DNA of 64,000 bases from positions 2,966-66,965 of the forward strand of contig JAKFCD010000056.1 of assembly GCA_036676805.1 (NCBI GenBank), given 5' to 3'. The translations under genes were made by a program, and so were the position numbers. Source of the stretch: Elusimicrobiota bacterium. Its GTDB lineage: Bacteria > Elusimicrobiota > Elusimicrobia > UBA1565 > UBA9628. The notes beneath the pieces are model-generated. The model made no database searches. It was not told where the DNA came from and saw nothing but the letters and a program-made list of their open reading frames with translations. Of the stretch, positions 1-64,000 are shown piece by piece; positions within the stretch are counted from its first letter, which is position 1; the number at the start of each line of letters is the position of its first letter.

Positions 1-13
1 CGCCGCCTTCGAC

Positions 14-3000
14 ATGCTCTCCGGCGTCGCCCGCGAAGGCGCCGACCTCTTCGGCCAGAAGACCCAGTGGAGCCAGGAAGGCGTCGGCACGGTCGGCCGC
101 GTGCAGACCTACTACGACACCTTGGGCGAAGTCTACTCCTCCGGCGACGAGGCTCTCGACGCCGAGCGCAAGGCCGCCCTCGAGTTCAAGGACGCGCTCG
201 CGAAGTCGCGCCAAGGCATCCAGGAGCAGCGCACGACCGTCGTCGGCTGGCTGCAGCAGCTCGACAACCCCAACGAGACCGCCCTCTCGCGCGTCGCCCA
301 GAACATCTCGGCGATCCAGGACAAGACGCGCCGCGTCCTCGAGACCAACATCGAGGCCCGCCGCGCCGAGCGCGCGCGCGACGCCGCCGCCAAGGCCGTC
401 GCCGACACACTCAAGGCCCTTAGCGCGGAGCGCGCCGAGCTCGACCGCGTCCTCGCGCCGGTCGGCGACCTCGGCCGCCTGTCCCCCGCGCTCGCGGCCC
501 GCGTGAGCGCCGTCGGCAGGACCGGCCCCGCCTGGCTCGCCGAGAACCGCGGCGGCCCCCAGACCATGGTGATCCCGAAGTCGCAGTTCGAGCGCTTCCT
601 CTCCCAGCTGTTCGGCGCGCTCTCCACCGACGCCGCGGCGCGCGACCTGGCCGCCATTCGCGAGCGGATCTTGAAGGACCCGCGCGCGCTGTCCCAGCTC
701 CTGCCCGGCACCAAGATGGTCGAGGTCGGCGAGGGCACCGACGGCTTCTACCTCGTCTACCAGAGCGAGTTCTCCACCCCCGGCGGCCTCGAGACCGCGC
801 AGCAGGTCACCTTCGGCAACGCCCTGAAGCTGTGGGGCCAGAACGTCAGCGTCATCGGCCACCGCTTCGCCAGCCCCCCGTCGGCGGGCAACGCGCCCTT
901 CGGCGACCAGGGCGTGACCGTGCGCGTCGAGTCGCTCGACAGCGACCGCATGGTCAACTACCTCGACGTGACCTTCCATAAGTTCATCCAGGACATCCCG
1001 CCCGACCTGACGGTCGGCTCCCAGGCGCGCGAGGCGCGCATGATGGTCTTCGACGACTTCGCCTTGATGGTCGCCGACGGCAAGGTGTACTTCGGCGCCG
1101 CCGGCTTCGCCGATTTCGCCGCCACCGACGCGGGCGGCAAGCCTTCCTACTACGGCGGCAACCTCAAGTCGAAGATCAAGTTCAGCAAGGTGCTCTCGCT
1201 CAACGCCGAGCAGACCGCGCTGTTCGCCAAGGACCCGCGCCGCTTTCTGCAGGAGGTGAACCTCGACTTCACCGGCTACGATCCCACCCTCGACCAGAGC
1301 TTCCTGATCGAGGGACGCGGCCAGGACCGCGAGTACACCCGCTCCAAGCTCGGCCTCGGCGTGGACCTCGCGGCCGCGCTCGGCCAGGAGGACACGTTCA
1401 ACCTCGAGTTCTATTACGCGAAGACCGGGGGCACCGACCCGCTGACCCAGCAGGCCGTGGGGGCCACCATCCTCAAGGGCTTCACCTTCGACGTCGGCGG
1501 GCACGAGACGCGGCTCTCGGTCGGCGGCGGCGGCGAGCTCGGCGAGCGGGTGAACTCGCTCAACGGGCGCATCTCCTACGAGATCCCGGACATGGGCTGG
1601 ACGATCAACGCCCAGGGCAAGCTCGCGGGTTCGGCGGCGGCGTACTTCGCCGAGATCCGCAAGCGCACCGGCGAGAACTCCGAGCTGGCACTTTCCTACG
1701 GCAGCCGCTACATCGGCCTCAACGACCGCCTCACCGTCTCCTTCGAGTCCACCTACACTCTGGGCGAGCTGTGGCGCTCGGTGACGGGCGCGGCCGCCGA
1801 GGACCTGCGCGGCGGCAAGACCATGGCCGAATTCGACGCGGCGCTCTCCGACTTCTTCGCGCGCGACAACGCCGACAACCCCGCGCTGGCCGAGCTCGCG
1901 CGCGCCTTCGACGCGGACGCGGGCCGCCGCCTCATCGTGCTCGAGATCGGCCGTCTCTCTCGCGAGATCGGCGAGCTTCAGAAGGCCGGCGCCTTCCTCG
2001 ACAACGTCCGCCAACGCGCGATGGTCGGCTTCGTCTCCGGGCCCGTCGGCCCCGGCACGGCCGAGCGCGCCACGGGCGGCGGCTTCCAGGTCGGCACCCA
2101 GACCGAGCTGACGATGACCAAGAGCCAGCGCGAGCTCGTCGAGTCCCGCGCCGCCGCGCTGTTCACCTTGGGGCTCGATCTCGAGGAGCAGCTGCTCGAC
2201 ACCGCGAAGGCCTGGCAGTCGGCGCTGGCCGCGATCGCCCTGGCCAAGTGGCGCCGGCATCTCGCGATCTTCCTCGCGGCGCACGCCGAGGACCAAGTCC
2301 TGCGCGCGGAGGCCGAGGCTCGCGTCATTTCGGCGACCGACGACCTGCGCCGCGCGTCGCTGCGCTACGCGTCCCTGACCGGCCGCGGCCCCGAGGAGGC
2401 GCTGCCCTTCGACGGCGTCAACCCCAACGACCTCGACCGCGTCCTGCGCCTGGTCGCGCGCGCGCTGGCGTCGCCCGAGCGCCTGGGCGAGCTGTTTTCC
2501 CGCGCGCGCGGCTCGATGAAGATTCCCGAGGCCTCGAAGGCCGTTCTTGACTGGGTCCCGTGGATCGAGAAGCTCACGATCTCCGTCGGCGCGCAGCTTC
2601 CGGACCTCATGTCGAGCCAGGCGCTCGGCGTCGCGGTGACGGTGCGCCTGCCCATCTACGACCCGACCAAGGGTAAAGTCAACGCCGCCTACGCCCTGCA
2701 GTCTCAGGCCGCCGTGCTCGAGATGGCCGCGCGGCTGAAGTCCACGCGCCTGCGCGCGAAATCGGAGCGCATCGCCGCGCGCGGGTGGCTCGAGCGCGCG
2801 CGCGAGGCCGAGAAGGCGGCCTCCGAATCGCGCCTGGAGCTCTCCGACGGCATCCGCCTGTACCGCAACGCGCTGATCGGCGCGCCCGAGCTTCGCGCCC
2901 GCGCGCGCCGCTGGCTCGACGCCGCGACCGACGCGCTGACCTTCGCCGTCGAGGGCTCTTTGCACGACGCGTGGGCCTCCCTCGACGCCGCCGGCCAGCC

Positions 3001-6000
3001 GCTGAGCCCCGTCGGCGAGACGTATGACGAGCCCAAGGACATGAACGCCGCCTTCGACCAGGCGACGGCGCGGTCGGCGTCCTGGGAGGCCCTCGCGCGG
3101 CGCTCCTCGGCGGCGCGCGAGCTGCTCGAGGCCTCGGACCGGCGCATCCGCAAGGTGGACGTGGACCTCTCGGTCGGCGCGAACATCACCGCCGCGGGCG
3201 TGGCACTGATCCCGGCGTTCGGCTTCACGGGCCTGATGGTGCTGCCCGTCGTCGGCATTGAGCTCGCCCCCGAGGAGCTGCGCCAGCTCGACGCCGGGCG
3301 CCGCGGCGCCGAAGCGGACCTGTACACGCGGCTCCAGGATAAAGCGGCGGCGGATATGGCCTTGAACCTGACGCGGGCGCTGCTCGAGGCGTCCTACGCC
3401 GCCAAGCAGATCGCGCTCTATGAAGGAGAACTGATCCCCGCCCTCGAGGCCGCCTTGGACGGCACCCCGGGAGCCGCGGAGAAGCTGAGGGCCGCGCGGT
3501 CAGCACTGAGCGATCTGATCGCGCGGCGCCGCGAAGCCGAGGTCGCCGCCAATCACCTGCTCGGCCGCCCCCTCGACTCCCGCCTGCAGCTGAGCGTGGA
3601 CGCCGAGACGGCGCTCCGCGCGCTCGCCGCGCGCTCCGCCGCGCTCAACCCCGCCGCCGCGGCGCGCGAGGCGCTCGAGTCGCGCCTGAAGATCGCGCGC
3701 GCCGTCGAGGCCGCCGTGGACAAGGGCCTGCGCGTCGACCGCCTGCGCCTCGACCCGATCTCGATGGTGGGCCGCTCTCTGGGGCGCCTGATCGCGGCGC
3801 TGTCCGGCGACGGCGTTCCCTCCCCCGAGATCGTCGCGATCGCGCGCGAGCGCACCTTGGCCGCCGAGCGCGCCTTGGAGGCTTTCGACGAGGCCCTGCC
3901 CGCCGCGCGCGCGCGGCTGGGCTCCGAGCTCTCCCGCGTCCGCGCCGCCCGCGCGGCGCTCGAGGGGCGCGGCGACCCGGAGTCCCGGGCGCGCGCGCTC
4001 GAACTCTCCCGCCAGGAGGCGATGCTCCGGGCCCAGATCTCGATGTGGGGCTCCTCGCTCGCGTCCCAGGCCGGGACCATGCCGACCAGCTACGCCGAGC
4101 TCCGCGACCGTTTGCGCGAGGCCGCTTTGCGCCAGGCCCCCCCGAGGTACGATCACGGCGATCTCGGCGCCTTCGAGACCGCCCCGCCGCTCGACGCGAC
4201 CGGCTCGATCCGCTTCTACGATCACCGCCAGACCCTGTCGGGCGAGCCGGTCGGCCGCTCCTTCGTCGAGGGCTGGCTCGAGGCGCGCCTGCGCAGCCCC
4301 TCGACGCCGCCCGAGGCGATGCTGGCGCTCGCCAAGCTGCGCGAGGAGCGCGCCGACGAGACCCGCCGCTCCGGCGCCGCCGCCGCCCGGGCGCGCGCCG
4401 ACATGGCGCTGGCGCGCCTGCGCTTCGACGCGGCCCTGATGCGCTGGTCGGAGGGCGTGGGCATCGGCGCCGAGGCGCGCGCGCGCGTCGCCCGCGACCT
4501 CGCCGAGACCGCCGCCTTCCTGCACCTTCCGCCCGGCACGCCGCCGGAGGCCCTGCTCGCCCTGCTGCCGGCCCCGTCCGACGGGGACCTCGCGGCGGCG
4601 GCCGCGCGCGAGGTCGCCGAGGCCGAGGCCTTCGACCTCGAGCTGCTCAAGAACACCTTGTTCACCGCGGGCCTGCCCGAGGAGCTCGCCGGCCGCGACC
4701 GCCTGCCGCAGCTGCGCGCCGACCTGCTCGCCGAGAAGATGAGCTCGCGCGGCTTCACGCCGATGGCGGCGGTCGGCCTGTTCCGGGGGACGTGGGTGCA
4801 GGGCGCCTTCCTCGAGGCGCCGGACCCCGAGCGCGTGCGCGCCGGCCTCGTCGAGGTCATCGACGACGCCCTGCGCCGCGAGCTTGAGGACTCGCGCCGC
4901 CTGCAGGGCTTGTCCTTGCTGCTCCACACCTTGATGGCCTCGGTCGCCGAGAAGACGCGCCTCGTCGCCGCCCTGCGCCTGCGCGAGCTCGCCGCCCGTC
5001 GCGACCTGCTCGGCGCCGTCGAGCGCGTGCGCACGAAGCTCTCCCCCGTCTCCGAGATCGCCTCCGCCCAGGCCGAGGCCGCCCGCGCGCAGTTCGAGTT
5101 CGTCGCCGCCACCCAGGCCCTGGCCGAGGACTTCGCGCGCCTGACGGGCGAGCTCTCCGCGCTCGGCATCTCCCCCGCGATATATCGGAAGCCTTCCGCG
5201 CGGAGCGCGGGAGGGCGGGACCCGCTCGAGCCCGCCGAGCGCACCGCCCGCGCCCGCCTGCTCGCCTGGTGGGCCGACCGCCTGCTCGACGAGGGCTTCG
5301 AGCGGCGCAACGACGAGCTGCTCGCCGACGCGCCGGAGTCCATCCGCGCGGAGCTGCGCGTGCTCGTCGAGCGCTACCGCCTCGCCGCCAAGGACGCGGC
5401 CGCGGTGAGGAGCAACGACTACGACCCCGCCGAGCGCCTCGACCGCTTGATGAAGGTCGATCTGCAGGGCCGCCGGCGCCTCATCGAAGCGACCTTGTCC
5501 CGTATCCTGTCCGAGCTTCAGTCCTCCGACCCCGCGCGCGGGGCCTCCTGGACCGGGCTGATGGGCTTCCTGCGCCAGGAGGCCTCCGCCTCGGCCGAGC
5601 TGGAGGGCTCCGTGCTCGCCCGCGAGGGCGGGGTGAACGCCGAGCTCTCCCGCGTCTACTGGTCGGCCGTCAAGGCGCCCCCCGCCCTCGACGGGCCCGT
5701 GCGCCGCCTCATCGACCTCGACGCCCGCGTCGCCGGGCTGCGCCGCGAGGCGCAGGCGGCGTGGCTGTCCCGCTCCGCCTCGCCGCGCGACCACCTGCTC
5801 AAGGACAAGGCGCTCGACGCCTACGTCGTGGCACTCGACGCGTTCGACGCCGAGCTCGCCGCCGTCCTCGAGCTTCCGGAGGCCGCGGCCGACGCGGGCT
5901 GGACGCGCTCGCTCAACGGCCTGTTCGGCGTGCGCGAGAGCCTCGCGCGCCGCCGCGACCGGCTCCAGTACGGGCGGGGCATCCTCACGCTCGAGGCGTC

Positions 6001-8158
6001 CATCGCGCTCGGCGAATCGCGCCTGCGCGCGCTGCGCTTCGACCCCTCCGAGACCCGCGAGATCGCCCCGGCCTCCGAGACCGTCGCCTTCCTGCGCGCG
6101 ATGAAGGCCCGCTGGGTCGGCCGCACCGAGGCGCTGCCCGCGCTGATCGCCCTGCGAAGCAAGGACGGGATCAGCTGGTCCTCGTCGGCGGAGGTCCGCC
6201 GGCTCGAGGCCGCGGGGCGCGTCAGCGACCTCGCGGGCCGCCGCTTCGTCGCCCCCGAACGGTGGGTCGGACGCCCGCCGGAGACGGCCGCGGAGGCGGT
6301 CGCCGTGGGCTGGACCGAGGTGGTCGAGGGCGATGACGCCGCGCGCGAGCGCCTGGCCGAGGTTCGCGCGCGCCGCGACGAAGCGGCCCGCCGCGCCGCG
6401 CTCGACCGGGCCCTGCTCTCCTCCGAGGTGGTCCTCGAGGGCGGCGCCGGCGGCGCGTCCTTGACCCTGGGCGACCTGCGCCGCCTCGAGGGTGAGGGCC
6501 GCGTGCTGTGGTTCGAGGCCCGCCCCGATCCGCGCACGGGCCTGCGCAAGGCCCTGCCCGTCCCCGCCGCGCGCCTGCGCGCCCCCTCCGAGCTGGCGGC
6601 GTTCGTGCGCGTCGACGGCCCCCCGGCCGACCCCGAGAGCTTCCCCTCCCTCGAAGCGCTCGAGTCCTCGGGCGCCTCGTCCTCCTACCGGCGCGCCGAC
6701 CTCGGCCGCGCCGGCCTCCTCGCTCTCATCGAAGAAGCGCGCGCCCAGGCCCTCTCCGCCCGCCGGGCGGGCTGGCTCAAGCTCAAGCTGTCGTCGTGGG
6801 GCTTCGCCCTCGACGCGGCGGGCGAGGTGAGCGCGGTCTACCTCGACGAAAAAGAAATGAAGAAGGCGGCCGAAGAGGCCGAGGACCCCAAGGACCCCGC
6901 GCACAAGTGGACGTTCCATAAGAGCGCGGACCTCTCCGTCGGGCTCGGCAACGACGGCACGGTCGTCTCCGTCCGCGTCGGGACCAGGACGATCTCCCTC
7001 GGCGGCGCGGCCGTGACCTGGCTCGGCGCGGCGCCGCTGGCCCTCGAGACGGACGCGCAGGGGCGCGTGCGGCGCGTGTTCCACGATAAGGACGAGCTGG
7101 CCGGAAAGGCCGGCGGCTGGTGGGTCGAGGACGCGTCCGGCCGCGTGTGGAAGGACACCGGCGCGGAGTACGCCCCGACCGCCAAGCCCAAGCGCTGGAT
7201 CGATCCCGATAACGGTTTTACCGTGCACCTGGGACGCGAGCTCAACGACGCGCGCCTCGAAGCCGCCCGGTCGGCGGCGCGCGCGGCGCGGCACTGGGCC
7301 TACTCCCCCGGGCAGTGGCCCGACCTCGTCCTCGAGATTCCGCGCGGCGTCGTCCAGATCCCGATCGAGCTGATCACGGGCCGCGACCCGAACCAGCACG
7401 GCTACCTGGGAGGCGCCTACGCGCGCCGCGGCGAGGGGGGTGCCACGATCCGCCGCGGCCCGGGCGGGACCCTGCTCCACGCGATCGACATACTGGGCAT
7501 ACTCCCCGATCCCGTGCAGCGCTATTTCGACCCGAGCCAATTCCCCTCGGTCGTCGACGGGGACGGCCCGCTCAGCCCCGGCGACGCCGCGAGTTCCAAG
7601 GACCCGCGCACCGTCGACGGCCGCCTGAACCTCGTGTTCGGCTCGGGCGCGCTCCTGCGCGAGGCACGATGGGCCCAGGAGGAGCGCGAGGCGGCCCGCG
7701 CCGAGGCCCTCTCCGCCTTCCGCGGCGGCGCCCGGCGCGAGATCCTCGAGACGGTGCGCGGGCGCGCGGGCAATTACGCCGAGGCCTACACCCGCACCGA
7801 GACCGGGCGCGCCGCCTTCCTCGCCGCCCTGGCCGAGCTCGGCCTCGGCGCCGGCGCCCGCGGCGGCTCGCTCTCCGCCGACCCGCGCCGCTCGGCGACC
7901 GACCGCGTGGTCCTGAGCTTCCTTCTCGAGCTCGGCGCCGAGGGCCAGGACGCGCGCCTGCGCCTGTACGAGGAGGAGCTGCGCAAGCTCGAGGCGCGCC
8001 CCGAGGCCAAGTCCGACTTCGACGCCGAGGTCGCCGCCGCCGAGGCCTCCCTCTCCGCCGCCCTCGCCGCCCGCCGCGCCGCCGAGGAGGCGGTCAAGTC
8101 CCTCGCCTCCAACATGCCCGGCGAATCCCCCCTCGCCCGCCGCCTCGCCTCCCTTTAG
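14..8158 (+). CDS. Giant (>2714 aa, probably 5'-truncated) envelope protein with a beta-strand-rich region and multiple TolC/OEP-like repeats
   Basis: The frame is open back to the window start. An amphipathic beta-strand segment lies at ~900-1760. TolC-like segments follow, e.g. LGVAVTVRLPIYD...YRNALIGAPEL, LMVLPVVGIEL...ANHLLGRP and EIASAQAEAARAQFEFVAATQAL. Codon usage is strongly GC3. Confidence 0.7.
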   Translation: MLSGVAREGADLFGQKTQWSQEGVGTVGRVQTYYDTLGEVYSSGDEALDAERKAALEFKDALAKSRQGIQEQRTTVVGWLQQLDNPNETALSRVAQNISAIQDKTRRVLETNIEARRAERARDAAAKAVADTLKALSAERAELDRVLAPVGDLGRLSPALAARVSAVGRTGPAWLAENRGGPQTMVIPKSQFERFLSQLFGALSTDAAARDLAAIRERILKDPRALSQLLPGTKMVEVGEGTDGFYLVYQSEFSTPGGLETAQQVTFGNALKLWGQNVSVIGHRFASPPSAGNAPFGDQGVTVRVESLDSDRMVNYLDVTFHKFIQDIPPDLTVGSQAREARMMVFDDFALMVADGKVYFGAAGFADFAATDAGGKPSYYGGNLKSKIKFSKVLSLNAEQTALFAKDPRRFLQEVNLDFTGYDPTLDQSFLIEGRGQDREYTRSKLGLGVDLAAALGQEDTFNLEFYYAKTGGTDPLTQQAVGATILKGFTFDVGGHETRLSVGGGGELGERVNSLNGRISYEIPDMGWTINAQGKLAGSAAAYFAEIRKRTGENSELALSYGSRYIGLNDRLTVSFESTYTLGELWRSVTGAAAEDLRGGKTMAEFDAALSDFFARDNADNPALAELARAFDADAGRRLIVLEIGRLSREIGELQKAGAFLDNVRQRAMVGFVSGPVGPGTAERATGGGFQVGTQTELTMTKSQRELVESRAAALFTLGLDLEEQLLDTAKAWQSALAAIALAKWRRHLAIFLAAHAEDQVLRAEAEARVISATDDLRRASLRYASLTGRGPEEALPFDGVNPNDLDRVLRLVARALASPERLGELFSRARGSMKIPEASKAVLDWVPWIEKLTISVGAQLPDLMSSQALGVAVTVRLPIYDPTKGKVNAAYALQSQAAVLEMAARLKSTRLRAKSERIAARGWLERAREAEKAASESRLELSDGIRLYRNALIGAPELRARARRWLDAATDALTFAVEGSLHDAWASLDAAGQPLSPVGETYDEPKDMNAAFDQATARSASWEALARRSSAARELLEASDRRIRKVDVDLSVGANITAAGVALIPAFGFTGLMVLPVVGIELAPEELRQLDAGRRGAEADLYTRLQDKAAADMALNLTRALLEASYAAKQIALYEGELIPALEAALDGTPGAAEKLRAARSALSDLIARRREAEVAANHLLGRPLDSRLQLSVDAETALRALAARSAALNPAAAAREALESRLKIARAVEAAVDKGLRVDRLRLDPISMVGRSLGRLIAALSGDGVPSPEIVAIARERTLAAERALEAFDEALPAARARLGSELSRVRAARAALEGRGDPESRARALELSRQEAMLRAQISMWGSSLASQAGTMPTSYAELRDRLREAALRQAPPRYDHGDLGAFETAPPLDATGSIRFYDHRQTLSGEPVGRSFVEGWLEARLRSPSTPPEAMLALAKLREERADETRRSGAAAARARADMALARLRFDAALMRWSEGVGIGAEARARVARDLAETAAFLHLPPGTPPEALLALLPAPSDGDLAAAAAREVAEAEAFDLELLKNTLFTAGLPEELAGRDRLPQLRADLLAEKMSSRGFTPMAAVGLFRGTWVQGAFLEAPDPERVRAGLVEVIDDALRRELEDSRRLQGLSLLLHTLMASVAEKTRLVAALRLRELAARRDLLGAVERVRTKLSPVSEIASAQAEAARAQFEFVAATQALAEDFARLTGELSALGISPAIYRKPSARSAGGRDPLEPAERTARARLLAWWADRLLDEGFERRNDELLADAPESIRAELRVLVERYRLAAKDAAAVRSNDYDPAERLDRLMKVDLQGRRRLIEATLSRILSELQSSDPARGASWTGLMGFLRQEASASAELEGSVLAREGGVNAELSRVYWSAVKAPPALDGPVRRLIDLDARVAGLRREAQAAWLSRSASPRDHLLKDKALDAYVVALDAFDAELAAVLELPEAAADAGWTRSLNGLFGVRESLARRRDRLQYGRGILTLEASIALGESRLRALRFDPSETREIAPASETVAFLRAMKARWVGRTEALPALIALRSKDGISWSSSAEVRRLEAAGRVSDLAGRRFVAPERWVGRPPETAAEAVAVGWTEVVEGDDAARERLAEVRARRDEAARRAALDRALLSSEVVLEGGAGGASLTLGDLRRLEGEGRVLWFEARPDPRTGLRKALPVPAARLRAPSELAAFVRVDGPPADPESFPSLEALESSGASSSYRRADLGRAGLLALIEEARAQALSARRAGWLKLKLSSWGFALDAAGEVSAVYLDEKEMKKAAEEAEDPKDPAHKWTFHKSADLSVGLGNDGTVVSVRVGTRTISLGGAAVTWLGAAPLALETDAQGRVRRVFHDKDELAGKAGGWWVEDASGRVWKDTGAEYAPTAKPKRWIDPDNGFTVHLGRELNDARLEAARSAARAARHWAYSPGQWPDLVLEIPRGVVQIPIELITGRDPNQHGYLGGAYARRGEGGATIRRGPGGTLLHAIDILGILPDPVQRYFDPSQFPSVVDGDGPLSPGDAASSKDPRTVDGRLNLVFGSGALLREARWAQEEREAARAEALSAFRGGARREILETVRGRAGNYAEAYTRTETGRAAFLAALAELGLGAGARGGSLSADPRRSATDRVVLSFLLELGAEGQDARLRLYEEELRKLEARPEAKSDFDAEVAAAEASLSAALAARRAAEEAVKSLASNMPGESPLARRLASL

Positions 8159-8196
8159 GGGTCAGACCCCGCCCGGGCGAAATACTAGAATACCGC

Positions 8197-10173
8197 ATGG
8201 ATCTCGCCGCGCTGTTCGGGCCGGAAGGCGCCTTGGCGCGCGCGCGTTCCGGGTGGGAGCCCCGGCCTCCGCAGGAGGCGATGGCGGGAGCGGTGTGGCA
8301 GTCGCTCGAGCGCGGCGGGGACCTCGTCGTCGAGGCGGGCACCGGCGTGGGCAAGAGCCTCGCGTACCTGCTGCCGGCGGCGCTGTGGGCGGCGACGCGG
8401 GATCGAAGGGTGATCGTGTCCACGCATACGCGGGCATTGCAGGAACAGCTCTTGAATCACGAGCTGCCCACGGCGGCGAGGGCGATGGAAGCGCTGGGAT
8501 TGCCTCTGAGATACGCCATGCTCATGGGGGCCGACAACTACCTCTGCGTACAGCGCCTTGCACGACTGCGCGCCAGACCGGACTCCGTTTCCGAGACCGG
8601 CAAAGAGACTTTGGAGCGGCTCGACGCCTGGGCGCGCGACGCCCAGTCGGGGCACCGCTCGGCGCTGCCGGAATTGATCCCGCAGAACATCTGGGACCGC
8701 GTCGCGCGGGACACCGACGTGTGCATGGGGCCGGGCGGGCCGTATTGGGACCGCTGCCTGTGGCGGCGCGACCGCGAGCGCGCCGACCGCGCTCACATTC
8801 TCGTCGTCAACCACGCCCTGCTGCTCTCGGGCGCGCGCCTGCCCCCCTGCGACGCGATGATCCTCGACGAGGCGCACAACCTCGAGGACGCGGCCTCCGC
8901 GCGCTACGGCGTGAGCGCGGGGCTGCACCGCGCCGTCGAGCTGACCGAGGAGGTCAAGGTCTCGGCGCTGCTCTACGCCGACGAGGCCCTGGCCGAGCGC
9001 GCCGCGCAGGCGGCCTCCGAGCTCGGGGCCTTCTTCGTGGAGCTGGCCCGCGAGAACGGGCTGAAGGAGCCTGATGAGGAGAACCAGGGCAAGCTGCTCG
9101 AGTCGACGCCCGACGCGCCGCCCGCCGCCCTGCTCGCGCTCGACAAGGCCCTGGCCGAGGCCGCCGCGGCCGCCGAGGGCCGTCCCGATGAGACCGAGAT
9201 GCGCATGCTCCACGCGCGCGCGGCCCAGTTCGGCCACGACCTCATGGCCGTGCTCAAGCCCGACTCGTCGGCGACCGCTAGATGGGTGGCCTGGCCGCGC
9301 ACCGGGCCGGAGCTGCGCGCCGCCCCGCTCGACGTCGGGCGCCGCCTGGCCGAGGGCCTGTTCTCCCGCGGCATACCCGCGATCCTGACCTCGGCGACCT
9401 TGTCGACGGGCGACGGCCTCAAGGACTTCAAGGCGCGCGTGGGCCTGCCCGAGGCGCGCGAGCTCGTGCTCGATTCGCCTTACGACTACGCGGCGCAGGC
9501 GGCGTTCTGGGCCGTGGAGGGCCTGCCCGATCCCAAGGACGAGGAGGCTCACGCCGCGGCGATCACGCAGGCCTGCGCGGACATCGTCGCGCGCGTGCCG
9601 GGCGGGGTGTTCCTCCTGTTCTCGAGCTGGCGGCTGCTGCGCAAGGTGCATGGGCTTCTGCGCAAGAGGATACCGGACCGGCCGGTGTGGGCGCAGGGCG
9701 CCTCGGGGCACGACGCGCTCGTGCGCGAGTTCGAGAACGCCGGCGACGCGGTCCTGCTGGGCGTGGACACCTTCTGGCAGGGCATCGACGTTCCCGGCGA
9801 GGCGCTGTCCTGCGTGGTGCTGGTCAAGCTCCCTTTTCCGAACGTCTCGTCGGCCCTGGAAGAAGCGAGACGGCGCTGGCTCGAGGAGAACGGGCGGGAC
9901 TACTTCAAGGACTGGTCTTTGCCGCGCGCGGTGATGAAGTTCCGGCAGGGATTCGGGCGGCTGATCCGCACGGGGACGGATCGGGGAGCGGTGGTCTGCC
10001 TCGATTCCCGCGTGCTCAAGAAGGGCTATGGAAAAGTCTTTCTGCGCTCGCTGCCGCCGTGCAGAAAAATAAACGGCCTCGACGAGCTCGCGGCGTTTTT
10101 CAGCCCGGCCGCAGGCGCCGCAGGTCCTTCGTCAGGAGAAGGATCTCCGCGTCCATCTCTCCCCGAAGCGTGA
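8197..10173 (+). CDS. dinG: DinG/YoaA-family ATP-dependent DNA helicase
   Basis: Motifs VEAGTGVGKSLAYL, ILDEAH, LTSATL, FWQGIDVPG and QGFGRLIR. Start reassigned to ATG 8197, in frame with track ORF 7315..10173. Confidence 0.92.
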   Translation: MDLAALFGPEGALARARSGWEPRPPQEAMAGAVWQSLERGGDLVVEAGTGVGKSLAYLLPAALWAATRDRRVIVSTHTRALQEQLLNHELPTAARAMEALGLPLRYAMLMGADNYLCVQRLARLRARPDSVSETGKETLERLDAWARDAQSGHRSALPELIPQNIWDRVARDTDVCMGPGGPYWDRCLWRRDRERADRAHILVVNHALLLSGARLPPCDAMILDEAHNLEDAASARYGVSAGLHRAVELTEEVKVSALLYADEALAERAAQAASELGAFFVELARENGLKEPDEENQGKLLESTPDAPPAALLALDKALAEAAAAAEGRPDETEMRMLHARAAQFGHDLMAVLKPDSSATARWVAWPRTGPELRAAPLDVGRRLAEGLFSRGIPAILTSATLSTGDGLKDFKARVGLPEARELVLDSPYDYAAQAAFWAVEGLPDPKDEEAHAAAITQACADIVARVPGGVFLLFSSWRLLRKVHGLLRKRIPDRPVWAQGASGHDALVREFENAGDAVLLGVDTFWQGIDVPGEALSCVVLVKLPFPNVSSALEEARRRWLEENGRDYFKDWSLPRAVMKFRQGFGRLIRTGTDRGAVVCLDSRVLKKGYGKVFLRSLPPCRKINGLDELAAFFSPAAGAAGPSSGEGSPRPSLPEA

Positions 10174-10435
10174 GCCAATACATACGGAAATCCGCGCGCA
10201 GCGACAACAACGGATAAGTAAAGGTCGCGGGGCGGTTCTTCTCATAGAAGAAATGGCCGGCCCAGGCCAATGCATAAGCGACGCCGACGCCTGAAACGGC
10301 AACGGATGGGGCGCGCCATATGAGACCTACGGCGGCGAGGACGAGCCCTAACGACGTGCCGGCCGCGTGAAGACGGCGATTGACCGGATTAAGGTGTTGG
10401 GAGACATAGTAAGGCCAAAATTCGGCGGCGGTCAT
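10100..10435 (-). CDS. DUF962/Mpo1-like small membrane protein
   Basis: FWPYYVSQH...NRRLH...AWAGHFFYEKNRPATF..P..SL..DF is the DUF962 pattern. It overlaps the helicase 3' end. Confidence 0.85.
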   Translation of the reverse strand: MTAAEFWPYYVSQHLNPVNRRLHAAGTSLGLVLAAVGLIWRAPSVAVSGVGVAYALAWAGHFFYEKNRPATFTYPLLSLRADFRMYWLTLRGEMDAEILLLTKDLRRLRPG

Positions 10436-10458
10436 CCTTGAGATTCTATAATAACGGC

Positions 10459-11655
10459 GTGAAGCGAGTGTTCTGCGCCGCCGTTTTTATACTTCTATCC
10501 ATACCGAGTCATGCCATCTTCGTGCGCTCGCTGATGGACCGGACCGACACCGAGCCGTTGTTCGACTCCGAATATTTCCTTGACGTAAAATCCTTCGGCT
10601 GGTCCCGCGCCTGGGATGATGCTTGGTCCGCCTCGTCCGGAGGTTATCGCGTCAACGGCGCGAGCCTCGATTGCTGCGACCTGTACCTGGACCAGACCAT
10701 GCTGTTCACCCGCCGGCTCACGCCCGGGCTCGAATTCCGGTTCCGCTTCGTCGAGCTTTCCGACAAGGATCGCCAAGAGACTCACGCCTGGCTCGAGTTC
10801 GAGAAGGACCTCGGGGCGGGTTGGTCGGCCGAGCTCTTCGGCGAGCCCATGTACCGCAAGGAGAACGCGGACATCGGCTTCGGGGCGCGGTGGCGGCGCG
10901 GGGGCTGGGAGGCGCGGGCGCGGCGGCTGATCGTGGACTGGAACCTCAACGCGCGCGGCAGCACGACCGAGAGCTACACCCTTTTTCCCTACACCGACGA
11001 GGTCTCCGTGCGCGCTCCGCTGGGCGCCTGGAGCCTGACCTTGTCGGCCGACCTCGACGAGCCGACGCGGCGGGAGGTGCCCGACGAGCGGCGCGCGTTC
11101 TTCTACCGCCGCGCGCGCGCCTCGGCGCAGGCCGGCACGGCGGAGGGCTGGGCGCCCTTGCTGCGCTATTCCTTCGAGACGCAGACCAAGATCAACAGCG
11201 TCGGCCCCGGCGGAACCGGAATCTCGGAGGAGGCGCGGCGGAAGGTGCACGAGCTCTCCGCCTCGGCGCGCGTGCGGCCGGGGCCCGACGACGAGCTCGA
11301 GCCGGGGGCCGCCTTCCTCCTGCGCGCCGCGCGCACCGACCTGCCGGGCGCGCCTTCCGCCGGGACGTTTTACCGGCGTTGGGAAATACAGCCCTATCTT
11401 CGCTGGCGCCGCGGCCTGAACGCGCGCCTGACCTCCGAGTTGTCCCCCTCGTTCACGCTCGGAGAGAACCGCGTTCGTCATCCCGGCGGCTCCGGGCCCG
11501 AGCGCTACGACACCGTGGGCGAGGCCAAGCTCGGCGCGTCGCTCGAGGTGAAGTTCGGGACGGCGGGGCTGCTGACCTTCGGCGGGGTGCTCGACGTGGA
11601 TAAGCCGGGCAAGGCCTGGGACGGCGGCAGCGTCAAGGCGATGTTCCTCTTTTAG
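10459..11655 (+). CDS. Putative outer-membrane beta-barrel protein
   Basis: Signal-peptide-like start MKRVFCAAVFILLSIPSHA (GTG 10459), alternating beta-strand pattern, and C-terminal Phe (KAMFLF). Confidence 0.65.
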   Translation: MKRVFCAAVFILLSIPSHAIFVRSLMDRTDTEPLFDSEYFLDVKSFGWSRAWDDAWSASSGGYRVNGASLDCCDLYLDQTMLFTRRLTPGLEFRFRFVELSDKDRQETHAWLEFEKDLGAGWSAELFGEPMYRKENADIGFGARWRRGGWEARARRLIVDWNLNARGSTTESYTLFPYTDEVSVRAPLGAWSLTLSADLDEPTRREVPDERRAFFYRRARASAQAGTAEGWAPLLRYSFETQTKINSVGPGGTGISEEARRKVHELSASARVRPGPDDELEPGAAFLLRAARTDLPGAPSAGTFYRRWEIQPYLRWRRGLNARLTSELSPSFTLGENRVRHPGGSGPERYDTVGEAKLGASLEVKFGTAGLLTFGGVLDVDKPGKAWDGGSVKAMFLF

Positions 11656-11692
11656 AAAAGAGACGGCCGGACCTCGAGGGAGATCCGGCCGT
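11655..11692 (-). terminator. Intrinsic terminator downstream of tRNA-Ser (possibly bidirectional)
   Basis: 9-bp stem ACGGCCGGA/TCCGGCCGT (11663-11671/11684-11692) followed on the minus strand by CTCTTTTCT. Confidence 0.7.
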
Positions 11693-11703
11693 ATTGAGAA
11701 CTT

Positions 11704-11793
11704 CGGAGAGGGAGGGATTCGAACCCTCGGTACAGCTTTACGCCGTACAACGGTTTAGCAAACCGTCGGTTTCAGCCGCTCACCCACCTCTCC
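11704..11793 (-). tRNA. tRNA-Ser (anticodon GCT)
   Basis: Minus strand GGAGAGGTGGGTGAGCGGCTGAAACCGACGGTTTGCTAAACCGTTGTACGGCGTAAAGCTGTACCGAGGGTTCGAATCCCTCCCTCTCCG. It has the acceptor stem, a GCT anticodon loop, a long variable arm and a TTCGAAT T-loop. CCA is not encoded. Confidence 0.97.
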
Positions 11794-11805
11794 ACTATCT
11801 TGATA

Positions 11806-11891
11806 ATCGTTTAGTTTAAACGATCATTCTTAAATCGGGACATCCACGTCAAAAACAGTTTCCGGACAATAGTGTGCGGAAAAGTGTGCGG
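11806..11891. repeat. Candidate attachment-site architecture (core-like palindrome plus tandem arm-like repeats)
   Basis: Inverted repeat ATCGTTTA-GTT-TAAACGAT (11806-11824) and direct repeat AGTGTGCGG x2 (11871-11879, 11883-11891), where the sequence becomes AT-richer. Confidence 0.45.
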
Positions 11892-12204
11892 TTTCAATAT
11901 CGAGGTCGAGCGCTGCGGATGCCAGAGCTGATTCTAGCACAAATATCCAAACCGGATTTTGAGTTGCGAAAGATATTACCCCATGACGTCCGCGTGTAAG
12001 CCAGAAGCTCAAACCCTTCGCTACAACGACTCCCCCGTCAAGAAATCGACCTCATCGTCGCTGTCTAAACCAGGCCGGCGCAACACTAGTTCAACGCCGC
12101 ATGCCTGTCCGTCGTCGACGCTATCAGAACTTGGACTCGGATCGATGCAGGCATCCCCGTCCTCGCCTTCCATCGTGGCCGGGACGCCTTCGACAGCCCG
12201 CAAC

Positions 12205-13155
12205 CTACTCCGCGAGCTCCTTCAACCCCTCGGGCTCTTGGCCGCGACGCCGCTGAACCTGCTTCTCGTCCGCCTGCATGACCCGCCTAATTCGCGTCTG
12301 TAGGTCATCGATCCGCTGAAGCAGAGGCTGCGCGACCTCATTGAAGTAGTGCTCCAGGTAGTCGCGCGTCGAGTCTAGGGCGTAAAGCGCCACTGGACCG
12401 AAGTCCCTCTCGTCCGTGGGAGAGAACGCGGTCTTGACCTTGAACCCCTCCTCGCCCTCGGCCGGGGCTTCAAGATGCTGGGTCACCAGGTCGACCCACG
12501 TGCCGTGCACGGCGTGCGAGGGGTATCGCTGGAGCGCCGAGTAGGCGTACTCCGGCAGGCCGAGCTCCGTAATGTTCTGGCGCATCCCCCCGCCCCAGCC
12601 GCCGTTTGGAGGAACGTCGTCGATCCGGAGACCGGAGGCTGCGCACATCCCCATCGTCATCTCCAGCATGCGCTCCTCGATCGGCTCGGACTTTCCGCCT
12701 CGCGCCTTGATGTTCTCCGTAATTTTGTCGAACGCCTCGCGCTGTGGACCGAGCCCGCTGCGGATGAAGGCGTCGTACAACGCATTGTCGTTCTTGTGGA
12801 TGAGGTACCGTAGGTTGGTGGCGGACTCCAGGATGCACCGGGAGAGCGCCGTCACGACCTCGCGGCGGTCCTCCTCTAAGGTCAGTTGGGCGATTGCGAT
12901 CATGAACTTGGTGATGCGGACAAGTAGGCCGGCGCAGATGGCCTGATTGCGAGGAAGCCGTCCGGTCGACGCGACTGCGCACGAGGACACGCAGATCACC
13001 GCGCCGGCCTCGCGATAGAGGCCATGGGCAAGGATGGTGAACTCCTGCTCCTCTTTGCAGGCCGCAACAGCCTTCTCGGACGCGTCAACGAATGGCGTAG
13101 GAAGCAGGGAGTCCAGGTCGTCCGTAATGCCGGGGGCGGGAAGCTCTCCGGTCAT
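12205..13155 (-). CDS. DUF5677-like (HEPN-like) protein
   Basis: LSRCILESATNLRYL and YSALQRYPSHAVHGTW patterns. Start placed at ATG 13155, directly after the upstream stop (13157-13159). Confidence 0.6.
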   Translation of the reverse strand: MTGELPAPGITDDLDSLLPTPFVDASEKAVAACKEEQEFTILAHGLYREAGAVICVSSCAVASTGRLPRNQAICAGLLVRITKFMIAIAQLTLEEDRREVVTALSRCILESATNLRYLIHKNDNALYDAFIRSGLGPQREAFDKITENIKARGGKSEPIEERMLEMTMGMCAASGLRIDDVPPNGGWGGGMRQNITELGLPEYAYSALQRYPSHAVHGTWVDLVTQHLEAPAEGEEGFKVKTAFSPTDERDFGPVALYALDSTRDYLEHYFNEVAQPLLQRIDDLQTRIRRVMQADEKQVQRRRGQEPEGLKELAE

Positions 13156-13156
13156 C

Positions 13157-13879
13157 TTAGCCCTCAACCTGGTCCAGGCGGCGAGCAACATCCGGCAGAA
13201 CGTGGAGATAAATCGCATCAAAACCGCCTCCCTGCGTTGAGAGGGCGCCGGCGTTCTTGATCATGCCCGAGCCCCAGGTCCGGTCCACCACCACCAGCAG
13301 GACGATCCTGGCGGTGGATCGCCGGTACGCGTCGAGCCGTCGCCTCTTGGGCTCGACTACGGCCTCAAGGGCCGCTCCGGAAACGCAGGTCACCCATGCC
13401 ATGCGGTCAGAGGCAATCTGCCACCTCTTGTAGCCCGGGACCTCGGCGGGCAGTCGTAGCAGATGAACGACGATGTCGTCGTCCAACTCCAGCCTCTTGG
13501 ACTCCATCGGCTTGAGCTGCCCGACGGCAACGGCCATCGCCTCGGCGGTTCTACTCAATGCGGACTCGTTGAACCGGACAAACTTGGCGTGCACCGGCAC
13601 GTCGGTGATGCCGTAGTACGCGTCCGCGAGCTTGGCCAACTTCCCGATGTGCCGCATCTCCTGCTCTTTTAGAGGACTAGCCGCCATGCCGTCTTGCCGG
13701 TCCACGAAGAGCTGGGTGATCTCGACGCCGACGACGCCTTCGGGCGTCATCACGAAGAAATCGGGCTCGTCCTGGTCGTCCCCGGCACGCTCCACGGACC
13801 AGGGCAGGCCCATCGCCTTGATGAAGGACTCCAGCTGGAATTGCTCTACCTCTTTCTTGCGCCGCCGTTGAGGGTTCAA
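13157..13879 (-). CDS. PD-(D/E)xK-superfamily nuclease-like protein
   Basis: EPDFFV...VGVEITQ catalytic-like motif; defence-island context. Confidence 0.65.
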   Translation of the reverse strand: MNPQRRRKKEVEQFQLESFIKAMGLPWSVERAGDDQDEPDFFVMTPEGVVGVEITQLFVDRQDGMAASPLKEQEMRHIGKLAKLADAYYGITDVPVHAKFVRFNESALSRTAEAMAVAVGQLKPMESKRLELDDDIVVHLLRLPAEVPGYKRWQIASDRMAWVTCVSGAALEAVVEPKRRRLDAYRRSTARIVLLVVVDRTWGSGMIKNAGALSTQGGGFDAIYLHVLPDVARRLDQVEG

Positions 13880-13891
13880 CCTTCTCTCCGG

Positions 13892-14067
13892 TCACTCAGG
13901 CCATAGGTTCTTGGGCTTCTTCGCCTCGATTTTGTCCTCCCGGTCGTCGGGCAGGTCCGCCAGGAAGTCTAACCCCGTCACCCGCTCGATCGCCTTCATC
14001 TCGGTGATGAAGGTCGGCAGTTGGTCACGAGGTTCGCCAAGGTGATGTGCGCGTAGGTGTCGGCCAT
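13892..14067 (-). pseudogene. Remnant: C-terminus of a DNA/RNA non-specific endonuclease fused out of frame to a short gene start
   Basis: Minus frame GEPRDQLPTFITEMKAIERVTGLDFLADLPDDREDKIEAKKPKNLWPE* (stop 13892-13894) matches the IE..TGLDF..LPD..E..IE tail of NucA/EndA-type nucleases. The frame has no start. An ATG at 14067, preceded by TATAAT, is in another frame. Confidence 0.7.
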
Positions 14068-14109
14068 GGTTTCATTATACCCCCACTGGCGTACATTTTG
14101 TCGACGAGA

Positions 14110-14144
14110 AAATGTGACATTTCCGTGCTTGACCGGCGTCAAGC
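14110..14144. promoter_or_regulatory. Two palindromes in the divergent promoter region of the defence island
   Basis: AAATGT-G-ACATTT (14110-14122) and GCTTGAC-CGGC-GTCAAGC (14127-14144). Confidence 0.35.
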
Positions 14145-14272
14145 GACGGGGTTGACGTCCATCATTTGCCAAAAGTGGCGTTTGCAGTACCATTTAATCC
14201 TGCGTAGTGCCGGTGCCGTCTCCCTCGACCACACCCCCACCCGCTGATGTCGGACCCGAGAGGAGTTTCAAA

Positions 14273-16531
14273 GTGGCAAAAGATAAGGCACCAGAACCGA
14301 TCACCCCGAAGGACCCAAGTCAGGAACTTCTTCTCGCGGCTCAGGACTGGCCGGACTGGCAGCGCGACGCTCTTCGGCGCATCGCCGAGCAGGGCGCCCT
14401 CCGTGATGAGGACCGCGCGGACATGCTCAACGCCATCAAGGCCAAGCACGATCTCCCGGCTACGCCGCCGCCCGCCGCGAAGCCCTTGGGAGCCGAGCAT
14501 CTCACGAACACGACGGCCAACCAGCCTCGGCTGGTCATCGAGTCGTTGAGCGACGCGCAGAACGTCAACTCCCTCAAGCCGGGCGAGAAGTTGGACTTCA
14601 TCCCGGACGGGATCACCCTGATCTATGGGGCGAACGGCAGCGGCAAGTCCGGCTACACGCGCATCTTCAAGAAAGCCTGCGCCGCGCGCAAGGCTGAAGA
14701 CATCCTGGCCAACGTTTTCGACCCCAACTACAAAGCCAAACCCGCCGCAACGGCCAAGTTTAGCATCTTGGAGAAAACCGCTGCCGCTGAGGCCAAGGAG
14801 GAGCTGACGTGGGCCGCGAACACGGATTGTCCGGCAAAGCTCCGGCAGGTCCGCGTCTTCGACCGCAAGGCCGCCGCGATCTACGTCGAGGAAAACGCCG
14901 CTCTCGCCTACGTCCCTTACAACCTGGACTTGCTCGACAAGCTCGCCGACGCCTGCGATCGAAGCCTCAAGGCATCCTTGCAGACGGAGGCCACCGCCGC
15001 CGATACCGAGTTCTCTACGCTGAGCACGAGCGTCCTGAACAAGGGCAACGCGCAGACCATCGCCCGCACGATCACCGCCACGACCACTCAGTCGTCGATC
15101 GACGCACAGGCCAAGTGGGACCAGGCGGATGAAGCTAAGCTCGTCGAGGTGACCGAACTGCTCGACAGCCCGGGCAAGGCGATCGCCGAGGTGCGGGCCA
15201 AGAAAACCCGCTGCGACAGCTTGCTCGGTCGTATCAGCCGCATCGAGACCGCCCTCTCGCAGGCGAAGGTCGACGAATTGGCGCAGTTGAACGCGCAGGC
15301 TCGCGACACCCAGACGGCTGCGGCGGCAACGTCCAAAACTTCGTTTGCAGCCGACACAAACCTTCTTCCTGGTGTCGGCGGCGGACCCTGGCGCGCGCTT
15401 TGGGACGCGGCTCGTCAATACTCAACGCAGGCAGCCTATCCCGGCGCCGACTTCCCTGTTGTTATCGAGTCGATTGGGAAGGAGCCCCACTGCATCCTCT
15501 GCCACCAACCCCTCTCGAAGGATGCCTGCGACCGGCTCCAAGGATTCGAGCAGTTCGTGCGCGGCGATGTCGCAAACCAAGCCGTCCAGGCCCAGACCAA
15601 GCTCGTCCAGGCCGTCAAGGCTATGGATGCCGTGTCACCGCTGCTGACCAGCGACGACCAGGCTCTTCTTACCGAGTTGCAGACGGATGCCCCCGAGATC
15701 GCGGCCAAGATTCCGAAATTCTTCGCCGAGGCCACGACGAGGAAGAACGACATCGTCACCTCCGAGGCCCTCGGGCTCTTCGCGGGCCTCGCGGCCGAGC
15801 CCGCCGCCTGCTCCCCGGACCTGAAGAAATACGTCGAGGCCCTGGACGCGAAGATCAAAGAATTGGAAGGTTCCTTCACCGTCGAACGCAAGGCGGCCCT
15901 GAAGCAGGAGCTGACCGACCTCTTGACCAGGAAGACCCTCTCCGAGCACAAGGCGACGCTGGTCAAGCTGATCGCGAACCGGCTTTTGAAGAAGAAGCTC
16001 GATGAGTGCATAAAAGATGTGGGCACGCGGGCGATCACCGAGGCCAAGAAGAAGCTAAACCGGCTCTTCGTCGACGATCGCTTCAAGTCGACCCTGCAAG
16101 AGGAACTGGACGCCATCGGCGTCACGCGCAAGGTGACGCTGGACTTCAGCATCAAGAGCGGCCTCGCCTACCAGCGAACCGTCTTCGGGGACTCGGCGTT
16201 CCCCAATCTTGACCTCGTGCTGAGCGAGGGCGAGCACCGGGCCGTCGCCATCGCTTGCTTCCTGGCCGAGGCGAGGATGCTCGGCGACAACCATCCCCTC
16301 GTGGTGGACGACCCGGTCTCTTCGCTCGATCACATCAGGCGCCAGAAGGTCACACGGCGCCTCATCGCGGAGGCCCTGAAACGTCAGGTCGTGATCTTCA
16401 CGCATGACATGGTCTTCTGGGCCGAGGTGGTCAGGATCGCCCAAGAAGCGCACGTCCGGGTCCAAGTGCGCGACATCAGGCCCGAGGGCGAACTGTGCGG
16501 CAAAGTCGGCGACGGCGATACGCCGTGGTAA
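14273..16531 (+). CDS. RloC/Rad50-like ABC-ATPase (AAA_13 type) with zinc hook; N-terminal part of a split gene
   Basis: Walker A GANGSGKSG, hook HCILCHQPL, signature LSEGEHRAVAIACFLAE, Walker B VVDDPVSSLDH. GTG 14273 follows AGGAG. Ends at TAA 16529-16531. Confidence 0.85.
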   Translation: MAKDKAPEPITPKDPSQELLLAAQDWPDWQRDALRRIAEQGALRDEDRADMLNAIKAKHDLPATPPPAAKPLGAEHLTNTTANQPRLVIESLSDAQNVNSLKPGEKLDFIPDGITLIYGANGSGKSGYTRIFKKACAARKAEDILANVFDPNYKAKPAATAKFSILEKTAAAEAKEELTWAANTDCPAKLRQVRVFDRKAAAIYVEENAALAYVPYNLDLLDKLADACDRSLKASLQTEATAADTEFSTLSTSVLNKGNAQTIARTITATTTQSSIDAQAKWDQADEAKLVEVTELLDSPGKAIAEVRAKKTRCDSLLGRISRIETALSQAKVDELAQLNAQARDTQTAAAATSKTSFAADTNLLPGVGGGPWRALWDAARQYSTQAAYPGADFPVVIESIGKEPHCILCHQPLSKDACDRLQGFEQFVRGDVANQAVQAQTKLVQAVKAMDAVSPLLTSDDQALLTELQTDAPEIAAKIPKFFAEATTRKNDIVTSEALGLFAGLAAEPAACSPDLKKYVEALDAKIKELEGSFTVERKAALKQELTDLLTRKTLSEHKATLVKLIANRLLKKKLDECIKDVGTRAITEAKKKLNRLFVDDRFKSTLQEELDAIGVTRKVTLDFSIKSGLAYQRTVFGDSAFPNLDLVLSEGEHRAVAIACFLAEARMLGDNHPLVVDDPVSSLDHIRRQKVTRRLIAEALKRQVVIFTHDMVFWAEVVRIAQEAHVRVQVRDIRPEGELCGKVGDGDTPW

Positions 16532-16540
16532 AACCTTACC

Positions 16541-17068
16541 GTGCCGCAGAAGCTCCAATATCTGGAGGGAAAGCGCCTACCCGCTCTCAAGGCCCTGGAC
16601 CCGAACACCCAGGAATACGCTGATGGAGCCAGGGCTGTCGGCGAACGCTTACGGGAGACGTGGGAACGCCTTGTCGAAGAGAACCTGTTGCAGGCGACGG
16701 TGATGCGTCTGCGGCCCAGCGTCGAAACCAAGAACCTCGACCAGGTTCGGGTGTTGGACGAGGACTGGGAACGGGTCCATCACGGCATGACGCGGATGAA
16801 CGTATGGTCGCACGACACCGCTCGCGCGACCGGGGCCCCGCCGCCGTCCACGGACGACTTGAAGAAGGAGATCGACGAGATTCGCTCTCTGGCCGACAAG
16901 CTGAAGAAGGACGCCGACAAGGTCCGCAAGGACCGCACCGCCCGCCTCAAGAACCCCAGCATCCCTAGCGTCGTAGGCGTCGAGGGCGGCGTAGGCCTCG
17001 TGACCGCCGTGGTCCCTGTGGAGGGCGCTGCGGCGCCGGTCAATGGCGCCGCCGAGGCGGTGAAGTAA
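16541..17068 (+). CDS. HEPN-like nuclease domain; in-frame continuation of the upstream ATPase
   Basis: Same reading frame as 14273..16531, separated only by TAA-AAC-CTT-ACC with no SD. R-x-N-x-x-S-H motif (TRMNVWSHD). Confidence 0.7.
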   Translation: MPQKLQYLEGKRLPALKALDPNTQEYADGARAVGERLRETWERLVEENLLQATVMRLRPSVETKNLDQVRVLDEDWERVHHGMTRMNVWSHDTARATGAPPPSTDDLKKEIDEIRSLADKLKKDADKVRKDRTARLKNPSIPSVVGVEGGVGLVTAVVPVEGAAAPVNGAAEAVK

Positions 17069-17072
17069 GCTC

Positions 17073-18116
17073 ATGTCCATGCAACGCCTAGAGGCGAAAA
17101 CCGTGCAGGACCGAAGCGACCTCCTCGAAGAGGTTTTCGTCACGTTCTTGAACCGAGCCGAACTCGTCGACGCCGAGCAGTTCGCGATCGACCACCAGGA
17201 CAAGATCGAAGCCTACGACTCGCTCCTGCGCGATGGGACACTGAACCAATCGGGCGGCAAGCTGGAATTCTCTTTCCGCAGCTACGTCAAGAGCAAGTTC
17301 TGGCCGAAGGACGAGGCCCTGCTCAATCGCCTGATCCCGACCATGAAGGAGATGTATTCGGGAAAGAAAGGCGCCTTGCACGAGGTGTCCGACTTCGTCG
17401 AGAAGCTCAAGGCCAAGGGCATGATCATGGTCAAGCCCATCGACATCGAGCGTGCGCTCCGCCTCTTCAGCCGCGTCGGCCTTCTCGGCGGCCACAACGA
17501 CGTGCAGGAGGACGGCGCGACGAGGATCAAGAGTTTCAGCATCTCGCAGTCCATCCTTCGGTGCAAGACGATCTCCGACCAGGTGAAGCACTACCTCGGC
17601 GCCGCGCAAGCGCTCTCTTCGGCGATGACGGTCGGCGCGGACATGACTGCAGCTCTGGCCCCAGCGAGGGACAACAAGAAGATATTCATTGTCCACGGCC
17701 ACGACGGCAAGGCGCGCGAGGCCGTGGCCCAGTTGATCAAGAAGCTCGACATGGAGCCGATCATCCTTCACGAGCAGGCCAACCAGGGCGACACGGTCAT
17801 CGAGAAGTTTGAGCGGAACTCCAACGTGGGCTTCGCGATCATCCTGATGACCTCGGACGATACCGGCAAGGCCCACTCGGAGGCGGTAGCCCGGCCCCGC
17901 GCCCGACAGAACGTGGTGTTCGAGTGGGGCTACTTCGTTGGCAAGCTCGGCCGCAAGCGCGTCTGCGCGCTCTACGAGCAGGGTATAGACCTCCCGTCCG
18001 ACCTCAATGGGATCGTCTACATCCCCTTGGATGCGACCGGTAACTGGCGCCTCGGACTCCTCAAGGAGTTGAAGGCGGCGGGCTACAGCGTCGATGCGAA
18101 TAAGCTGCTGGAATAG
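17073..18116 (+). CDS. TIR-like nucleotide-binding domain protein (CAP12/Pycsar-type TIR)
   Basis: KKIFIVHGHD, LHEQANQGDTVIEKFE, FAIILMTSDD and RARQNVVFEWGYFVGKLGR. Confidence 0.9.
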   Translation: MSMQRLEAKTVQDRSDLLEEVFVTFLNRAELVDAEQFAIDHQDKIEAYDSLLRDGTLNQSGGKLEFSFRSYVKSKFWPKDEALLNRLIPTMKEMYSGKKGALHEVSDFVEKLKAKGMIMVKPIDIERALRLFSRVGLLGGHNDVQEDGATRIKSFSISQSILRCKTISDQVKHYLGAAQALSSAMTVGADMTAALAPARDNKKIFIVHGHDGKAREAVAQLIKKLDMEPIILHEQANQGDTVIEKFERNSNVGFAIILMTSDDTGKAHSEAVARPRARQNVVFEWGYFVGKLGRKRVCALYEQGIDLPSDLNGIVYIPLDATGNWRLGLLKELKAAGYSVDANKLLE

Positions 18117-18198
18117 CCCGCCGGCGCTCGCGGCCTAAGCACTCGGGCGGCAGTTGCGGCTTGCGCCCGGCCTCACCGGATGGTGGACTGGTGCACAC

Positions 18199-18207
18199 TG
18201 CTATAAT
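18199..18207 (+). promoter_or_regulatory. Extended -10 promoter (TGnTATAAT)
   Basis: TGCTATAAT ending 38 nt upstream of ATG 18246. Confidence 0.5.
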
Positions 18208-18245
18208 TTGATCATGAGCGCGTTTACCTTGAGAGCCTGACGTCA

Positions 18246-19163
18246 ATGAGCCAACGAATTTCCCCCGCGGCTATCAACGCCCTCAAAGAGGCCTTGTGCT
18301 CGGTGTACTGGTACAAGAAGGAGCTCAGATCTTTCCTCAGCAACGCCCTACCTAACGTCTCACTATTGGGCAAGCTGAACTGGGACGATTACAAGCGCAA
18401 CATCGTCACCAGTCTGGTTGAAACGTTGGCGAGGACGGACGGTCATAAACACCTTCTCGTGCTCATCGAGGAAGTTTGTCGCATCGAGGATTTTTCCCAT
18501 ATTGAGCAGGTTGAGGATGGGAAGCGGAAGGCCGCAGCCGCCTCAAAGGCCGTTATTTCCCTACGGAAGCTCTGGCTGAATCACTCTGACGTCATCGCCT
18601 CTCGCGAACGCGCTGAGGCAGCCCGCGTCGCATCCGGCGCCCGTCTCCGGAAGAACGACGAAGTCGCGACCCGCCTCGGCGATCTCAACAAGAGGTTCAT
18701 GGCTCTCGTGACCTCAACCGACCCCCATCGCCGCGGCTACGAGCTCGAGATCATCCTCCGCGACCTTTTTGAACTTTTTGACTTGGACTCCAAGGCTTCC
18801 TTCAAGATCGAAGGCGATCAGGTTGACGGCGCCTTCGTGTTCGAGAGTACTGACTACCTGCTCGAGGCACGATGGCGTGCGGCCGCCGCCGATGCCAACG
18901 ACCTCGATGGTCTCGCGGGCAAGCTCCAACGGCGCCTCGACAATACCCTTGGATTGTTCATCTCCATGAATGGATTCTCCGACGGAGCGATCACTGCTCA
19001 CTCCGGCATGGGCCGTCGTACAATCATCTTGATGGCCGGTGCTGACCTCGTTGCCGTGCTCGAGGGGCACCTCACCTTACCCGCCCTCTTGGGCAGGAAG
19101 CGCCGCCATGCCGCGCATACGGGGCAAATCTTCCTGCCCGCAGCGGAAATCCTCCGCTCCTAG
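18246..19163 (+). CDS. Mrr-like restriction endonuclease
   Basis: RGYELE..L..LF, QVDGAFVFESTDYLLEARW and GLFISMNGFS, preceded by an N-terminal helical domain. Confidence 0.8.
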   Translation: MSQRISPAAINALKEALCSVYWYKKELRSFLSNALPNVSLLGKLNWDDYKRNIVTSLVETLARTDGHKHLLVLIEEVCRIEDFSHIEQVEDGKRKAAAASKAVISLRKLWLNHSDVIASRERAEAARVASGARLRKNDEVATRLGDLNKRFMALVTSTDPHRRGYELEIILRDLFELFDLDSKASFKIEGDQVDGAFVFESTDYLLEARWRAAAADANDLDGLAGKLQRRLDNTLGLFISMNGFSDGAITAHSGMGRRTIILMAGADLVAVLEGHLTLPALLGRKRRHAAHTGQIFLPAAEILRS

Positions 19164-19304
19164 CGGCTGTCGGAATACAACCGATTAACGACTGACGAAT
19201 CTCACGGTAGTGAGCCCCAGGATAACGGTTATTCAAAAATATCAGGCGAGACGGCGCGGCGCTTTGACCTTGGCTCCGGTGCCGGAATGGTGGCGCTGAG
19301 AGGG

Positions 19305-20351
19305 CTACGCTGTTTTAGCAATCTCCTTCGTCGGTGCCTGCTGGTGAGAATCGAAGAAGATGGAGTCCTCAGGCCGGAATCTGGAGGCCTCGTCCAAATA
19401 GCTTTGAATAGACATGGGGCTAGAGTGTCCCATTTCAGTCTGGAGCTGACGGAAATTCCGGACCACCATCGCGCGGTGCATGGCGAAGGTCCCCCGGAGA
19501 TCATAAGGTTTTACATGCGGGACGCCCGCCGCGCCGCGGATCTTCGCGAACAGCCGTCCGGTCGGCTGGCAGAAGTATAAGCCGGTGACGGGATGGGGCT
19601 TGATCCGGTTTAGCAGGGCTTCGAACCGCGGGCCCAGGCTCTTGATGGAGAAGTAGCGTTTGTGAATCCTCTTCCCCCGTTTTTTGAGGGTCTGGAGCCA
19701 AATCTCCCCATTATCGCGTTCGACATTGTCTTTACTGAAGAGCAGCGCTTCTGTCGGACGCGCGCCGGTCAGAATCCGGAACTCAAGGAGGTCCTTTACC
19801 GCCCCGTAGGGCATGGCACATGTGAGCAGGCTCTCGATCTCGGGCTTTCGGAGCCAGACTTCCTGGCGGGACTCGTTCTTTAGCCCCTTAACCCCGAGAA
19901 GCGGATTCCGCTTGATCAGACTTAACTGGACCGCATAGTTGAACACGCGGCGTAGGCAATCGAACTCCTTGTCCACGGTGGAACTGACGCAGCGCCGCCG
20001 CGAGAACGAGAGAGTTCCGTAGAGTCGTCCGGTCTTGTAGTTCTCCCACATCTCCAGGTCGATATCGTGGAGATTGTGCTCGCCGAAGAAGTGTTTGAGC
20101 GCCTTGGCCGAGTCTTCCTCGCGCTCGTAGCTGTTTGATTTGAGGTTCGGCTTGGCGCAGCGCGCGAGATACTTCTCATCGACGAAGCCGGCGAATATGA
20201 CGGGGGTTTTGCCGTCGGGCAGATTTGATTCCTGGCGCTGGCCGCCTTCGAGAAACTTTGTCAGATCCGCCAATGGGACGACGCGCCGAATGTACCGGTT
20301 CTCGAATCGGTACTCGAAGCGTACAGCGTCTCCATGGCGATCAATTTTCAT
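19305..20351 (-). CDS. int: Tyrosine recombinase/integrase
   Basis: LTGARPTEAL (R), KTLK-like K region, YDLRGTF (HxxR variant), EMGHSS and SIQSYL (catalytic Y). Confidence 0.92.
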   Translation of the reverse strand: MKIDRHGDAVRFEYRFENRYIRRVVPLADLTKFLEGGQRQESNLPDGKTPVIFAGFVDEKYLARCAKPNLKSNSYEREEDSAKALKHFFGEHNLHDIDLEMWENYKTGRLYGTLSFSRRRCVSSTVDKEFDCLRRVFNYAVQLSLIKRNPLLGVKGLKNESRQEVWLRKPEIESLLTCAMPYGAVKDLLEFRILTGARPTEALLFSKDNVERDNGEIWLQTLKKRGKRIHKRYFSIKSLGPRFEALLNRIKPHPVTGLYFCQPTGRLFAKIRGAAGVPHVKPYDLRGTFAMHRAMVVRNFRQLQTEMGHSSPMSIQSYLDEASRFRPEDSIFFDSHQQAPTKEIAKTA

Positions 20352-20352
20352 G
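20339..20352 (-). promoter_or_regulatory. Shared motif copy E (CATGAAAATTGATC) overlapping the integrase start codon
   Basis: Minus strand GACATGAAAATTGATCGCC; its ATG is the int start (MKIDR). Confidence 0.55.
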
Positions 20353-20409
20353 TCTTATACCTACGATCCAGCTGCCGTTTTGTTTCATCTATTTTCGGAC
20401 GTATTCGAG

Positions 20410-20709
20410 CTAGAAGTGCCGCATCCTCGGCCGGCCGGAGATGCCGATTTTCAGCCTCTTGATGAGATGGTCTACTTCTTTGCGCTCAAAGAGGAGCTTC
20501 CCCCCGATCCTGCTGGGCCGGAGGCCAAGGCGCCTGTAGTTCCGAGAGAGCCAGAAATAGCTGTGATCGAGCCGCGCGGCAGTGCGGCGGAGGTTTAGAT
20601 AGTCGTCGTCGATAAGCGGATGATCCGCGGGCGCGGCGTCGTTTTGAATGAAAGGCAGAGCCCAGGGCTCCTTCCTCATGACTTGCGTCGATTCAGTGTC
20701 TGGCTGCAA
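20410..20709 (-). CDS. xis: Excisionase/HTH_17-like DNA-binding protein
   Basis: YLNLRRTAARL...RIGGKLLFERKEVD pattern; directly upstream of int; GGAGG SD. Confidence 0.75.
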   Translation of the reverse strand: MQPDTESTQVMRKEPWALPFIQNDAAPADHPLIDDDYLNLRRTAARLDHSYFWLSRNYRRLGLRPSRIGGKLLFERKEVDHLIKRLKIGISGRPRMRHF

Positions 20710-20728
20710 TAGATTCCCTCCGTGCCGT

Positions 20729-21409
20729 CTAATATTCGAAACGTTGCGGGATATAGACCCGCAGGCCGGTTTCGGCTTCGATCGTGATGCTCTGCGTCAC
20801 CTCCTGGCGTTGGACGTCCAGCTCCTTGACCGCTTCCTGAGTGAGTCCCTGGGTTGCCGAGGAGGCGATGGGGCTGACTCCGCTCATCTCTAAGGCGGAC
20901 TGGGTCCCGTTGACGAAGGAGCGCAGCACGGTGTTGGCGACCGCCGCGTCCTTGTGGGTCTCGACCTTCCCCTTGAGGCCGGCCGCGCCGTCGAGCGACA
21001 GGGCCATTCCCGTGAACTTCACCTCGTCGCCCTTCTCGAAGACGAGCGTGTGGAAGTTGACGAGCACGCGGTCGTGGCTCTTGAGAACCGCGACCGTGCC
21101 GATGGCGCGCGTGCCCGCCGGGATGACCACGCGCCTCTGATAGACCACGTCGCGCTCCACGGCGGCGATCGCGGGGGTCTCGACGTTGAAGCTGAAGATC
21201 GCGTTCTCCAGCCGGACCGGGAAGGTGAACCCGGTCGGAAGGAAGTAGTTGGTCTTCGTGGGCGTCTTCTGCGTGACGCCCTTGAATCCTTCGGGAGGTC
21301 CCGAAGTCTCCTTCTTCTCCCGGAACGCGCGGCGGACGACCGTCTCCTGGGCCGAGACGGGCATCGACGCGAGCAAGACCACCGCCAGCAGCTTAGGGAA
21401 GCAGGTCAT
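20729..21409 (-). CDS. VirB10/TrbI/TraM-like conjugal transfer protein
   Basis: LPTGFTFPVRLENAI, VVIPAGTRAIG, RVLVNFHTLVF and ITIEAETGLRVYI; N-terminal signal/anchor. Confidence 0.85.
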   Translation of the reverse strand: MTCFPKLLAVVLLASMPVSAQETVVRRAFREKKETSGPPEGFKGVTQKTPTKTNYFLPTGFTFPVRLENAIFSFNVETPAIAAVERDVVYQRRVVIPAGTRAIGTVAVLKSHDRVLVNFHTLVFEKGDEVKFTGMALSLDGAAGLKGKVETHKDAAVANTVLRSFVNGTQSALEMSGVSPIASSATQGLTQEAVKELDVQRQEVTQSITIEAETGLRVYIPQRFEY

Positions 21410-21797
21410 TGAAGGCGAAGTGGAAGTAAGCTTTGCGGTACACTTCGCGGGCCAGCGCGTCGCGGTACTCCTCGGGCTTGCTCAGGCGGGCCAGGGCGAC
21501 CGGATGCTCGAAGGCGAAGTCGAGCGCCGCGTTGATGATGTCCGAGGCGCTCAGCGCCGGCATCAGGCGCGGACGCTCGCGGTTATAGTCCTTCATCACG
21601 CGCTTAAGCTCGTCGACGTGCTCGTCGCGCAGCACGAACCGATCATGCCGGTTGGTGAAGATGCCCTCATAGCGCCGCTTGTAGTCGAAGCGGAACAAAG
21701 GGACGACGACCGGCTTGGCCTGTCCGCTGGGCGGCAAGGGCCTGAGCGCGGGCATGGGCGGAAGGTACGGCAACGGCGGCAGTGGTGCGTGGTTCAT
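21393..21797 (-). CDS. Hypothetical protein within the transfer operon
   Basis: Tightly packed between the VirB9-like and VirB10-like genes; Pro-rich N-terminus. Confidence 0.55.
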   Translation of the reverse strand: MNHAPLPPLPYLPPMPALRPLPPSGQAKPVVVPLFRFDYKRRYEGIFTNRHDRFVLRDEHVDELKRVMKDYNRERPRLMPALSASDIINAALDFAFEHPVALARLSKPEEYRDALAREVYRKAYFHFAFNDLLP

Positions 21798-21800
21798 GTT

Positions 21801-22622
21801 CTAGAACGGATAGGGGACGGCCAGCTCGACGATTCGTCCCTTCTCCTTATCCTCCTTGAGTGCGACATGGACGGCGGCCCCGGTCCGGGGCTTTTCGAAG
21901 ACGACAAAACCTTCCCGCGTGCGACCTGGCTCGACGAAGAGCCGGACGAAGGATTTCGAGCCGATCACCTCTTGGCCGGAGCGCAAGGCGAGCTCGCGCA
22001 CGAAGAAGTCCTCGCCGCCGCGATTAGTCACGGTAACCTTGAGGATGCAGCGTCCATCGGAGCGGCTCAAACCCCGCAGGCGCAGGACTATCGAGCCCTG
22101 GGCGGCGCTCGCGTTCAGAGAGTATTTCGCGGGGTCCCTCTCGTAGGTATCGCCCACTGAATCTAAAGTTTCAGGCGCGGGAGTCGCGGCTTGAGGCGGC
22201 GCGGGCGCCTCCGGCTTGACCGCGGCCGAACTTGCGGCCACTACCGCCGGATCGACCGGAGAGCCAACTCTTCGCGGTTTTACGTACGCCTTTTGCGCGG
22301 TGGGCTTCTCGACGGGTTTCTTGGGCGTGCTCAAAGACTCGACCCGGCTCAGGAGGGCGTTGGCCTCGATCGGCGTATACCTCTGACGCACGGCCTGGGC
22401 CACCAGTCCCCAGGTCTCGGCACCCGTCATGCCTGGACCTTTCACTGCCGAGGTCGATGCCTGCGTCGCCTCGAAGGCGCCCACGAAGCCTTCCAACCGC
22501 TGGTACTGCGTCCGCGCCAGGCGCTCCGCGCCTATAGGCAAGCTGAACGCGACCGCGAGGATCACGCTCGCCAGCACCAGCAGGAACGCCGGGGCGTTAT
22601 CAGCGCTTAAATACGCTCTCAT
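21801..22622 (-). CDS. VirB9/TraN-like protein (tentative)
   Basis: N-terminal TM segment, low-complexity linker and C-terminal beta-sandwich (ILKVTVTNRGGEDFFV); position in the operon. Confidence 0.45.
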   Translation of the reverse strand: MRAYLSADNAPAFLLVLASVILAVAFSLPIGAERLARTQYQRLEGFVGAFEATQASTSAVKGPGMTGAETWGLVAQAVRQRYTPIEANALLSRVESLSTPKKPVEKPTAQKAYVKPRRVGSPVDPAVVAASSAAVKPEAPAPPQAATPAPETLDSVGDTYERDPAKYSLNASAAQGSIVLRLRGLSRSDGRCILKVTVTNRGGEDFFVRELALRSGQEVIGSKSFVRLFVEPGRTREGFVVFEKPRTGAAVHVALKEDKEKGRIVELAVPYPF

Positions 22623-23250
22623 GGTAGTCCTGGACGAGGATGCCGTAGGGCGACTCCTGGGAGCGAGGGACTTTGAGGAGCACGATGTCGTGCTCGAAGA
22701 CCACCTCGCTGGCCGCCGCGTCGGGTTTGTAGGAGCCCACTTGGCGGTAGCCCTTCACCTTGCACTCGAAAACATCGGACGTGTCCCGAATGACGCGCAG
22801 CTCGGTCAGGAACAACGTCGTCTTGGTCTGGTTCGCCTTCAGGTTCTCGACCGTGTTCTCGCGCTTGAGGAGGTCGTTGGCCTTGGTTTGGAACTCGGGA
22901 GTCATCATCGTGAAGGCCAGGCGCAGGTCGGCGTCGTAGGTGTAGGCGTTGAGTTCGATGAAAAAGCGCTCGAAGAGCGCCAGGAAGTTGCGGACCTCGG
23001 CTTCCCCCACCGGCGGCTGACGGTCGATCCCGGACAGCGTGACCGACTGCCCATTGCCATCCACCTTGATGACGACGGGCGGCCGGCGCGACTGGACCCG
23101 CAGCAGGGCCAGCGCCAGAATCGCCACGGTGATCGCGAGCCACAGCGCGGTCCACAGAGCCTTATTGGCGCTCTCCAGACCGCCCCAGACCTCGTAATAG
23201 GCCGGACGGCCGAGCAGAAGCGTCTCTGACGCGGGAGTGTTGGTCGTCAA
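22600..23250 (-). CDS. VirB8/TrbF/TraK-like protein
   Basis: Single TM then PVVIKVDGNG, EAEVRNFLALF and LRLAFTMMTPE; TTGA overlap with the upstream gene. Confidence 0.75.
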   Translation of the reverse strand: MTTNTPASETLLLGRPAYYEVWGGLESANKALWTALWLAITVAILALALLRVQSRRPPVVIKVDGNGQSVTLSGIDRQPPVGEAEVRNFLALFERFFIELNAYTYDADLRLAFTMMTPEFQTKANDLLKRENTVENLKANQTKTTLFLTELRVIRDTSDVFECKVKGYRQVGSYKPDAAASEVVFEHDIVLLKVPRSQESPYGILVQDYHESVFKR

Positions 23251-24251
23251 GCGCCTTTACCTCTCGATGCCGTCGCAGGCTTGACGGGCTTGGCCGCCTC
23301 CGGCGTGGCCGGCTTGCGGCGGCCGAACATCGTCTCGTAGGTCCGGCTCATGGTCGCGGGAATCGGATGCTGGAAGTAGGGCTCCTTGCCCTTCCCATCG
23401 GCCTTGGCCTTGCGGTAGCCGTTGATCTCCTTGCTGAGCATGGTCGCCGCACCCATCTTGCGGGCGACGACCACGGTCTGGACCGCGCCCATCGCGGCCT
23501 CGCCGAAAGCGGCGATGTTCTCGCCGGACAGCAGGCGCGCCGTCAGGATCGGCGTGCCCAGGATCAGGATGAGGAAGGTCACGTTCACTGTCAGGACGCC
23601 GATGTAGTCGTCGGCCATCCCGGCCCCGGTCGAGCCGCTCATGGGGGCGAGGGTGAGCCACACGCGCACGGCCAAGCGCAGAAAGAAGCTCCAGAACGCC
23701 ACCTGGAAGGTGTTGACGAGCCAGCCGCGCGTCACCTGGAGGGTCTTTTCATTGACCGCGCAGGCGAGCGCCAACGGGCCGAACGCGTAGAGCAGGCTCA
23801 GAAAGCAGACCTGGAGCATGATGACGACCTCTCGCACGACCATCGTTAGGAGACTGCTCAGGAATAGGAGCATGCCTTGGATCGAGGCCACGTTCTTGAT
23901 GAGAATCATCAGCGTGGGGTAAGTGGAGTCGCTTCCCTTGAGGCTCTGCGTGAGGAAGTTCCCCCATTGCTGTTCGCTCAGGATGGCGAATGACATGACC
24001 TGGGAGAGCTTGAGGATGAAGCCGAATAGGCCGTTATATGCGATCAGGCACATGCACGCGACGAGCACGCGCGTCATCAAGCCGCTATAGCTCGGGAATT
24101 CTTTGCTCTGGAGCGAGCGGACGTTCATCTCGAGGATGGTGAAGGGGATGAGGAAGCCCAGCCCCGCCACGGCGAGCGTCTTGCTGACCGCGGCCAGGCC
24201 CGAGAGCTTCATCGGAATCTGGGTGATGTCGAGCAGTAGTCCCGTGTTCAC
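23247..24251 (-). CDS. VirB6/TrbL/TraJ-like polytopic membrane protein
   Basis: Multiple TM segments including LLYAFGPLALAC; follows the VirB5-like gene with a GTGA overlap. Confidence 0.7.
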   Translation of the reverse strand: MNTGLLLDITQIPMKLSGLAAVSKTLAVAGLGFLIPFTILEMNVRSLQSKEFPSYSGLMTRVLVACMCLIAYNGLFGFILKLSQVMSFAILSEQQWGNFLTQSLKGSDSTYPTLMILIKNVASIQGMLLFLSSLLTMVVREVVIMLQVCFLSLLYAFGPLALACAVNEKTLQVTRGWLVNTFQVAFWSFFLRLAVRVWLTLAPMSGSTGAGMADDYIGVLTVNVTFLILILGTPILTARLLSGENIAAFGEAAMGAVQTVVVARKMGAATMLSKEINGYRKAKADGKGKEPYFQHPIPATMSRTYETMFGRRKPATPEAAKPVKPATASRGKGA

Positions 24252-24949
24252 TTGTCTCCTCTCTGTTCGGTCTGCCGGGGCAAGGCCCCGGGCGCGCGCT
24301 TCTCGACGCTCTTGCGGATGCTCTCGATAAGCCGCTGCTCGCCCTGCTGCTGGCGCACCTCGGTCGCAAGCCGCATGGACGAGATCTCGATGAGCCGGAG
24401 GTTGTCCTCATGGAGCTGAGTCATCATCTGGATCTGCAGACCCGCGGCCTTGGCCGAGAGGTTCGCGGCGTCCTTGGGCGAGAGACCGTTCGCCTGCTTG
24501 GCGATCTGGATGCCGACCTTGCGTCCCGAAATCACGTCGGCGAGCCCGTCGCCGGCGTAGCGCATGTTGTTGGCGATGCTACGGTCGACGCTTCCGAAGA
24601 AGCGGTCTACCTTGGTATCGGTGTTGTAGGTGTTGATGAAGTCTCGGTCCACGTTGCTCTTGAGCTCGTCGCCCATAAGCTCGGCGGTGTTCTTGAGCAT
24701 GTCCCCGACGTTGTGAAGGAGTCCCTTGCCGCTGTTGAGGCGCTGGAATTCCTTGTAGTAGCGCACGGAGGCGTCGTAGTTCTGCTTCATCATCCTGATC
24801 TGCTCGATGACCTTGAGCTTCATGAAGGCCTGGTAGGCCTTCTGCTCGGCATACTGAAGGCCGGACATGGCCGTGTCGAAGATGAGCGCGTGCGCCGGCT
24901 GCCCCCACAAGAGCAGCAGCGCCGCCGCCAAGGCGAGCTTGTTCCTCAC
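24248..24949 (-). CDS. VirB5/TrbJ-like secreted helical protein
   Basis: Signal peptide, helical Q-rich content, located between VirB4 and VirB6. Confidence 0.55.
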   Translation of the reverse strand: MRNKLALAAALLLLWGQPAHALIFDTAMSGLQYAEQKAYQAFMKLKVIEQIRMMKQNYDASVRYYKEFQRLNSGKGLLHNVGDMLKNTAELMGDELKSNVDRDFINTYNTDTKVDRFFGSVDRSIANNMRYAGDGLADVISGRKVGIQIAKQANGLSPKDAANLSAKAAGLQIQMMTQLHEDNLRLIEISSMRLATEVRQQQGEQRLIESIRKSVEKRAPGALPRQTEQRGDK

Positions 24950-27384
24950 TTTCCCTCCGAGAGCTTGAGCAGGATGTCCGTCTCAGACAGGCCGAGATTC
25001 TCCGCGCGGACCTTTTCCTCGGTCACGTGGTCCTTGGCGTCGGTCGTGCAGATCCAGTAGTCGAGCGGGCAGGGCTCAACGCGGGCGACGACGGCGCGGC
25101 CTCCGAACTTCACGAACAGGTCGGAGAAGACGCGGGGCTTGGACTGCAGGAGCTTGACCGCCTCCACCTCGTTCTCGTTCAAGTCGAACTGAGACAGCAG
25201 CTCGTGGCCCTTGGCGAGCTTGAGGACGTACTTCACGTAGGAGTTGGCGATGATGGCGTTGGCCGCCTTCGTGTCGAGGAAGTCCTTGGGCGACTGCGAG
25301 ATTGAGAAGATCGCTCCGTTGAACTTGCGCGCCGTGCGGTAGAGGTTCTCGATGAGCTCCGAACCCACGTCGTCGTTGAAGAACTTCCAGCCCTCGTCGA
25401 TGGCGATGATCTTCTTCAAGCGTCGGTTCTGCAGCTTGGCCCATATGACCGAGCGGATGACGAAGAAGTACACGCCTTGCAGGTCGGGGTGGTTCTCGAG
25501 GTTCTGCAGGTCGAAGACGACGAGACGGTTCTTGAGGTCGAGCCGGCCCTTGCGGTCGAAGAGCCGGCCGTACATGCCCGTGGTCCACAGCTCCAAGGCG
25601 TCCGCGTAGGCCTTGGCTTTCGGACGCTCGCCCGATAGGCGCGAAAGCTCCCGGCGCACGTCCGAGAGCGTGACCTCCTCTTTGCCCGCGTAGGCCGCCT
25701 TGATGGCGGTCTCGAGGAAGGCCTTCTCTGTGGTGCTCACGCTCTCCCCGGCCTTAAGGCACATCCGCGAGATGAGCAGCGAGAGGTAGGCCACGGCGTC
25801 CCCGTCGAACTCCCCTTCCGGCGCGATCTCGAAGCGCGGCGGGAAGGGGTTGAAGCCGAACTTCTCCGACAGCTCCACCTCCAGGTACTCCCCGCCGAAG
25901 GCGCGGGCGAGCTTGCGGTAGGAGCCGCCCACGTCGATGACAACGACATGATTCTCCGGCGACTCGGCCAAGTAGGCGCTCAGGATGTAGTTGGTCGTGA
26001 AGCTCTTGCCCGAGCCCGTGGTCCCCAGGATGAGCCCATGCTTGGCGGGAAGGTCGTCGTCGAAGGGATCGAGGCCGACCAGCTCGCCCAGAGGGGTCTC
26101 GAAGAGCATCTTCTTCTGCCGGCTGCCCCGCCAGGAGCCTGACAACGGCAGGAAACCCGAAAGGGCGTCGGTCTGGATGTAGAACTGCCGATTATTGAGC
26201 CGCGCGTGGCCCGGCACCGAGCCCAGGAAGAGGCGGAAGTGGTTCATATCGTCTGAAAGTCCTTCGGCCGAGGCGAAGTCATGGAAGGAGCCGAGCACCG
26301 CCGCGGTCTTGTCGCGCAAGGTCTGGGGGTCTTCCGCGCGCACGAGCACCGAGAGTGAGAAGCGGAACAGCCGCTGGGCCGTGGCGCGGATCTCGGTCAG
26401 CAGCTCGTCGAGCTCCTGGTGCTTGCGCTCGGCCTCGTAGTTCTTGCTCATGGCCGAGAAGGCGAGCGTGCGGGTAATGTTGTTCTTGAGCTTGAGGCTT
26501 GAGACCGCCTTCTCCGCGTCGAGCGTGTGGACGGTGAGGTTCAGGTCGCAGTCCGGCCACAGGCTGTCGAGCAGACGCCAGGCGTAGCCCGGGTGCGCCG
26601 TCTCCGGGAGGCGCAGCAGGCTCACGCCGCGGTAGTAGGCGTCGCCCACGCGCACGTGGTCGAACTCCTCCCTCAGGGGCGTCGCCGCCGCCTGCTCGCG
26701 CAGCGTCCGCAGGGGTGAGACGCACGAGAGGGGCAGGCCTTCGGCCTTGGCCGGGTTTAAGTGCCGGTAGGCGAGGTCGAGCAGCTCCTGCGAGTCGAGT
26801 TTCCGGGATTTGAGGCCGAGGTTGTGCAAGCGCTCGGAGACGACCTGATCGAGCGCCGCGTGCTCCTTGCGCCGCAGTGCGTCGAACTCGGCCGTGACCT
26901 GGCGCATCGGGCGCTTGAAGCGCGGAATGATGGGCGAGACGGGCACGAGCCCATCCTTGGGATGGCTGGTCACGAAGAGAAGGCAGCGCCGCCGTTGGAG
27001 AAACTTACGCTCCAGCGCCTCGCACTTCTTCTCGATGACGAGGCGAGACAAAGCGTCAGCGTCCGGGTGCGCGTTCGACCCGCGGAAGGCCCGGATCGTC
27101 TCCGGGTCGCCCTTGCGGACCTGGACGACGAACTGGAGCGTCACGTCGGCCGGCAAAGCGTTGAGGAAGGCCCGCGCCTGAGTCTCGAAGAGGTCGGCGC
27201 GCGCCGGATCGGCCAGCCGCAGGCTGTCGAGCTCCAGCTCGTAGGCCGAGGACATGGAGAGGTCCACTCCGATCAGGACGCCGTCGCCCAGGCTCCAGAG
27301 GTTGAGGAACTGGGGCAGCGGCGGGACCTTGGGCCCGCGAATCGCCTGGCGCAGCGTGGTCAGTCCCATTTCAACTCGGTTCAA
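24946..27384 (-). CDS. virB4: VirB4-family conjugation ATPase
   Basis: GTTGSGKSF Walker A, IAIDEGW Walker B, RTARKFNG and ISQSPKDF. Confidence 0.95.
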   Translation of the reverse strand: MNRVEMGLTTLRQAIRGPKVPPLPQFLNLWSLGDGVLIGVDLSMSSAYELELDSLRLADPARADLFETQARAFLNALPADVTLQFVVQVRKGDPETIRAFRGSNAHPDADALSRLVIEKKCEALERKFLQRRRCLLFVTSHPKDGLVPVSPIIPRFKRPMRQVTAEFDALRRKEHAALDQVVSERLHNLGLKSRKLDSQELLDLAYRHLNPAKAEGLPLSCVSPLRTLREQAAATPLREEFDHVRVGDAYYRGVSLLRLPETAHPGYAWRLLDSLWPDCDLNLTVHTLDAEKAVSSLKLKNNITRTLAFSAMSKNYEAERKHQELDELLTEIRATAQRLFRFSLSVLVRAEDPQTLRDKTAAVLGSFHDFASAEGLSDDMNHFRLFLGSVPGHARLNNRQFYIQTDALSGFLPLSGSWRGSRQKKMLFETPLGELVGLDPFDDDLPAKHGLILGTTGSGKSFTTNYILSAYLAESPENHVVVIDVGGSYRKLARAFGGEYLEVELSEKFGFNPFPPRFEIAPEGEFDGDAVAYLSLLISRMCLKAGESVSTTEKAFLETAIKAAYAGKEEVTLSDVRRELSRLSGERPKAKAYADALELWTTGMYGRLFDRKGRLDLKNRLVVFDLQNLENHPDLQGVYFFVIRSVIWAKLQNRRLKKIIAIDEGWKFFNDDVGSELIENLYRTARKFNGAIFSISQSPKDFLDTKAANAIIANSYVKYVLKLAKGHELLSQFDLNENEVEAVKLLQSKPRVFSDLFVKFGGRAVVARVEPCPLDYWICTTDAKDHVTEEKVRAENLGLSETDILLKLSEGK

Positions 27385-27674
27385 GCCTTATCTCCTTTCA
27401 TGCTCTCGGCGTCGTCAAACGCGCAGACCGCCTTGAAGCGGCTCGCGAGTACGTAGCGCGTCAGGTCCAGCACGTAGCCCTCCGGCTTGTTGCGCTTGAG
27501 CGCGCGGATGCCGAAGTACGTCAACAGCAGGACGACCCCGTTTGCGAACAATCCCTCGCGGTTGAAGCTGAACGCGAGGAAGAAAACGAGCAGGAGCAGC
27601 ACCCCGTCGGCCAGTTCCAGGCCGAAATATTTGTCTGGCAAGTTGACGTTGCGGTACACTTGAACTGCGTTCAT
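27381..27674 (-). CDS. VirB3-like small membrane protein
   Basis: 97 aa with two TM segments and VYRNVNLPDKYFGL; TTGA overlap with virB4. Confidence 0.7.
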   Translation of the reverse strand: MNAVQVYRNVNLPDKYFGLELADGVLLLLVFFLAFSFNREGLFANGVVLLLTYFGIRALKRNKPEGYVLDLTRYVLASRFKAVCAFDDAESMKGDKA

Positions 27675-27696
27675 ATCGGAAGCTCCGGAGTCATAA

Positions 27697-28455
27697 ATGG
27701 ATCCAATCGAGACCTATATCGCCAACGTCATCGGCATCAATATCGCCGGCCATAAAGATATGTACGAGCTTTCAAATTCATTCGGGGCCGCGCCCGTGTC
27801 GTCTACGAAGATCGATCCAGCACTTAACGGCGACCCTATGAGTCGCTTGAAGTGGAGCCGTTACAACGTGCTCCTTTGCTTTGCTCGTGCTCGCTACTAC
27901 TGCATCGACGTCTTCCGGCCTCTCTTGAACTCCTCCGAATTGCCTGACGGTCAAATGCACTTTCGTCGCCTTACCGCGCTGTTAGATTTCTTCCGCGTGA
28001 TAGGAACGTTGCTTGATTCATTGGCAGAGGAGGCGAACGTTATCTATGCGTTTGGGATTCCGAAAGACAAAGTAACGATCACTTATCTGCGCACGAAGAT
28101 GGCCGACCTTCAGAGAACAGGATCATTCGCCTCCCCTCAACAAACTGACTTCATCGCAGCCATCCTTTCTACGATTCAAGATCCGCAGTTCGAGCGAATC
28201 TTCCAGTTCCGTCACCTCGCCACCCATCGCCCGAAGCTAAAGTGGATTCCAGGAGATGGTCGCTCGATGTTTCTCCCAGTCGATCCAACTCTTGATCCGG
28301 ATAACGAGTCACTTTGGAGCGCATCGTCATTTCAGCCCAAGAACTGCCCAGCGGACACAGATCTTATTGGCATGCTGAGCAGAATCTCCGATCTCATTGA
28401 CTCCTGGTATGTTTTGACGAACCGCCACTTCGCGGAGATGTACGTAAAGCCATAG
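27697..28455 (+). CDS. HEPN-domain protein (Cthe_2314-like), putative toxin/defence RNase
   Basis: R-x4-H motif QFRHLATHR; visibly lower GC; antisense to the transfer operon. Confidence 0.65.
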   Translation: MDPIETYIANVIGINIAGHKDMYELSNSFGAAPVSSTKIDPALNGDPMSRLKWSRYNVLLCFARARYYCIDVFRPLLNSSELPDGQMHFRRLTALLDFFRVIGTLLDSLAEEANVIYAFGIPKDKVTITYLRTKMADLQRTGSFASPQQTDFIAAILSTIQDPQFERIFQFRHLATHRPKLKWIPGDGRSMFLPVDPTLDPDNESLWSASSFQPKNCPADTDLIGMLSRISDLIDSWYVLTNRHFAEMYVKP

Positions 28456-28468
28456 TCGAAGCATCCCG

Positions 28469-28505
28469 CCCGGCCCGCGGCTGCTCTCGCCGCGGACCGG
28501 CCGGG
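28469..28505. terminator. GC-rich hairpin between the convergent HEPN and ssb genes
   Basis: CCCGGCC-CGCGG...CCGCGG-ACC-GGCCGGG; no clear U-tract. Confidence 0.3.
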
Positions 28506-28512
28506 ACCGTGT

Positions 28513-29031
28513 TCAGGCGGCCGCCGCCTCCTTCTTCGGCTTCGGTTTCGGCGCGCGCACGTCCGACGGCGACTCGATGCGCTCGAGGACTTCGAGCACC
28601 TCCGCGGCCACCTCCCAGCGGAAGTTCTTGCCCTGCGGGTCCGACCAGGTGCGCAGGTAGCCCTCGACGAGCACCGCGCTGTCCTTGCCGAGCGACTCGA
28701 CCTGCGCGGCCAGCCCCCTCCAAGCCACGACCGGCACGAAGGCCTTCTGCCGGATGACGTGGTTCGCGCTGTCGCGGTAGCTGCGCGTCACCGTCAGCGT
28801 GAAAACCGCCTTCTTGTGGCCCCCCGTCACCTCCACCATCAGCGGCTTGCGCGTCAGCCGCCCGATCAGGCGCGCCGAATTCTCCTCGCCGATGGGCGCG
28901 CCGCCCTCCTGCATGCTCGGCACCGTCCCCCCGTCCGTTCCTTCTTTGTCCATGCGTTCCCTCCGTTCGTCCAGTTTCTTCATCCAAGGCGCCAAGATAT
29001 CCCCGGCGCTCCGGTACTCAAGGCCGGCCAT
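28513..29031 (-). CDS. ssb: Single-stranded DNA-binding protein
   Basis: NSARLIGRLTRKP, FTLTVTRSY, FVPVVAWRGLA and VLVEGYLRT. Start ATG 29031 overlaps the pilin stop (TGATG). Confidence 0.85.
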   Translation of the reverse strand: MAGLEYRSAGDILAPWMKKLDERRERMDKEGTDGGTVPSMQEGGAPIGEENSARLIGRLTRKPLMVEVTGGHKKAVFTLTVTRSYRDSANHVIRQKAFVPVVAWRGLAAQVESLGKDSAVLVEGYLRTWSDPQGKNFRWEVAAEVLEVLERIESPSDVRAPKPKPKKEAAAA

Positions 29032-29339
29032 CAGAAGCCTCCGGCCAGCCTCTTCATCAGCGCCATGAGCGAAGGCGCCAGGAAGATCAGCGCGCCCCCA
29101 CCGACTACGAAGCCGCCCTTCCTCATCGCGTCCTGGTCGCCGGCGGCGAGGCTGATGCCGACCCAGATGATGCCGAGCAGGAACACGCCCGGCCCCAGGA
29201 TCGTGATCAGCCAGTTGGCCGAGCCGTTGAGGAAGTTGCCGAGCTGACCCTCGTTGCCGCCGTACTGCGCGAAGGCCTGCGTCGCCGTCATGACCAACCC
29301 CGCGGCCGCCAAGGCCGCGCCCGTCGTCTTCTTGTTCAC
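29031..29339 (-). CDS. TrbC/VirB2-family conjugative pilin
   Basis: Signal peptide ending AFA followed by two hydrophobic helices (GPGVFLLGIIWVGI; VVGGGALIFLAPSL). Confidence 0.85.
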   Translation of the reverse strand: MNKKTTGAALAAAGLVMTATQAFAQYGGNEGQLGNFLNGSANWLITILGPGVFLLGIIWVGISLAAGDQDAMRKGGFVVGGGALIFLAPSLMALMKRLAGGF

Positions 29340-31216
29340 TGTCCACCTCCGTTATCGTTAAACGTCTCATAGACGGCTCCCGCCCGGACCATCGCGTCCA
29401 TGAGGGAAGCCGCGTCCGCGTCGGCGGCGTCGCGCCGCCGCAGCTCGTCGAGCAGGTCCCGTGCCCGCTCCGCGTCCTTCTTCGTCCAGGCCACGGCCGC
29501 GAGGTAATAGAGCTTGCGGACGTAGATGCGGTCCTTGGGACTCAGGCGCGAAACCGCCGCGTAGTCGCGCCGCGCCGTGTCCAGGACTTGCGCCGCCGCC
29601 GCGTCGTCCGGGTAGGAACGCGTGAGCGAGAACGCCGCGAGCAGCGCGCGGCCGTGCTCCCCGGCCTTCCGGGCTGCGTTGATGGCCCCTTCGAGTCTCG
29701 TGCGGTGCTCCTTAGAAGAGCGGTAGGTCTCGACTTTCAACTTGCGCGCCGAGGCCACCGCCTGGGTGCTCGCCGCCACGGACTCAAGCCATTCAATGTC
29801 GAGCGCTGCCTCCGCGTCGAGGCCGCGAGCCAAGGCCGCGCGGACATCTTCCGTACCGGCGGAGACGATCTCCGCCGAGACGGCCTTGCGGGCCTCGGGG
29901 TCGAGTTTCCCGGCGATGCGCCGCGCCAGGTCGAGAAGGTATTCGTGGTCCGGGGTCTTGTAGCGCAGAAGCATGGCGAGCATGCGATAGGTCTCCGCCG
30001 TATCTCCGGCCATTGCCTGTTTGTCGAGCTGCGCCCGCAGCCGGCGGATGTCCTCGCGCCGGCTCACTTCCAGCGAGCGGCGGTGCAGTTCGCGCGCTTC
30101 TTGGTCCTCCGGCTTGAGCAGCGCTGCCGAGGCCAGGCTCTCGACGGCCTCCTCGTAGCGCTGGTCTTTGAACAGCTCCCGGCCGCGCGCGAAGGCCTCG
30201 CCGCCGAGCGCCTCGGAGCGCCCCTTGGCGCGGGCGTACTCATCGTCCTGGATCTCCGCCGCCGGCGCGGCGGGCGCGCTCGCGGCCTTGAGGAAGCGGT
30301 AGGTGAGCGTGAAACGGTGGTTCTTGGCGAGGGGCCGGTCCTCGAGAGCGTAGTCCACTCCGAAGCGTCCGTCGGCGGTCTTGAAGCCCACGCCGACGGC
30401 GAAGCCCTCGTCGAGACCGAAACGCAAGGTCAGCACGTCCTGCAGCGTATAGGAGGCTCCGAGACCCATGCGTAGCTCGGTCTCGCCGACGAGCTTGCTC
30501 AGGCCCACGCCCAGCATCGCCCGGTCCTTGCGGATCGAGCCTGCGGTGAGGGACACGCGCGAGAAGCCGTCGAAGGAGACGCTCACGCCGCCGCGCAGCT
30601 CGCGCGGCAGGACCTCGGGGTCCGAAGCGAGCTTGAGGCGAGGCGTCAGGAGGTTCTTGATGACCGCGCCCGCCGACCACAGGGGCCGTCCCAGCCACCA
30701 CGCGTCGTCGCTTGAGGACTCGAAGCGCGCTCCCGCGTCCGCGCCGAAGCCGCGGTCCTTGTGGCCCGCGAGGTTCGAGCTGAGCATGTTGAAGGTGCCC
30801 CCCGCCGCCCAATGGTCGCCGAAGCTCCTGGCGAAGCCCGCCATGTACTCAGCCTGCGAGGCCGCGACCTCATAGCCGGGGTCGTCAACGGCGGTACGCG
30901 CCGTGATCTCTCCGCGGTAGAGCTGAAGAGCGCCCAGGCCGAAGGTTCCCAGGCGCGAGGGAACGGTGAGGCCGATGAAATCGTAGCGGGCCCCGTCATA
31001 AAGGAATTGGTGCTCGCCGGTCACCGCCCCGCCCGCGCCGGCCAGGCCCGCCGGGTTCCAGTGGAGCGCGGTCGGGTCCTGGACCACGGACACGGCGGCG
31101 CGGCCCAGGGCCGCGCCCTGCGCGCCGGGGCTCTGGCTCATGATCGTAGGCGCGGCGTACAACGGCAGGGCGCCGAGGTAGATCATCAAGAACTTGTAGA
31201 GGAGGCTCGTCATCAT
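29336..31216 (-). CDS. PorV/PorQ (UPF0164)-like beta-barrel fused to a C-terminal TPR/helical region
   Basis: GAQGAALGRAAVSVVQDPTALHWNPAGL and DYALEDRPLAKNHRFTLTYRF, then TPR-like helices. Confidence 0.8.
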   Translation of the reverse strand: MMTSLLYKFLMIYLGALPLYAAPTIMSQSPGAQGAALGRAAVSVVQDPTALHWNPAGLAGAGGAVTGEHQFLYDGARYDFIGLTVPSRLGTFGLGALQLYRGEITARTAVDDPGYEVAASQAEYMAGFARSFGDHWAAGGTFNMLSSNLAGHKDRGFGADAGARFESSSDDAWWLGRPLWSAGAVIKNLLTPRLKLASDPEVLPRELRGGVSVSFDGFSRVSLTAGSIRKDRAMLGVGLSKLVGETELRMGLGASYTLQDVLTLRFGLDEGFAVGVGFKTADGRFGVDYALEDRPLAKNHRFTLTYRFLKAASAPAAPAAEIQDDEYARAKGRSEALGGEAFARGRELFKDQRYEEAVESLASAALLKPEDQEARELHRRSLEVSRREDIRRLRAQLDKQAMAGDTAETYRMLAMLLRYKTPDHEYLLDLARRIAGKLDPEARKAVSAEIVSAGTEDVRAALARGLDAEAALDIEWLESVAASTQAVASARKLKVETYRSSKEHRTRLEGAINAARKAGEHGRALLAAFSLTRSYPDDAAAAQVLDTARRDYAAVSRLSPKDRIYVRKLYYLAAVAWTKKDAERARDLLDELRRRDAADADAASLMDAMVRAGAVYETFNDNGGGQ

Positions 31217-33741
31217 TTCACCACCAGGAGGAAGAAGGTCGCCGTCTCGGAAGGCCCGTCGAAGCGTACGCGGCCGACATAGCTGCCGTTCATGAGGGCG
31301 CGGCCGTGCCGGTCGCGGCCGTCGAAGCGGACCTCGCTGATGCCGGGCGGCACGCGGCCGTAGTCGCGCTCGTAGAGCGTCGTGCCGAACTCGGAGTAGA
31401 TCGTGAGCACGGCGCGCTGGTAGCCGGAGGACGGCGCATTGAAGACGACATTCGTTCCCCCTCGGGCCGGGTTGAATGGGTTGGGGTAGTTGTAGACGCG
31501 CGGGAAGCTGTCCGCCGCGGCCAAGGTGAACAGCTGCAGCGGCGTCTGGCTGGACGCCCCATACGGGTTCTCGGCCGTGACCTTGAAGTAATAGCTGCGG
31601 TAGTAGTCGAGGCCGGTGAGGCGAAGGCGCACCGTGTTCCCGTCCTCCAGCGCCTCGGCCTGGGGTTTGGCCGCCAGGGCCGTGGTGTGCAGCGCGCTCG
31701 CGCCGGCGGCCTGCTCGACGCGGGCGACGGCCGACAGCTCCAGCGGCGAGCCGCCCAGGTAGGCCGTGTAGGAGATGGGATCGCCCTGCGGGTTCGTCAC
31801 GCGCTCCCAGGAGACCTCGACGCCGTCGCGCATGGTCTTGACCGTCGGCGCCGCCATGAAGGGCGCGGTCAGTCGCAGAGGGTCGGGCGGGTCATTAAGG
31901 AAAGTCGCGATGAAGGTCCGAGTCCCCGCGTCGGACACGCCGCCCACTCCGTCGACCGCGACGACGCGCCAGTAGAGGGTCGTGCCGTAGCTGAGGTCGA
32001 GCGGGTAGAAGGTGAACACGCCTTCTTGGACCAACACCGAGGCGGTGGGATCAGTCGAGAGGTAGACCCGATAGCTCACCGGGTCCTCATCGGCATCCTC
32101 CGATTCGAGCCAGCGGAGGTCATAGCGGCTCGCGCGCGTCGAGATCGCGCCGGTCGAGAGATAGAGCGGCGTGGTGGGCGGCGTGTTGCGAAACAGCGGG
32201 GCGTAGCTCTGCTCAGCGCCGCCGTCCATGAGGCTCTCGGCCTGATAGTCGTCCCGAGCGCGGACCGACCAATAATAGGTCGAACCGAAGGCGAGGCCGG
32301 CCACGGTCATGGCGGACGCGGTCGTGGTCGCGATCGCGGGCTGGGCCTGATCGTGGCGCCGCCAAGACACTTCGTAGACCGGCACGTCGCCGTCCGGGTC
32401 CGTCGCCCGGGTCCAGGAGAGGACCACGGAGGCGTCTCGCGTCACCACGCTGCCCGTGCCTTTCATGACGGTGAACGGCCCGGGCGGGACATTCGTGAGC
32501 CCGAGGACGAAGTTCTCGACCGAGGAGGCGCGGCTCTGAAGAGGCAGACCAAGATACGAGTCCCGCGCGGTCACGCGCCAGTAGTAGGTCGTGCCGAAGG
32601 CGAGCGGCGCCGTCACGAAGTCCGCAGTCTCGGAGGTTCCGGTGCTGTTGAGGACGAAGGGCTTGGTGCCGATCTCGAGCGCGTAAAGGATGGGGTCGCC
32701 GTCGTTATCCGTGGAGGATTGCCATCGCAACCACGCGGCGGAGGAGTGCTGGATCACCGCGCCGAGCGGCGCGGACGGCGCGGGGACGGTGGGCCCCTCG
32801 TTGAGGACCATGCGGCGCAGGGGCGCACGGCCCGCGGAAGTCAGGTAAAGAATGCGTCCATCCCACGCGGAGCCGATCGCGGAGTCGGCCGTCAAAGTCG
32901 TCACCGGGCTGCCGCCGGATGTTAGCTTGACCACGCCCTGCGGGCAGCCGCCGGGACCGCACGCCAGTTGGCTCAAGTAGAGCGAGGAGTCTCCGTCCAG
33001 CCACATGCCCCGCGGATTCGCCAAGCCGCCGAACCAGGAAGCGGGGGTCTGGCTCTCAAGGGAGCCGTCGCTCGTGAACCGCAGGATCTGTTGGCAGGAG
33101 ACGTCAGCCACGACGAGCTCCTGCTGGAGGCCGACGGCGATCTTGGAGGGCGTATAGCAGCTGGTCGGGGTGGCGCTGATGCCGGGCAGCTCGACTTGGC
33201 TAAGAAGATTTCCCGCGAAGTCGTAGGCGTTGACGTAGCCCTTCATGCCGCTTGCCGGACAAGGACAACCCAGACATTGGACGCAGTAGTAGCTCTTCTG
33301 ATTTTGGAAGCTCAGGTGGAGGCGGGCCCCGACCTTATCGATCGCGGCCGACATAAGGCTCGCAGTGCTGATATAGGCCCCTAGCGAGTATGTGGATTGG
33401 CCAAGGGAGTAGCCGGTATTGAGGAAGCGCTTGAGCGTTATGCCGCCGCCCCCCTCCAGGATATCCACGACGCCCGAGGGCTCCACGGCGAAGGCCAGCG
33501 GCGCGCTGACGCCCGCGGCGAAGCTGAACAGCGGTTCGAGACTCGGCGTCCGGAAGGCCGTCACCGAATAGCTTGTCGCTCCCGGGGCCAGCATGAGGGC
33601 GTAGAGATTGCCCACCGAATCGCGGTCGAGGCCGGCGATGGTGGAGCCGGCCACGCTGAATGTCGCCTGTTCCACATAGGACGCCGCGCGGGCGGACGCG
33701 GCCGCCGCGGCGGCCATGACGACGAGGATGAGTTTCTTCAC
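31213..33741 (-). CDS. Secreted protein with beta-propeller-like N-terminus, Fn3-like repeats and a T9SS-CTD/FlgD-Ig-like C-terminal domain
   Basis: Signal peptide; repeated L.W..S.D.DGD...Y.....TYYWRV.A units; C-terminus VYNYPNPFNP...IYSEFG...FDGRDRHG..LMNGSY. Confidence 0.8.
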   Translation of the reverse strand: MKKLILVVMAAAAAASARAASYVEQATFSVAGSTIAGLDRDSVGNLYALMLAPGATSYSVTAFRTPSLEPLFSFAAGVSAPLAFAVEPSGVVDILEGGGGITLKRFLNTGYSLGQSTYSLGAYISTASLMSAAIDKVGARLHLSFQNQKSYYCVQCLGCPCPASGMKGYVNAYDFAGNLLSQVELPGISATPTSCYTPSKIAVGLQQELVVADVSCQQILRFTSDGSLESQTPASWFGGLANPRGMWLDGDSSLYLSQLACGPGGCPQGVVKLTSGGSPVTTLTADSAIGSAWDGRILYLTSAGRAPLRRMVLNEGPTVPAPSAPLGAVIQHSSAAWLRWQSSTDNDGDPILYALEIGTKPFVLNSTGTSETADFVTAPLAFGTTYYWRVTARDSYLGLPLQSRASSVENFVLGLTNVPPGPFTVMKGTGSVVTRDASVVLSWTRATDPDGDVPVYEVSWRRHDQAQPAIATTTASAMTVAGLAFGSTYYWSVRARDDYQAESLMDGGAEQSYAPLFRNTPPTTPLYLSTGAISTRASRYDLRWLESEDADEDPVSYRVYLSTDPTASVLVQEGVFTFYPLDLSYGTTLYWRVVAVDGVGGVSDAGTRTFIATFLNDPPDPLRLTAPFMAAPTVKTMRDGVEVSWERVTNPQGDPISYTAYLGGSPLELSAVARVEQAAGASALHTTALAAKPQAEALEDGNTVRLRLTGLDYYRSYYFKVTAENPYGASSQTPLQLFTLAAADSFPRVYNYPNPFNPARGGTNVVFNAPSSGYQRAVLTIYSEFGTTLYERDYGRVPPGISEVRFDGRDRHGRALMNGSYVGRVRFDGPSETATFFLLVVK

Positions 33742-35486
33742 GACTTCACCTCCGAAGGTTCGCCTGATCCGTAGTCCGGGACGGCCGCACGCAGGTCGAG
33801 GCCGCTTTCCGCCTCGGCGTCCACGGGCCGCAGGGGCGGCACGGCGAGGGTCCGCGCGACCTCACGCACGCGCGCGGTGCGGACTAAGCACTCGGCCCGG
33901 CCGGGCGAGAGCACGAGCGCCGTGCCGGGCTCCAAGGACTTGAGCTGGTTGGGGTGGACCTTGAAGCGCTCCACCTCGCGGCGCGAGCGGTCGCCGGTGC
34001 GATGGTCTCCCAGGAGCGCGCTCTCCACGCGCTCCGTGTCGCTCGTCGTCGTGCGCGTGCCGAGGGTCGTCGCCCAAAACTCGGCGTCCTCCGGGTTCGG
34101 CGAGCGGAAGCAGACCTTGCAGCCGGAGGTGTTATTGAAGACCACGGACTCGAAGGCCGCCACGTCCATCCCCTCCACGCGCTTGAGCTGCCCCAGGTCC
34201 TGGTGCGAGAGGATCGTGCGCAACCTGGCCGAGCCCACGGTCGCCACGAAGGAGGCGAAGACCGGCGTCGCGAACTCGGCGAACTCGTCGAGGATCACGG
34301 TGGCGGGTCCGGGCTTGGGCTCGGTGCGCTGGCGCGCGGCCGCCACCGACAGGAGCCCCGAGATCACCATGCGCCCGAGCGGATTGGCGAGCACCTGGAG
34401 ATGTCCCACGGGGACCGCGAAGTAGGCGGCGTGGCCGCGCTCGAAGATGTCCTCGAGGCGGATCTGGGGCGAGTAGCTGTTGAGGATTTCACCCAAGGCG
34501 CCGGTCGTCCATGGCCGGAAGGCCGAGATGAGAGCGCTGCAGTCGGGGTTGGCCGTAAACTCCTCGCGAGCCAACTTCACCATGCGCTGGTCGCGGCAGA
34601 GCCTGAACGCCTCCGTGCGAGCCTCAGGAAAGGCGAAGTAGCAGTAACAGTCGCGCAGCGTGAAACCCCGGCCGGTCGAGCAGAACACCTCGGCCATGCT
34701 CTGCACCTTGGCGTAGTCGACCGCGCGGTAATAGTCCTGCCCCTCGCCGGAGGAGGTGGGTTCGCGGCCGATGGCGCGGGCGATCTGGTTCGCCACGGCG
34801 GTCGCGTCCTGGCCGGAGACCGGCCGGATCGGGTTGAAGGTCATGGAGCGGTCGTCCTGAGGGTTGAAGTAGCGCACCGAGTCGAGCCGTCCGGCGACCC
34901 CGGCGGTCTTGAGGAACTGGTCGAAGTCGCCGCGGTCACCCTTGGCTTCCATAAAGAAAAGAGGCAGGCCCGCCTTCATGTCCTGGGCGGCGAGCGCCAG
35001 CAGGAGCTGGGACTTGCCCGACCGAGTCGGACCCACGACCTGCATATGCCCCTCGCGCTCGCGCTCGGTGAGGTTGATCCGGCGCTTGGAGCTGGTCAGC
35101 CCCAGGAAAGTCTCCTCGCCCCGCCCCGATTGCAGCCGCCGGCCGAGTTCCTCATCCACGATCTTGGAATCCGCGGGCGTCTCCCAGTCCTCCTCGTCCT
35201 GAGCCGTGGCCTTTCGTCCGGCGGCTCCGAGCCCCACGGCCGCGCCGAAGCAGGCTGACGCCGCCGTCCAGCCGAGCCGAACGACGCTCCGGCGCGGCTC
35301 GTACCAGCGGCCGAAGTCCCGGTGAGCGCCGCTCAACCAGTCCACCGTCCGCCACGGCATGAGGGCCACGAACAGGGCGGCGGCGAGCCCCGTCAGCGCC
35401 CCGCCGAGCGCCCGGCGCTCGCTGCGCAGGCCGGTCAGGCCCGCGAGCATCACGGCCATGACGGCGAGGAAGGACCAGGGGCTCAT
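33738..35486 (-). CDS. virD4: VirD4-like type IV coupling protein
   Basis: N-terminal TM segments, VGPTRSGKS, VILDEF and ILSHQDLGQL. Confidence 0.9.
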   Translation of the reverse strand: MSPWSFLAVMAVMLAGLTGLRSERRALGGALTGLAAALFVALMPWRTVDWLSGAHRDFGRWYEPRRSVVRLGWTAASACFGAAVGLGAAGRKATAQDEEDWETPADSKIVDEELGRRLQSGRGEETFLGLTSSKRRINLTEREREGHMQVVGPTRSGKSQLLLALAAQDMKAGLPLFFMEAKGDRGDFDQFLKTAGVAGRLDSVRYFNPQDDRSMTFNPIRPVSGQDATAVANQIARAIGREPTSSGEGQDYYRAVDYAKVQSMAEVFCSTGRGFTLRDCYCYFAFPEARTEAFRLCRDQRMVKLAREEFTANPDCSALISAFRPWTTGALGEILNSYSPQIRLEDIFERGHAAYFAVPVGHLQVLANPLGRMVISGLLSVAAARQRTEPKPGPATVILDEFAEFATPVFASFVATVGSARLRTILSHQDLGQLKRVEGMDVAAFESVVFNNTSGCKVCFRSPNPEDAEFWATTLGTRTTTSDTERVESALLGDHRTGDRSRREVERFKVHPNQLKSLEPGTALVLSPGRAECLVRTARVREVARTLAVPPLRPVDAEAESGLDLRAAVPDYGSGEPSEVKS

Positions 35487-36292
35487 CGCGCGGCCTCCGC
35501 CGCGCCCAAAGTGATCGCGCGGCTTTCCACCGCCCCCTGGAACACGCCGCAGCCCGCGGACCGGCGGAACTCGTCCAAGCCGCAGGCGTAGACGAAGGGC
35601 GCGCGCTGCGCGCGGGCGTTCTTAAGGATGATGGCCGCCCCTCCCGGCCAACCCGTGAGGTATAGGACCGCGCCACCGCGCGTCAGGCGGCGTCGGTAGG
35701 TCTCGAAGATGTCCTCATAGCGTCGCTTTGACTTCTGTGTCAGCTCCACCTCGATCGCCTTGGGCTCGGGCGACTCGATCCAGAGGTCGGAGGCCCCCTC
35801 GACCACGAGGCGCCGGCGGCCTCCCGTGTGCGTCCAGACGGCCTTAGGGTGCTGGCGGGCGGCGGGCAGGCCCAGGACTTCCGTGAGGACCAGGCCCACG
35901 GCGGAGACCTTCAGCTCGTGGCGGATCATGGCCTCGCTCACGAAGTCGCGGATCTCGGGACGACGCTCCACCGGCTCGTCGCGCAGCGCGTTAAAGCCCC
36001 GCTCGGTCAGCGTATAGGCCTTCGGCTGGCGCAGGAAGGAGTGCCCGTTGATATAGCCTTGGGCCTCCAGAGCGTGGACGCGGTTGAAGACGCCGAGTTT
36101 GTAGTCCTCTCGCTCCATCTTATTGAAGAAGCGCTCGATGAGCTCGGCCTCGCCCAACTTCGGCTCCAGGCCCAGCCCCACCATCTGGCCGATGCCGAGC
36201 ACGATCCACTTCTCAAGCGCCGCGAGCATCTTAAAGTCCCGCGCCGTGAGCTGGATTTCCCCGCGCCGTATCTCCGCCGCCGTCTTCGTCAT
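35483..36292 (-). CDS. Replication-relaxation (MOB-C-type) relaxase
   Basis: LTARD..ML..L, YTLTERG, HELKV and D-x11-E-x-E (SDLWIESPEPKAIEVEL). ATGA overlap with the T4CP. Start reassigned to ATG 36292. Confidence 0.75.
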   Translation of the reverse strand: MTKTAAEIRRGEIQLTARDFKMLAALEKWIVLGIGQMVGLGLEPKLGEAELIERFFNKMEREDYKLGVFNRVHALEAQGYINGHSFLRQPKAYTLTERGFNALRDEPVERRPEIRDFVSEAMIRHELKVSAVGLVLTEVLGLPAARQHPKAVWTHTGGRRRLVVEGASDLWIESPEPKAIEVELTQKSKRRYEDIFETYRRRLTRGGAVLYLTGWPGGAAIILKNARAQRAPFVYACGLDEFRRSAGCGVFQGAVESRAITLGAAEAAR

Positions 36293-36299
36293 CTGTTGA

Positions 36300-36625
36300 G
36301 TTCTCCCTCTGTTGCCGCTGCTGTTTTTCCGTTCCCTGTCTTTCCCTTCCGTCTTTTCTCTTTTGTTTCCGTTGCTGCTGTTGTTGCCGTTGCTGTTGTT
36401 ATTTTTCTTTCTCTTTCCCCTTTGCTGCCTTTTGCCCTCTGTCCTCCTGACCCCTTCATCCCACACCACTCTTTTGTGGTTGGGAGGGAGGGGTCAGGAG
36501 GCGAACGCGCCAACGGCGCGGACGAAGAGGGCAAGGTTTGGCAGCAATATCCGTGACTTCCCGCCCACTACCTTTCTGACTCCCCCCTCGGACATGCCCG
36601 AGGACCCGCCCGAGGGGTCCTTCTC
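36300..36625. other. Candidate oriT region
   Basis: Non-coding gap between the RHH gene and the relaxase, containing a pyrimidine-rich tract and a 13-bp inverted repeat CCTCCTGACCCCT/AGGGGTCAGGAGG (36443-36455/36489-36501). Confidence 0.5.
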
Positions 36626-36838
36626 CTACTCCGTCGCGCTGAGGCTCTTGGCGTAGTGCTGGATCGCCTCCGAGATCAGCCGGTCACGCGGAACGTCCTC
36701 GCCCGTTTGCCGCATCTTCTTGATGCCCGCCTTGGCGAGGGTTTCGTGGTCCGCCACCGGCAGGTTCACCATGATCGCCACCGTCTTCGGCGGCCGGCCG
36801 CCGCGCGGGGCGGTTCCGGTTTCCGTGGGCTCATCCAT
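36626..36838 (-). CDS. Ribbon-helix-helix-like relaxosome accessory protein
   Basis: 70 aa; TVAIMVNLP strand then helices (RDRLISEAIQHY); AAGGAG SD; upstream of the relaxase. Confidence 0.65.
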   Translation of the reverse strand: MDEPTETGTAPRGGRPPKTVAIMVNLPVADHETLAKAGIKKMRQTGEDVPRDRLISEAIQHYAKSLSATE

Positions 36839-36977
36839 GCTCGTTTTCTCCTTGCGCGCTGCGATCTTGAGGACCAAACTTGCAGGGCAGGTGGGGAAGC
36901 TTGCTCCCCGGTTTCGTTCGGACTGGCTACCCGTCTGCCCGCAAATCGGCCCGGCACTTACCTATCGGACGAGCCGG

Positions 36978-37706
36978 TCAATTCCGCACATTTCCCAACA
37001 GCGGAGCGGCCCAATCCCGCCGCTTGATGTAGCGCCAGCGCGGGTCCTGTTTGGCCGCCACCACCGTTCGGCGGCGGACGGTTTCATCCTCGCGGGCGAT
37101 CAGGATATCGAGCGGGTCCTGGTCTTCGAGGCGGTGGGACAGGGGCTCGAACGACGGGATTTCCCCTTCGCCGCCTTCCACGTCCGCGCCGCCGAAGCTC
37201 GGGCCGAAGGCCTCGTCCACCAGCACGAACTTGCCGCGTCGGTAGGCCTCCCCCTCCATGTAGTCCCGGGCGTTGCAGACCAATGCCGTAAAGAATCCCG
37301 GGATGTTCGCTGCTCCCTCAAGGAGTTCCCGGTAGGTGTCGGAGGCGACGATCTCGGACGCCGCTGAGTCACCGATGATGGCCCGCGCGAACCTCACTAT
37401 CTCGCGATGCCTGGACTTGTAGAAAGCCGCGGCTTCCTGGTAGCGGCGCAAGCGGTCCTGTCGCGCCTGGCGGACGATCTGGGCAAGGAACTTCGGGGAG
37501 TGTTCCTCCCAGTGATTCAGGCCGCGGAACTCGCGCGCCAACTTCTCGACTCGCTGCCGGGAGAGCAGTTCGAGGACGACCTTCTCGGGATCGAGGCAGG
37601 GTTTGAGGCGGACCAGGAGCGCGGCGGCGCGGTGCGAGAGCTCGACGTCCCGGCTGATGGAATCAACGGAGGAGGCAACGGCGACGGCATTGTGCATGTG
37701 GGCCAC
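36978..37706 (-). CDS. Putative transcription regulator with HTH-like N-terminus and ECF sigma region-2-like segment
   Basis: ELSHRAAALLVRL; YKSRHREIVRFARAIIGDSAASEIVASDTY resembles ECF sigma2; no sigma4 is visible. Confidence 0.45.
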   Translation of the reverse strand: MAHMHNAVAVASSVDSISRDVELSHRAAALLVRLKPCLDPEKVVLELLSRQRVEKLAREFRGLNHWEEHSPKFLAQIVRQARQDRLRRYQEAAAFYKSRHREIVRFARAIIGDSAASEIVASDTYRELLEGAANIPGFFTALVCNARDYMEGEAYRRGKFVLVDEAFGPSFGGADVEGGEGEIPSFEPLSHRLEDQDPLDILIAREDETVRRRTVVAAKQDPRWRYIKRRDWAAPLLGNVRN

Positions 37707-37933
37707 GAAGGCACCATCCCTTCGCTTGGCGTCCGGTTCTCGGTGGGCTCAGCGGTTATTTGAGGCGTCCGGCGTTGCCGGATTCACCTTGTCCGGACCG
37801 CGCTCGTGGCCGTTCCCGCCAAGCCTGGGAGATCCAGGGGGCGGGCGGCGCCTCCCTTTTCGGGAGCCGGGGGACTTCACCCCCGCTCTCATCGGGCCGG
37901 ACGACTCCCGAAGCGCGTCACCCTGACGCCATC

Positions 37934-37955
37934 AGGGATCAATTTTCATGCAGTT
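37934..37955 (-). promoter_or_regulatory. Shared motif copy D upstream of the mobilisation/transfer operon
   Basis: Minus strand AACTGCATGAAAATTGATCCCT. Confidence 0.65.
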
Positions 37956-38011
37956 GAAGCAGACAGCTCGGCCGCAGGAGGGAGCGCGATTGAAGGGAAG
38001 CGCCGGGGCGC

Positions 38012-39061
38012 TTAGGCGGACGCCTGTCGGCGCTTGCGGAGGTTGCCGAAGCCTAGTTCGGTGCGATACTGCGCGATGGAACGGAGTGAAAGCCGGACCT
38101 GGTAAAGGCGGTCGATCTTGCGGCCCAGTTCTTCATCCGTCGCGTCGGGATATTGGCGAACGAGATCGTGGAGGCGATCCCGGATCAGGGATTTACGGCT
38201 GGGAACGAGCGTCTTCATCGGCGCCTCAAGTCCCCACGGAAGCTGGATCGACTTGTTCGAGATCAGGCGGTTGAGGACGCTCGGCGTGATGTCGAGCTTG
38301 TCCGAGAGCTCACGCTGGGTCAGGGGACGGCGTTGTCCCGGTTCGCCGCTGACGAAGAACGGCGCCTGGGCCGCGATCAGCGCTTCGAGCACCCGGTAGA
38401 GCGTGCTCTTGCGGCGGTCCAGCAGGCCGAGGTCCCGGAGAAACCCCTCCAGGCGACGCGCCTCCGGAGCGGGAAGGTCTTCGAGCATTCTGCGGCTCTT
38501 ATCCTCGTCTACCTGATAGTATCCCTTCCAAATCTGGCGATTAAAGAAGGCGAGCCCAGGTTTCCCCTTCTCCACGGTTATCCCCGCGACCGCGCTGTAG
38601 GTCTTCGCGGGCGCGGCGGACGACGCGGCCCCATCGAACTCGGCTTGGACGTACAGTTTGTTGACCAACTCCCGCAGCCGCCCGGCTTCCTCTTTCGAAA
38701 TCCGGCATACGCGCGCGCGCTCGTCGTCCGTGTAGCCCTCGTCGCTCAGGAAGAACTCCTGAAAACGCTTCTCTCCGACCTTCTGGAGGAGCCGGGCGAG
38801 GTCCCCTTGCCCGTCGAGCGCCGGGACGCCGTCGCTGGCCGTGCGAAGGCCCCAGCCCCCGAACCTCTGGGCCATGAAGCCCGCACCGGCATAAGGCTGG
38901 ACCGAGATCACCTTGGCATGAATGAGGCGCCGAAAGAGAACGTCGGCCTCGAGTTCGCGCACCCGGCCCGCGAAGTCCGCTTCGGGCAGCTCCAAGAGGC
39001 GGGCCAGCTTGATGCCGACCTGGACGCTGCCCCGGCCCGAAGTCGAGGCCCGGAACGTCAT
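38012..39061 (-). CDS. Divergent, compact sigma-54 (RpoN)-like factor
   Basis: Region-I-like LARLLELPEADFAGRVRELE, HTH RPLTQRELSDKLDITPSVLNRLISNK, and RpoN-box variant SLRSIAQYR. Confidence 0.85.
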   Translation of the reverse strand: MTFRASTSGRGSVQVGIKLARLLELPEADFAGRVRELEADVLFRRLIHAKVISVQPYAGAGFMAQRFGGWGLRTASDGVPALDGQGDLARLLQKVGEKRFQEFFLSDEGYTDDERARVCRISKEEAGRLRELVNKLYVQAEFDGAASSAAPAKTYSAVAGITVEKGKPGLAFFNRQIWKGYYQVDEDKSRRMLEDLPAPEARRLEGFLRDLGLLDRRKSTLYRVLEALIAAQAPFFVSGEPGQRRPLTQRELSDKLDITPSVLNRLISNKSIQLPWGLEAPMKTLVPSRKSLIRDRLHDLVRQYPDATDEELGRKIDRLYQVRLSLRSIAQYRTELGFGNLRKRRQASA

Positions 39062-39267
39062 TTCCGGCGGCCGCCGCGCAACACCGACGCGTAAGAGGCG
39101 ATGCGCTCGGCCACCGAGCGCGCCTGCTCCTCCATGAGCCGCACGAGCTCAAGCTCCCTGTCCGTGGGCACGCCGTGCAGCTGCGTCGCGGCCCGTTTGA
39201 GGTTGGAGCACTTGGCAATGACGTCGTGACACAAGTCCACCAGTTCGTCGGCAGGATTAGTCGCCAT
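39058..39267 (-). CDS. Stand-alone HisKA/DHp-like small protein
   Basis: 69 aa; LCHDVIAKCSNLKRAATQL...LELVRLMEEQARSVAERI resembles an H-box two-helix hairpin; overlaps both neighbours. Confidence 0.5.
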   Translation of the reverse strand: MATNPADELVDLCHDVIAKCSNLKRAATQLHGVPTDRELELVRLMEEQARSVAERIASYASVLRGGRRK

Positions 39268-40615
39268 CGTTCTTGCTCCGATGCTTTCCGGTCCGCTTGA
39301 GCGACTTGTAGAGCAGGCCCGTGTCGATCTTCAAGTCGGCCATGACCTTGGTCTTGCGGCCCTCGTTGTCCGTCAAGCTGCGCTGGATCGCCCCGTCCTC
39401 GAAACGATTGACCGCGGCGTAGAGGCCGTTCTCGAGGATATAGCTGTATTGCTGCTCGGTCAGGAACTCGTCGGAGGACTGGCCCGCGCGGGTCGTCGCC
39501 AAGATTTGACGCGCCGCATCCGCGGTGACGCGCCCCGAATCGCCGCCCGCCGCCAAGTCCACGAATTTCTTGAGCTCGCGGACGTTGCCCTGCCAGTCGT
39601 GACGCAATAGCAGCTGTTTCGCATCCGCCGTGAACGACAGTCGCAGCCCGCCGCGGTTGAAGAAGGCGATCAGCGGGAGGATGTCGGCCTTTCGCCTGGC
39701 CAAGGGCTTGAGCTCGATGGTCAGGCCTTGGACACGTTGGAGGAAGTCGAAGCGCAGGCACCCCTTCTTGACGAGGTTCTGGAGGTTCTCCAAGGTCGCG
39801 CTGATGATCCGGAAGCGGGACTTCACGGCACTGTCCGCTCCGAGTGGATAGAAGGCCTTCTCCTCGATGGCCTTGAGAAGCTTGGTCTGCATCGCAAGGC
39901 TCATGGAACCGATCTCGTCCAAGAAAAGCGTTCCCCCGTCCGCCAGGAGGAGCTTGCCCTTGCGTCCGTCCGCGGCGCCGGTGAAGGCGCCCTTGCGGTA
40001 GCCGAACAACTCCGCTTCCAGCAGATCCTCCGTGTAGGCCGCGCAATTGATCGCGACGAACTGCCCTTTCCGTCCGGACCGGCCATGGATGACTTCGGCC
40101 AAGCTCGTCTTGCCGGTGCCGGAGGGCCCCAGGATGATGACCGGCAGTTCCGAGGCTGCGTACTTGAGGGTTTCGGCGACGTTGGCGCGCGTGGCCGCGT
40201 CCTCAGTGACGAACAGGTCTTGGAACAGGCGGTCCTCGCCGCTCTGCGGGCTCTTCCGGAGGAAACGCGCGATGACCGCGCCGACGTTCTCCTCCTCGTT
40301 TCCCTTGGCGTAGAAGTCGTCGCAGCCCAGCTCGTAGGCGCGCTCAACCACCGCCTCAGAGTCATGGCCGGACATGACCACGCAGTAGGCCCCCGCCTTG
40401 GCCGCCATGGGGACCAACTCCAGGCCGGACTTGTCGTCCGACTTGCCGCTGAGCTTGAGGTCGATGAAGCAGATGTCGTTGCGGCGGGCGCCGATCTTCT
40501 TGCGGCCGGCCGCCAAGTCCGAGGCGAATTCAACATCATGCTCGCTCAGCTCCCCCTTCACGAGTTCGCGAGCGAGCGGATCGTCCTCAATGACCAAGAC
40601 CTTGAGCTTTCTCAT
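39257..40615 (-). CDS. NtrC-family sigma-54-dependent response regulator (bEBP)
   Basis: REC (VIEDD, FIDLKL), AAA+ GPSGTGKT, ELFGYRKGAFTGA, FLDEIG, WQGNVREL and a C-terminal HTH. Confidence 0.95.
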   Translation of the reverse strand: MRKLKVLVIEDDPLARELVKGELSEHDVEFASDLAAGRKKIGARRNDICFIDLKLSGKSDDKSGLELVPMAAKAGAYCVVMSGHDSEAVVERAYELGCDDFYAKGNEEENVGAVIARFLRKSPQSGEDRLFQDLFVTEDAATRANVAETLKYAASELPVIILGPSGTGKTSLAEVIHGRSGRKGQFVAINCAAYTEDLLEAELFGYRKGAFTGAADGRKGKLLLADGGTLFLDEIGSMSLAMQTKLLKAIEEKAFYPLGADSAVKSRFRIISATLENLQNLVKKGCLRFDFLQRVQGLTIELKPLARRKADILPLIAFFNRGGLRLSFTADAKQLLLRHDWQGNVRELKKFVDLAAGGDSGRVTADAARQILATTRAGQSSDEFLTEQQYSYILENGLYAAVNRFEDGAIQRSLTDNEGRKTKVMADLKIDTGLLYKSLKRTGKHRSKNDGD

Positions 40616-40703
40616 GAGATTGTAATTCTACAGGAAATTCGCCCCGTTTAGCGATCAAGGGTGATGGATGCGACTTTCTCCTTGGGAATCCGAATGGCCG
40701 TGC

Positions 40704-40725
40704 AACAGCATGAAAATTGATCACT
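40704..40725 (+). promoter_or_regulatory. Shared motif copy A upstream of the rSAM operon
   Basis: AACAGCATGAAAATTGATCACT, identical over 22 nt to copy B. A weak GG-N10-GC (40696-40709) overlaps it. Confidence 0.7.
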
Positions 40726-40759
40726 TGAGAGTTGACGCTAGACACAACGCGAGGAAACG

Positions 40760-42778
40760 ATGATCGAGACCAACCCCGAAGCGAAAGTCCTGCTGGTCAG
40801 CATGCCGTTCGGCCCCCTCAACATGCCCTCGATCGGTCTTTCCCTGCTCCAAGCCTGCTTGAAGGACAAGGGCGTCGCGTCGCAATGCCTTTACATGACC
40901 ATCCCCTTCGCCAAGGCCATCGGCGCCGACCTCTACAACGAAATCACCTCCGGCAAGCCGGACTCGGCCGACATGCTCGGCGAGTGGATCTTCGCCGAGA
41001 CTTTGAGCCCCGGCCGCACCGACCCGGACGCCTACCTAAAGAACGTCCTACACGCCGGAGGCAAGAAGCCCGCCGACATCGATGCGATTTTCGCCAAGGC
41101 GCTTGGGGCCCGAGATCAGGCCGCGGCTTTCATCGAGCGCTGCGCCCGGGAAATCCCCTGGGGCCAATACCGCGTCATCGGCTTCACGAGCATTTTTCAG
41201 CAGAACGTCGCCTCTTTGGCGCTCGCCAAGCGCATCAAGGCCGCGCACTCCCAAGTCACCATCGTATTCGGCGGCGCGAACAGCGAGGGCGTGATGGGGC
41301 TTGAAATGCTCCGCAACTTCCCGTTCGTCGACGCGGTGGTCTCGGGCGAGGGCGAGATCGCTTTCCCCCAACTCGTCCTGCGCCTTTTGGAAGGCGAGTC
41401 CATTGAGGCCGTCCAGGGCGTCTTCACGCAGGCGAACTGCCGGCAGGCGTTCCCCCCGAACGCGCGACTCACCGCCCCGTCGCCCAAGACGATGGACGAC
41501 CTTCCCATCGTGGACTACGACGACTACTTCGGCCAGCTCCACGCCAGCGGCCTCGACATCACGCACGATCTCCGCCTCCTCTTTGAGACCTCGCGCGGCT
41601 GCTGGTGGGGCCAGAAATCCCACTGCACCTTCTGCGGCCTCAACAGCTCCAACATGGCCTTTCGCGCCAAGTCCCAAGAGCGCGCCTTGTCCGAGCTCGA
41701 AGGCATGCTCGCCCGCTATCCCGGCATCGAGGTCTCGGTCGTGGACAACATCCTCGACATGACCTACTTCCAGCGCTTCCTCCCCGCTCTGCGGGACAAA
41801 GGCGGAAAGTCCGACCTGTTCTACGAGGTCAAGGCGAACCTGCGCAAGGAGCAACTCCAGCTCATGCGCGAGGCCGGCATCACCAAGATTCAGCCGGGAA
41901 TCGAGAGCCTGAGCAGCGCCGTGCTCAAGTTGATGCGAAAGGGCACGACTGGCCTCCAGAACGTGCAGCTCATCAAGTGGTGTAAGGAGTTGAACATCAC
42001 CCCCTACTGGAACATCCTCTGGGGCTTCCCCGGCGAGGACGCGGCGGAGTATGAGAAGATGGCGCGCTGGATCCCCCTGCTGACTCACCTGCCGCCGCCC
42101 GGCAGCACCGCGCAGCTCCGCCTGGACCGCTTCAGCCCCAACTTCGACCAATCGGCGGCGCTGGGCTTCAAGAACGTCCGAGCGCGGTCCTCCTACGGCC
42201 ATCTTTATCCGACCTTCAGCGAGGAGTCTCTGCACAAGGCCGCCTATTACTTCTCCTTCGACTACCAGGACGGCCGCGACCCGCGAGGCTACGTCCGCTC
42301 GCTGCAGGACGCCGTCCAAACCTGGATCGGCGATTACCGCGAGAACGAGATGCTGTCCCTGGAAACCGAGGATGGGCTGCTCATCTGGGACCAGCGCGGC
42401 GCCGGCGAGCCCCGTCAATGGCTGCTGAAGGGCCGGGCGCGCGAGGTCTATGAGTCCTGCGACCAGATCCAGAGCGTGCGCGGCGTCGCCGCGCGCCTGG
42501 AAGCCTCCGGTAACGCGGAGTACGAGGCCGACATCGCCCGGCTCGCCCAGGCCATGGCGCGAGAAGGCCTGCTCCTCGAAGACAACGGCTTCTACCTCGC
42601 CCTCTCGATCCGCTTCGGCAACTACGCGCTGCCTGAGACCGTCCTGAGCCGTATCGCGACCGCGTTCGACCGCATGGGCAGCGGCGAACTCGATCTCTCT
42701 GAAGAAGCTCCGGGTCTGTACCACGTCCGGACGGCCGCCGCCGAGCCGCAATCGGCGCCGATCTGCGCTACGGCGTAG
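40760..42778 (+). CDS. RiPP-maturation B12-binding radical SAM enzyme (TIGR03975-like)
   Basis: LVSMPF...PSIGLSLL, GFTSIFQQNVASLALA, VFGGAN, ETSRGCWWGQKSHCTFCGLN, QPGIESLS, NILWGFPGE and LDRFSP. Confidence 0.92.
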   Translation: MIETNPEAKVLLVSMPFGPLNMPSIGLSLLQACLKDKGVASQCLYMTIPFAKAIGADLYNEITSGKPDSADMLGEWIFAETLSPGRTDPDAYLKNVLHAGGKKPADIDAIFAKALGARDQAAAFIERCAREIPWGQYRVIGFTSIFQQNVASLALAKRIKAAHSQVTIVFGGANSEGVMGLEMLRNFPFVDAVVSGEGEIAFPQLVLRLLEGESIEAVQGVFTQANCRQAFPPNARLTAPSPKTMDDLPIVDYDDYFGQLHASGLDITHDLRLLFETSRGCWWGQKSHCTFCGLNSSNMAFRAKSQERALSELEGMLARYPGIEVSVVDNILDMTYFQRFLPALRDKGGKSDLFYEVKANLRKEQLQLMREAGITKIQPGIESLSSAVLKLMRKGTTGLQNVQLIKWCKELNITPYWNILWGFPGEDAAEYEKMARWIPLLTHLPPPGSTAQLRLDRFSPNFDQSAALGFKNVRARSSYGHLYPTFSEESLHKAAYYFSFDYQDGRDPRGYVRSLQDAVQTWIGDYRENEMLSLETEDGLLIWDQRGAGEPRQWLLKGRAREVYESCDQIQSVRGVAARLEASGNAEYEADIARLAQAMAREGLLLEDNGFYLALSIRFGNYALPETVLSRIATAFDRMGSGELDLSEEAPGLYHVRTAAAEPQSAPICATA

Positions 42779-42810
42779 GAATAAAAAAACACGTCGCAAA
42801 GGAGAACCCC

Positions 42811-42960
42811 ATGAACCCGTCCCTTCCCGAGAGCAAGACCAAGATTCGCCTCAACAAAGAGGAGCTGCTCGCCAAGCTCTCGTCCGGCCCCGCCTCCGTC
42901 AACGGAATCGACAAATCGGGCCGCAACACCATCCACGTCAGCGTCGGCGTGGGAGCCTGA
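42811..42960 (+). CDS. 49-aa putative RiPP precursor peptide (below the ORF-track cutoff)
   Basis: AAGGAG SD then MNPSLPESKTKIRLNKEELLAKLSSGPASVNGIDKSGRNTIHVSVGVGA*, directly after the rSAM gene. Confidence 0.8.
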   Translation: MNPSLPESKTKIRLNKEELLAKLSSGPASVNGIDKSGRNTIHVSVGVGA

Positions 42961-42970
42961 ATTAAAGATG

Positions 42971-43009
42971 GTCGGGGAGGCTGGCCTTCGCGGGCCGGCC
43001 TCCCCGATC
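42971..43009 (+). terminator. Stem-loop between precursor and MFS genes
   Basis: GTCGGGGAG-G-GCTGGCC-TTCGCG-GGCCGGC-CTCCCCGAT; likely an mRNA stabiliser or partial terminator. Confidence 0.55.
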
Positions 43010-43031
43010 TCTTCCCCAAATTAACTATCTT

Positions 43032-44237
43032 ATGAACCTGAGCTACCGTCAAGAATTTCGGCGCCTCGTCGCGGGCTACGCCCTCTCCACCCTTGGGGAC
43101 GCGGGCGTAAGGATGCTCCTCGTCTGGATCACTTTGGAGCAACGCGGAGCCGTGGCGATGAGCGGCGTTTTCATCGCCGCCGCCGGGGCCTCCGTGTTCG
43201 GGCCCTATGCCGGGCGCAGCCTCGACCGCTACCCGGCGCGGTACATCCTGAGCGCGACCTGCGTAATACGCTTCGCCCTCATACTGGCTCTCGTCTTCAT
43301 GGATTCGCAGTCGATCGCGCGGTACGCCGTACTCTTCGCCTTCTTGAACGCGTTCTTCACCCTCGCCTTTGGGCCGGCCGTCGCTAAGACGATTCCCGCC
43401 ATGTTCACCCCGGATAAAATGCCCGAGGCAAACGCCTCATGCGGCGCCTCATTTCTCATCGCTTCGGCGGCAGGACCGGCGCTCGGCGGCGCCGTTCTTG
43501 CGCGTTTCGGGCCAAGCGAAGCTTGCGCGGTCTTCGCCGCGGTCCTCCTAGTCACCGCGCCTCTCTCGTATTTCATCGCCTTCCCGGTTGCAGCGGCGCA
43601 AGACGGCAAGGAGAAGATCGCGAGCGGCTACGCGGAAGGGTTCCGCATATTGGCGACGATGCCGGTCGTCCTCGTGCTCCTGGTCCTCGGCACAGCCCTG
43701 AACTTCGCGTTGGCGCCGATCAACGTGGCTCTCGCCCCGCTCATGCTCTCTCTCGGGACGGGCCCTCAGGGTTTCGGTTTCGCCATGGCCCTTTTCGTGG
43801 CCGGCGCCGTGGGCGGCAACTTCCTCGCGGGAAGACTTCTGAGGTCGGCAAGCTGGGAACAATCGGTCTTCGCCAGCCTGGGAGCCATCGCGTTCGGACT
43901 CGTCGCCGTCAGCGTGAGCCAAACTCCGGTCCAGGCCGCGATCGCCATCCTGGTCATCGGGACCGCCATTCCCTTCTTCCAGATCCCCGTCGCCACGCAG
44001 CTTCAGCGATTCGTTCCGTCCGCGAACGCGGGCCAGGTGTTCGCCTCGGTCAACTCCGTTACCCTCTTCGCGGCGCCGTTGGCGGCGGCGGGAGCCGGAG
44101 CATTGCTCAAGTGGTTTTCCCCGCCGCTCCTGTTCTCCGGGGCGGCGGTCTTATGCGCCGTGCTGTGTCTGGGTTGGGGGCTTTTTAAGCGACAGCAGGA
44201 AAGGGCGGCGCCTTTGCTTGACTCCAATTTCAGCTAG
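43032..44237 (+). CDS. MFS transporter (macrolide-efflux-like), probable exporter
   Basis: About 12 hydrophobic segments; GPYAGRSLDRYPAR motif-A-like; GPALGG. Confidence 0.88.
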   Translation: MNLSYRQEFRRLVAGYALSTLGDAGVRMLLVWITLEQRGAVAMSGVFIAAAGASVFGPYAGRSLDRYPARYILSATCVIRFALILALVFMDSQSIARYAVLFAFLNAFFTLAFGPAVAKTIPAMFTPDKMPEANASCGASFLIASAAGPALGGAVLARFGPSEACAVFAAVLLVTAPLSYFIAFPVAAAQDGKEKIASGYAEGFRILATMPVVLVLLVLGTALNFALAPINVALAPLMLSLGTGPQGFGFAMALFVAGAVGGNFLAGRLLRSASWEQSVFASLGAIAFGLVAVSVSQTPVQAAIAILVIGTAIPFFQIPVATQLQRFVPSANAGQVFASVNSVTLFAAPLAAAGAGALLKWFSPPLLFSGAAVLCAVLCLGWGLFKRQQERAAPLLDSNFS

Positions 44238-44253
44238 TCGGGAGTCGACGCGT

Positions 44254-44859
44254 TTACGGCTTCTTCAGGTTGGCGCGATAGTAGCGCAGCCAGAAATCGA
44301 GCTGTTCTCGGTAGCCGGCCTCGGCTTGCGCCAGTGGAACCGACTCCGAGACGTATGCTTCGTTCTCTTTCCGCGTCACTGCCGCGCCGAGAAGTCTCCC
44401 GTCGGCCGATATCAAGTAATACCGGAGCTGTTTCTTGCCGTTGACCCTGACTAAAGTCACCAGGATGATGTCGGTTTTTCCCCGTGCCGCGGTGACTGAA
44501 AATAGATTTGTCGAAGCCGCATCCGTCGCTTTGATGTTTTTGGCGAGGAAGGATTCGCCGTCGAAAGCAACGCCCAGCTTCCTCAAGACATCGCCGATGG
44601 ACTGCATTTCCGCACCGGACTTTTGAACGACCTCGATCAAGGTCGCGATAGCTTGAGTGGTCTCATCGGCAGGCGTCGATTGCGGCGCGGCCGGCACGGC
44701 GCTCGGAGCTTGCGGCATCGGGATGCCCCGCATACCGGCAAATCCGGCCTGCTCCAGGGCCTCGGTCTGTCCGCGCAACAGCGTTCCCGCATCCCGGACC
44801 TGGGCCGTCGCCGTCAACGGGAGAGATGCCAGAGCAACGATGAGAATAAAATGGTTCAT
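44254..44859 (-). CDS. Hypothetical secreted protein
   Basis: Signal-peptide-like MNHFILIVALASLPLTATA; GGAG SD. Confidence 0.6.
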   Translation of the reverse strand: MNHFILIVALASLPLTATAQVRDAGTLLRGQTEALEQAGFAGMRGIPMPQAPSAVPAAPQSTPADETTQAIATLIEVVQKSGAEMQSIGDVLRKLGVAFDGESFLAKNIKATDAASTNLFSVTAARGKTDIILVTLVRVNGKKQLRYYLISADGRLLGAAVTRKENEAYVSESVPLAQAEAGYREQLDFWLRYYRANLKKP

Positions 44860-45016
44860 GGTCGATGAGACTCCTTACACCCATTGTACTCGCCCCCAGG
44901 TTTGATCGCCTGGGCCGCAAGGGCACCGAGACAGCGCTATGGGCCCGCCCACAATGAGGGCCCTTTGGACGCCCTTTTCATTGCGAATTTCCGTGGCCGG
45001 GGTTATACTGCCAGGG

Positions 45017-46471
45017 ATGTTCAGAGCGGCCTATCTCCTGATCTCTCTCTCCATTTTGACGGCTTCTCCCGTATATTGTCAGAGCAATGTCATGGAGGAA
45101 TCGTTATCTTCGAATACGCCCCGCCTACAGGACATGCTTGAGGAAGACGACCCGCCGCAAGCGACGGAGCCCGCGCCGCTGAGGTCATCGGATCGCGCGA
45201 CCGAGCCTGATTCGACGCAGGCCAAGGTCCAAAACACGGGACAGGCGGCCGCGCTCGGGGTAGCCTCGGCCGCCGCGGCGATACGGGCCGCCCCGCCCGC
45301 TTCACGCGCTGCGGCCGTCAAGCCGCAAGCCGTCGCCGCCAAACTGGCGATTCGCGACGCTTTGACCCGCGGAGACGCCCCCGCCGCCGAGCGTCTTTTC
45401 ATGGAGGCGCTCGACCGTTTTCCCCACGATCGCGATCTGCGCGAGCTGAGAAACCAACAGACTCTGCGGCTGCACGACGAGAAAGTGCGAGCTATCTTTG
45501 GTCGAACGCTTACGGAGAGCCGGAAGCTGTTTGGCAGGCAATGGCTGCCGGGACAGTCCATGGAGGAAGGCGAGTGGAACATCGAGCTCCGAAAGGAACG
45601 TGTCGGCGTAGGTCGCGCGCTTAGGCCCGGTTCCAGCGCGGGGACGGCGCTCGTCAACGGCTATGCCTTGATGGACCGCGGCGACCCTATCCGGGCAGAA
45701 CAGGTCCTGAGCGGAGCCATCAAGAAGAACGGCAATTCGGCCCCGCTCTATTACGCGCGAGTGATGGCGCGCGGAATGTCCGGAAACCTCGAGGGAGCGG
45801 ACGAAGATTCGCTCAAAGCCGTCTCCTTAAGCCGCAACGAGCCTGCGACCTTGTCCCAAAGGGCGCTTTTGATGATGCTGGCGCGCCGCCGGGAGGAAGC
45901 CTTTGCCTGGGCCGACCGCGCCCTGAAGAGCGACGCCGGCGACGCGGACGCCCTTGCCATCCGAGGCCGATTCCTGTGGAGAGATCGCGGCAGCTACGAC
46001 CTCGCGCTCGCGGATCTCAAGCAAGCCGCGCGGATCTCCCCAGAACGATACGGAAACCTTTACCAGGAGGCCCAGAAGCGGTTCTACGGCCAACGGGCGC
46101 GCGGGGCCCTGGGCAAAGGCGACGACAAGCAGGCCCTGGAGGACGCGGACCGCGCCCTGGCGAGCGACGCCGGCGATGCGACGGCCCGAATGGTCCGAGG
46201 CGCGGTCTTCTCGCGGGCGGGCAAGCTGGAGGAGACGATCAAGGAAACGACTCTGGCCTTGAAGGCGGACCGTCGGTCGGCGGAGGCTTTGCTCTACCGC
46301 GGTATGGCCTACGAGACGATGGGCTATAGAGGGAGGGCACTGGCCGATTTCAAACGCGCGGCGGAGATTGAGCCGGTCAAATTCCGGCGGTTCTACGAGC
46401 GGCTCGTGCAGGCGCAACGCGAGGGTTCTCCTCCGCTCTGGTCGCGAGGTGGCGGCACAGCCTCGAAGTGA
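45017..46471 (+). CDS. Secreted tetratricopeptide-repeat protein
   Basis: Signal peptide from ATG 45017; multiple TPRs (ALLYRGMAYETMGYRGRALADFKRAAEIEP). Confidence 0.8.
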   Translation: MFRAAYLLISLSILTASPVYCQSNVMEESLSSNTPRLQDMLEEDDPPQATEPAPLRSSDRATEPDSTQAKVQNTGQAAALGVASAAAAIRAAPPASRAAAVKPQAVAAKLAIRDALTRGDAPAAERLFMEALDRFPHDRDLRELRNQQTLRLHDEKVRAIFGRTLTESRKLFGRQWLPGQSMEEGEWNIELRKERVGVGRALRPGSSAGTALVNGYALMDRGDPIRAEQVLSGAIKKNGNSAPLYYARVMARGMSGNLEGADEDSLKAVSLSRNEPATLSQRALLMMLARRREEAFAWADRALKSDAGDADALAIRGRFLWRDRGSYDLALADLKQAARISPERYGNLYQEAQKRFYGQRARGALGKGDDKQALEDADRALASDAGDATARMVRGAVFSRAGKLEETIKETTLALKADRRSAEALLYRGMAYETMGYRGRALADFKRAAEIEPVKFRRFYERLVQAQREGSPPLWSRGGGTASK

Positions 46472-46574
46472 CCTTGGGCATCGAAGGTAGGGGGCCTATC
46501 CGCGAATAGGCCAATAGACCCTCGTCCAACAAGGAACTCCAGGCTAAGCTTCTATATCGCCTTCAAGGCGACTC

Positions 46575-46670
46575 TGTAGCCCGGGGGATTGGCCCCGGGG
46601 TATCCACGATCCGACCGCAATCGGATGAAACCAGAGGCTTGGCACGCAGTGTGCCCAGGCCTTTGGTTTT
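46575..46670 (+). ncRNA. Candidate structured leader RNA, copy 1
   Basis: 38-nt block with 35/38 identity to 53332-53369 (minus), then hairpin ATCCGA-CCGCAA-TCGGAT, then a long stem AAACCAGAGGC...GCCTTTGGTTTT. Confidence 0.5.
46639..46654 (+). promoter_or_regulatory. Possible sigma-54 promoter (-24/-12) for the peptide gene
   Basis: TTGGCACGCAGTGTGC has a perfect TGGCACG and GG-N10-GC spacing. Caveat: it lies inside a palindrome. Confidence 0.5.
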
Positions 46671-46731
46671 CATATTTTCCGTACCGGCGAATTTTGGTAG
46701 ACTCATAACTTCACGGAGGTTCGATACAAAC

Positions 46732-46884
46732 ATGAACAAAAAGCTCCCGTTCCTCATCGTCGGCTATCTGCTGGGCGCGTGCGCTCTCGTGGCGTCCATT
46801 TCCGCCATGGTCTACACCAAAGCCTCCGTGGAAGTCGCTTCGAGTTCCGACAGCAACTGCAAGAACGGCGGCTCCGGCCTTTAA
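46732..46884 (+). CDS. 50-aa putative signal/RiPP precursor peptide
   Basis: GGAGG SD; MNKKLPFLIVGYLLGACALVASISAMVYTKASVEVASSSDSNCKNGGSGL has a basic-hydrophobic N-terminus and a Ser/Cys/Gly-rich C-terminus. Confidence 0.75.
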   Translation: MNKKLPFLIVGYLLGACALVASISAMVYTKASVEVASSSDSNCKNGGSGL

Positions 46885-46980
46885 ACCGTCGTATTCTTGT
46901 TCCGCCGATCCGCCCAGCAACGGCCATGGGGCCTATGCTGGGCGGCTATTTTCAACAGCCCCTTTGCCAGTGTCTCTCCC

Positions 46981-48450
46981 ATGAACCCAACGATGCGTCG
47001 TTACGCGCTTCTCGCATTCGCGGTATTGGGCGTGATTTTGGTTTACTCATGGCATGGCATGACCCATTCTAAGACCCTCCGAGTCGGCTTTCCCCTCATT
47101 TTTCTCCGGCAAGACCCGACGATCCTGGACCCGCGAAATACGGATACGGTCTATGAGTATTATCTGCTCGAGAATCTTGCCGTCGGCTTGGTCCGCGACT
47201 CGAGCCAGTCGCCGTCGGGCTACGGGCCCGGCATCGCGGAGTCTTGGGAGCGTCTCTCACCGACGCGTTGGGTATTCCATTTGCGGCCGGGACTGGCCTG
47301 GAGCGACGGCACCCCTATCGACCCCGCGCTGATCGCGAGTCATGTCGTGTCGTTGAGCCGGGAGAAACATAGGCACATCGTCTACCTGAAGAAGCTTCTG
47401 AGCGCGACGGTGGAGAACCGCGATCTCGTCCTCGAGTTCTCCGCGCCCACCAACGACGGCCTGATCCATGAGCTGAGCCTGGCGGACTCGGCGTTGCTCC
47501 ATCCCGACAATCTTACGAAGGACTGGCTCGTGACCTCGGGCCCTTTCTCGGTCGAATCATACGAACCAGGAAAGAGTCTTCACTTGAAGAAGAATCCCCA
47601 CTATCGGGTTCAAGACGGTTACCCGGACCAAGTGGAGCTAGTGGGCTTCACAAAGGATACCACCGGAAACTTCTTCGACACCGTCGACATCGACCTGCTG
47701 AAGATACCTCTCCCTTCTTTTCGAGGATCGAATCCGAAGGTCTTAGCCAAGGCGCCTCAGGTGCTTCGCGGCTACCCCACGTCGATTTACCAGCTGTACT
47801 TCAATACGGAGAAATCCCTTTGGCGCGACGTCGAGGCGCGTCGGGAATTGGCCTTCATCACCGAGCAGGCGCTGAAGGGGTTCACATATGCCGATCTCGC
47901 CCGTGAGCGCCAATTGATCCCGAAAGGCTATTCAGGCCGTCTCGATGACGGCGCGGTGCCGAGTGGCTCATCGCGGGGTCTCCTCGCCGGCAAACGCTTG
48001 AAAATCTACCTTTGGCCTTCATTCTCCGACGGCCCTCAGATCGCCGCGGCCCTCAAAGCAGGTTTCGAGAAGGCGGGAGTCCCGCTGGACATCGGGTACG
48101 CGTGGGAGCTGCCCGAGATGGCGCCCGATTCCGACCTCCAGATGACATTATTCGCGGGCAATCAGCGCGAAGCGATGGGAAGCTGGCAGTTCATGTTCTC
48201 CCCGGATCATGGGCACCTCCGCCACTTCCGTCCGAAAGTGGAGCCTTTTTTCGACCGGATCATGGCCTCCGACGACAAGGAGGACCGCGAGACCAACATC
48301 CGCGCCCTCCACAGTCACGTGTTGAAGGAAGCCTACGCCGTGCCCCTTTTCATCGAGGCGGACATCCTTGTGGCAAGCGATCAGGTCGACCTTTCACGTC
48401 TAAATCCCTTCGACTTGCGTCTGCGGTTCTATGAAGTCCAGTGGAAGTAG
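46981..48450 (+). CDS. ABC-type family-5 (oligopeptide) substrate-binding protein, without permease or ATPase genes
   Basis: PGIAESWERLSPTRWVFHLRPGLAWSDGTPI, VTSGPFSVESYEPG, LKKNPHY and EAYAVPLF. Confidence 0.88.
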   Translation: MNPTMRRYALLAFAVLGVILVYSWHGMTHSKTLRVGFPLIFLRQDPTILDPRNTDTVYEYYLLENLAVGLVRDSSQSPSGYGPGIAESWERLSPTRWVFHLRPGLAWSDGTPIDPALIASHVVSLSREKHRHIVYLKKLLSATVENRDLVLEFSAPTNDGLIHELSLADSALLHPDNLTKDWLVTSGPFSVESYEPGKSLHLKKNPHYRVQDGYPDQVELVGFTKDTTGNFFDTVDIDLLKIPLPSFRGSNPKVLAKAPQVLRGYPTSIYQLYFNTEKSLWRDVEARRELAFITEQALKGFTYADLARERQLIPKGYSGRLDDGAVPSGSSRGLLAGKRLKIYLWPSFSDGPQIAAALKAGFEKAGVPLDIGYAWELPEMAPDSDLQMTLFAGNQREAMGSWQFMFSPDHGHLRHFRPKVEPFFDRIMASDDKEDRETNIRALHSHVLKEAYAVPLFIEADILVASDQVDLSRLNPFDLRLRFYEVQWK

Positions 48451-49387
48451 CCGCTGGTCCCTCGACCTGAATCTCATCCGCAAGGGCGGCGCGCAGATAA
48501 AGTCCCCGCTGACCGGCCGCACTGAGCAGTTGAATTGGTCGGTCATCAAAGTTCCCGCGAAACTCCTTCCGATCTCCGTGGTCGAATGCCGTCTCGTAGG
48601 CATGGGCCGAACAGTCTACGGCTACGGCGACAGCCTGCTCTATACGGACTCCCTCACCCAAGCCTTCGCCGAGGCCTGGGAACGCCTATGGTTCGACCTT
48701 CATTGCGACGACCCAAACGGAGTCAGCGGCCCGCTTCGCAGTAGCAACGGCTTCGCCTGCGGAGCAACGCCACAAGAGGCCGAGGCGGCCGCACGATCCG
48801 AACTGATCGAGCGCGCCGTATATTTGACGGCCTGGAACGCGCGCAATGGCTGGGTCCCGATCACATCGACCGGACTCTTGAACCGGGTTCTACTCGCGTC
48901 CCTCGATGTCCTCGGCTGGGAAATCGCGTTATTCCGCCTGTCAGAGGAAACATTGGGCGATGTGATTTGCGGGCTGAGCACCCGAAAAACCGGCGGAGTG
49001 CTCTTCGACTGCGTCTATCAGCGGCAAGGCGTCGCTATGGGGCAGGCCCAATCGAAGGTGCTGCGTTCGCTTCTCAGATCCGCCGTCGTCCTTGGCAATT
49101 CCCCCGCCTCTTATGCGCCGCTTCCCGAGCGCGGCGGCCCTTCCTCGCATAGAGACTTCTATATGGAGCCGGCTAACCTCGTCGCCTTCGATTTCTTGAA
49201 GGAGCGGCTATCGATGGCCGAACGAGTTAAACTAGACGGCTGCGATCATACCGAGACCCGTATCCTTGTCGATATCGAAGGATTCCCCTGCGTCGCGGCG
49301 GCGACGAATCCACATTGGCCCGTTCTGAGCTGGGGCAAAGAATCGCTTAAAGAGGGAGGCAATCCATGGCCGCATCCTCTCGCCTGA
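48431..49387 (+). CDS. Compact YcaO-family protein
   Basis: AFAEAWER, SSNGFACG...EAEAAARSELIER (ATP-binding motifs) and a Pro-rich C-terminus NPWPHPLA. Confidence 0.85.
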   Translation: MKSSGSSRWSLDLNLIRKGGAQIKSPLTGRTEQLNWSVIKVPAKLLPISVVECRLVGMGRTVYGYGDSLLYTDSLTQAFAEAWERLWFDLHCDDPNGVSGPLRSSNGFACGATPQEAEAAARSELIERAVYLTAWNARNGWVPITSTGLLNRVLLASLDVLGWEIALFRLSEETLGDVICGLSTRKTGGVLFDCVYQRQGVAMGQAQSKVLRSLLRSAVVLGNSPASYAPLPERGGPSSHRDFYMEPANLVAFDFLKERLSMAERVKLDGCDHTETRILVDIEGFPCVAAATNPHWPVLSWGKESLKEGGNPWPHPLA

Positions 49388-51411
49388 CTCTCGTCTCGCC
49401 GCTGCGCGTCTGGCTCATTTTCAACGCGTTGTTCGTCGCCTTGGTCGCCAGCAGCTGGTATACCCTTTATCGTCAAGCCCAGGCCGACAACCAGCGCCTT
49501 GTCGCCAGCCAAACCATCACTTTGACCAAATCTCGCTTCGACGACATCAAGAACCGCCGGTTCCGGGATTTCGTCGAAGGCGTCGGCCGAGAGTTCTCGG
49601 ACCTCCATGTCCGGCTAAGCATCGCCGAAGAGACATACCAATTCGGCAAACTCCCCTCTCCGGGACACTGCAGCGACCTGGTCTACCCGCTCGGAGGTCG
49701 CGGCGCGGCGAGCGAGGCCCGCATCACGATGTGCCGCCCGTTCCGGTTCTCGAGCGCTCCGATCTTGGCCGTACTTCTCGTCTATCTCCTGATTTCAGGC
49801 CTGTCCCTCGTATTCGTCAGGCGGCTGGAGCGCCGCACGACCGCCGCGCTCGTCGAATTCCTGCGGGCCTCGGGCGTGGAGATCGATTCGGGTCGAGACC
49901 TTATCGGCATCATGGCGGACATGCGCGACATTCGTATTCGGCTCGATCAGGCCCAGGCGCAGGAACGCCAATTGATCGACACCCGCGCCCGCGCCGAACT
50001 GGCCGAGCAGGTGGCGCACGATATCCGGTCTCCGCTCACCGCCCTGGAGGCCACGGCCGGCGACATGGACTCGATGCCTGAGAAGAAGCGTCTTCAGATC
50101 CGAAGCGCCCTTTCCCGCATCCGCGATATCGCTAACGGCCTTCTCGATCGACGGAGAGCCGACATAGGGGAAAGCGGCTCTACAGTAAAAAGGGCGGATT
50201 CCTCCCCACAGCTGCTGTCCAGCTTGATCGAACCCATCATCTCCGAGAAACGCCTGGCGCTAGGACCCGACTCAGGCATCGAGGTCATTTCTCCCGATGC
50301 GGCCGGCTCCTACGGGCTCTTCGTCCTGGTCGATCCAGTGGAGTTCAAGCGGGCGCTCTCGAATCTTATCAACAACGCCTTGGAAGCTCTGGACGGAAAC
50401 GCGGGAAAGGTGCGCGTAACCGTCTCCAAGTGTGACAGCCAAATTCTCGTCGCCGTGAATGACGACGGCAAGGGCATGCCGCCGGACGTGCTCGCGAAGC
50501 TCGGACAGCGCGGCGCCACCTTCGGCAAGGCCGGCGGCTCCGGGCTGGGGCTCCATCATGCCCGGGCCAGCGCCAAGGCCTGGGGTGGACGCTTGGACAT
50601 CGCCTCGGAGGTCGGCGAGGGGACGACCGTGACTTTGGCTCTTCCCGCGGCCTCCGCGCCTGTTTGGTTCGTTCCTGAGGTCGCGACGGCTCGAAGCGGC
50701 CTCGTCGTGATTCTAGATGACGACGAGGGCATCCATCAGGTCTGGCGCGATCGTCTGAACTCCCTGGGTGCTGATGGACAAACCGTCGAAGTACGCGGCT
50801 TTTTCACGCCGCAGGACCTTCGGGGGTGGGTCAAGGCGAACCCCCTTGACGCTTCGCGCGCGCTCTATCTCCTGGACCACGACCTGGCAGGCTTCACGGA
50901 CACTGGTCTAAGCCTTGCTTCGGAACTCAGTCTTGAACGGCACGCGATTCTTGTTACGGGACGGCATGAAGACGCTAAAGTCCTGGAAGAATGCCGAATG
51001 CTTGGCATCCGCATGCTCCCAAAAGAGTTGGCCCCGCTGGTCCCCATCCGAGTGTCTGCTTCCGCTCCGACCAACGCCTCCGCGACTAGGCTGCTTGACG
51101 CCGTGTTGATTGACGACGACCCGCTGACCCGAATGACCTGGGAGAATGCGGCTGCCGAATCTGGGAAGGAGTTGCGCACCTTTTCTTCCCCAGCGGAGTT
51201 TATGCGCGAATATGGAGAGATCGACCGGCGGACGCCGATATACATGGATGTGAATCTGTCCACGGGGACGGACGGGGCCGCGGAGTCGCTGTGGGTTCAC
51301 TCTCTCGGGTTCAGCGAAATATACCTCGCGTCGGGGCATCCGCCTGAGAGATTCGCGAACCTTAAGCACCTACGGGCAGTGGTCGGCAAGGAACCGCCCT
51401 GGAACGCATGA
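49366..51411 (+). CDS. Membrane hybrid histidine kinase with two C-terminal receiver domains
   Basis: Two TM segments around a short periplasmic domain; QVAHDIRSPL, NLINNALEA, DDGKGM and GSGLGL; REC1 (ILDDD, LLDHDL) and REC2 (IDDD, YMDVNL). Confidence 0.92.
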   Translation: MAASSRLTLVSPLRVWLIFNALFVALVASSWYTLYRQAQADNQRLVASQTITLTKSRFDDIKNRRFRDFVEGVGREFSDLHVRLSIAEETYQFGKLPSPGHCSDLVYPLGGRGAASEARITMCRPFRFSSAPILAVLLVYLLISGLSLVFVRRLERRTTAALVEFLRASGVEIDSGRDLIGIMADMRDIRIRLDQAQAQERQLIDTRARAELAEQVAHDIRSPLTALEATAGDMDSMPEKKRLQIRSALSRIRDIANGLLDRRRADIGESGSTVKRADSSPQLLSSLIEPIISEKRLALGPDSGIEVISPDAAGSYGLFVLVDPVEFKRALSNLINNALEALDGNAGKVRVTVSKCDSQILVAVNDDGKGMPPDVLAKLGQRGATFGKAGGSGLGLHHARASAKAWGGRLDIASEVGEGTTVTLALPAASAPVWFVPEVATARSGLVVILDDDEGIHQVWRDRLNSLGADGQTVEVRGFFTPQDLRGWVKANPLDASRALYLLDHDLAGFTDTGLSLASELSLERHAILVTGRHEDAKVLEECRMLGIRMLPKELAPLVPIRVSASAPTNASATRLLDAVLIDDDPLTRMTWENAAAESGKELRTFSSPAEFMREYGEIDRRTPIYMDVNLSTGTDGAAESLWVHSLGFSEIYLASGHPPERFANLKHLRAVVGKEPPWNA

Positions 51412-51430
51412 ACCTATCCCGCGCTTTCAT

Positions 51431-51970
51431 ATGAACCGGGCCCCTGCGCTCTATCACATCGTTCCCGATGATCTAGTCGGGGATACGCTATACCCCCTGA
51501 ATCGCCTCGCAGAACTCCATCCCAGGGTCGCCTCGGAGCATGCCCGGAAATACACAGGCCGCGAGCGCCTGATGCAAGTTAGGCTGCCGATACTGGATTG
51601 CCTGTGGAACGACGTACTGCACTTGGCCCCGCTCCATCCGTCGATTACCAAGGCGGCGCTGCTTGCCTCGGGCTTCCAGGTCAGCCCGCGACGTTTCTTC
51701 GTGATCTCGCCGGAATTGCTTAATCCCCGGCACACGGTGCATTTCAAGCATTCCAGGGACACGCACGGGGTATATGATTTCCTGGCCTCGGACTTTTCAG
51801 CGTTTGAACCGGAGTCATACGAGGAACTTGAGCATGTTCCGGCGGAGCAGTCCGCTTACTTCCTGCGCATGAAAGCAACCGGAGAAAAGCCGCTCCTATG
51901 GGCAAGAACACCTCATGTATTCTATCTTGGCGATCTTCCCATAAACAACCTGCCGCGCATGGAGTGGTGA
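51431..51970 (+). CDS. Conserved-looking hypothetical protein
   Basis: Coherent ORF (LYHIVP...LYPLNRL...LPILDCLWNDVLHLAPLHP) 19 nt after the kinase. Confidence 0.6.
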   Translation: MNRAPALYHIVPDDLVGDTLYPLNRLAELHPRVASEHARKYTGRERLMQVRLPILDCLWNDVLHLAPLHPSITKAALLASGFQVSPRRFFVISPELLNPRHTVHFKHSRDTHGVYDFLASDFSAFEPESYEELEHVPAEQSAYFLRMKATGEKPLLWARTPHVFYLGDLPINNLPRMEW

Positions 51971-51975
51971 GACCG

Positions 51976-52746
51976 ATGAAGAAGCGCACCTCACGATCTG
52001 CCGCTCTCCTATTCGATCACTGCTACACGACCGACCGCGATCATAAGTTTCTCAAGCGACTCGCCAGAGCAGGTTTCACCCTTGACTCTTCGGTCGTCGA
52101 GCATCCGGGCCGGCATGTCTGCCGTTTCATTCTATTCTCGTCTCCTCAGCTAAAAACGCGCCATTACCTGGAATTCATCTCCAAACCAGTCCGTCAAGGC
52201 GTCAAACCGGGTCTCTCTTTCAGATGTGCCGACAGGCTTGAAGATCGATTCAAGGCGATTAAGCGTGACCGCGTCCTGAAACCGACTTTCGAGCACCGCA
52301 ACTACAATTGGAAGAAAACGGGACAGGGAGTTCACGCGCCCGGCTGGAACTTCGTTCACTTTCGCCGCAAAATCGCGGCCGTGGAAGTGTGGCTGACCGA
52401 ATACGAGCGGACGGGCGGAAAGAAGCGTCAGGTTAAATCACGACTATGGCACGATAACGGCGCCCTCGGCATCATCGGACTCGTCTTCGAAGCGACGGCA
52501 TCTGGCCGCCGCTATTTCGAGAGAATCCTCGGGAGAAGGATTGATGGATCTCTTCGGCTGCCTTGCGGGACACAATTGATCTTGGAGCCTGCAGCCAGAA
52601 CAAGGTTTCGCGGCGTCCTCATCAAAACCTCCAACTTCAGGAGATTCTGCGCGCGGGCGAAGCCCGACGAGATTTCGTCCCACGGAGGCCGCATGACCGC
52701 GGTGATTAAGAATCCGTCGGGCTCCTGGGATATCTTGGCCGTCTGA
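51976..52746 (+). CDS. VOC/glyoxalase-like (Glyoxalase_3-type) protein
   Basis: LLFDHCY, GFTL...VEHPGRHVCRFILF and HYLEFI; start ATG 51976. Confidence 0.6.
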   Translation: MKKRTSRSAALLFDHCYTTDRDHKFLKRLARAGFTLDSSVVEHPGRHVCRFILFSSPQLKTRHYLEFISKPVRQGVKPGLSFRCADRLEDRFKAIKRDRVLKPTFEHRNYNWKKTGQGVHAPGWNFVHFRRKIAAVEVWLTEYERTGGKKRQVKSRLWHDNGALGIIGLVFEATASGRRYFERILGRRIDGSLRLPCGTQLILEPAARTRFRGVLIKTSNFRRFCARAKPDEISSHGGRMTAVIKNPSGSWDILAV

Positions 52747-52754
52747 CGGCGGCT

Positions 52755-53225
52755 TTACGGCCCTGCCCGCACCAACCGCTTAAACCGTCGCCCGCCTTCG
52801 CTCGTTTTCGCGCTTATCGGCCGGCCGCGATTGAACCGCAGCTCAGCCAAGCGGCCGTTGCGAACACGACCGCTCAATATCCGCAGCGCATCCCAGTATT
52901 CGTCGAACACAGGAGCGGCCGGAGTGCCTTCCGCCACGGGGCCAAATGTCAGGCTGCGTTGGATGTTCTCGCACGAGACGATGTTCCCATCAACGATGTT
53001 GACGCCGTACATCGTGCAGTAGGCGTACTCTGAGCAGACCAGCGCCAACAGATAGCCCCATTGGCCGCTGCCAACCCCGGTCACGCTCGGAACCCCTGCG
53101 CGCTGGAGTACCTGATTGAACTGGCGCGCCTCGGCCCCCTCAGCGGACCTTGAATGCCCTGTTGCGGGGTGGCCGGACGGGAACGATTCGGAACTAACCG
53201 TCTCCGACATACCACGACGATCCAT
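52755..53225 (-). CDS. Hypothetical protein
   Basis: ORF with GGAGG SD, downstream of structured-leader copy 2. Confidence 0.5.
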   Translation of the reverse strand: MDRRGMSETVSSESFPSGHPATGHSRSAEGAEARQFNQVLQRAGVPSVTGVGSGQWGYLLALVCSEYAYCTMYGVNIVDGNIVSCENIQRSLTFGPVAEGTPAAPVFDEYWDALRILSGRVRNGRLAELRFNRGRPISAKTSEGGRRFKRLVRAGP

Positions 53226-53278
53226 AGGAACCTCCCACCTGCTCCCCGTTCTTTACACCCGGCACGGCGCCAGGCGAT

Positions 53279-53369
53279 AAAAAACGGGAAACGATAGTAG
53301 TCGTTTCCCGTGGTCGCATCCCGTTTCGGCGGGATCGTGGATACCCCGGGGCCGATTCCCCAGGCTACA
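53279..53369 (-). ncRNA. Candidate structured leader RNA, copy 2, ending in an intrinsic terminator
   Basis: Minus strand: 38-nt block, hairpin ATCCCG-CCGAAA-CGGGAT, then an 11-bp stem ACGGGAAACGA/TCGTTTCCCGT plus a T-run. Confidence 0.55.
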
Positions 53370-53464
53370 CAGGTCCATTTGCGTCTAATCCTAGTGTAGG
53401 CTGGGAACCGCACGCCTTACAGGGGCATTGGTCCTCCATAGGTTGGGGGCCAAAAGTCCTACCT

Positions 53465-53486
53465 AACAGCATGAAAATTGATCACT
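53465..53486 (+). promoter_or_regulatory. Shared motif copy B
   Basis: AACAGCATGAAAATTGATCACT, 43 nt upstream of ATG 53530. Confidence 0.7.
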
Positions 53487-53529
53487 GGATGGCAACGCTG
53501 CGATTCCGCGGCGACAAGAGAGGCCATCC

Positions 53530-53949
53530 ATGCCGAACGACTCCCCCTCCCAGGAGGGCGAGATACGCCGCCGCATCCTGATAGTTGAAGACGACGCCCT
53601 GATGCGAGTTTTCTATGAGCGCCTCTTCAAAAGCCACGCGCACGACCTGGACTATCACTTAGAGGGGAGCGCTGAGGGCGCGCTGGATTACCTGCGAGGG
53701 GCCAGCGTTGACGCGATCATCACGGACTGGGATCTACCGAGCGTCAATGGGATCTACTTATTGAAGGCTCTGCGTTCCCATCCATCCACCAAATCTCTGC
53801 CCGTCGTGATGGTAAGCGGGCGCACCGGTCCCGGCTATATGGACATCGCCCTCAAGAACGGGGCCAGCGACTACTTCTCCAAGCCTTTCGAGGTCACGGC
53901 CTTTCTCGATCGCTTGAGGTGCCTTCTCCGCCGACCCGGCGACCCCTAG
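53530..53949 (+). CDS. Single-domain response regulator (receiver only)
   Basis: LIVEDD, IITDWDLPSVNG, VMVSG and DYFSKPF. Confidence 0.92.
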   Translation: MPNDSPSQEGEIRRRILIVEDDALMRVFYERLFKSHAHDLDYHLEGSAEGALDYLRGASVDAIITDWDLPSVNGIYLLKALRSHPSTKSLPVVMVSGRTGPGYMDIALKNGASDYFSKPFEVTAFLDRLRCLLRRPGDP

Positions 53950-53953
53950 CCCA

Positions 53954-55264
53954 TTATGGCGCCAGTTCCCACTCCCCCCATTTCGCGCGCCTGAATAGCC
54001 CCCGATTCGCGGTGAGGATCGCGCTGACGGACGGCGGCTTGTAGCCCTTCGCCTTCGCCGCCGCGTACATTTCCTGGAGCGTCGCTGGGCCGTCCTTCTC
54101 GCGCAGGAACTCGACCAGGAAGTCCTTAAGGCTCTTCACGGCCCGCTCTTCCCATTCCGGCAGGCCGAAGATTCCGCCATGACGAGCCCGCACGAACTCC
54201 TCCTTATGGATGGCGAGCATCGTGTGGACGCTGACCGGGTTTACGGGCGCACGGTGAGGATAGAGCTCATCTATTTTCGCGGCGATCTTCTCGTGGTGCG
54301 CGGGCTTGCCGATCGCGGCCAGCGCCGCATGCGCCATAGAGTGAAGGCTGTGGGCGTTGAAGTAAGACCAACTCCGCAGTCCGACCGCGCCGTTTTCCTC
54401 GATGCCAAGCTCACGTGAGAGCTCAAAGCACCGGCGGAGGAATCCTGGCGTCGTTTCGATGAGCATCTTTTTTCGGAGCCAGGCTCCGAGTTCGTCGAGA
54501 GCCATCGGCCGACCTAGGTTCAGGAGCGCGGTCTTGGTGAGGTCCATAATCTGATCGTGGCGATATTTGATCGAGGCGCTCTCGTAGCACACATCATCCA
54601 GACCGATAGTGACCAGGAATTCGGGTTTGGATTCAGAGACCCGGCAGAGAAAAGCGAAGGCCAAGCCCGCCGACTCCTTTCCGCGGCAAAGAACGGAGGC
54701 GGTGTCCTTCCACTCATGGATTCCGGCCATGCCCTGGCGCGCGGCGAGAAGCTTGAGGTAAATCGAACGGAGCGCGTGCTTGAACTCCTCGGATTCAGGC
54801 TTAAGCAGCCGTCTTAAATCAGCTGTTCCCCGCTCAATGTCACTTTGGACAGTACGATTGGCGAGATTCAAAGCCCTTGAGATTCCAGCACGATCCATAG
54901 GATGCCCGTCCCAAAGGCCGTAAGCTTTTTCGAGGACGGCGCGGCAACGAAACTCTAGCCGCCCCAACAACTCGCAGATGCGATCGGGCAATTGAGCGGG
55001 GTCTGCATCCCCCAGGATTCCGGGGGCGAAGTCTCCTGCAATGGCCAGAAGCAGCGCCTGCCTGGCGCGACGGATTTGAAAGGGACCAAGCGCGAGACTC
55101 TCTAACGGAGCGACTGCCAAGTCATTGACGGTCCGCAATCCCTTCGCGGCGAGCGCCTTCAGTAAGAGGCGCTGAAGAGGCAGGTGATCCAGAGATTTTT
55201 CCGCCACGCGCGCGGCCTCGGCATCAGTTAAAGAACGCCTGAGAATGGTCGCTTCCGATTCCAT
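53954..55264 (-). CDS. Multi-domain DNA/RNAP-binding protein: alphaCTD-like + sigma70 region-4-like + HARE-HTH/wHTH
   Basis: LDHLPL...ALAAKGLRTVNDL; RAVLEKAYGLWDGHPMDRAGISRALNL; AALAAIGKPAHHEKIAAKI...IFGLPEW. Confidence 0.7.
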   Translation of the reverse strand: MESEATILRRSLTDAEAARVAEKSLDHLPLQRLLLKALAAKGLRTVNDLAVAPLESLALGPFQIRRARQALLLAIAGDFAPGILGDADPAQLPDRICELLGRLEFRCRAVLEKAYGLWDGHPMDRAGISRALNLANRTVQSDIERGTADLRRLLKPESEEFKHALRSIYLKLLAARQGMAGIHEWKDTASVLCRGKESAGLAFAFLCRVSESKPEFLVTIGLDDVCYESASIKYRHDQIMDLTKTALLNLGRPMALDELGAWLRKKMLIETTPGFLRRCFELSRELGIEENGAVGLRSWSYFNAHSLHSMAHAALAAIGKPAHHEKIAAKIDELYPHRAPVNPVSVHTMLAIHKEEFVRARHGGIFGLPEWEERAVKSLKDFLVEFLREKDGPATLQEMYAAAKAKGYKPPSVSAILTANRGLFRRAKWGEWELAP

Positions 55265-55339
55265 GTGTCTGAATGTGCGGCGTTAGGCGAGGATAATCCG
55301 ATTTCGGCCGGCAGTCAAGACTGGCGGTCGAGAATCCAG

Positions 55340-55356
55340 CAGCATAAAAATTGATC
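55340..55356 (+). promoter_or_regulatory. Shared motif copy C
   Basis: CAGCATAAAAATTGATC(GCC), 53 nt upstream of ATG 55410. Confidence 0.65.
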
Positions 55357-55409
55357 GCCAAAGCAGGACGCCGCTGACGTTAAGGCATCGGCGGCCAGCG
55401 AGGAGTTCA

Positions 55410-55817
55410 ATGGCGACCAGATCTTCACGGCAAGTCGGCGCGCGTCCTCACCGCATCCTGATCGTCGAAGACGACGACATAATGCATGTGTTCTACAAGG
55501 CGCTGTTCCGCAGGCACAAGGACGAGTTCGTCTGCCATTTCGAAAGGAGCGCGGCAGCCGCCCTGGTGCACCTGCGGTACGGGAACATCGAGGCAGTGGC
55601 TTTGGCCTGGGATCTTCCCGGCATCAACGGGATCGACCTTCTAAAGGGCATGCGCGTCAATCCCGAAACCAGGGACATCCGCGTGATGGTCGTCAGCGGT
55701 AGAACGAGGACGGAGGATCAAGTGCTGGCCCTGGCGAGCGGCGCCGACGACTATCTCACCAAGCCGTTCGAGGTCGACATCTTCCTGGCGCGCCTGCGCA
55801 CCCTGCTCCGACGTTAG
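55410..55817 (+). CDS. Single-domain pseudo-receiver (phospho-acceptor Asp replaced by Ala)
   Basis: Paralogue of 53530..53949, but reads EAVALAWDLPG where the paralogue has DAIITDWDLPS. Confidence 0.85.
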   Translation: MATRSSRQVGARPHRILIVEDDDIMHVFYKALFRRHKDEFVCHFERSAAAALVHLRYGNIEAVALAWDLPGINGIDLLKGMRVNPETRDIRVMVVSGRTRTEDQVLALASGADDYLTKPFEVDIFLARLRTLLRR

Positions 55818-55855
55818 CCCTGGACGTAGCGAAGTGAAGAACGATGACGCGTTCC

Positions 55856-58081
55856 TTAGTTTCCTCGTAGCTTAGGCTGAGGTATCGAAAAGCGGCTCAG
55901 CAGCCCGTCAAACAACGGGTCCGCGGCGTGAGGACGAGATGCCTCCTTCTCGTCCAAGATGCGGTAAACGGCGACCCAGCGTTCAGGATAAACCTTGACT
56001 TCGAATTCCCGTACGGCGTACCGCTTCCAGAAGGCTGCCAACTTCAATAATGTGGCGGGCGGCACGTTCGTCCATAAGCGTCTTCGTTCCATCTCGCTGA
56101 GGTTGATCAGGACGTAGTCAAGCCTCTCAGCCTTCAACTGGCTCCTCAATTCCTCCGGAGTTGCGCTGCGGCCGGCCCAAAGCTCGAGCAGGGATGGGTT
56201 ATCGTCTGACGCGGTTCTGTATCGACGGCGCAGATAAAACCCCCGCGGGTCGCCGTAAAGGATGACGCCGCTGTCCTTCGGCGTGTGCTCGTTGATGTAC
56301 TCGATCCCGGAGTAGGGCGGGCTGACGTAGGAGACGACGTAGTGGGTGAGATACTCGCCGAAGCCCTTCTTCCCCATGTAGACGCCGAGTTTGGCCTGAT
56401 CCACGGCGAGGCCTACCCACAGCAGGCCGTAGACCGCGCAGCAGGCGCCTGCGACCCCCAGGAGGGCGGTCCTGAAGGCGGGCGGCCGCATCTGCGCGAT
56501 GACGCAGGAGACGAGCAGCGTCGCCAGGGCGAGATGCGGGATGAAGTAGCGCGTGATCTCGGTCAGCAGGCTGAGGGACAACCACGAAAGGAGCGCGGCC
56601 CACGCCAGCACGCGCTCGGTGTCCCGGAGCTTCGCCAAGAACACGAGCGGCGTCAGGCAGGCGACGAATAGTCCCGTGGATTGGAACATGTCCTTCAAGA
56701 AGAGGAAGCGCGCGGGGAACGCGGCGTAGCTCATCCAGCCCGAAAGACTGAGCAGCGAGTAGTTCTTGCTCATGCCGCCCGCGGCCATGCCGCGCCAGTT
56801 CGGGATGAAGTCCGCCTTGCCGACGATGAAATCGTGGAAGAAGGGATAGAGCGGGTTCTTGTAGAACCAGACGTTCTTCAGGCCCCACGGGGCTAGGACG
56901 GCGGCGGCGACTCCCAGGACCCAAAGGAGTTCCTTGACGCTCGCGCCGTGCAGGCGGCCGGGCTCGGATGGGGCGTCGGACGGCGGCGGAGAAAAGCGCA
57001 GGAAGAGCAGCGGGACCATCGCGACGGGAAGCAGCCAAGCTTGATATTTCGTCGCCATGGCAAAGCCCAGGAAAGCGCCGGAGACGATCATCCAAGCCCT
57101 CCTGCCCGCGCCTCCCGGGGGCTCGGCGAGCGCGTAGACCAGCGAAGCGAACCAGCACAGTTCGAGCAGCGCCCACTCCATGCCGACCGAGACGCTGAAA
57201 CTTTCCGTCAAAACGACCGGCACGATGAAAAATGCCGCAGCCGCCAGGGGGCCGGCCGCAGCGCGCCCGACCCGGCGCGAATAGCCGATCATCCCGATCC
57301 CTACCCATAGGGCCATGCTGTGATGGAGCAGGTAGGCCGTGATGCCCCAGGAATCCAAGGCCAGCGCCCATCCGTACAGCATCTGCGGAAGCCCCGGAAT
57401 TCCCGAATAGGAGATCTCAGGGGTCGGGAATATCTTCCCTTGCTGGATGAACATGGAGGGAAGGCCGAGGTGATATTGGAGGGCGTCGTAAAAGGTCTCG
57501 GGAATCAGCGCGTAGCGCGCCGTGCAGAGCCAGACGAAGATCACACCGATGATCGCGTACAGGCTGGGAATGTCGAATCGTTCGGCTTCAGCGCCAGCGG
57601 AAGCGGGCGCGGCGCGTCGATAGAGGCTCCAGCCGTCGAGCGCGGCCAGGATGAGCGCTGCCGCCAGCAGGCCCAGCAGCACGCCGCGCGACCAGAGGCC
57701 GGCCAATCCCAGAAGGAGCAAGACCGTGCCGGCCGCGCCGTAGCCCAGCCCGAAGCTCAACGCGAGCGCTTCCCAAGCGTTGTGGAGCCTGACGCCGGCC
57801 AGATGCAGGAGACGGCGGCCGATTCCCAGGAGCGCGATCGTCACGCCCGCCAGCGCCGCAAAATATTTCGCGTGGCGCAGAGAAGCATCCAAAGTCGGAA
57901 GCACAGCCCACGGTGAGTTCAGCCACTGATCGAGGATAGGCCCAACGGGAATCTTGGCCTGCTTGAAAAACCAGACCGCGACAAACCCTGTCCAGGCAAA
58001 GACGACGACAATTCCCCATAGAGGAAAATCGGGGACGGTCGCGGTTATCTCCGTGAGTCTTTGCTTCTTGGAGCGCTTCAC
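55856..58081 (-). CDS. GT-C superfamily (ArnT/PMT-like) polytopic glycosyltransferase
   Basis: Many TM segments; FYDALQYHLGLP, ATKYQA and PWGLKNVWFYKNPLYPF. Confidence 0.75.
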   Translation of the reverse strand: MKRSKKQRLTEITATVPDFPLWGIVVVFAWTGFVAVWFFKQAKIPVGPILDQWLNSPWAVLPTLDASLRHAKYFAALAGVTIALLGIGRRLLHLAGVRLHNAWEALALSFGLGYGAAGTVLLLLGLAGLWSRGVLLGLLAAALILAALDGWSLYRRAAPASAGAEAERFDIPSLYAIIGVIFVWLCTARYALIPETFYDALQYHLGLPSMFIQQGKIFPTPEISYSGIPGLPQMLYGWALALDSWGITAYLLHHSMALWVGIGMIGYSRRVGRAAAGPLAAAAFFIVPVVLTESFSVSVGMEWALLELCWFASLVYALAEPPGGAGRRAWMIVSGAFLGFAMATKYQAWLLPVAMVPLLFLRFSPPPSDAPSEPGRLHGASVKELLWVLGVAAAVLAPWGLKNVWFYKNPLYPFFHDFIVGKADFIPNWRGMAAGGMSKNYSLLSLSGWMSYAAFPARFLFLKDMFQSTGLFVACLTPLVFLAKLRDTERVLAWAALLSWLSLSLLTEITRYFIPHLALATLLVSCVIAQMRPPAFRTALLGVAGACCAVYGLLWVGLAVDQAKLGVYMGKKGFGEYLTHYVVSYVSPPYSGIEYINEHTPKDSGVILYGDPRGFYLRRRYRTASDDNPSLLELWAGRSATPEELRSQLKAERLDYVLINLSEMERRRLWTNVPPATLLKLAAFWKRYAVREFEVKVYPERWVAVYRILDEKEASRPHAADPLFDGLLSRFSIPQPKLRGN

Positions 58082-58145
58082 GTTGTGAGTTTATAACATT
58101 GAGGTTGATCGGGCCGAAGGCGTTCGCCGGAGTTTGCGGGCGCGC

Positions 58146-59027
58146 TTAGAAGCGCGCGCCGAGGCTGAACCGGTGCGAGCGCCCGAGCTCGCCCGAGGGC
58201 AGGACGGCGTAGTCGAGGCTCCACTTCTCGTTCCGGAAGCCCAGTCCCAAAGTCAGGCCCCTGGCGACGTCGAAGCCCGAACCGCCGGTGATGGCCGTGC
58301 GCGTCGTGTACCCGGCGCGCAGGAACACGTTCTTGACCGCCTGGTACTCGCCGCCGAAGGAGGCGTCCGTCCCCGCCCCCCGTGGCCCGTTCACCGCCTC
58401 GGCCGCCGCCGCATGGCCGCCATTAAACCGGTAGGCCGCGCCGACCGTGAGCCGCAGCGGCAGGTCATTGCGCTGATCCTGGTACTTGAGGCCGGGGCCG
58501 AGGTTTCTCAGCGCCGCGCCGACGCTCACCCGGTCGAAGGCCCGCTTGGCGCCGATATCGGCGGCGACGCTCTGCGCCTGCGTCCCGGCGATGTGGCTTT
58601 GCAGGTACTTGACGGTCGCGCCCAACTCGGCGATATCCAGCTTGCGCGCGTAGCCGAGGCTTAACGCCGCGTCCGAGGCGTCGTAGCCCGCCGTCCGGCG
58701 TCCCAGGCTGTCGCGGCCTTCGAGCTTGCCCTGGCTCAGGTAGGTCAGGCCCGCCGCGAAAGTCCCCTGGCTGGTCGGATGGGCGTAAGCCAGGAAGTCG
58801 AGCCGCGTACTCTCGAAGAGCTCGGCGTGGCTGGCCGTGAACTCGCGCTTCTCAAGCTTGGACAAACCGGCGGGGTTCCAGTACAGCGAGTTCGCGTCGT
58901 CGGCCAGCGCCGTGTAAGCCCCTCCCATGCCGAGCGCTCGCGCGCCCACGCCGATGTCCAGGAACGACGCCGTCTCGGCGCCGAACACCGAACTCGCCAG
59001 CAGCAGGACCGCCAGGAGGGCTCTCAC
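58146..59027 (-). CDS. PorV/PorQ (UPF0164)-family beta-barrel protein
   Basis: ASFLDIGVGARALGMGGAYTALADDANSLYWNPAGL...DYAVLPSGELGRSHRFSLGARF. Confidence 0.88.
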   Translation of the reverse strand: MRALLAVLLLASSVFGAETASFLDIGVGARALGMGGAYTALADDANSLYWNPAGLSKLEKREFTASHAELFESTRLDFLAYAHPTSQGTFAAGLTYLSQGKLEGRDSLGRRTAGYDASDAALSLGYARKLDIAELGATVKYLQSHIAGTQAQSVAADIGAKRAFDRVSVGAALRNLGPGLKYQDQRNDLPLRLTVGAAYRFNGGHAAAAEAVNGPRGAGTDASFGGEYQAVKNVFLRAGYTTRTAITGGSGFDVARGLTLGLGFRNEKWSLDYAVLPSGELGRSHRFSLGARF

Positions 59028-62000
59028 TTGATCACCCCCACCCCGCCGGTCTTGCGGACGTCCGGCTGTCCCGACTTCTTGGCCGTGATAACGAACCTGT
59101 AGACGCCCGAGCCGACCCCGGACACGTTCCAGACGTGGTCGTACGTGTTCTGGGCGCCCTTGCCGTTGCCGTCATCGACGGCGCCCAGGAACCGGAAGTC
59201 CGAGGAGGAGTGAACCTTCCGGCCCGCCACGTCGTAGACGCGCACCTCGATCGAGTCCGCCGAGCCCGGCTGCATGCGGAAGGTCACCGCCGAGCCGTTT
59301 CGGGAGGGATTCGGGAAGGCGTAGCCGTCGCGCAGGCCGAAGTCGTCGACGGCGGCCACCCCGATGCCGCCCAAGGCGCCCACCTGGTAGGCCGAGAAGT
59401 GGGTCGTCTCGGCGTTGACGGTCTTGGCCTTCTTGTCCACCGTGGAGGGCATTGCCTGCCATTCCTGGAGGGTCGGGTTCCAATAGTAGACCTTGAGGTC
59501 GTCCTCCCGCAGACCCCGGGAGGCCATAAGGTTGGCGTCGTAGGGTATTGTTAAGGTCACCGGCGCGCTGAAGGTCGTTCCCTCGGGGCCGTACTGAATC
59601 TCGTCCGAGACGGCCGTTATCTTCAGTTCCCGGCGCTTGGCCTCCTTGGGCTCCTTGTCGACGTTCTCGTCGCCCTTCTCGACCGTGATTTCGAGGTCGG
59701 CGGCGAGCGCGCCCTTGGGCACGCGCACACCCGAGCCGTCGTCGCGCGAGACCGCGGCGCCGTCCTTGTGGTCGACGACGCGGCGCGCCGGCTCCTCCGA
59801 CTCGGAGGCGAATTCACCGCCTCCGCTGGAGAGGGAGGCCAGGCCGCCGTCCGCGGGCGGCAGCGCGTAACGCACGATGCGATCGCGGCCGGTGTCGGTG
59901 ACCCAGATGGAGCCGTCGGGCGCTACGGCCGCGTCGATGGGCTGTGTCAGCCAGCGCTTCGCCTTCTTGTCGGCAAGGCTCAGCCCGGCCTTCGTGCCGA
60001 AGGCGAGCAAGCCCTTGCCCCGCGGATCGAACTTCTGCACCCGGTCCCGGTTGGGCTCGACGACGTACAGCGCTCCGAGGCGGTCCGAAGCCAGGCCGCG
60101 CATGCGCGAGAGCTCGCCTACCGCCGAGTCCGCGCCGCTGATGGTCTTGATCAAGCCCCCCGAGCGGCTGAAGAGATGAATGACTTCGAGCTCCTTGTCC
60201 GTGACCCACAGTCCCTCGGACGTAAGCGCGAGGCCGCGGATCTCCGAAGTGGACAGGAACACTGCCGCTCCGAATTCACGCAGGAAGGCGCCGGAGGCGT
60301 CGAACACCGCGACCCGGCGGTTGCCCGAGTCGGCGGCGTAGACGTCGCCGTTGGCGTCCACAGCCACGTCGAAGGGACGGCGCAGCTCCCCGAGGCCCGA
60401 GCCGGACCGGCCGAACTGGAGCAGCAGCGTCTGCCCGTCGGGCGAGAGCTTGACCACGCGGTTCAAGTCCCGGTCGGCGACGTACAGGCTGCCGGCCGCG
60501 TCGAGCGCCAGGCCCTGCGGGGTCTTGAAGAGCCGGTCGCCCTGACCCCGCTCCTCGTCGTCGCGGTCCTTGTCCTTCTTCCCCTTCTTGTCTTCTTTGT
60601 CATCCCCGCTGTGTCCCGGAGCGCGGCCAGCCGCGCCGAGCAGGACGCCCGCGGGGCTGATCAGGAGAATCTGGTCGTTCTCCGTACTCGCGACCCAGAT
60701 CGACCCGTCCGAGCGGACCGCGATGCCGGTCGGGCCTTTCAGGTCCGAGACGATCGCGTCCGAGTTCTTGCGCCCGATCGCGAAGGTCATGACCGGCGCG
60801 CCCACGAAGACGGTCGCCGTCGCCTGCGCGGCGTTGCCGAAGGCGTCGACCGCGCGGAAGCGCATGGTCTGATAGCCGGACAAGGCGGCCGTGTTCCAGG
60901 CGGCGATGAGGCCCGAGAGATTGCCCGCGCCGGAGGCGATCGCCGTGAAGCCGCCGGCCGCCGCCGCGCCGGGCGCTGCCTCGAGCGTCCAGCTCACGGC
61001 GCTCGCGTCCGTGACCGCCCCGCGCACGTCGACGACGCCCCCCAACGCCTGCTCGATCCCGGAAGCCGCGGCGCCAGGGAAATCCAATCGAACGAGCGGC
61101 GGCGTAGTGTCGGTGACCGGGCTCGTGACGGTGATCGAGACGACCTGCGCCGTCTCCAGGTTTCCGGCCCCGTCGCGGCTGCGGAAGGCAAGCGAATGCC
61201 CGCCGGGAGAAAGCGACAGGGTCGAGACGAATACCGCCTCGGCGGTGCCATCGAGGGAATACAATGTCTCAAGAACCCCAGTACCCGCGTCGATCGCGGC
61301 GAAGGCCACCGAGTCCGTGGAGGCCAGGATCAAGCCGCCGTTGCCGGCGGCTTGGCCATTAACCAGGAGCGTCGTGACCGGGGCGATCGAGTCCAGCGTG
61401 AAGGTCGAGGCCGCCGAGGCCTGATTGCCCGCCAAGTCGGCGACCTGGACCGCGACGACGTGGGCGCCTTCGGAGAGGGGAGCGCTCGAGGTGAAGACTG
61501 CCGAGGAGGCGGTCACGACAGCCTGCGCGGTCACGTCGACGCCGTCGAGACTGAGACGGATGGAGGCGGCGTCCACGCCGCGACCGGCGTCGGAATAGAC
61601 GGCCGCGATCTGGGGCGCCGTCGTCGCGACGGTGCTGCCGACGGCCGGCGTCAAGACGACGGCCGGAGGCGTCACGTCATAGAGCAGGACGTCGAGGGCG
61701 ACGTTCTTGGGCGCCTCGGCATTCCCCGCGTCGTCGACGCTGAAGAACACGAGGGAGTGCGCCCCGGCGGCCAGGCTGAACGTCGAGGTGTAGACGGTCG
61801 GAACGCCCCCGTCCAGCGCATACTCCGTCCGCGCGACCCCGGTCCCGGCGTCGGCCGAAACGAAGCCGAACGCATCGGTCGAGACGACCACCAAGGCCGT
61901 CGTCGCAGAGTCGAGGCCGTTCACTTGGAGGATCGTCTCCGGCGGTAGGGAGTCCACGAAGAAGCGCGCCGCGGCGGACGCCTCGTTGCCGGCAAGGTCC

Positions 62001-64000
62001 GCGAGCGAAATCGAGACGACGTGCGCGCCCTGCGCCAGAGCCGCGGAGAAGGCCGCCGAGGACGCGGAGACGGCGGCCCGCGTGGTCACGTCCACGCCGT
62101 CGAGCGCCAGGCGCACCGAGGAGACGTCGACGCCGCGTCCCGAGTCGCCGTAGGCCGCGACGATCAAGGGCACGTCAGTCGTGATCGTGCTCCCGTCGAT
62201 GATGGAGAAAGACGCCGTCGGGGGCGCCGCGTCGTAAAGCAGGACATCGAGCGTGACCGACCGCGCGGTCTCGACGTTGCCGACGCGATCCACGCCGCGG
62301 AAGGAGATGACATGGCTGCCGGCCGGCAAAGTGAACGTCGAGGCATAGACCTGCTCAACGGTCCCGTCCAGGGCGTAGAGGATGTGAGAAACGCCGGCCC
62401 CTGAGTCGGAGGCGGACAACCCCAGAGTATTCGTCGAGACCAGGACGGCGCCGGAGGCCGTCATAGGTACGCCGTCTACGAGCAGGACGGACTCAGGCGC
62501 CGCGGCATCGACGAGAACCGGCAAGCTTCCCCGCGTCTCAGCGTTGGCGACGTTGTCTTTGGCGAAGTAGTAGACGACGTGCTCGCCCGCCGGCAAACTA
62601 AAGGACCCCGCGTAGCTTGGATTGGCGCAAGTGCCGTTGGGAGCTCCCGCGTCGGGCGTTGCGCCCGCGCAAGCGGGAAGCGCCGGGTCCGCGTCGACGA
62701 CGTAGAAGACGCCGCCCAGTCCCGACGCGACGCCGTTCGAGACGGGATCGACGGCCGATAGGGAGATCGCCGCCGCCGAGGAGACCGCAAGGCCGCCCGA
62801 GACGCCCGCCACGCTCGAGCCGAGAACCTGCGGCGTCGTGACCGGCGCGGTCGTATCGACCGACACGGCGCTCGAACGGACGACCTCGACGTTCCCGGCG
62901 TTGTCCGCGCTGAAGAAAGCCAGCTCATGCAGGCCCTCGGCGCTCAGGGAGAATGTCGACGCGAAGCGCGAGAAAGGCGCGGTCGAGGGGCCGTCCACGC
63001 GGTAGTTCGTATAGGCGACTCCGGACGCGGTCGCCGCCACGACCGGGTCGTAGGCGCTGAAGCCGAAGCCGGCGGATGGAGACGTGTAAAGATTTCCGGC
63101 GCCGTCCGTGAAAGTCCCATTTGCGCCGTAAGTCAACGATGTAATCGGCGCGGCGCGGTCTTTCACTACGCCGAATACGGCGAAGATCGAGGACAGGGAC
63201 GGCACGTAGCCGGTGATCGTGTTCGCGGCGGTGTCGATGGTCTGAGAGGAAACTTCCACCATCCCGGCGCCGGGGACGTACTGGTATATCTTGATATCGC
63301 CGGGCAAGAGACCCAGGGAAGCCAGTGCGTCCGGGGAGTAAACGAACGTCATCTGCGCGTAGGGATTGAACACCGCCCCTTCCGGACCGAGATCATAGAT
63401 CGAACTGACGAGGGTGAGCCCCTGCGCGCTCGATGTCGCCAGCACGATGGTGCCCGGAGCCGTGGCGGTCGACACCGGGACGAAGCTGATGGGAACGTTG
63501 GCGGAGAAGGTGAACTCCGGCTGGCCCCCAACAACGGCCGCGCTGCGGACCCGCGAGACGACGTTGCTCAAGGCCGAAACGCCTCCGAGCGAGTCCACGC
63601 TCTTGAGCGCGGCGAAAAAGGAACTCTCCGCCGCGTCCGCGACAACGAAGCTCTGGACGACGCCCGGCGCGGCGGGTGAAGGCGCCGTCAGCGGGGAAGC
63701 CGAGGCGAAGTTCGCCGCTGTGATCGGGAAGGTGGCCCGGCGCAGATCGTAGCTCGCGAGGGGAGCAGCGGAAGCGGGCGCGGTCCAACTAAGCGTGAGG
63801 GACAACGCGCTCTCGATGGCGATGGAAAGATCCGCCACGGCCGCCGGCCGCGCCGGCGCGGCTACGGTGAAACCGTCGCGAAGAATCGAGGAACGCCCGA
63901 ATACGTCGTCGACCACGACGTCCCACGTCCCGGTCGGTTGCCCGGCCAAATCGAAGACGCCGGTCAGCAGCGACGCGCTGGGGGACGCGATCCCCGTCGC
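59024..64000 (-). CDS. Giant surface protein (5'-truncated): Fn3, Ig-like repeats, NHL beta-propeller, ZU5-like and T9SS-CTD-like domain
   Basis: The frame is open to the window end. It has D..AP.T...Y.LDG...G.H.....S.D..GN.E repeats, NHL repeats (P.G.A.D..G.LYVAD..N.RV) and a C-terminus AFPNPS...VYDVAGRKV...WNVSGVGSGVY. Confidence 0.85.
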   Translation of the reverse strand, partial: ATGIASPSASLLTGVFDLAGQPTGTWDVVVDDVFGRSSILRDGFTVAAPARPAAVADLSIAIESALSLTLSWTAPASAAPLASYDLRRATFPITAANFASASPLTAPSPAAPGVVQSFVVADAAESSFFAALKSVDSLGGVSALSNVVSRVRSAAVVGGQPEFTFSANVPISFVPVSTATAPGTIVLATSSAQGLTLVSSIYDLGPEGAVFNPYAQMTFVYSPDALASLGLLPGDIKIYQYVPGAGMVEVSSQTIDTAANTITGYVPSLSSIFAVFGVVKDRAAPITSLTYGANGTFTDGAGNLYTSPSAGFGFSAYDPVVAATASGVAYTNYRVDGPSTAPFSRFASTFSLSAEGLHELAFFSADNAGNVEVVRSSAVSVDTTAPVTTPQVLGSSVAGVSGGLAVSSAAAISLSAVDPVSNGVASGLGGVFYVVDADPALPACAGATPDAGAPNGTCANPSYAGSFSLPAGEHVVYYFAKDNVANAETRGSLPVLVDAAAPESVLLVDGVPMTASGAVLVSTNTLGLSASDSGAGVSHILYALDGTVEQVYASTFTLPAGSHVISFRGVDRVGNVETARSVTLDVLLYDAAPPTASFSIIDGSTITTDVPLIVAAYGDSGRGVDVSSVRLALDGVDVTTRAAVSASSAAFSAALAQGAHVVSISLADLAGNEASAAARFFVDSLPPETILQVNGLDSATTALVVVSTDAFGFVSADAGTGVARTEYALDGGVPTVYTSTFSLAAGAHSLVFFSVDDAGNAEAPKNVALDVLLYDVTPPAVVLTPAVGSTVATTAPQIAAVYSDAGRGVDAASIRLSLDGVDVTAQAVVTASSAVFTSSAPLSEGAHVVAVQVADLAGNQASAASTFTLDSIAPVTTLLVNGQAAGNGGLILASTDSVAFAAIDAGTGVLETLYSLDGTAEAVFVSTLSLSPGGHSLAFRSRDGAGNLETAQVVSITVTSPVTDTTPPLVRLDFPGAAASGIEQALGGVVDVRGAVTDASAVSWTLEAAPGAAAAGGFTAIASGAGNLSGLIAAWNTAALSGYQTMRFRAVDAFGNAAQATATVFVGAPVMTFAIGRKNSDAIVSDLKGPTGIAVRSDGSIWVASTENDQILLISPAGVLLGAAGRAPGHSGDDKEDKKGKKDKDRDDEERGQGDRLFKTPQGLALDAAGSLYVADRDLNRVVKLSPDGQTLLLQFGRSGSGLGELRRPFDVAVDANGDVYAADSGNRRVAVFDASGAFLREFGAAVFLSTSEIRGLALTSEGLWVTDKELEVIHLFSRSGGLIKTISGADSAVGELSRMRGLASDRLGALYVVEPNRDRVQKFDPRGKGLLAFGTKAGLSLADKKAKRWLTQPIDAAVAPDGSIWVTDTGRDRIVRYALPPADGGLASLSSGGGEFASESEEPARRVVDHKDGAAVSRDDGSGVRVPKGALAADLEITVEKGDENVDKEPKEAKRRELKITAVSDEIQYGPEGTTFSAPVTLTIPYDANLMASRGLREDDLKVYYWNPTLQEWQAMPSTVDKKAKTVNAETTHFSAYQVGALGGIGVAAVDDFGLRDGYAFPNPSRNGSAVTFRMQPGSADSIEVRVYDVAGRKVHSSSDFRFLGAVDDGNGKGAQNTYDHVWNVSGVGSGVYRFVITAKKSGQPDVRKTGGVGVIK
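61130..62520 (-). repeat. Internal ~190-aa tandem repeat (about 2.5 units) in the giant surface protein
   Basis: Recurring ...LDVLLYD..PP...DSGRGVD..S.RL.LDGVDVT...ADLAGN.ASAA units; boundaries approximate. Confidence 0.7.

Follow-up and report, generated by a model that had tools for sequence, protein, structure and literature searches.

A variant sigma-54-type promoter motif predicted to join transfer, peptide and receiver genes of an Elusimicrobiota conjugative element

What reads a short motif that recurs, each time in the orientation of the gene behind it, along the conjugative element of a bacterium from the Elusimicrobiota? The stretch of DNA analysed here (the window, 64,000 nucleotides) contains five exact copies of the 14-base sequence CATRAAAATTGATC, at 20339-20352 (-), 37937-37950 (-), 40709-40722 (+), 53470-53483 (+) and 55343-55356 (+), where shuffled sequences lead one to expect 0.00. 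No further match with up to two mismatches was found in the whole window, and the host-like region at 1-11.7 kb has no copy. All five copies are co-oriented with their downstream genes, the first overlapping the start codon of its own gene (the integrase, int), and those at 40.7 and 53.5 kb have 22 identical bases in common (AACAGCATGAAAATTGATCACT). In all these respects the description given in an initial annotation of the locus is confirmed. Its proposal was that the motif is a promoter or regulator site for a factor encoded by the element, uniting integrase, transfer, radical-SAM/peptide and receiver genes in one regulon; the promoter function is retained here for the last three, and not for the int copy.

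A bipartite motif with sigma-54 spacing

Promoters of sigma-54 (RpoN) have the -24/-12 consensus YTGGCACG-N4-TTGCW and are activated by a bEBP, an AAA+ enhancer-binding protein with a GAFTGA loop; the sigma factor reads the -24 part with its RpoN box and the -12 part with its ELH-HTH. Four of the copies (37937-, 40709+, 53470+ and 55343+) have a G before CAT (GCATR...), the int copy reading gaCATG... instead, and these four can be written (A/T)GCAT-N5-TTGAT, next to TGGCAC-N5-TTGCW for the canonical promoter. Neither the hallmark GG nor the hallmark GC, normally one helical turn apart, is present at the window sites, while spacing and flanking bases match, and the geometry is that of sigma-54: NGCAY, a 5-nt spacer made of a conserved A-run, and TTGNT. 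No canonical TGGCAY-N5-TTGCW with up to one mismatch occurs in the window. Because relatives in the same family have canonical TGGCAT-AAAAA-TTGCT, the window sites are, on sequence comparison, derived variants and not members of the canonical class.

Very probably, these four copies are -24/-12 promoters read by a compact sigma-54 paralogue of the element (38012-39061) and switched on by the adjacent REC-AAA+ bEBP, a reading based on the -24/-12 layout, on continuity with canonical promoters in relatives and on co-variation with the RpoN box. With a predicted transcription start some 12 nt past the -12 element, three genes would have 5' UTRs of 28-44 nt and the transfer operon a leader of 221 nt. 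P(rSAM) (AACAGCATGAAAATTGATCACT, 40704..40725, +), with AGCAT as -24-like and TTGAT as -12-like element, is divergent from the bEBP gene and has its predicted +1 near 40732, 28 nt 5' of the rSAM ATG (40760). P(REC1) (AACAGCATGAAAATTGATCACT, 53465..53486, +) and P(REC2) (AGCAGCATAAAAATTGATCGCC, 55338..55359, +) have predicted starts near 53493 and 55366, the ATGs of the two REC-only genes lying at 53530 and 55410. P(tra) (CAACTGCATGAAAATTGATCCC, 37934..37955, -) lies 60 nt past the sigma gene stop, with a predicted +1 near 37927. An upstream activator sequence was looked for and not found.

The regulator operon and a putative promoter code in relatives

The putative reader of the motif is encoded on the element itself, the sigma gene, a small ORF and the REC-AAA+ activator forming one operon. 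The 349-aa protein (38012..39061, -) is assigned to the sigma-54 (RpoN) family by its C-terminal DNA-binding domain with an RpoN box: Pfam PF04552 (Sigma54_DBD) matches with E 4.9e-14 and a PDB profile of 5ui5 with E 4e-16 over residues 202-346. The Pfam AID and CBD models do not match, so that Pfam sees the DNA-binding domain only. An AF2 model (pLDDT 79.9) has sigma-54 chains as all of its top 28 Foldseek matches, with alignments of up to ~425 columns and modest TM scores of 0.39-0.45. The N-terminus (KLARLLELPE...RVRELE) looks by eye like the end of region I. The RpoN box reads SLRSIAQYR (canonical ARRTVAKYR), Leu replacing the first Arg, the equivalent of E. coli R455. The bEBP (39257..40615, -) comprises a receiver, an AAA+ domain with intact GAFTGA and a Fis-like HTH tail, and a sigma-70-like -10 (TAGAAT) stands directly 5' of its ATG. 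Translationally coupled between the two genes is a 69-aa ORF (39058..39267, -), conserved as L.HD[IV]..KC..L..AA.L, with an invariant His in an H-box-like context; within its family, 4 of the 16 members match HisKA weakly and ChpT is matched with E 0.5, and it is a candidate histidine phosphotransfer protein.

The compact sigma-54 family yields 277 matches, the named ones all from Elusimicrobiota, with 79 genome loci and 267 representative clusters full-length at E<=1e-30; sigma and bEBP genes adjoin in 59 of the 79 loci. A search with a pattern that required the G of GCA found 130 motif sites in these relatives, versus ~13 in shuffles, with the consensus Y-GGCAT-AAAAA-TTG(C/A)TC, and across 80+ related Elusimicrobiota loci the window motif grades into canonical TGGCAT-AAAAA-TTGCT. 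Where real gene calls were used, the distance from a site to the operon start behind it is 12-150 nt. The positions of the sites are conserved: in 19 loci just past the start of the divergent bEBP gene, syntenic with P(rSAM); in 14 cases just downstream of sigma; and in 27 distant loci 48-198 nt upstream of the sigma gene itself. Sites syntenic with P(tra) occur in L001-L004, L007, L055, L148, L206 and L207, and in L012 a REC-only gene likewise follows a cognate site.

These comparisons also bear on whether the motif might be an operator for a conventional regulator (the bEBP HTH, the 242-aa protein at 36978 or a 436-aa protein with a weak sigma region-4-like match) and not a core promoter. 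The sequence is partly palindromic (ATnAAnnTTnAT) and several uncharacterised proteins are encoded close by; against this, every copy strictly follows the orientation of the gene downstream of it, conservation is bipartite with a spacing that does not vary and agrees with the canonical sigma-54 promoters of relatives, cassettes with neither u242 nor u436 still have the motif, and bEBP sites usually lie at least 70 nt upstream of a promoter and not at -24/-12. An operator is thus very improbable. Among the four factors that the initial annotation put forward, layout, relatives and co-variation single out the variant sigma-54, helped by the adjacent bEBP, so that the regulon proposal holds in large part and can be narrowed to a single factor.

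The GG, the GC and the RpoN-box arginines of sigma-54 systems are treated as near-invariant. Among the loci compared here, the two Arg positions of the RpoN box correspond to the -24 dinucleotide in counts that are not phylogenetically independent: RR goes with GG (91/91), RQ with GC (9/9, TGCCAT), LR with TG seven times and AG five times (12/12), WR with TG (4/4), and CR with AG in four and GG in two. Loss of the first Arg is associated with loss of the first G (Fisher p 2.5e-19, a value to which the same phylogenetic non-independence applies), and perhaps 3-5 independent residue changes underlie the pattern. In a neighbour-joining tree L026, which retains both Arg and GG, falls between two Arg-less clades. 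The window conforms, its first Arg being Leu, its first G an A or T, and its -12 GC a GA; the C-to-A change at -12 is suggested to be tied to HTH positions 254 and 259, with exceptions. The unusual bases of the motif thus appear to match changes in the DNA-reading residues of the sigma factor, as in a natural rewiring of sigma-54 promoter recognition.

The same pattern weighs on the idea that the motif is a sigma-54-class promoter read by the host's chromosomal sigma-54, the element's protein being redundant or otherwise employed. The layout is sigma-54-like, and ICE-borne rpoN copies acting on ordinary promoters are known, such as rpoN2 of the Mesorhizobium loti symbiosis ICE (PMC3538637). 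However, both invariant dinucleotides are altered in the window, where canonical sites are lacking as described above, and from one locus to the next the -24 dinucleotide follows the RpoN box of the sigma beside it, with different dialects inside single MAGs, although binning could misassign paralogues to one genome. Reading by the host factor is quite improbable.

A broader reading, which we moderately favour, is that compact sigma-54 cassettes, made of sigma and bEBP and in some cases the H-box protein as well, may well form a radiating family in Elusimicrobiota, in which the RpoN-box arginines would have given way time and again to other residues (R455 equivalent to L, S, A, C, W, T or V; R456 equivalent to Q) and cognate promoters changed in step (GG to TG, AG, CG or GC). 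Mutually orthogonal dialects would keep conjugative-element and peptide or biosynthetic regulons private in one cell, and the dialect of the window would couple peptide production, possibly sensed back through SBP_bac_5 and the hybrid kinase, to conjugative transfer.

Target operons and the copy at the integrase start

Downstream of P(rSAM) lie the genes of the target operon or operons (40760..52746, +), encoding a B12-radical SAM protein, a 49-aa ORF, MFS, TPR, SBP_bac_5 and YcaO-like proteins, a hybrid histidine kinase (HisKA, HATPase_c, REC; 49366-51411, +) and two unknown gene products; L206 and L207 have the same layout, with 46-aa peptide genes. The REC-only response regulators occupy 53530..53949 and 55410..55817 (both +). 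P(tra) heads a highly conserved leader of ~215 nt (37712..37925, -), which may be either a structured RNA or an oriT, followed by a minus-strand transfer block (19305..37706, -) predicted to be read from it: u242, u83, u328, T4CP, fn3/CHU_C, PorV/PorQ-like, SSB, TraL, VirB4/TraG, VirB8-like, TrbI, a 99-aa ORF and, as final gene, the tyrosine integrase (19305-20351, -). The element thus has a tyrosine integrase together with type IV secretion genes, the core of an ICE, with domain matches to Phage_integrase, TraG P-loop/TraC, T4SS-DNA_transf/TraG-D_C and TrbI, and weak ones to VirB8 and TraL. No relaxase family match was found in the window and no att repeat of the neighbouring tRNA-Ser, and terminator-like sites in the transfer block do not exceed chance.

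The fifth copy (20339..20352, -) lies over the int start codon, where gaCATGAAAATTGATC encodes M K I D. A promoter role is improbable for this copy, because the G of GCA is missing, int truly starts at its ATG, and a 73%-identical homologue has lost the match (through ATT>ATC and GAT>GAA). A function at this site is nonetheless conceivable: a closed sigma-54-type complex could act as a roadblock or occluder restraining int until the activator fires, or the site could yield an N-terminally truncated product. The 14/14 match is far above chance, the copy employs three rare codons that end in A or T, where the GC3 of the gene is 0.74, and L083, an 88%-identical relative, retains it; moreover, the sigma-54 holoenzyme forms stable closed complexes (PMC5095919). 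Besides its loss in the 73% relative, however, the missing G is present at all 130 family sites (where the pattern required it) and, in a scan without the dinucleotide requirement, at the GCA position of every Arg-456 locus, and the N-terminal MK[IV]x[RK] is explained at the protein level as a feature of the whole integrase family. A functional int copy is therefore unlikely. The inclusion of int in the regulon, also claimed by the initial annotation, can still hold by another route, through the position of int at the end of the transfer operon headed by the 37937 promoter; L083-L085 have int in this final position too.

An IHF-like or integrase arm-type site is the alternative that the initial annotation had offered. 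IHF has the core consensus WATCAANNNNTTR, and the reverse complement of the motif, GATCAATTTTCATG, holds ATCAA, part of that core. The motif fails the W and TTR positions, however, and the same element in relatives reads AGCAA (TTGCT) and not ATCAA; many cassettes have the motif with no integrase or T4SS gene seen in the fetched flanks, the borders of the element have no copy, and att repeats were not found. Such a site is barely credible here, and we reject it.

For the preferred reading, in which the element's own sigma-54 reads four promoters, a chain of control can be proposed. The hybrid histidine kinase, possibly with an SBP_bac_5 partner, would start a multistep His-Asp-His-Asp phosphorelay in which the small H-box protein would hand the phosphate on to the receiver of the bEBP, and the phosphorylated bEBP would open closed complexes through its GAFTGA loop and ATP. 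The radical-SAM/peptide operon, the two REC-only proteins and the ~18-kb transfer operon with int at its end would then be turned on, the REC-only proteins likely serving as phosphate sinks and feedback. The regulator operon itself would be served by the housekeeping-type -10, and with their changed -24/-12 bases the target promoters would form a private regulon, shielded from the cell's other sigma-54 paralogues. To our knowledge, a conjugation operon under an element-encoded sigma-54 and a phosphorelay would be an unusual case.

Relation to known sigma-54 and ECF systems

The window shares with canonical sigma-54 systems the bipartite spacing, a sigma-54 fold with RpoN box and ELH-HTH and an adjacent AAA+ protein with GAFTGA, and distant relatives of its family use TGGCAT-N5-TTGCT. 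It differs in the change of GG to AG or TG and of GC to GA, in the A-run spacer, and in a sigma of just 349 aa in which Pfam detects the DNA-binding domain only and the first RpoN-box Arg is Leu. Substitutions of an RpoN-box Arg that retarget the -24 GG have been engineered in E. coli, where sigma-54 R456H/Y/L and rewritten -24 elements form orthogonal pairs (PMC12096077, NAR 2025); that study, according to which no non-Arg residue at R456 is known in nature, asks why this contact never diversified. As in the engineered pairs, one Arg substitution here corresponds to one base change in the -24 GG, and the natural RQ cassettes (TGCCAT, GC) alter the same base position. In contrast, the pairs described here are natural, involve both Arg positions (in the window the R455 equivalent and the first G), and come with a dedicated bEBP on mobile or biosynthetic loci. 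We infer that the first G is contacted by the first Arg, since such a contact would be adjacent to the engineered R456/second-G result.

These loci suggest that nature has diversified the RpoN-box/-24 contact, at both arginines and with a simple correspondence of residue to base. If so, they would supply orthogonal expression parts that are ready for use and gated by an activator, a data set from nature on the evolution of a sigma/promoter code, and a rule for predicting regulons on the mobile elements and in the peptide gene clusters of uncultured Elusimicrobiota.

Several sigma-54 paralogues per cell, each with its own activator, gene set and promoter discrimination, also occur in Cereibacter (Rhodobacter) sphaeroides, where RpoN1-4 have cognate bEBPs and promoters that keep GG/GC, discrimination lying at -11 and in the contacts made by the activator (PMC11999139; Poggio et al. 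2006 as cited there); here it is the -24 and -12 dinucleotides themselves that differ, and the RpoN box co-varies with them. ICEMlSymR7A of Mesorhizobium loti is likewise an integrative conjugative element with its own sigma-54 and bEBP, its rpoN2/nifA driving nif/fix cargo from canonical promoters (PMC3538637). In the window, by contrast, the promoter dialect is an altered one, and the transfer operon too stands behind it. ECF sigmas, a class of the sigma-70 family, have no ATPase activator, are controlled by anti-sigma factors and are often autoregulated. The resemblance to them lies in the many paralogous sigma/promoter pairs with private specificities and in the sigma gene with its own promoter, as in the 27 distant loci above; unlike them, the window sigma is of the sigma-54 class and would be controlled by a phosphorelay through its bEBP and not by anti-sigma factors.

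The repeated motif and its putative sigma factor

The 64-kb window contains five copies of the motif CATRAAAATTGATC, at 20339-20352 (-), 37937-37950 (-), 40709-40722 (+), 53470-53483 (+) and 55343-55356 (+), against 0.00 occurrences expected from dinucleotide shuffles, and no further match was found in the window at up to two mismatches. These coordinates and strands are exactly those of the initial annotation, and the 22 nt that it reported as common to the 40.7 and 53.5 kb copies are indeed identical on flank alignment. The same alignment yields a conserved core, (A/C)AC(A/T)GCAT(G/A)AAAATTGATC(A/G)C, where the base before CAT is G in four copies and the copy at the integrase gene (int) reads gaCAT. 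The motif is made of N-G-C-A-T, five A-rich bases and T-T-G-A-T, i.e., exactly the geometry of sigma-54 promoters (TGGCAC-N5-TTGCW), with the -24 GG changed to AG or TG and the -12 GC to GA. Lacking the GG/GC that defines this promoter class, the window promoters would best be called derived variants. Three other readings were rejected: a sigma-70 promoter with TTGATC as -35, as no -10 was seen by eye at 16-18 nt; a MITE or REP-like repeat, as only 22 nt are held in common; and a coding explanation for all copies, as CATA removes the ATG in one copy and in many relatives.

The 349-aa protein encoded at 38012-39061 (-) has Sigma54_DBD as its sole Pfam match. A profile built from 73 members of its family matches Aquifex aeolicus sigmaN (5ui5) at E 4e-16 over residues 202-346, and Foldseek searches with its AlphaFold model (pLDDT 79.9, pTM 0.76) returned sigma-54 chains as all of the top 28 matches, with alignments of up to about 425 columns. 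From this model, the protein can be read as a sigma-54 that is compact yet complete. In its RpoN box, SLRSIAQYR as against the canonical ARRTVAKYR, Leu takes the place of the first Arg (equivalent to Escherichia coli R455). The adjacent enhancer-binding protein (bEBP; 39257-40615, -) has a REC domain, an AAA+ domain with an intact GAFTGA loop and a Fis-like tail. The sigma factor belongs to the sigma-54 family, and the system would be under sigma-54/bEBP-like control. No convincing upstream activator sequence emerged from shared k-mers of the four upstream regions or from footprinting of the bEBP-target intergenic region; the search brought up no more than a sigma-70-like -10 of the bEBP operon and an extended -24 flank, GTGCWACWGCAT.

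[quoted passage not shown]

The large family of 330-390-aa sigma-54s to which this protein belongs gave 277 matches, and 267 representative clusters match end-to-end at E<=1e-30; its sequences come mostly from MAGs or metagenome contigs, and every match with a named source is from Elusimicrobiota. We fetched 79 genome loci (L-numbered below), several MAGs having 2-3 paralogues. Sigma and bEBP genes are adjacent in 59 of the 79 loci, often with a hybrid kinase close by. Transfer genes accompany only close relatives of the window; elsewhere in the family, biosynthetic operons lie next to the cassette (ATP-grasp with 62-63-aa peptides; aminotransferase/TauD/KAS III; radical SAM and FAD enzymes).

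When these loci were scanned for NGCAY-N5-TTGNW, distant members (40-48% identity) displayed a textbook TGGCAT(A/T)AAAATTGCTC, intermediate members GGCAT...TTGAT or AGCAT...TTGCT, and the window's clade (A/T/C)GCAT...TTGAT. A relaxed scan recovered 130 sites, compared with about 13 in shuffles, with conservation at positions that it left unconstrained (Y before GG; T and C after TTGN). The site is co-oriented with the sigma gene and 48-198 nt upstream of it in 27 loci, lies just past the divergent bEBP start in 19 loci, and is found shortly 3' of the sigma stop in 14 cases. Distances to all ORFs of at least 100 aa were too noisy in this high-GC DNA and were replaced by sigma-relative positions and proper gene calls in representative loci, which place sites 12-150 nt upstream of operon starts. 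Several promoters, in L080 (8341-8367) and L081 (5687-5714 and 8397-8423), run to within 12-13 nt of the called start codon; provided that the genes are called correctly, their transcripts would be leaderless or nearly so.

The first Arg of the RpoN box was lost in two groups of genome loci, by change to Cys (L008-L010, L055) and to Leu, Ser or Ala (the window, L001-L007), and Trp, Thr or Val occupies this position among closer metagenome relatives. In a neighbor-joining tree the two Arg-less groups are separated by L026, which keeps both the Arg and the GG. Where the first Arg is present, the first -24 position is G in 104 sites and not G in five, which look like chance matches; where it is replaced, G is found in three sites and another base in 25 (Fisher p 2.5e-19, although the counts are not phylogenetically independent and reflect few independent evolutionary events). 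Trp variants have T at this position in 4/4 sites. We infer that the first Arg contacts the first G of the -24 element.

The second Arg is substituted in five members (LSRQS, equivalent to R456Q; L042, with two copies, L052, L056, L077 and L018), for which a promoter change at the second G was predicted beforehand; all nine sites, flanking the sigma gene, read TGCCAT-AAAAA-TTGCTC. At the level of sequence, these loci are a second, independent case testing the correspondence. When the search placed no constraint at all on the dinucleotide, residue pairs equivalent to 455/456 corresponded to -24 dinucleotides as follows: RR to GG (91/91), RQ to GC (9/9), LR to TG (seven) or AG (five), CR to AG (four) or GG (two), AR to CG or AG (one each), and SR to AG (one). 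Such specificity variants coexist within single MAGs (RBG_16_66_12, H52-bin097_1, GFS_5282, UBA9634 and SO_2016_GW1_47). The protein columns that correlate best with the change of C to A at -12 belong to the HTH (window positions 254 and 259); the correlation has exceptions, and a role of these positions is suggestive only.

Among the nearest analogues are the orthogonal pairs engineered in a 2025 study (PMC12096077), which matched the E. coli sigma-54 variants R456H/L/Y to GA/GT/GC in place of the -24 GG; the natural residue/-24 correspondence mirrors them. In contrast with the study's statement that no residue other than Arg is known at R456 in nature, the five members listed above are natural R456Q equivalents. 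Near analogues also include the paralogue-specific RpoN/bEBP pairs of Cereibacter sphaeroides, where discrimination is at -11 (PMC11999139; PMC3162934), and the ICE-borne rpoN2 of Mesorhizobium loti, which uses canonical promoters (PMC3538637). Neither natural RpoN-box/-24 rewiring nor this Elusimicrobiota sigma-54 family was found described in the literature searched.

Element layout, transfer operon and integrase

The window is high in GC (70-75%), with an insert of lower GC (about 58-65%) that extends from around 10-12 kb to 58 kb; its genes were mapped by GC3-based gene calling and Pfam/NCBIfam searches. A tRNA-Ser lies at 11703-11794, and no att repeats of it were found when element borders were sought. 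Between this tRNA and the integrase is a defence-like group (12205-19163) of DUF5677, an AAA_13/SMC-like ATPase (774 aa), a CAP12/Pycsar-type TIR effector (E 1.4e-40) and an EAD (effector-associated-domain) protein; relatives have other cargo at the same place beside int (GASH/DO-GTPase, PIN, PLD, SNF2).

The 18-kb transfer block runs from 37706 down to 19305 (-) and includes a coupling protein, VirB4/TraG, VirB8-like, TrbI, TraL and SSB proteins, ending with the tyrosine integrase (19305-20351, -). Two of its proteins, u242 and u328 (candidate regulator or relaxase), gave no identification in Pfam, NCBIfam or PDB sequence searches. Within the operon, at 29336-33741 (-), a PorV/PorQ-family outer-membrane protein and an 842-aa fn3/FlgD-Ig/CHU_C protein (type IX sorting signal), both kept in related elements, could together make up a surface adhesin module used in mating.

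A leader of ~215 nt (37712-37925, -) separates the 37937 promoter from the first transfer ORF and is 85-95% identical even where the elements' sigma proteins are only 64% identical. It is also found in L001-L004, L007, L008, L055, L112, L148 and L122, and the Trp-variant elements L206 and L207 lack it. RNAalifold predicts a multi-stem fold with six compensatory pairs (e.g., GGRGG/CCYCC, ATYCGGC/GCCGRA), the conservation being too high for a strong covariation test; the leader had no match in Rfam, and a metagenome scan with a 17-mer from it returned 120 loci, only four of them true homologues. It could be a structured leader RNA or an oriT.

Integrase homologues down to about 40% identity start with MK[IV]x[RK]xGD..., and the ATG inside the motif is therefore the true int start codon. 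Transcripts from a promoter at this copy, which is without the G of GCA, would begin some 22 nt into the gene. The motif is kept here in an 88%-identical relative and lost in a 73% relative (ATGAAAATCGAAC). The co-directional transfer operon ends with int both in the window and in three relatives, and terminator-like sites within the transfer block were not above chance. As judged from these features, the copy is most likely not a promoter, although it may, with lower probability, be an occluding binding site, and int is most likely expressed by read-through of transcription starting at the 37937 promoter, from a promoter nearby, or both.

The regulator operon and a proposed relay

A conserved AT-rich block (40616-40650) lies beside the bEBP start, with TAGAAT, a sigma-70-type -10, on the bEBP strand just before its ATG. 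The regulator operon (-) is therefore probably not under its own sigma-54-type promoter, unlike the 27 distant cassettes where the cognate promoter precedes the sigma gene, and its three products could be made constitutively. Between the bEBP and sigma genes is a translationally coupled 69-aa ORF (39058-39267, -), absent from the gene list of the initial annotation and conserved in 25 cassettes. It has an invariant His in an H-box-like helix and only weak similarity to HisKA and ChpT, and is a candidate stand-alone histidine phosphotransfer protein.

Beyond these sequence facts, we infer the following steps. With the 69-aa protein added to the hybrid kinase and the REC-bEBP, a His-Asp-His-Asp relay would be complete. 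Once activated, the bEBP would convert closed complexes to open ones at four promoters, whose +1 positions are predicted at 40732, 53493 and 55366 (+) and 37927 (-). The genes thereby induced would be those of the radical-SAM/peptide/export/sensor operon and of the transfer operon, together with those for two REC-only proteins, which may act as phosphate sinks. The plus-strand operon encodes a B12-radical SAM protein, MFS, TPR, SBP_bac_5 and YcaO-like proteins and the hybrid histidine kinase, and a positive loop through peptide sensing is conceivable because the SBP_bac_5 and kinase genes lie in a regulated operon. Directly after the B12-radical SAM gene is a 49-aa ORF (42811-42960, +), and 46-aa ORFs occupy the same position in L206 (5888-6250, -) and L207 (6109-6249, -); these are candidate precursor peptides.

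The 2'-dG-II purine-class riboswitch aptamer is matched strongly at two places, 46569-46639 (+; 83.8 bits) and 53305-53375 (-; 77.3 bits), the gathering score being 60. One is upstream of the SBP_bac_5/YcaO-like/hybrid-kinase genes, so that a nucleoside-type ligand may gate expression of the kinase feeding the relay; the other is upstream of a 156-aa gene (52755-53225), divergent from the promoter of the first REC-only gene. Divergent from the promoter of the second, a 436-aa protein (53954-55264, -) has a very weak sigma-factor region-4-like match (NCBIfam SigC, E 0.008) and may be what the initial annotation called the alphaCTD/sigma4 protein.

Follow-up and report, generated by a model that had tools for sequence, protein, structure and literature searches.

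A PorV-family barrel and a passenger with a T9SS-type C-terminal domain within a conjugation operon of an Elusimicrobiota bacterium

In the conjugation operon of an Elusimicrobiota element, the gene for a large passenger protein ending in a T9SS-type C-terminal domain (CTD) is followed, with overlap, by the gene for a PorV/PorQ-family barrel that carries a TPR-like tail, and the two lie between the genes of the coupling protein and the pilin. The pair is a copy of a very common cassette, in which a gene for CTD-bearing cargo precedes that of a PorV-like barrel, with or without a TPR tail, and cassettes of this type are widespread in the chromosomes of environmental bacteria. No report was found of such a cassette in a conjugation system. 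From its position, from its conservation and from the way in which the tip of the passenger appears to have been swapped, we favour, with a little more confidence than doubt, the reading that a surface-display cassette typical of the lineage has been recruited by the T4SS, where it would present an exchangeable mating adhesin.

The operon and its gene products

Coordinates are positions within the window, i.e., the whole stretch of 64,000 nt that was analysed (Elusimicrobiota bacterium GCA_036676805.1, contig JAKFCD010000056.1). The order on the minus strand is 328-aa protein, VirD4-type coupling protein, 842-aa passenger, 626-aa barrel protein, TrbC pilin and SSB, and the successive junctions overlap by 4, 4, 4, 4 and 1 nt. 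The features are as follows.

35483..36469, minus strand: 328-aa protein, Replic_Relax-like by remote profile similarity
35483-35486, minus strand: junction of 328-aa protein and coupling protein, ATGA overlap
33738..35486, minus strand: VirD4/TraD-type coupling protein, 582 aa (PF02534, PF12696 and PF10412 matches)
33738-33741, minus strand: junction of coupling protein and passenger, GTGA overlap
31213..33741, minus strand: passenger, 842 aa (Pfam fn3, AF2, Foldseek, CTD profile)
31213-31216, minus strand: junction of passenger and barrel protein, ATGA overlap
29336..31216, minus strand: barrel-TPR protein, 626 aa (NF033709, AF2, Foldseek, TPR profile)
29336-29339, minus strand: junction of barrel protein and pilin, GTGA overlap
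29031..29339, minus strand: TrbC/VirB2 pilin, 102 aa (PF04956, E 9e-13)
29031, minus strand: junction of pilin and SSB, TGATG, 1-nt overlap
28513..29031, minus strand: SSB, 172 aa from the ATG at 29031 (PF00436, E 1e-12; TIGR00621 match)
20729..27674, minus strand: remainder of the T4SS, from TraL/VirB3-like to TrbI/VirB10
27381-27674, minus strand: TraL/VirB3-like protein
24946-27384, minus strand: TraC/VirB4
within 20729..27674, minus strand: 233-aa secreted helical protein
within 20729..27674, minus strand: VirB6-like protein, 334 aa
within 20729..27674, minus strand: VirB8-like protein, 216 aa
within 20729..27674, minus strand: 273-aa TM-anchored protein in the VirB9 position, without CagX match
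within 20729..27674, minus strand: 134-aa protein
20729-21409, minus strand: short TrbI/VirB10 with signal peptide
19305..20351, minus strand: tyrosine integrase at the operon end (PF00589)
58146..63949, minus strand: chromosomal paralogous cassette, outside the ICE operon

The reading frames and stop/start junctions that an earlier note on this DNA had described were all found at their positions. The overlaps continue downstream through the genes of TraL, TraC, the 233-aa and 334-aa proteins and the VirB8-like protein, and from this follows that the coupling belongs to the operon as a whole and not to the pair. One locus holds a VirB4 ATPase, a coupling protein, a pilin, VirB6/8/10-like proteins and an integrase, the set that defines a conjugative T4SS of an ICE, and the integrase occupies the same place in related elements. 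The coupling protein has T4SS-DNA_transf and TraG-D_C domains (Pfam/NCBIfam), with a match to TIGR03743 below cut-off, and the TraL profile match is weak (Pfam, NCBIfam). By its TraC the system does not qualify as F-type (MPF-F), the score with the equivalog model TIGR02746 being 264 bits against a cut-off of 567. No TraN/TraG/TraH/TraU/TraW-type matches were obtained in the Pfam/NCBIfam search, the profiles specific to these proteins lying outside that search. The gene content of the ICE further includes defence genes and a YcaO/radical-SAM cluster.

The label of relaxase that the first gene had been given did not hold. The 328-aa protein has no match in Pfam or NCBIfam and is no canonical HUH relaxase; its K/N/S-rich, low-complexity N-terminus is followed by a PadR-like winged helix and by a Replic_Relax-like C-terminal part with a PD-(D/E)xK look. 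When it is aligned with the syntenic PF13814 protein of a distant T4SS locus (L018), hhalign gives 93.6% and E 2e-7, and among its homologues PadR is matched by four of six and Replic_Relax by one of six. A relaxase domain of a known MOB family was found in none of the ORFs scanned with Pfam and NCBIfam. These profile comparisons leave the 328-aa protein, remotely related to Replic_Relax (PF13814), as the sole relaxase candidate.

Two further searches came out negative. A sigma-54 activator and a Sigma54_DBD protein are encoded upstream, and the promoter motif TGGCAC-N5-TTGCW was therefore sought; nine matches with at most two mismatches were found when 17.6 are expected by chance, and none was convincing. 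For the tRNA-Ser gene (11703-11794) as attachment site, no exact repeat of at least 13 nt occurs elsewhere in the window.

The passenger has a signal peptide that is visible in the sequence, with cleavage likely after ASARA, an N-terminal beta-propeller (about residues 20-318), four FN3 domains (about 319-744; Pfam fn3, E 1.8e-14) and a C-terminal sandwich (745-842). In Foldseek, its AF2 model (pLDDT 84) matches propeller-plus-FN3 receptors and PorZ, and the modelled architecture of propeller, four FN3 domains and sandwich is typical of extracellular adhesion proteins. The sandwich has seven strands, located by AF2 to residues 749 to 840, and ends at the last residue of the passenger. This CTD of 98 aa (YNYPNPF...LLVVK) is related to the CTDs of T9SS type A and to FlgD-Ig. 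Pfam places it below the cut-off of 27 for both FlgD_ig (PF13860, 25.4 bits) and CHU_C (18.3 bits), and the whole passenger has no match in NCBIfam. When the CTDs of the family are taken in isolation, TIGR04183 matches 10 of 14 (best 1.6e-6) and the CTD region of the PorU model 13 of 14; a generic CTD HMM finds the passenger with E 1.6e-8. Searched against the PDB, the profile of the ICE CTDs retrieves the PorU CTD (6za2 residues 1061-1144) with E 2.6e-3; it also matches FlgD-Ig, and its best matches from T9SS are the CTDs of PorU and PorZ.

The barrel-TPR protein consists of a signal peptide, a beta-barrel (about residues 25-310) and an alpha-solenoid (about 325-611). It passes the cut-off of the NCBIfam PorV/PorQ family NF033709 (96.9 bits against 90), with residues 25-308 aligned to profile positions 6-326 of 326, and stays below the equivalog level of both PorV (NF033710, 32.6 bits against 250) and PorQ (NF033711, 36.1 against 220). 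Judged by these scores, the barrel is a member of the PorV/PorQ family and an orthologue of neither. Pfam PF19572 does not match the ICE barrel protein and does match the chromosomal paralogue. The AF2 model (pLDDT 81) places about 14 strands within residues 63-307, and its best Foldseek matches are PorV 8gl6_F and 6h3i_F (E 1e-8, target TM 0.55-0.63), with F. johnsoniae PorV closest and FadL next (E 2e-4). The earlier note had paired a PorV-like barrel with a T9SS-type CTD protein, and both halves are borne out, the first by the family cut-off and the structural matches and the second by the CTD profile. The ICE barrel is compact, with about 250 residues for about 14 strands, which may mean that the long CTD-binding loops of PorV are absent. 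As for the TPR tail, the claim stands at the level of the family profile, since a search with the C-terminal domain as profile retrieves consensus TPR proteins with E 7e-31 (best stretch, profile positions 17-57), and it falls short at the level of the window's own protein, in which Pfam finds no TPR and whose C-terminal half has weak Foldseek TPR matches. The TPR-like solenoid is presumably periplasmic.

Conservation of the pair and its relatives outside conjugation

The pair was scored in those related Elusimicrobia elements that are long enough to show the position, and it was present in all of them, so that the absence from related ICEs which could have overturned the earlier claim was not observed. 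A copy of the element is present in the complete genome CP096137.1 (Elusimicrobiota JAD_PAG50586_1). All elements are from uncultured MAGs, and the Endomicrobium relatives L010-L012 (TraC 40%) were left out because their contigs end short of the region upstream of the pilin gene. In close loci (L001, L002, L004-L008, L014, L102, L103 and the P0021 contig), with 63-97% identity in TraC, the pair lies between the coupling-protein and pilin genes. Among six distant relatives (TraC 33-44% identical), three bear the pair (L017, L019 and L104, TraC 38-44%) and three T4SS loci do not (L018, L105 and L106). The GC content of the hosts of pair-bearing elements ranges from 43 to 68%. The passenger-barrel junction overlaps in all pair-bearing loci except L019, where a 500-aa gene stands between the two; overlaps and related elements together confirm a conserved, translationally coupled pair within a conjugation operon.

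Of the passenger domains, the CTD is the best conserved. Comparison of L102 with the window gives identities of 95% for TraC, 90% for the barrel and 89% for the CTD, but of 44% for the propeller and 52% for the stalk; on these sequences, the CTD of the passenger co-varies with the barrel. Between L006 and the window, dS falls from 0.66 in the propeller to 0.12 in the FN3 region and 0.06 in the CTD, and dN/dS stays between 0.08 and 0.25 throughout, with a value of 0.15 for the propeller. A peak of dS in the propeller at low dN/dS indicates recombination rather than point-mutational selection.

The chromosome in the window carries a paralogous cassette of its own. Its cargo, of at least 1641 aa with NHL, Big_13, ZU5 and CTD, is found by the generic CTD HMM with E 1.4e-13 and is followed, after a 4-nt overlap, by a PorV-like barrel of 293 aa (58146-59027) that scores 37.2 bits with Pfam PorV against a cut-off of 27 and shares 30% identity with the barrel of the ICE (E 5e-20); a weak Por_Secre_tail match is also seen in this cassette. 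In metagenomes, scanned with an alignment of three barrel sequences, a CTD-ending gene precedes 52 of 67 small PorV-like barrel genes, as compared with 17 of 365 control ORFs. Both this spread outside ICEs and the chromosomal pair support the suggestion of the earlier note that the module was recruited. Its description as a hybrid, in the sense of a rare meeting of two secretion systems, has to be corrected, because the cassette is so common elsewhere, and, since it occurs also where there is no T4SS, nothing intrinsic ties it to conjugation.

The same holds for the fused form. In L107, a chromosomal and T4SS-free locus, a barrel-TPR fusion and its CTD cargo lie among housekeeping genes, so that neither barrel nor TPR tail is specific to T4SS. 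The barrel-TPR family is large: when the 147 top representative clusters were scanned, at least 112 proved to be long forms. That the TPR tail is a T4SS-specific adaptor is ruled out by L107 and by the size of this family in the representative search.

Proposed role and alternatives

To describe how the pair would serve as a displayed mating adhesin, consider first its export. Passenger and barrel would both leave the cytoplasm by Sec, and the barrel would take its place in the outer membrane, from where the TPR tail would extend into the periplasm. The passenger would cross the outer membrane either through a T9SS-like translocon of the host or by means of the cassette itself, and its uncleaved CTD would be recognised and held by the cognate barrel, in the way that PorV holds PorU and PorQ holds PorZ. 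This would bring the FN3 stalk and the N-terminal propeller to the outside of the donor cell, where they would serve the element as a mating-pair adhesin of its own, with a propeller tip that determines which recipients are bound and that is exchanged between elements by recombination. Translational coupling to coupling protein and pilin would make the pair co-expressed with the transfer machinery. The retention of CTDs on cognate barrels has precedent (PMC10202324, PMC9143113, PMC10994853).

An alternative, which we regard as unlikely, gives the barrel-TPR protein a structural place in the T4SS, as its anchor in the outer membrane or as its pore partner, filling part of the VirB7/VirB9 role, with the TPR docked to the short VirB10 and the 273-aa protein and with the CTD protein as an accessory cap. 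Pair-bearing systems do have, in the VirB9 position, a TM-anchored protein of 224-277 aa without CagX/DUF2381 match, and a short TrbI (199-229 aa, in the window with signal peptide), whereas in the three pair-less relatives VirB9 can be recognised (CagX/DUF2381, 313-316 aa), TrbI is longer (297-467 aa) and, in two of the three, an OEP/TolC-like gene is present. The barrel gene is, moreover, coupled to the pilin gene, and periplasm-spanning exporters, PgaA, BcsC and PelB among them, likewise combine TPR with a barrel. The correlation with VirB9 and TrbI, however, sets three pair-less loci against three distant pair-bearing loci and one close family, a pilus would not fit through a FadL-type barrel of 14 strands, and the T4SS-free L107 and the large family of long forms argue that the TPR tail is no T4SS adaptor by origin. 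A bolder reading, to which we likewise give little credence, takes CTD/PorV-type pairs as autonomous two-component display systems, in which the barrel, aided by the TPR tail, exports and anchors its cognate CTD protein without SprA, and adds that the barrel-TPR protein has here replaced VirB9/VirB7 as anchor of the transfer channel. Autonomous display would account for a cassette that is self-contained, that occurs commonly beyond Bacteroidota and that can travel on an ICE.

It is also improbable that the pair is hitch-hiking cargo, i.e., an ordinary surface module of host type, for biofilm formation or adhesion to substrates or particles, with no role in DNA transfer. The abundance of the same cassette type in chromosomes would fit, and so would the habit of ICEs to bear adaptive cargo, here represented by the defence genes and the YcaO/radical-SAM cluster. 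Cargo, however, usually occupies intergenic hot spots or the ends of an element, whereas the pair sits inside the core operon, in the interval from coupling protein to pilin, with stop/start overlaps on both sides, and it keeps this position while TraC falls to 38-44% identity and host GC goes from 43 to 68%. Surface or entry exclusion, or self-recognition, by which the passenger would mark carriers, block redundant mating or discriminate donor from donor, could account for a variable, recombining surface domain on a conserved anchor, as allelic diversity is expected also for determinants of recognition and exclusion, but it is very unlikely, because the known exclusion proteins TraT, TraS and Eex are small and a propeller/FN3 protein of 842-1537 aa looks like an adhesin.

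Relation to known systems and meaning

The mating-adhesin reading finds its closest structural parallels in PorV-PorU and PorQ-PorZ of the T9SS attachment complex of Bacteroidota, where a 14-strand FadL-like barrel of the PorV/PorQ family holds a surface protein by an uncleaved type-A CTD, as is predicted here. In the present case, the host belongs to Elusimicrobia, a phylum without documented T9SS, the barrel is fused to TPR, the two genes are adjacent and coupled within a T4SS operon, and no sortase or A-LPS attachment partners are seen for the ICE pair. In PG1035-PorP-PorE and SprB-SprF, one particular CTD adhesin is anchored on the cell surface by a barrel of its own, as may be the case here, but PorE is a separate periplasmic TPR partner while the ICE TPR is fused to its barrel (PMC9143113, PMC10202324). 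Those barrels are, furthermore, of PorP/SprF type with type-B CTDs and belong to gliding and T9SS, whereas the ICE barrel is of the PorV/PorQ family with a type A-like CTD and is encoded in a conjugation operon. The literature places T9SS in Bacteroidota (PMC4793230, PMC10202324), and TXSScan found it only in Bacteroidetes (PMC4793230). The earlier note had not recognised the arrangement from described T4SS classes, and in agreement with this, our literature search gave no report linking PorV to T4SS; nor was the arrangement found described in the literature on Elusimicrobia T9SS/T4SS, on PorV-like/PorQ-like/PorV2 or on FlgD-Ig with PorV.

In proposed function, the passenger resembles the mating-pair stabilisation adhesins TraN of the F plasmid and PilV of the R64 shufflon, variable proteins encoded by the element that choose recipients, but it has no relationship to them in sequence or fold. 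TraN is an outer-membrane protein and PilV a pilus-tip pilin, and to our knowledge neither uses a CTD/PorV-type anchor. PgaA, BcsC, PelB and AlgK-AlgE combine, as the ICE protein is predicted to do, a barrel in the outer membrane with a periplasmic TPR solenoid that extends in the direction of inner-membrane machinery. Their domain order is reversed, the ICE barrel being N-terminal, and their barrels have 16-18 strands and serve polysaccharide export, so that homology is confined to the TPR. With the VirB7/VirB9/VirB10 core complex, the pair has operon and cell compartment in common, and pair-bearing T4SS have a reduced VirB10 and lack a recognisable VirB9; the folds, however, are unrelated. 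We know of no described T4SS class that uses a FadL/PorV-type barrel.

T4SS classification gains a lineage without recognisable VirB9 or MOB relaxase. Cassettes of a PorV-family barrel and cognate CTD cargo, TPR-fused ones included, are very common beyond the organisms in which T9SS is studied, which raises the question whether a CTD and a dedicated barrel suffice for surface display. The means by which donors select recipients and hold on to them are known in only a few proteobacterial plasmids, with TraN-porin pairs and PilV; an uncultured phylum appears to use, for this purpose, a plug-in display cassette with a tip swapped by recombination, which would give a handle on the host range of ICEs that can be read from sequence.

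The conjugation locus and its operon

Pfam and NCBIfam annotation places the conjugation locus on the minus strand between 40.6 and 19.3 kb. GC content is 70-75% at the window's left end and 68-70% at its right end, with a stretch of 59-70% between about 10 and 58 kb. The named homologues all come from Elusimicrobia/Elusimicrobiota metagenome-assembled genomes, many of groundwater origin.

Features of the window (CTD, C-terminal domain of the T9SS kind)
Conjugation locus (-), start: sigma-54 activator, Sigma54_DBD protein, 242-aa, 83-aa and 328-aa proteins, coupling protein
Conjugation locus (-), middle: 842-aa passenger (31213-33741), 626-aa barrel-TPR protein (29336-31216), TrbC pilin, SSB, TraL-like, TraC/VirB4, 233-aa secreted helical protein
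Conjugation locus (-), end: VirB6-like, VirB8-like, 273-aa TM-anchored, 134-aa, short TrbI/VirB10, 99-aa, tyrosine integrase
38012-40615 (-): 349-aa protein with sigma-54 DNA-binding domain only, beside response-regulator-type sigma-54 activator, upstream of the transfer genes
27627-28464: 838 nt between SSB and TraL, with antisense open reading frame at 27697-28455 (252 aa, ATG start)
12205-19163: defence-type cargo between tRNA-Ser (11703-11794) and integrase, including a DUF5677 protein and an EAD-domain protein
14207-17068: PDC-S06 (AAA_13/SMC-like), split into 774-aa and 175-aa reading frames, defence-type cargo
17073-18116: PDC-S35 TIR effector, defence-type cargo
40760-51411 (+): cluster of B12-radical-SAM, MFS, TPR, SBP_bac_5, YcaO and hybrid histidine kinase genes
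58146-63949 (-): chromosomal pair, a protein of at least 1641 aa (NHL, Big_13, ZU5, CTD; may extend past the window end), then a 293-aa PorV-family barrel, 4-nt overlap
55856-58081 (-): 741-aa protein directly downstream of the chromosomal pair, no family match
14-8158 (+): reading frame of at least 2714 aa, open at the window start, 96% GC3, Ala/Leu/Arg/Glu-rich, coiled-coil in appearance, with neither Pfam match nor CTD

The gene order was read in the earlier note as relaxase, coupling protein, passenger, barrel-TPR protein, pilin and SSB. Pfam and NCBIfam confirm the coupling protein, the pilin and the SSB, but the relaxase label is not confirmed, since the 328-aa protein so named has no family match in either. 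Its homologues, taken as a profile, align with the Replic_Relax (PF13814) protein that occupies the syntenic position in a distant relative (hhalign 93.6%, E 2e-7), and a PadR-like winged helix is present in four of six homologues. The 328-aa protein may take part in DNA processing but is no recognisable relaxase.

The five stop/start overlaps are exactly where they had been claimed, as 4-nt ATGA/GTGA overlaps at 35483-86, 33738-41, 31213-16 and 29336-39 and a 1-nt TGATG overlap at 29031. Overlaps carry on downstream through TraL, TraC, the 233-aa and 334-aa proteins and VirB8, from which it follows that the operon is tightly packed and that coupling is nothing special to the pair of passenger and barrel. 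The passenger-to-barrel overlap is present in every related locus where the two genes are adjacent.

A convincing -24/-12 promoter was not found in the window. Where the window has 838 nt between SSB and TraL, its closest relatives (L003, L006, L008) have 61 nt. The antisense reading frame has no match in Pfam or PADLOC. Apart from a single inverted pair of 12 nt inside it, no repeat was found across the stretch, which resembles a small, putative inserted gene within the transfer operon. The relative position of the SBP_bac_5, YcaO and kinase genes is repeated beside the related element on the P0021 contig, and the plus-strand cluster may be cargo of the integrative conjugative element (ICE), possibly a RiPP-like pathway.

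The barrel and its passenger

The description of the 626-aa product as a PorV-like protein with TPRs is borne out. It scores 96.9 bits against a cut-off of 90 for the NCBIfam PorV/PorQ family, and far under the PorV and PorQ equivalog cut-offs. An AlphaFold2 model from 38 homologues (pLDDT 81) has a barrel of about 14 strands at residues 63 to 307 and an all-helical repeat at residues 325-611 (pLDDT >90), the profile of which matches consensus TPR proteins (E 7e-31). Foldseek against the PDB ranks F. johnsoniae PorV at the top (8gl6_F, 6h3i_F; E 1e-8, target TM 0.55-0.63), and FadL next (E 2e-4). An even strand number puts both barrel ends on the periplasmic side, and the TPR solenoid should therefore be periplasmic.

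The passenger model (pLDDT 84) consists of a signal peptide, a beta-propeller (residues ~20-318), four FN3 domains and a seven-strand C-terminal sandwich (745-842). Its top structural matches are the propeller-FN3 ectodomains of ROS1, Sevenless and contactins, and PorZ, with two propellers and a CTD, is also among them (E 3e-11). The earlier suggestion of a CTD-like end agrees with the profile of the last 98 residues (YNYPNPF...LLVVK), which matches FlgD-Ig domains and the PorU CTD (6za2 residues 1061-1144). As single sequences, 10 of 14 members match TIGR04183 and 13 of 14 the PorU model. The window protein alone scores slightly below the Pfam cut-offs, and the domain is therefore called type-A-like, rather than a proven T9SS signal.

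Occurrence within and outside conjugative elements

Related ICEs do carry the pair at the same position, contrary to the outcome that the earlier note said would refute its reading. It is flanked by the coupling-protein and pilin genes in L001, L002, L004, L005, L006, L007, L008, L014, L102, L103 and the 560-kb P0021 contig, loci whose TraC identity is 63 to 97%. TraC homologues fall in two tiers, at least 61% identity versus 33-46%, and in the distant tier three of the six loci looked at have the pair; L018, L105 and L106 do not.

The pair in distant loci
L017: 273-aa CTD protein, then 658-aa barrel-TPR protein
L019: 1537-aa CarboxypepD_reg+CTD protein, 500-aa protein, then 606-aa barrel-TPR protein
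L104: 887-aa CTD protein, then 618-aa barrel-TPR protein

In loci without the pair, VirB9 is recognisable (CagX/DUF2381, 313-316 aa) and TrbI is longer (297-467 aa); loci with it have a 224-277-aa protein without CagX match and a TrbI of 199-229 aa, which in the window bears a signal peptide. This correlation of the pair with a missing recognisable VirB9 and a short TrbI, drawn from few loci, is suggestive. That the pair is a structural outer-membrane part in place of VirB9/VirB7 we consider improbable.

In L018 and L106 a gene for a small Sigma70_r4 protein precedes that for the pilin, and TrbI is followed by an OEP/TolC-like gene. In L008 (CP096137.1, a complete Elusimicrobiota genome) the coupling-protein, passenger, barrel, pilin and TraC genes are each broken into several reading frames, from either decay of the element or indel errors in long-read assembly.

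Outside the ICE, in the window's right-hand flank, the barrel of the chromosomal pair scores 37 bits with Pfam PorV (cut-off 27). It aligns with the ICE barrel along its full length at 30% identity (E 5e-20) and neighbours the 741-aa gene a second time on L020, an independent Logan contig. A metagenome scan with this barrel as seed returned 80 loci. By iterated HMM, the upstream same-strand reading frame ends in a CTD in 52 of the 67 loci that have one, against 17 of 365 control frames from the same loci, several of these being the first gene of three-gene cassettes. A generic CTD HMM built from the metagenome loci recognises both window CTDs. As a cassette, CTD cargo followed by a PorV-like barrel is very frequent in environmental metagenomes (L022-L101; L107). 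Three-gene cassettes with a second barrel occur in L049, L050, L052, L062, L082 and L094, and barrel-TPR fusions of ~610 aa are among the variants (L107).

Among 1.8 billion cluster representatives, the profile of the full 626-aa family finds 93 proteins at E <=1e-30 and 1069 at <=1e-10, and of the 147 top representatives scanned, at least 112 are forms of 500 aa or more with the barrel N-terminal. P0270, the fusion in L107, has housekeeping neighbours (pheT, zapA, rny, folD) in a genome of 46% GC; a 1249-aa CTD protein gene precedes it with a 4-nt overlap, and there are no T4SS genes nearby. Neither the barrel nor the TPR tail is therefore T4SS-specific, and the ICE lineage took over a module that existed already.

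Proposed function

The CTD is the passenger's best-conserved domain, with 59-66% identity versus 37-57% for the remainder. Between L102 and the window, identity is 95% for TraC, 90% for the barrel and 89% for both pilin and CTD, and only 44% for the propeller and 52% for the FN3 stalk. Compared with L006 (TraC 97%), the window's passenger has a synonymous divergence of 0.66 over the propeller, against 0.12 over the FN3 region and 0.06 over the CTD, with a break near residue 340-360; the propeller has a dN/dS of 0.15, and values across the three regions are 0.08-0.25. This is the signature expected if the distal module is replaced allelically by recombination, while the anchor stays matched to the barrel.

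PorV is a carrier whose extracellular loops bind type-A CTDs (PMC10994853). PorU and PorZ retain their CTDs and remain on PorV and PorQ; shielding of CTDs against cleavage has been proposed as a task of cognate PorV-like barrels (PMC10202324). For type-B CTD adhesins, PorP/SprF barrels serve as the anchor, along with PorE, a TPR protein of the periplasm (PMC9143113). By analogy with T9SS biology, and going beyond the gene identities, synteny, architecture, coupling and module swapping that are shown, the ICE pair would place the propeller-FN3 passenger on the donor surface with its CTD held in the dedicated barrel, and the displayed passenger would act as the element's mating-pair adhesin; we favour this reading somewhat over its negation. 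That the pair, conserved in position as it is, should be mere cargo seems unlikely, and a role in exclusion or recognition is very improbable.

TXSScan places T9SS in Bacteroidetes only (PMC4793230), and the searchable literature holds no paper tying PorV-family proteins to conjugation and none describing Elusimicrobia ICEs. The system is a conjugative T4SS that has recruited a display cassette of the CTD/PorV type, and in which a recognisable VirB9 and a MOB relaxase are both missing. Its building block is itself common and its function is one that we infer. The finding holds up, is conserved, and will come as a surprise to the T4SS and T9SS fields alike.

Follow-up and report, generated by a model that had tools for sequence, protein, structure and literature searches.

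A compact sigma-54-like protein encoded with a GAFTGA activator and a candidate phosphotransfer protein on an Elusimicrobiota integrative and conjugative element, and its altered -24/-12-type promoter motif

Promoter recognition by sigma-54 has been treated as essentially invariant. In the canonical proteins, R455 and R456 of the RpoN box, both called invariant, read CTGGC at -25/-24, and H377, S379 and R383 read GC (Ye et al. 2022, PMC9770992). Substitution of the second arginine in E. coli sigma-54 (R456H/Y/L) switches the neighbouring G and makes the mutants orthogonal, so that exchange of one RpoN-box arginine and one G creates a new, insulated promoter class; the same work takes R456/TGGCA to be nature's settled choice, without diversification, and asks why this should be so (NAR 2025, PMC12096077). 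Cereibacter (Rhodobacter) sphaeroides has several paralogues in one genome, RpoN1-4, each with its own bacterial enhancer-binding protein (bEBP) and with promoter discrimination, RpoN1 and RpoN2 differing in their reading of position -11 (PMC11999139). All four are full-length, three-domain proteins that use canonical GG/GC promoters. The rpoN2 gene of Mesorhizobium loti likewise encodes a full-length protein that reads standard promoters. According to the abstract of PMC3538637, it is a second copy of RpoN, which works with NifA on nitrogen-fixation genes, and rpoN2-nifA lies on the symbiosis island ICEMlSymR7A, where an ICE-borne sigma-54 gene and an EBP drive ICE cargo genes. Finally, the phosphorelays Spo0F-Spo0B-Spo0A and CckA-ChpT-CtrA place a hairpin DHp-like histidine protein between receivers.

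The locus described here lies on an integrative and conjugative element (ICE) within a 64-kb stretch of Elusimicrobiota DNA, referred to below as the window. With the canonical sigma-54 and NtrC-type bEBP systems of E. coli, Klebsiella and Aquifex (PDB 5UI5, 5NWT and 7QWP) it has in common an ELH-HTH and RpoN-box domain, the -24/-12 geometry and a REC-AAA+ GAFTGA activator. It differs from them in that its sigma-54-like protein has 349 aa instead of about 400-500, with Region I and the N-terminal core-binding subdomain undetectable; in the replacement of R455 by Leu, H377 by Thr and K460 by Gln; in a promoter of the form (A/T)G...GA with a conserved A-tract spacer; and in the position of the gene on an ICE, in an operon with that of its activator. 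As in C. sphaeroides there are several paralogues per genome, but here the core GG and GC dinucleotides themselves are changed, and sigma and activator genes are co-transcribed on a mobile element. The window shows a natural analogue of the engineered R456 system, except that the change falls on the adjacent arginine (the R455 equivalent) and on the 5' G, and is joined by a second change at the -12 reader. The M. loti pair is similarly ICE-borne, and neither a link to transfer genes nor a DHp mini-protein is described for it in the abstract of PMC3538637. The mini-protein of the window resembles Spo0B and ChpT, and a hybrid kinase and single-domain receivers are also present in the locus, but it consists of the hairpin only (57-69 aa in the family), lacking a CA-like domain, and the relay is a predicted one.

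The trio is made up as follows.
39257-40615, minus strand: bEBP, 452 aa, with REC, AAA+ sigma-54 interaction domain, AAA lid and a Fis-HTH-like C-terminal tail
39058-39267, minus strand: DHp-like mini-protein, a candidate histidine phosphotransfer protein, 69 aa, with an invariant His14
38012-39061, minus strand: compact sigma-54-like protein, 349 aa, RpoN box SLRSIAQYR

A preliminary description of this DNA had reported three overlapping genes, an intact GAFTGA motif in the activator, and a 349-aa protein with exactly this RpoN box, and all of these are confirmed: the EBP and mini-protein genes overlap by 11 nt and the mini-protein and sigma-54-like genes by 4 nt (ATGA). Their coding status is supported by a GC3 of 0.81-0.87 against a GC2 of 0.41-0.46. 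The EBP matches Response_reg (PF00072, 1.7e-10), Sigma54_activat (PF00158, 5.3e-54) and AAA_lid_14; its Walker A motif is GPSGTGKT, and the acidic pair D11/D12 and D52 of the receiver are readable in the sequence. Many EBP families of NCBIfam matched it, all below threshold. Its C-terminal tail, RNLxENxGKKTKxLxDLKISTRLLYxSLKR, is conserved among orthologues and by eye resembles a Fis-type HTH; the last 100 aa gave no Pfam match of any kind at E<=10, HTH_8 (PF02954) included. The trio recurs as a conserved module: among 77 loci, 44 have an orthologous EBP next to the sigma-54-like gene (GAFTGA being present in 43 of these), 31 have the mini-protein, and 32 have a homologue of the hybrid histidine kinase within 10 kb. 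The earlier inference of an ICE-private sigma-54/activator pair is in large part supported, but the sigma-54-like protein is not a one-off, and belongs to a family of at least 267 clusters at 50% identity.

Within the window a 16-17 nt motif, C(A/T)GCAT-N5-TTGATC, keeps the spacing that is canonical for -24/-12 elements, with GG changed to (A/T)G and GC to GA. There are five matches to it, four of them strong, against 0.14 expected from shuffles.
40706-40722, plus strand: P1, CAGCATGAAAATTGATC, PWM score 33.3, 37 nt upstream of the RiPP radical-SAM gene and divergent from the EBP gene
37937-37953, minus strand: P2, CTGCATGAAAATTGATC, PWM score 32.8, 59 nt past the sigma-54-like stop codon and about 230 nt upstream of p242
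53467-53483, plus strand: P3, CAGCATGAAAATTGATC, 46 nt upstream of the next feature
53530-53949, plus strand: single-domain response regulator
55340-55356, plus strand: P4, CAGCATAAAAATTGATC, 53 nt upstream of the next feature
55410-55817, plus strand: second single-domain response regulator
20339-20354, minus strand: degenerate motif copy, GACATGAAAATTGATC, with two mismatches, overlapping the integrase start codon

P1, P3 and P4 thus lie 37-53 nt from start codons, with Shine-Dalgarno sequences in between. The copy at the integrase gene was rejected as a promoter on account of its degeneracy (PWM score 19.4 against 32-33 for the strong sites), and its function is doubtful. No GG-type -24/-12 site occurs within the 64-kb window, a search of 9-mers on both strands found no shared EBP site upstream of the four promoters, and sigma-70-type promoters and terminators at 27-41 kb did not rise above shuffles.

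In 124 non-redundant loci (1.41 Mb) there are 117 instances of the motif, compared to 4 in a shuffle, and 81% of them are intergenic against 18% of the sequence (p=4e-49), genes having been assigned by a crude gene caller. The evidence, here and throughout, is computational and comes from MAG and metagenome contigs. Base for base, the motif lines up with TGGCAC-N5-TTGCW, and most relatives have TGGCAT-AAAAA-TTGCTC. Its placement is also conserved: in 25 of the 38 loci with a co-directional trio it faces the operon that diverges from the EBP gene, like P1 in position and orientation, and where the arrangement is divergent it is directed at the sigma-54-like gene itself (25/30). P2 is conserved in five of six loci in which the p242 homologue follows the sigma-54-like gene in this way. 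It is present in the window and in L001, L005, L006, L007 and L051.

The genes on either side of the trio are those of a conjugative element and its cargo.
20410-37706, minus strand: transfer-side gene array encoding p242, p83, p328, coupling protein, fn3 surface protein, a 626-aa protein, SSB, VirB4/TraC and TrbI/VirB10
33738-35486, minus strand: T4SS coupling protein (T4SS-DNA_transf/TraG-D_C)
24946-27384, minus strand: VirB4/TraC (TraC/P-loop_TraG)
20729-21409, minus strand: TrbI/VirB10 (TrbI match)
19305-20351, minus strand: tyrosine integrase (Phage_integrase), following the transfer array
40760-44237, plus strand: cargo operon downstream of P1, encoding a RiPP-maturation radical-SAM C-methyltransferase (TIGR03975, 659 bits), a candidate precursor and an MFS exporter
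42811-42960, plus strand: the 49-aa candidate RiPP precursor in this operon
49366-51411, plus strand: hybrid histidine kinase with H-box QVAHDIRSPL, HATPase_c and C-terminal REC-like domains

The trio sits, as had been proposed, directly upstream of the transfer operon of a conjugative element, and the same order of ICE backbone genes is found in L001, L006, L007, L009 and L080. The first gene of the operon downstream of P2 is p242; neither it nor p83 nor p328 received an assignment from PDB, Pfam or PHROGs. Beyond a faint MobC-like match of p328 (0.015), no relaxase family was matched in the window. No convincing flanking direct repeats of att type were found, and a tRNA-Ser gene together with a break in GC at about 10-12 kb suggests one border of the element. 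A faint match of p242 to sigma_mbnA (0.043) was also seen.

The reading that we favour, with a probability of about 0.62, is that the trio is the regulatory core of an Elusimicrobiota ICE family: a transcription module that depends on enhancers, is gated by a phosphorelay and has a promoter code of its own. The hybrid histidine kinase of the cargo region, the likely sensor, would pass phosphate, possibly via single-domain response regulators, to the 69-aa DHp-like protein, which would in turn phosphorylate the GAFTGA activator on its REC domain. Once active, this ATPase would remodel RNA polymerase carrying the compact sigma-54-like protein and positioned at -24/-12-type promoters of the C(A/T)GCAT-N5-TTGATC form. 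The targets in the window would be four, namely the transfer-side operon, the divergent RiPP biosynthesis/export operon and the two single-domain response regulators, control of which would give feedback. Such a module suggests a way for ICEs to couple transfer to a sensed signal.

An unlikely alternative is that the module regulates cargo, for instance as a quorum or signal circuit for the adjacent biosynthetic cluster, and merely rides on ICEs, with excision and transfer not decided by it. The operon divergent from the EBP gene, usually biosynthetic cargo across the family, is the most conserved target; in L001, L002 and L081 it is a RiPP, ATP-grasp/AMP-ligase or NRPS-like cluster with exporter and kinase; T4SS genes are absent from the 10 kb around some trios; and the integrase gene of the window has only the degenerate site. 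What this alternative explains less well is the conservation of P2 before p242, at the head of an array that continues into the genes for the coupling protein and the T4SS, and the recurrence of the ICE backbone beside trios. The preliminary view of the module as master switch of the element receives partial support, the divergent operon being the family's most conserved target. No clade but the window's shows a promoter before the transfer operon, and since no motif was found before the p242 homologue in ICEs with Arg-type paralogues (L070, L080), control of transfer may be clade-specific.

The favoured reading requires that the 349-aa protein act as a sigma factor. Sigma54_DBD (PF04552) covers residues 214-346 at 4.9e-14 (52.8 bits against a cut-off of 22.8), the rpoN model TIGR02395 matches the C-terminal third only, the family profile matches Aquifex sigma-54 5UI5 at 2.5e-16, and the top 28 matches in a structure search (Foldseek) are all sigma-54. 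By hhalign (98.6%), residues 113-349 align to canonical 224-470 and are homologous to the C-terminal part of the core-binding (CBD) region (113-212 on canonical 224-330), the ELH-HTH, and also the RpoN domain. Of the three Pfam domains by which the protein's identity was to be judged only the DBD was recovered: neither Sigma54_AID (PF00309) nor Sigma54_CBD (PF04963) was matched at E<=10 in the whole protein, its N-terminal 217 aa or four relatives (Pfam, NCBIfam), and residues 1-125 gave no significant alignment to canonical 1-240 (hhalign, E 0.15). An alignment of residues 21-44 with E. coli 22-46 is sub-threshold (-3.6 bits), and we do not regard Region I as demonstrated, since LLELPEADF..RELE resembles it at the level of pattern only. 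Because residues 1-112 are family-specific and match nothing, we infer, rather than observe, binding to core RNA polymerase, holoenzyme formation and responsiveness to the EBP, the basis being genomic linkage to a GAFTGA EBP.

In a rather improbable alternative the protein has retained nothing of sigma-54 but its DNA-reading heads and is a free-standing DNA-binding regulator, a repressor or placeholder at -24/-12-like operators, perhaps in competition with another sigma-54, and the EBP partners a different sigma-54. It would fit the undetectable AID and N-terminal half of the CBD, the latter being the minimal core-binding region in E. coli (about 120-215), and a length about 50 aa short of the 398 aa of Aquifex sigma-54; moreover, the covariation described below proves DNA reading and not recruitment of polymerase. 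Against it, the gene is tightly linked across the family to that of a GAFTGA EBP, and no substrate other than the sigma-54 holoenzyme is known for such an EBP; residues 113-212 keep their homology to the C-terminal CBD part and the ELH is retained; the 112 N-terminal residues are strongly conserved within the family; and the motifs stand at promoter-like distance and in promoter-like orientation, with Shine-Dalgarno sequences before the start codons. In Elusimicrobiota loci totalling about 1.1 Mb no canonical RpoN box was seen, and E. minutum is reported to be without sigma-54 (Francke et al.).

The RpoN box of the protein, LSLRSIAQYR, departs from the canonical ARRTVAKYR by replacement of R455 (L326) and of K460 (by Q), R456 being kept. 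The divergence of the box pointed out earlier is only in part peculiar to this protein: the family consensus is SRRSIAQYR, so that S, I and Q are family-wide and Leu at the R455 position is clade-specific. The altered promoter specificity claimed at the same time is supported by covariation at both base-reading positions. Where the R455 position holds Arg the first -24 base is G in all 94 motifs, and where it holds L, S, A or C this base is A, T or C in 24 of 27 (Fisher 2e-22), three motifs in Cys-type loci keeping GG. In the tree the non-Arg loci fall into two sister subclades with the Arg and GG locus L029 between them, and about two evolutionary events underlie the -24 covariation. At the -12 element, residue 259 (the H377 equivalent, Thr in the window) ranks first among 349 alignment columns for association with the A/C base (MI 0.89); S or T there goes with A in 40/45 motifs, and D, H, L, E, I or V with C or T in 66/68.

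That the protein is an ordinary multi-copy compact sigma-54 of Elusimicrobiota, Omnitrophota and Aerophobetes, its Leu/Thr and AG/GA the product of neutral drift without insulation, is very improbable. In its favour, the family is large, with some members in core-genome contexts, and most members keep Arg and a near-canonical TGGCAT-N5-TTGC. Against it, joint loss of R455 and of the G is unlikely to be neutral, because GG promoters are no longer recognized when the neighbouring R456 is altered by engineering (PMC12096077). Moreover, all four strong window promoters are changed, and Arg copies are present as well in genomes that have a non-Arg copy. Thus MAG RBG_16_66_12 has three Arg-type loci, L015 and L016 with GG promoters and L070, where no promoter motif was found, together with the Cys/AG locus L051; H52-bin097_1 has L008 (Leu) with L024 and L029 (Arg); and GFS_5282 has L005 (Leu) with L022 and L038 (Arg). 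Since R455 is replaced by Leu326 and H377 by Thr259, and the promoters are changed at the matching bases (GG to A/T-G, GC to GA), the module is probably insulated from GG/GC-reading paralogues in the same genomes.

Compact sigma-54-like proteins of 340-390 aa, several of them per Elusimicrobiota genome, make up a large and undescribed family, of which the module is a part. A recent survey of sigma-54 required stringent matches to three Pfam domains (DBD cut-off 2.8e-50), a criterion that the family would escape. The related loci number about 120, from Elusimicrobiota wherever the source is named, and often adjoin ICE backbones and biosynthetic cargo; some members are chromosomal, with core-genome contexts at L004, on an Aerophobetes chromosome, and for an Omnitrophota copy beside a histidine kinase and an EBP with HTH_8. 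It is possible, at somewhat less than even odds, that this compact lineage, without canonical Region I and core-binding subdomain, has naturally evolved orthogonal sigma/promoter pairs on Elusimicrobiota ICEs (R455 to Leu/Cys/Ser/Ala with GG to HG; H377 to Ser/Thr with GC to GA), so that co-resident elements could each have a private transcription programme, gated by a phosphorelay, that governs transfer as well as signal or RiPP production. Such pairs would be a natural, portable counterpart of engineered orthogonal sigma-54 systems. The window and its some 120 relatives provide a natural case of residue and base co-change, here of both base-reading residues and their promoter bases on a mobile element, in genomes with standard-type paralogues. 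The family bears, too, on the minimal requirements for core binding and activator response. In practice, sigma factor, activator and 17-nt promoter would offer ready-made parts for orthogonal, tightly gated expression.

The DHp-like character ascribed earlier to the mini-protein finds support. His14 is invariant in alignments of 23 and of 31 sequences, in the context L(I)HD(V)NSKC..LK.AA.LL; 5 of 23 members match Pfam HisKA (best E 4e-4), the window's own copy not among them; and a weak match to ChpT was obtained against PDB. An AF2 model made with database sequences is a two-helix hairpin (pLDDT 90.8), for which Foldseek returned non-specific, generic hairpins, the DHp domains of HK853 and EnvZ among many at E>0.5. 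With its weak HisKA similarity, the mini-protein is a candidate phosphotransfer protein, and the direction of transfer set out above is the one we would predict. A role in supplying in trans the missing part of sigma-54 was considered and set aside as less likely, as the H-box, the HisKA matches and fusion to the EBP point to phosphotransfer; this fusion is in frame and occurs in L038, L070 and L068.

The trio consists of three overlapping ORFs on the minus strand, as the preliminary description had reported:

39257-40615, minus strand: EBP, 452 aa, with Response_reg, Sigma54_activat (5.3e-54) and AAA lid matches
39058-39267, minus strand: mini-protein, 69 aa, an ORF
38012-39061, minus strand: sigma-54-like protein, 349 aa, with a Sigma54_DBD match (Pfam)

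Successive ORFs overlap by 11 nt and 4 nt, and the codon-position GC of all three is typical of genes. The GAFTGA motif of the EBP is unbroken and, judged by its sequence, the protein is an NtrC-class activator; for its C-terminal HTH, a Pfam search of the tail gave no match, and the likeness read by eye is at pattern level only.

The 349-aa protein passes the threshold for Sigma54_DBD (4.9e-14, residues 214-346), and its matches to rpoN models are confined to their C-terminal third; its RpoN box reads LSLRSIAQYR, and Pfam gave no match to Sigma54_AID or Sigma54_CBD. A family profile searched against the PDB likewise met sigma-54 chains only at residues 212-346 (5UI5, 2.5e-16). The 28 best structural matches of an AlphaFold model (pLDDT 75.7) were all sigma-54, and profile-profile comparison with a canonical three-domain sigma-54 from Anaerolineae aligned residues 113-349 with canonical residues 224-470 (98.6%). 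The aligned stretch takes in the C-terminal part of the CBD region with its 'Y..PDV.V' beta element, then the extra-long helix, the HTH and the RpoN domain. Within the family, residues 1-112 are strongly conserved, but the N-terminal region of five members gave no Pfam match at E<=10, hhalign of the N-terminus against canonical residues 1-240 gave E 0.15, and the likeness of 'KLARLLELPEADF..VRELE...LF' to the final part of Region I is at pattern level only. By sequence, the protein departs from the RpoN family, or matches it doubtfully, at three points: the AID, the otherwise invariant R455 and the CBD's N-terminal half. Core-RNAP binding and response to the activator are putative, because the canonical parts that mediate both are not recognisable.

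Homology searching found 277 relatives. Among them, the 120 listed are in the main 330-385 aa long, with a few shorter fragments; PF04552 is recorded for all but one of them, some also carry generic HTH families, AID or CBD is on record for none, and most of those with a source name are from MAGs of Elusimicrobiota. When 1.84 billion representatives were searched exhaustively with HMMER, 267 clusters were obtained at E<=1e-30, of which the best 150 are mostly proteins of 340-390 aa matched over nearly their full length, the remainder being shorter fragments and a few longer proteins. Named members include proteins of Omnitrophota and Aerophobetes in chromosomal contexts. Given the number of clusters, their prevailing length and the named members in other phyla, the compact sigma-54-like proteins are, on sequence criteria, a large, undescribed family. 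A recent survey called sigma-54 by stringent matches to all three of its Pfam domains (DBD cut-off 2.8e-50), a filter that would miss them; Francke et al. listed Elusimicrobium minutum as lacking sigma-54.

The same 16-mer, AGCATGAAAATTGATC, occurs in both intergenic regions flanking the trio. Five copies of this motif were found in the window, against 0.14 expected, and four of them are strong (PWM 32-33):

P1, plus strand: 37 nt 5' of the RiPP radical-SAM gene
P2, minus strand: 59 nt 3' of the stop codon of the sigma-like gene and ~230 nt 5' of p242, first gene of the transfer-side array
P3, plus strand: 46 nt 5' of a single-domain response regulator
P4, plus strand: 53 nt 5' of a second single-domain response regulator
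20339-20354, minus strand: degenerate copy GACATGAAAATTGATC, overlapping the integrase start, with the ATG within the motif

The degenerate copy is possibly a relic, possibly a regulatory site of low strength. The window's form, cAGCAT-GAAAA-TTGAT, aligns with canonical TGGCAC-N5-TTGCW at identical spacing, and the form prevailing in related loci is TGGCAT-AAAAA-TTG(C/A)TC. In 124 non-redundant loci there were 117 instances, compared with 4 in the shuffle; 81% are intergenic, where intergenic DNA makes up 18% of sequence (p=4e-49), and most are oriented towards a close-by start codon. Two arrangements of the genes occur. In 25 of 38 loci where EBP, mini-protein and sigma genes are co-directional, a copy is directed into the operon that diverges from the EBP; in 25 of 30 where the EBP is divergent from the sigma gene, a copy lies in the shared EBP/sigma intergenic region, oriented towards the sigma-54-like gene (L042, L056, L059, L066, L041 and L031 are examples). 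The latter orientation suggests autoactivation of the sigma-54-like gene in divergent-type loci. At the four strong promoters no upstream activator site was found.

The main argument that compact sigma-54-like proteins would themselves recognise this motif is covariation between residues and bases. Ye et al. 2022 (PMC9770992) found that the 'invariant' pair R455 and R456 reads CTGGC at -25/-24, and that the GC is read by H377, S379 and R383. Since the E. coli RpoN box comprises residues 454-463, Leu326 of the window's protein is the equivalent of R455; Thr259 is the equivalent of H377, because hhalign pairs 'ITPSVLNR' with 'VHESTISR'. In 113 loci, an Arg at the R455 position goes with G as first base of the -24 element in 94/94 motifs, and a Leu, Ser, Ala or Cys there goes with A, T or C in 24/27 (Fisher 2e-22, with no correction for phylogeny). 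In a neighbour-joining tree L029, a related locus with Arg and GG, separates the non-Arg proteins into two sister subclades; there were therefore at least two correlated changes, and few evolutionary events underlie the -24 covariation. For the -12 element, the residue with the highest mutual information among 349 columns is 259 (MI 0.89): Ser or Thr accompanies TTGA in 40 of 45 motifs, and Asp, His, Leu, Glu, Ile or Val accompanies TTGC or TTGT in 66 of 68, with several switches on the tree. Because two unbiased scans land on the very residues that are seen in structures to read these bases, the compact proteins, rather than another factor, are the probable readers of the motif.

Both base-reading residues are changed in the window's clade. 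In engineered E. coli sigma-54 (R456H/Y/L), one swap together with one base change yielded mutually orthogonal promoters (PMC12096077). Arg-type copies, named for the residue at the R455 position, are also present in genomes that hold a Leu- or Cys-type copy, so that insulation would have a plausible purpose. The motif and the covariation are independent evidence for the central proposal of the preliminary description, a sigma-54/activator pair of altered promoter specificity. Its idea of a single private copy needs qualifying: several MAGs contain three or four compact sigma-54 copies, within a family of at least 267 clusters. The module looks functionally like a sigma-54/bEBP system with paralogue-specific promoters, as are those of RpoN1-4 in Cereibacter sphaeroides, where specificity is conferred by way of position -11 (PMC11999139). 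A further parallel is rpoN2-nifA of Mesorhizobium loti, which is ICE-borne like the trio (PMC3538637).

Linkage was counted over 77 non-redundant loci, drawn from genomes and MAGs: the sigma gene has an orthologous EBP (>50% identical) next to it in 44 and a mini-protein gene in 31, and a kinase homologous to that of the window lies within 10 kb in 32. In about a dozen loci the ICE backbone (p242, p83, p328, coupling protein and fn3 protein) is no more than 10 kb away, in some of them with cargo inserted between it and the trio. Other trios stand beside biosynthetic clusters and a kinase, the clusters being of ATP-grasp/AMP-ligase or NRPS-like (indigoidine-type) character, and one family member lies among housekeeping genes. 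On one contig (L050) two compact sigma-54 genes are 9 kb apart (1983-2951; 11348-12346), and L037 carries an additional 39-aa C-terminal fragment of such a gene (12168-12284).

The module's putative link to transfer rests on P2 and the first gene, p242, for which searches of PDB, Pfam and PHROGs gave no assignment. A motif copy lies between the sigma-like gene and p242 in five of the six loci with p242 just downstream. In ICEs with Arg-type copies no motif was found 5' of p242 homologues, and the proposed role as master switch of the element may hold for the window's clade only. The gap between P2 and p242 is a ~230-nt untranslated leader (37707-37936, minus strand) whose length is kept in relatives, including L006 and L007 (229-231 nt); a perfect hairpin, CCCTGA-TGGCG-TCAGGG, begins directly past the -12 element of P2.

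The mini-protein belongs to a family of 135 proteins of 57-69 aa, and every member with an organism name is from Elusimicrobiota. An invariant His lies in 'L(I)HD(V)NSKC..LK.AA.LL'. Pfam HisKA is matched by 5 of 23 members (best 4e-4), the family profile weakly matches the DHp region of ChpT, and NCBI labels some members 'histidine kinase'. The model is a confident two-helix hairpin, with which structure searching was unspecific. Three loci have natural fusions in which EBP residues 1 to about 383 run in frame into the DHp-like mini-domain, which takes the place of the C-terminal tail:

L038, 8589-9962: in-frame EBP-mini fusion
L070, 8577-9950: in-frame EBP-mini fusion
L068, 3491-4807: in-frame EBP-mini fusion

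An H-box and C-terminal receiver-like domains are present in the cargo kinase itself, and the motif precedes two receiver-only genes. Read most economically, these parts would form a His-Asp-His-Asp relay that ends on the EBP receiver, with feedback running through the receiver-only proteins; the path itself is inferred.

The setting of the trio is, by gene content, a conjugative element: 3' of it on the same strand lie genes for a coupling protein, an fn3 surface protein, SSB, VirB4/TraC, TrbI/VirB10 and a tyrosine integrase. Upstream, and divergent from it, is a RiPP cluster with a radical-SAM C-methyltransferase (TIGR03975, 659 bits), a 49-aa ORF, an MFS exporter and a TPR protein, and further with SBP_bac_5, a YcaO-like protein and a hybrid kinase. 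The 49-aa ORF (42811-42960, plus strand), directly 3' of the methyltransferase gene and ending ...NTIHVSVGVGA, is a candidate precursor peptide; L001 has a 46-aa ORF at the matching position.

GC falls from ~75% to ~62% at about 9.7-10 kb and rises again past ~58 kb. The first break adjoins a tRNA gene, with which it probably marks one island border; the rest of the window showed no att-like direct repeat. The very large ORFs of the high-GC flanks (GC3 0.87-0.96) are presumably host genes. Two 2'-dG-II purine riboswitch aptamers (Rfam RF03165) lie inside the island:

14-8158, plus strand: ORF of 2714 aa
11703-11794, minus strand: tRNA-Ser(GCT)
46569-46639, plus strand: 2'-dG-II aptamer, 83.8 bits
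53305-53375, minus strand: 2'-dG-II aptamer, 77.3 bits
59024-63949, minus strand: ORF of 1641 aa

The first aptamer is directly followed by an 81-aa ORF and the SBP_bac_5 gene, and the second is followed by a 156-aa ORF (52755-53225, minus strand). Between tRNA and integrase (12205-19163) is an anti-phage-defence-like cluster encoding a DUF5677 protein, a 774-aa AAA_13/SMC-like ATPase and a 347-aa protein with a CAP12/Pycsar-type TIR effector domain (1.4e-40).
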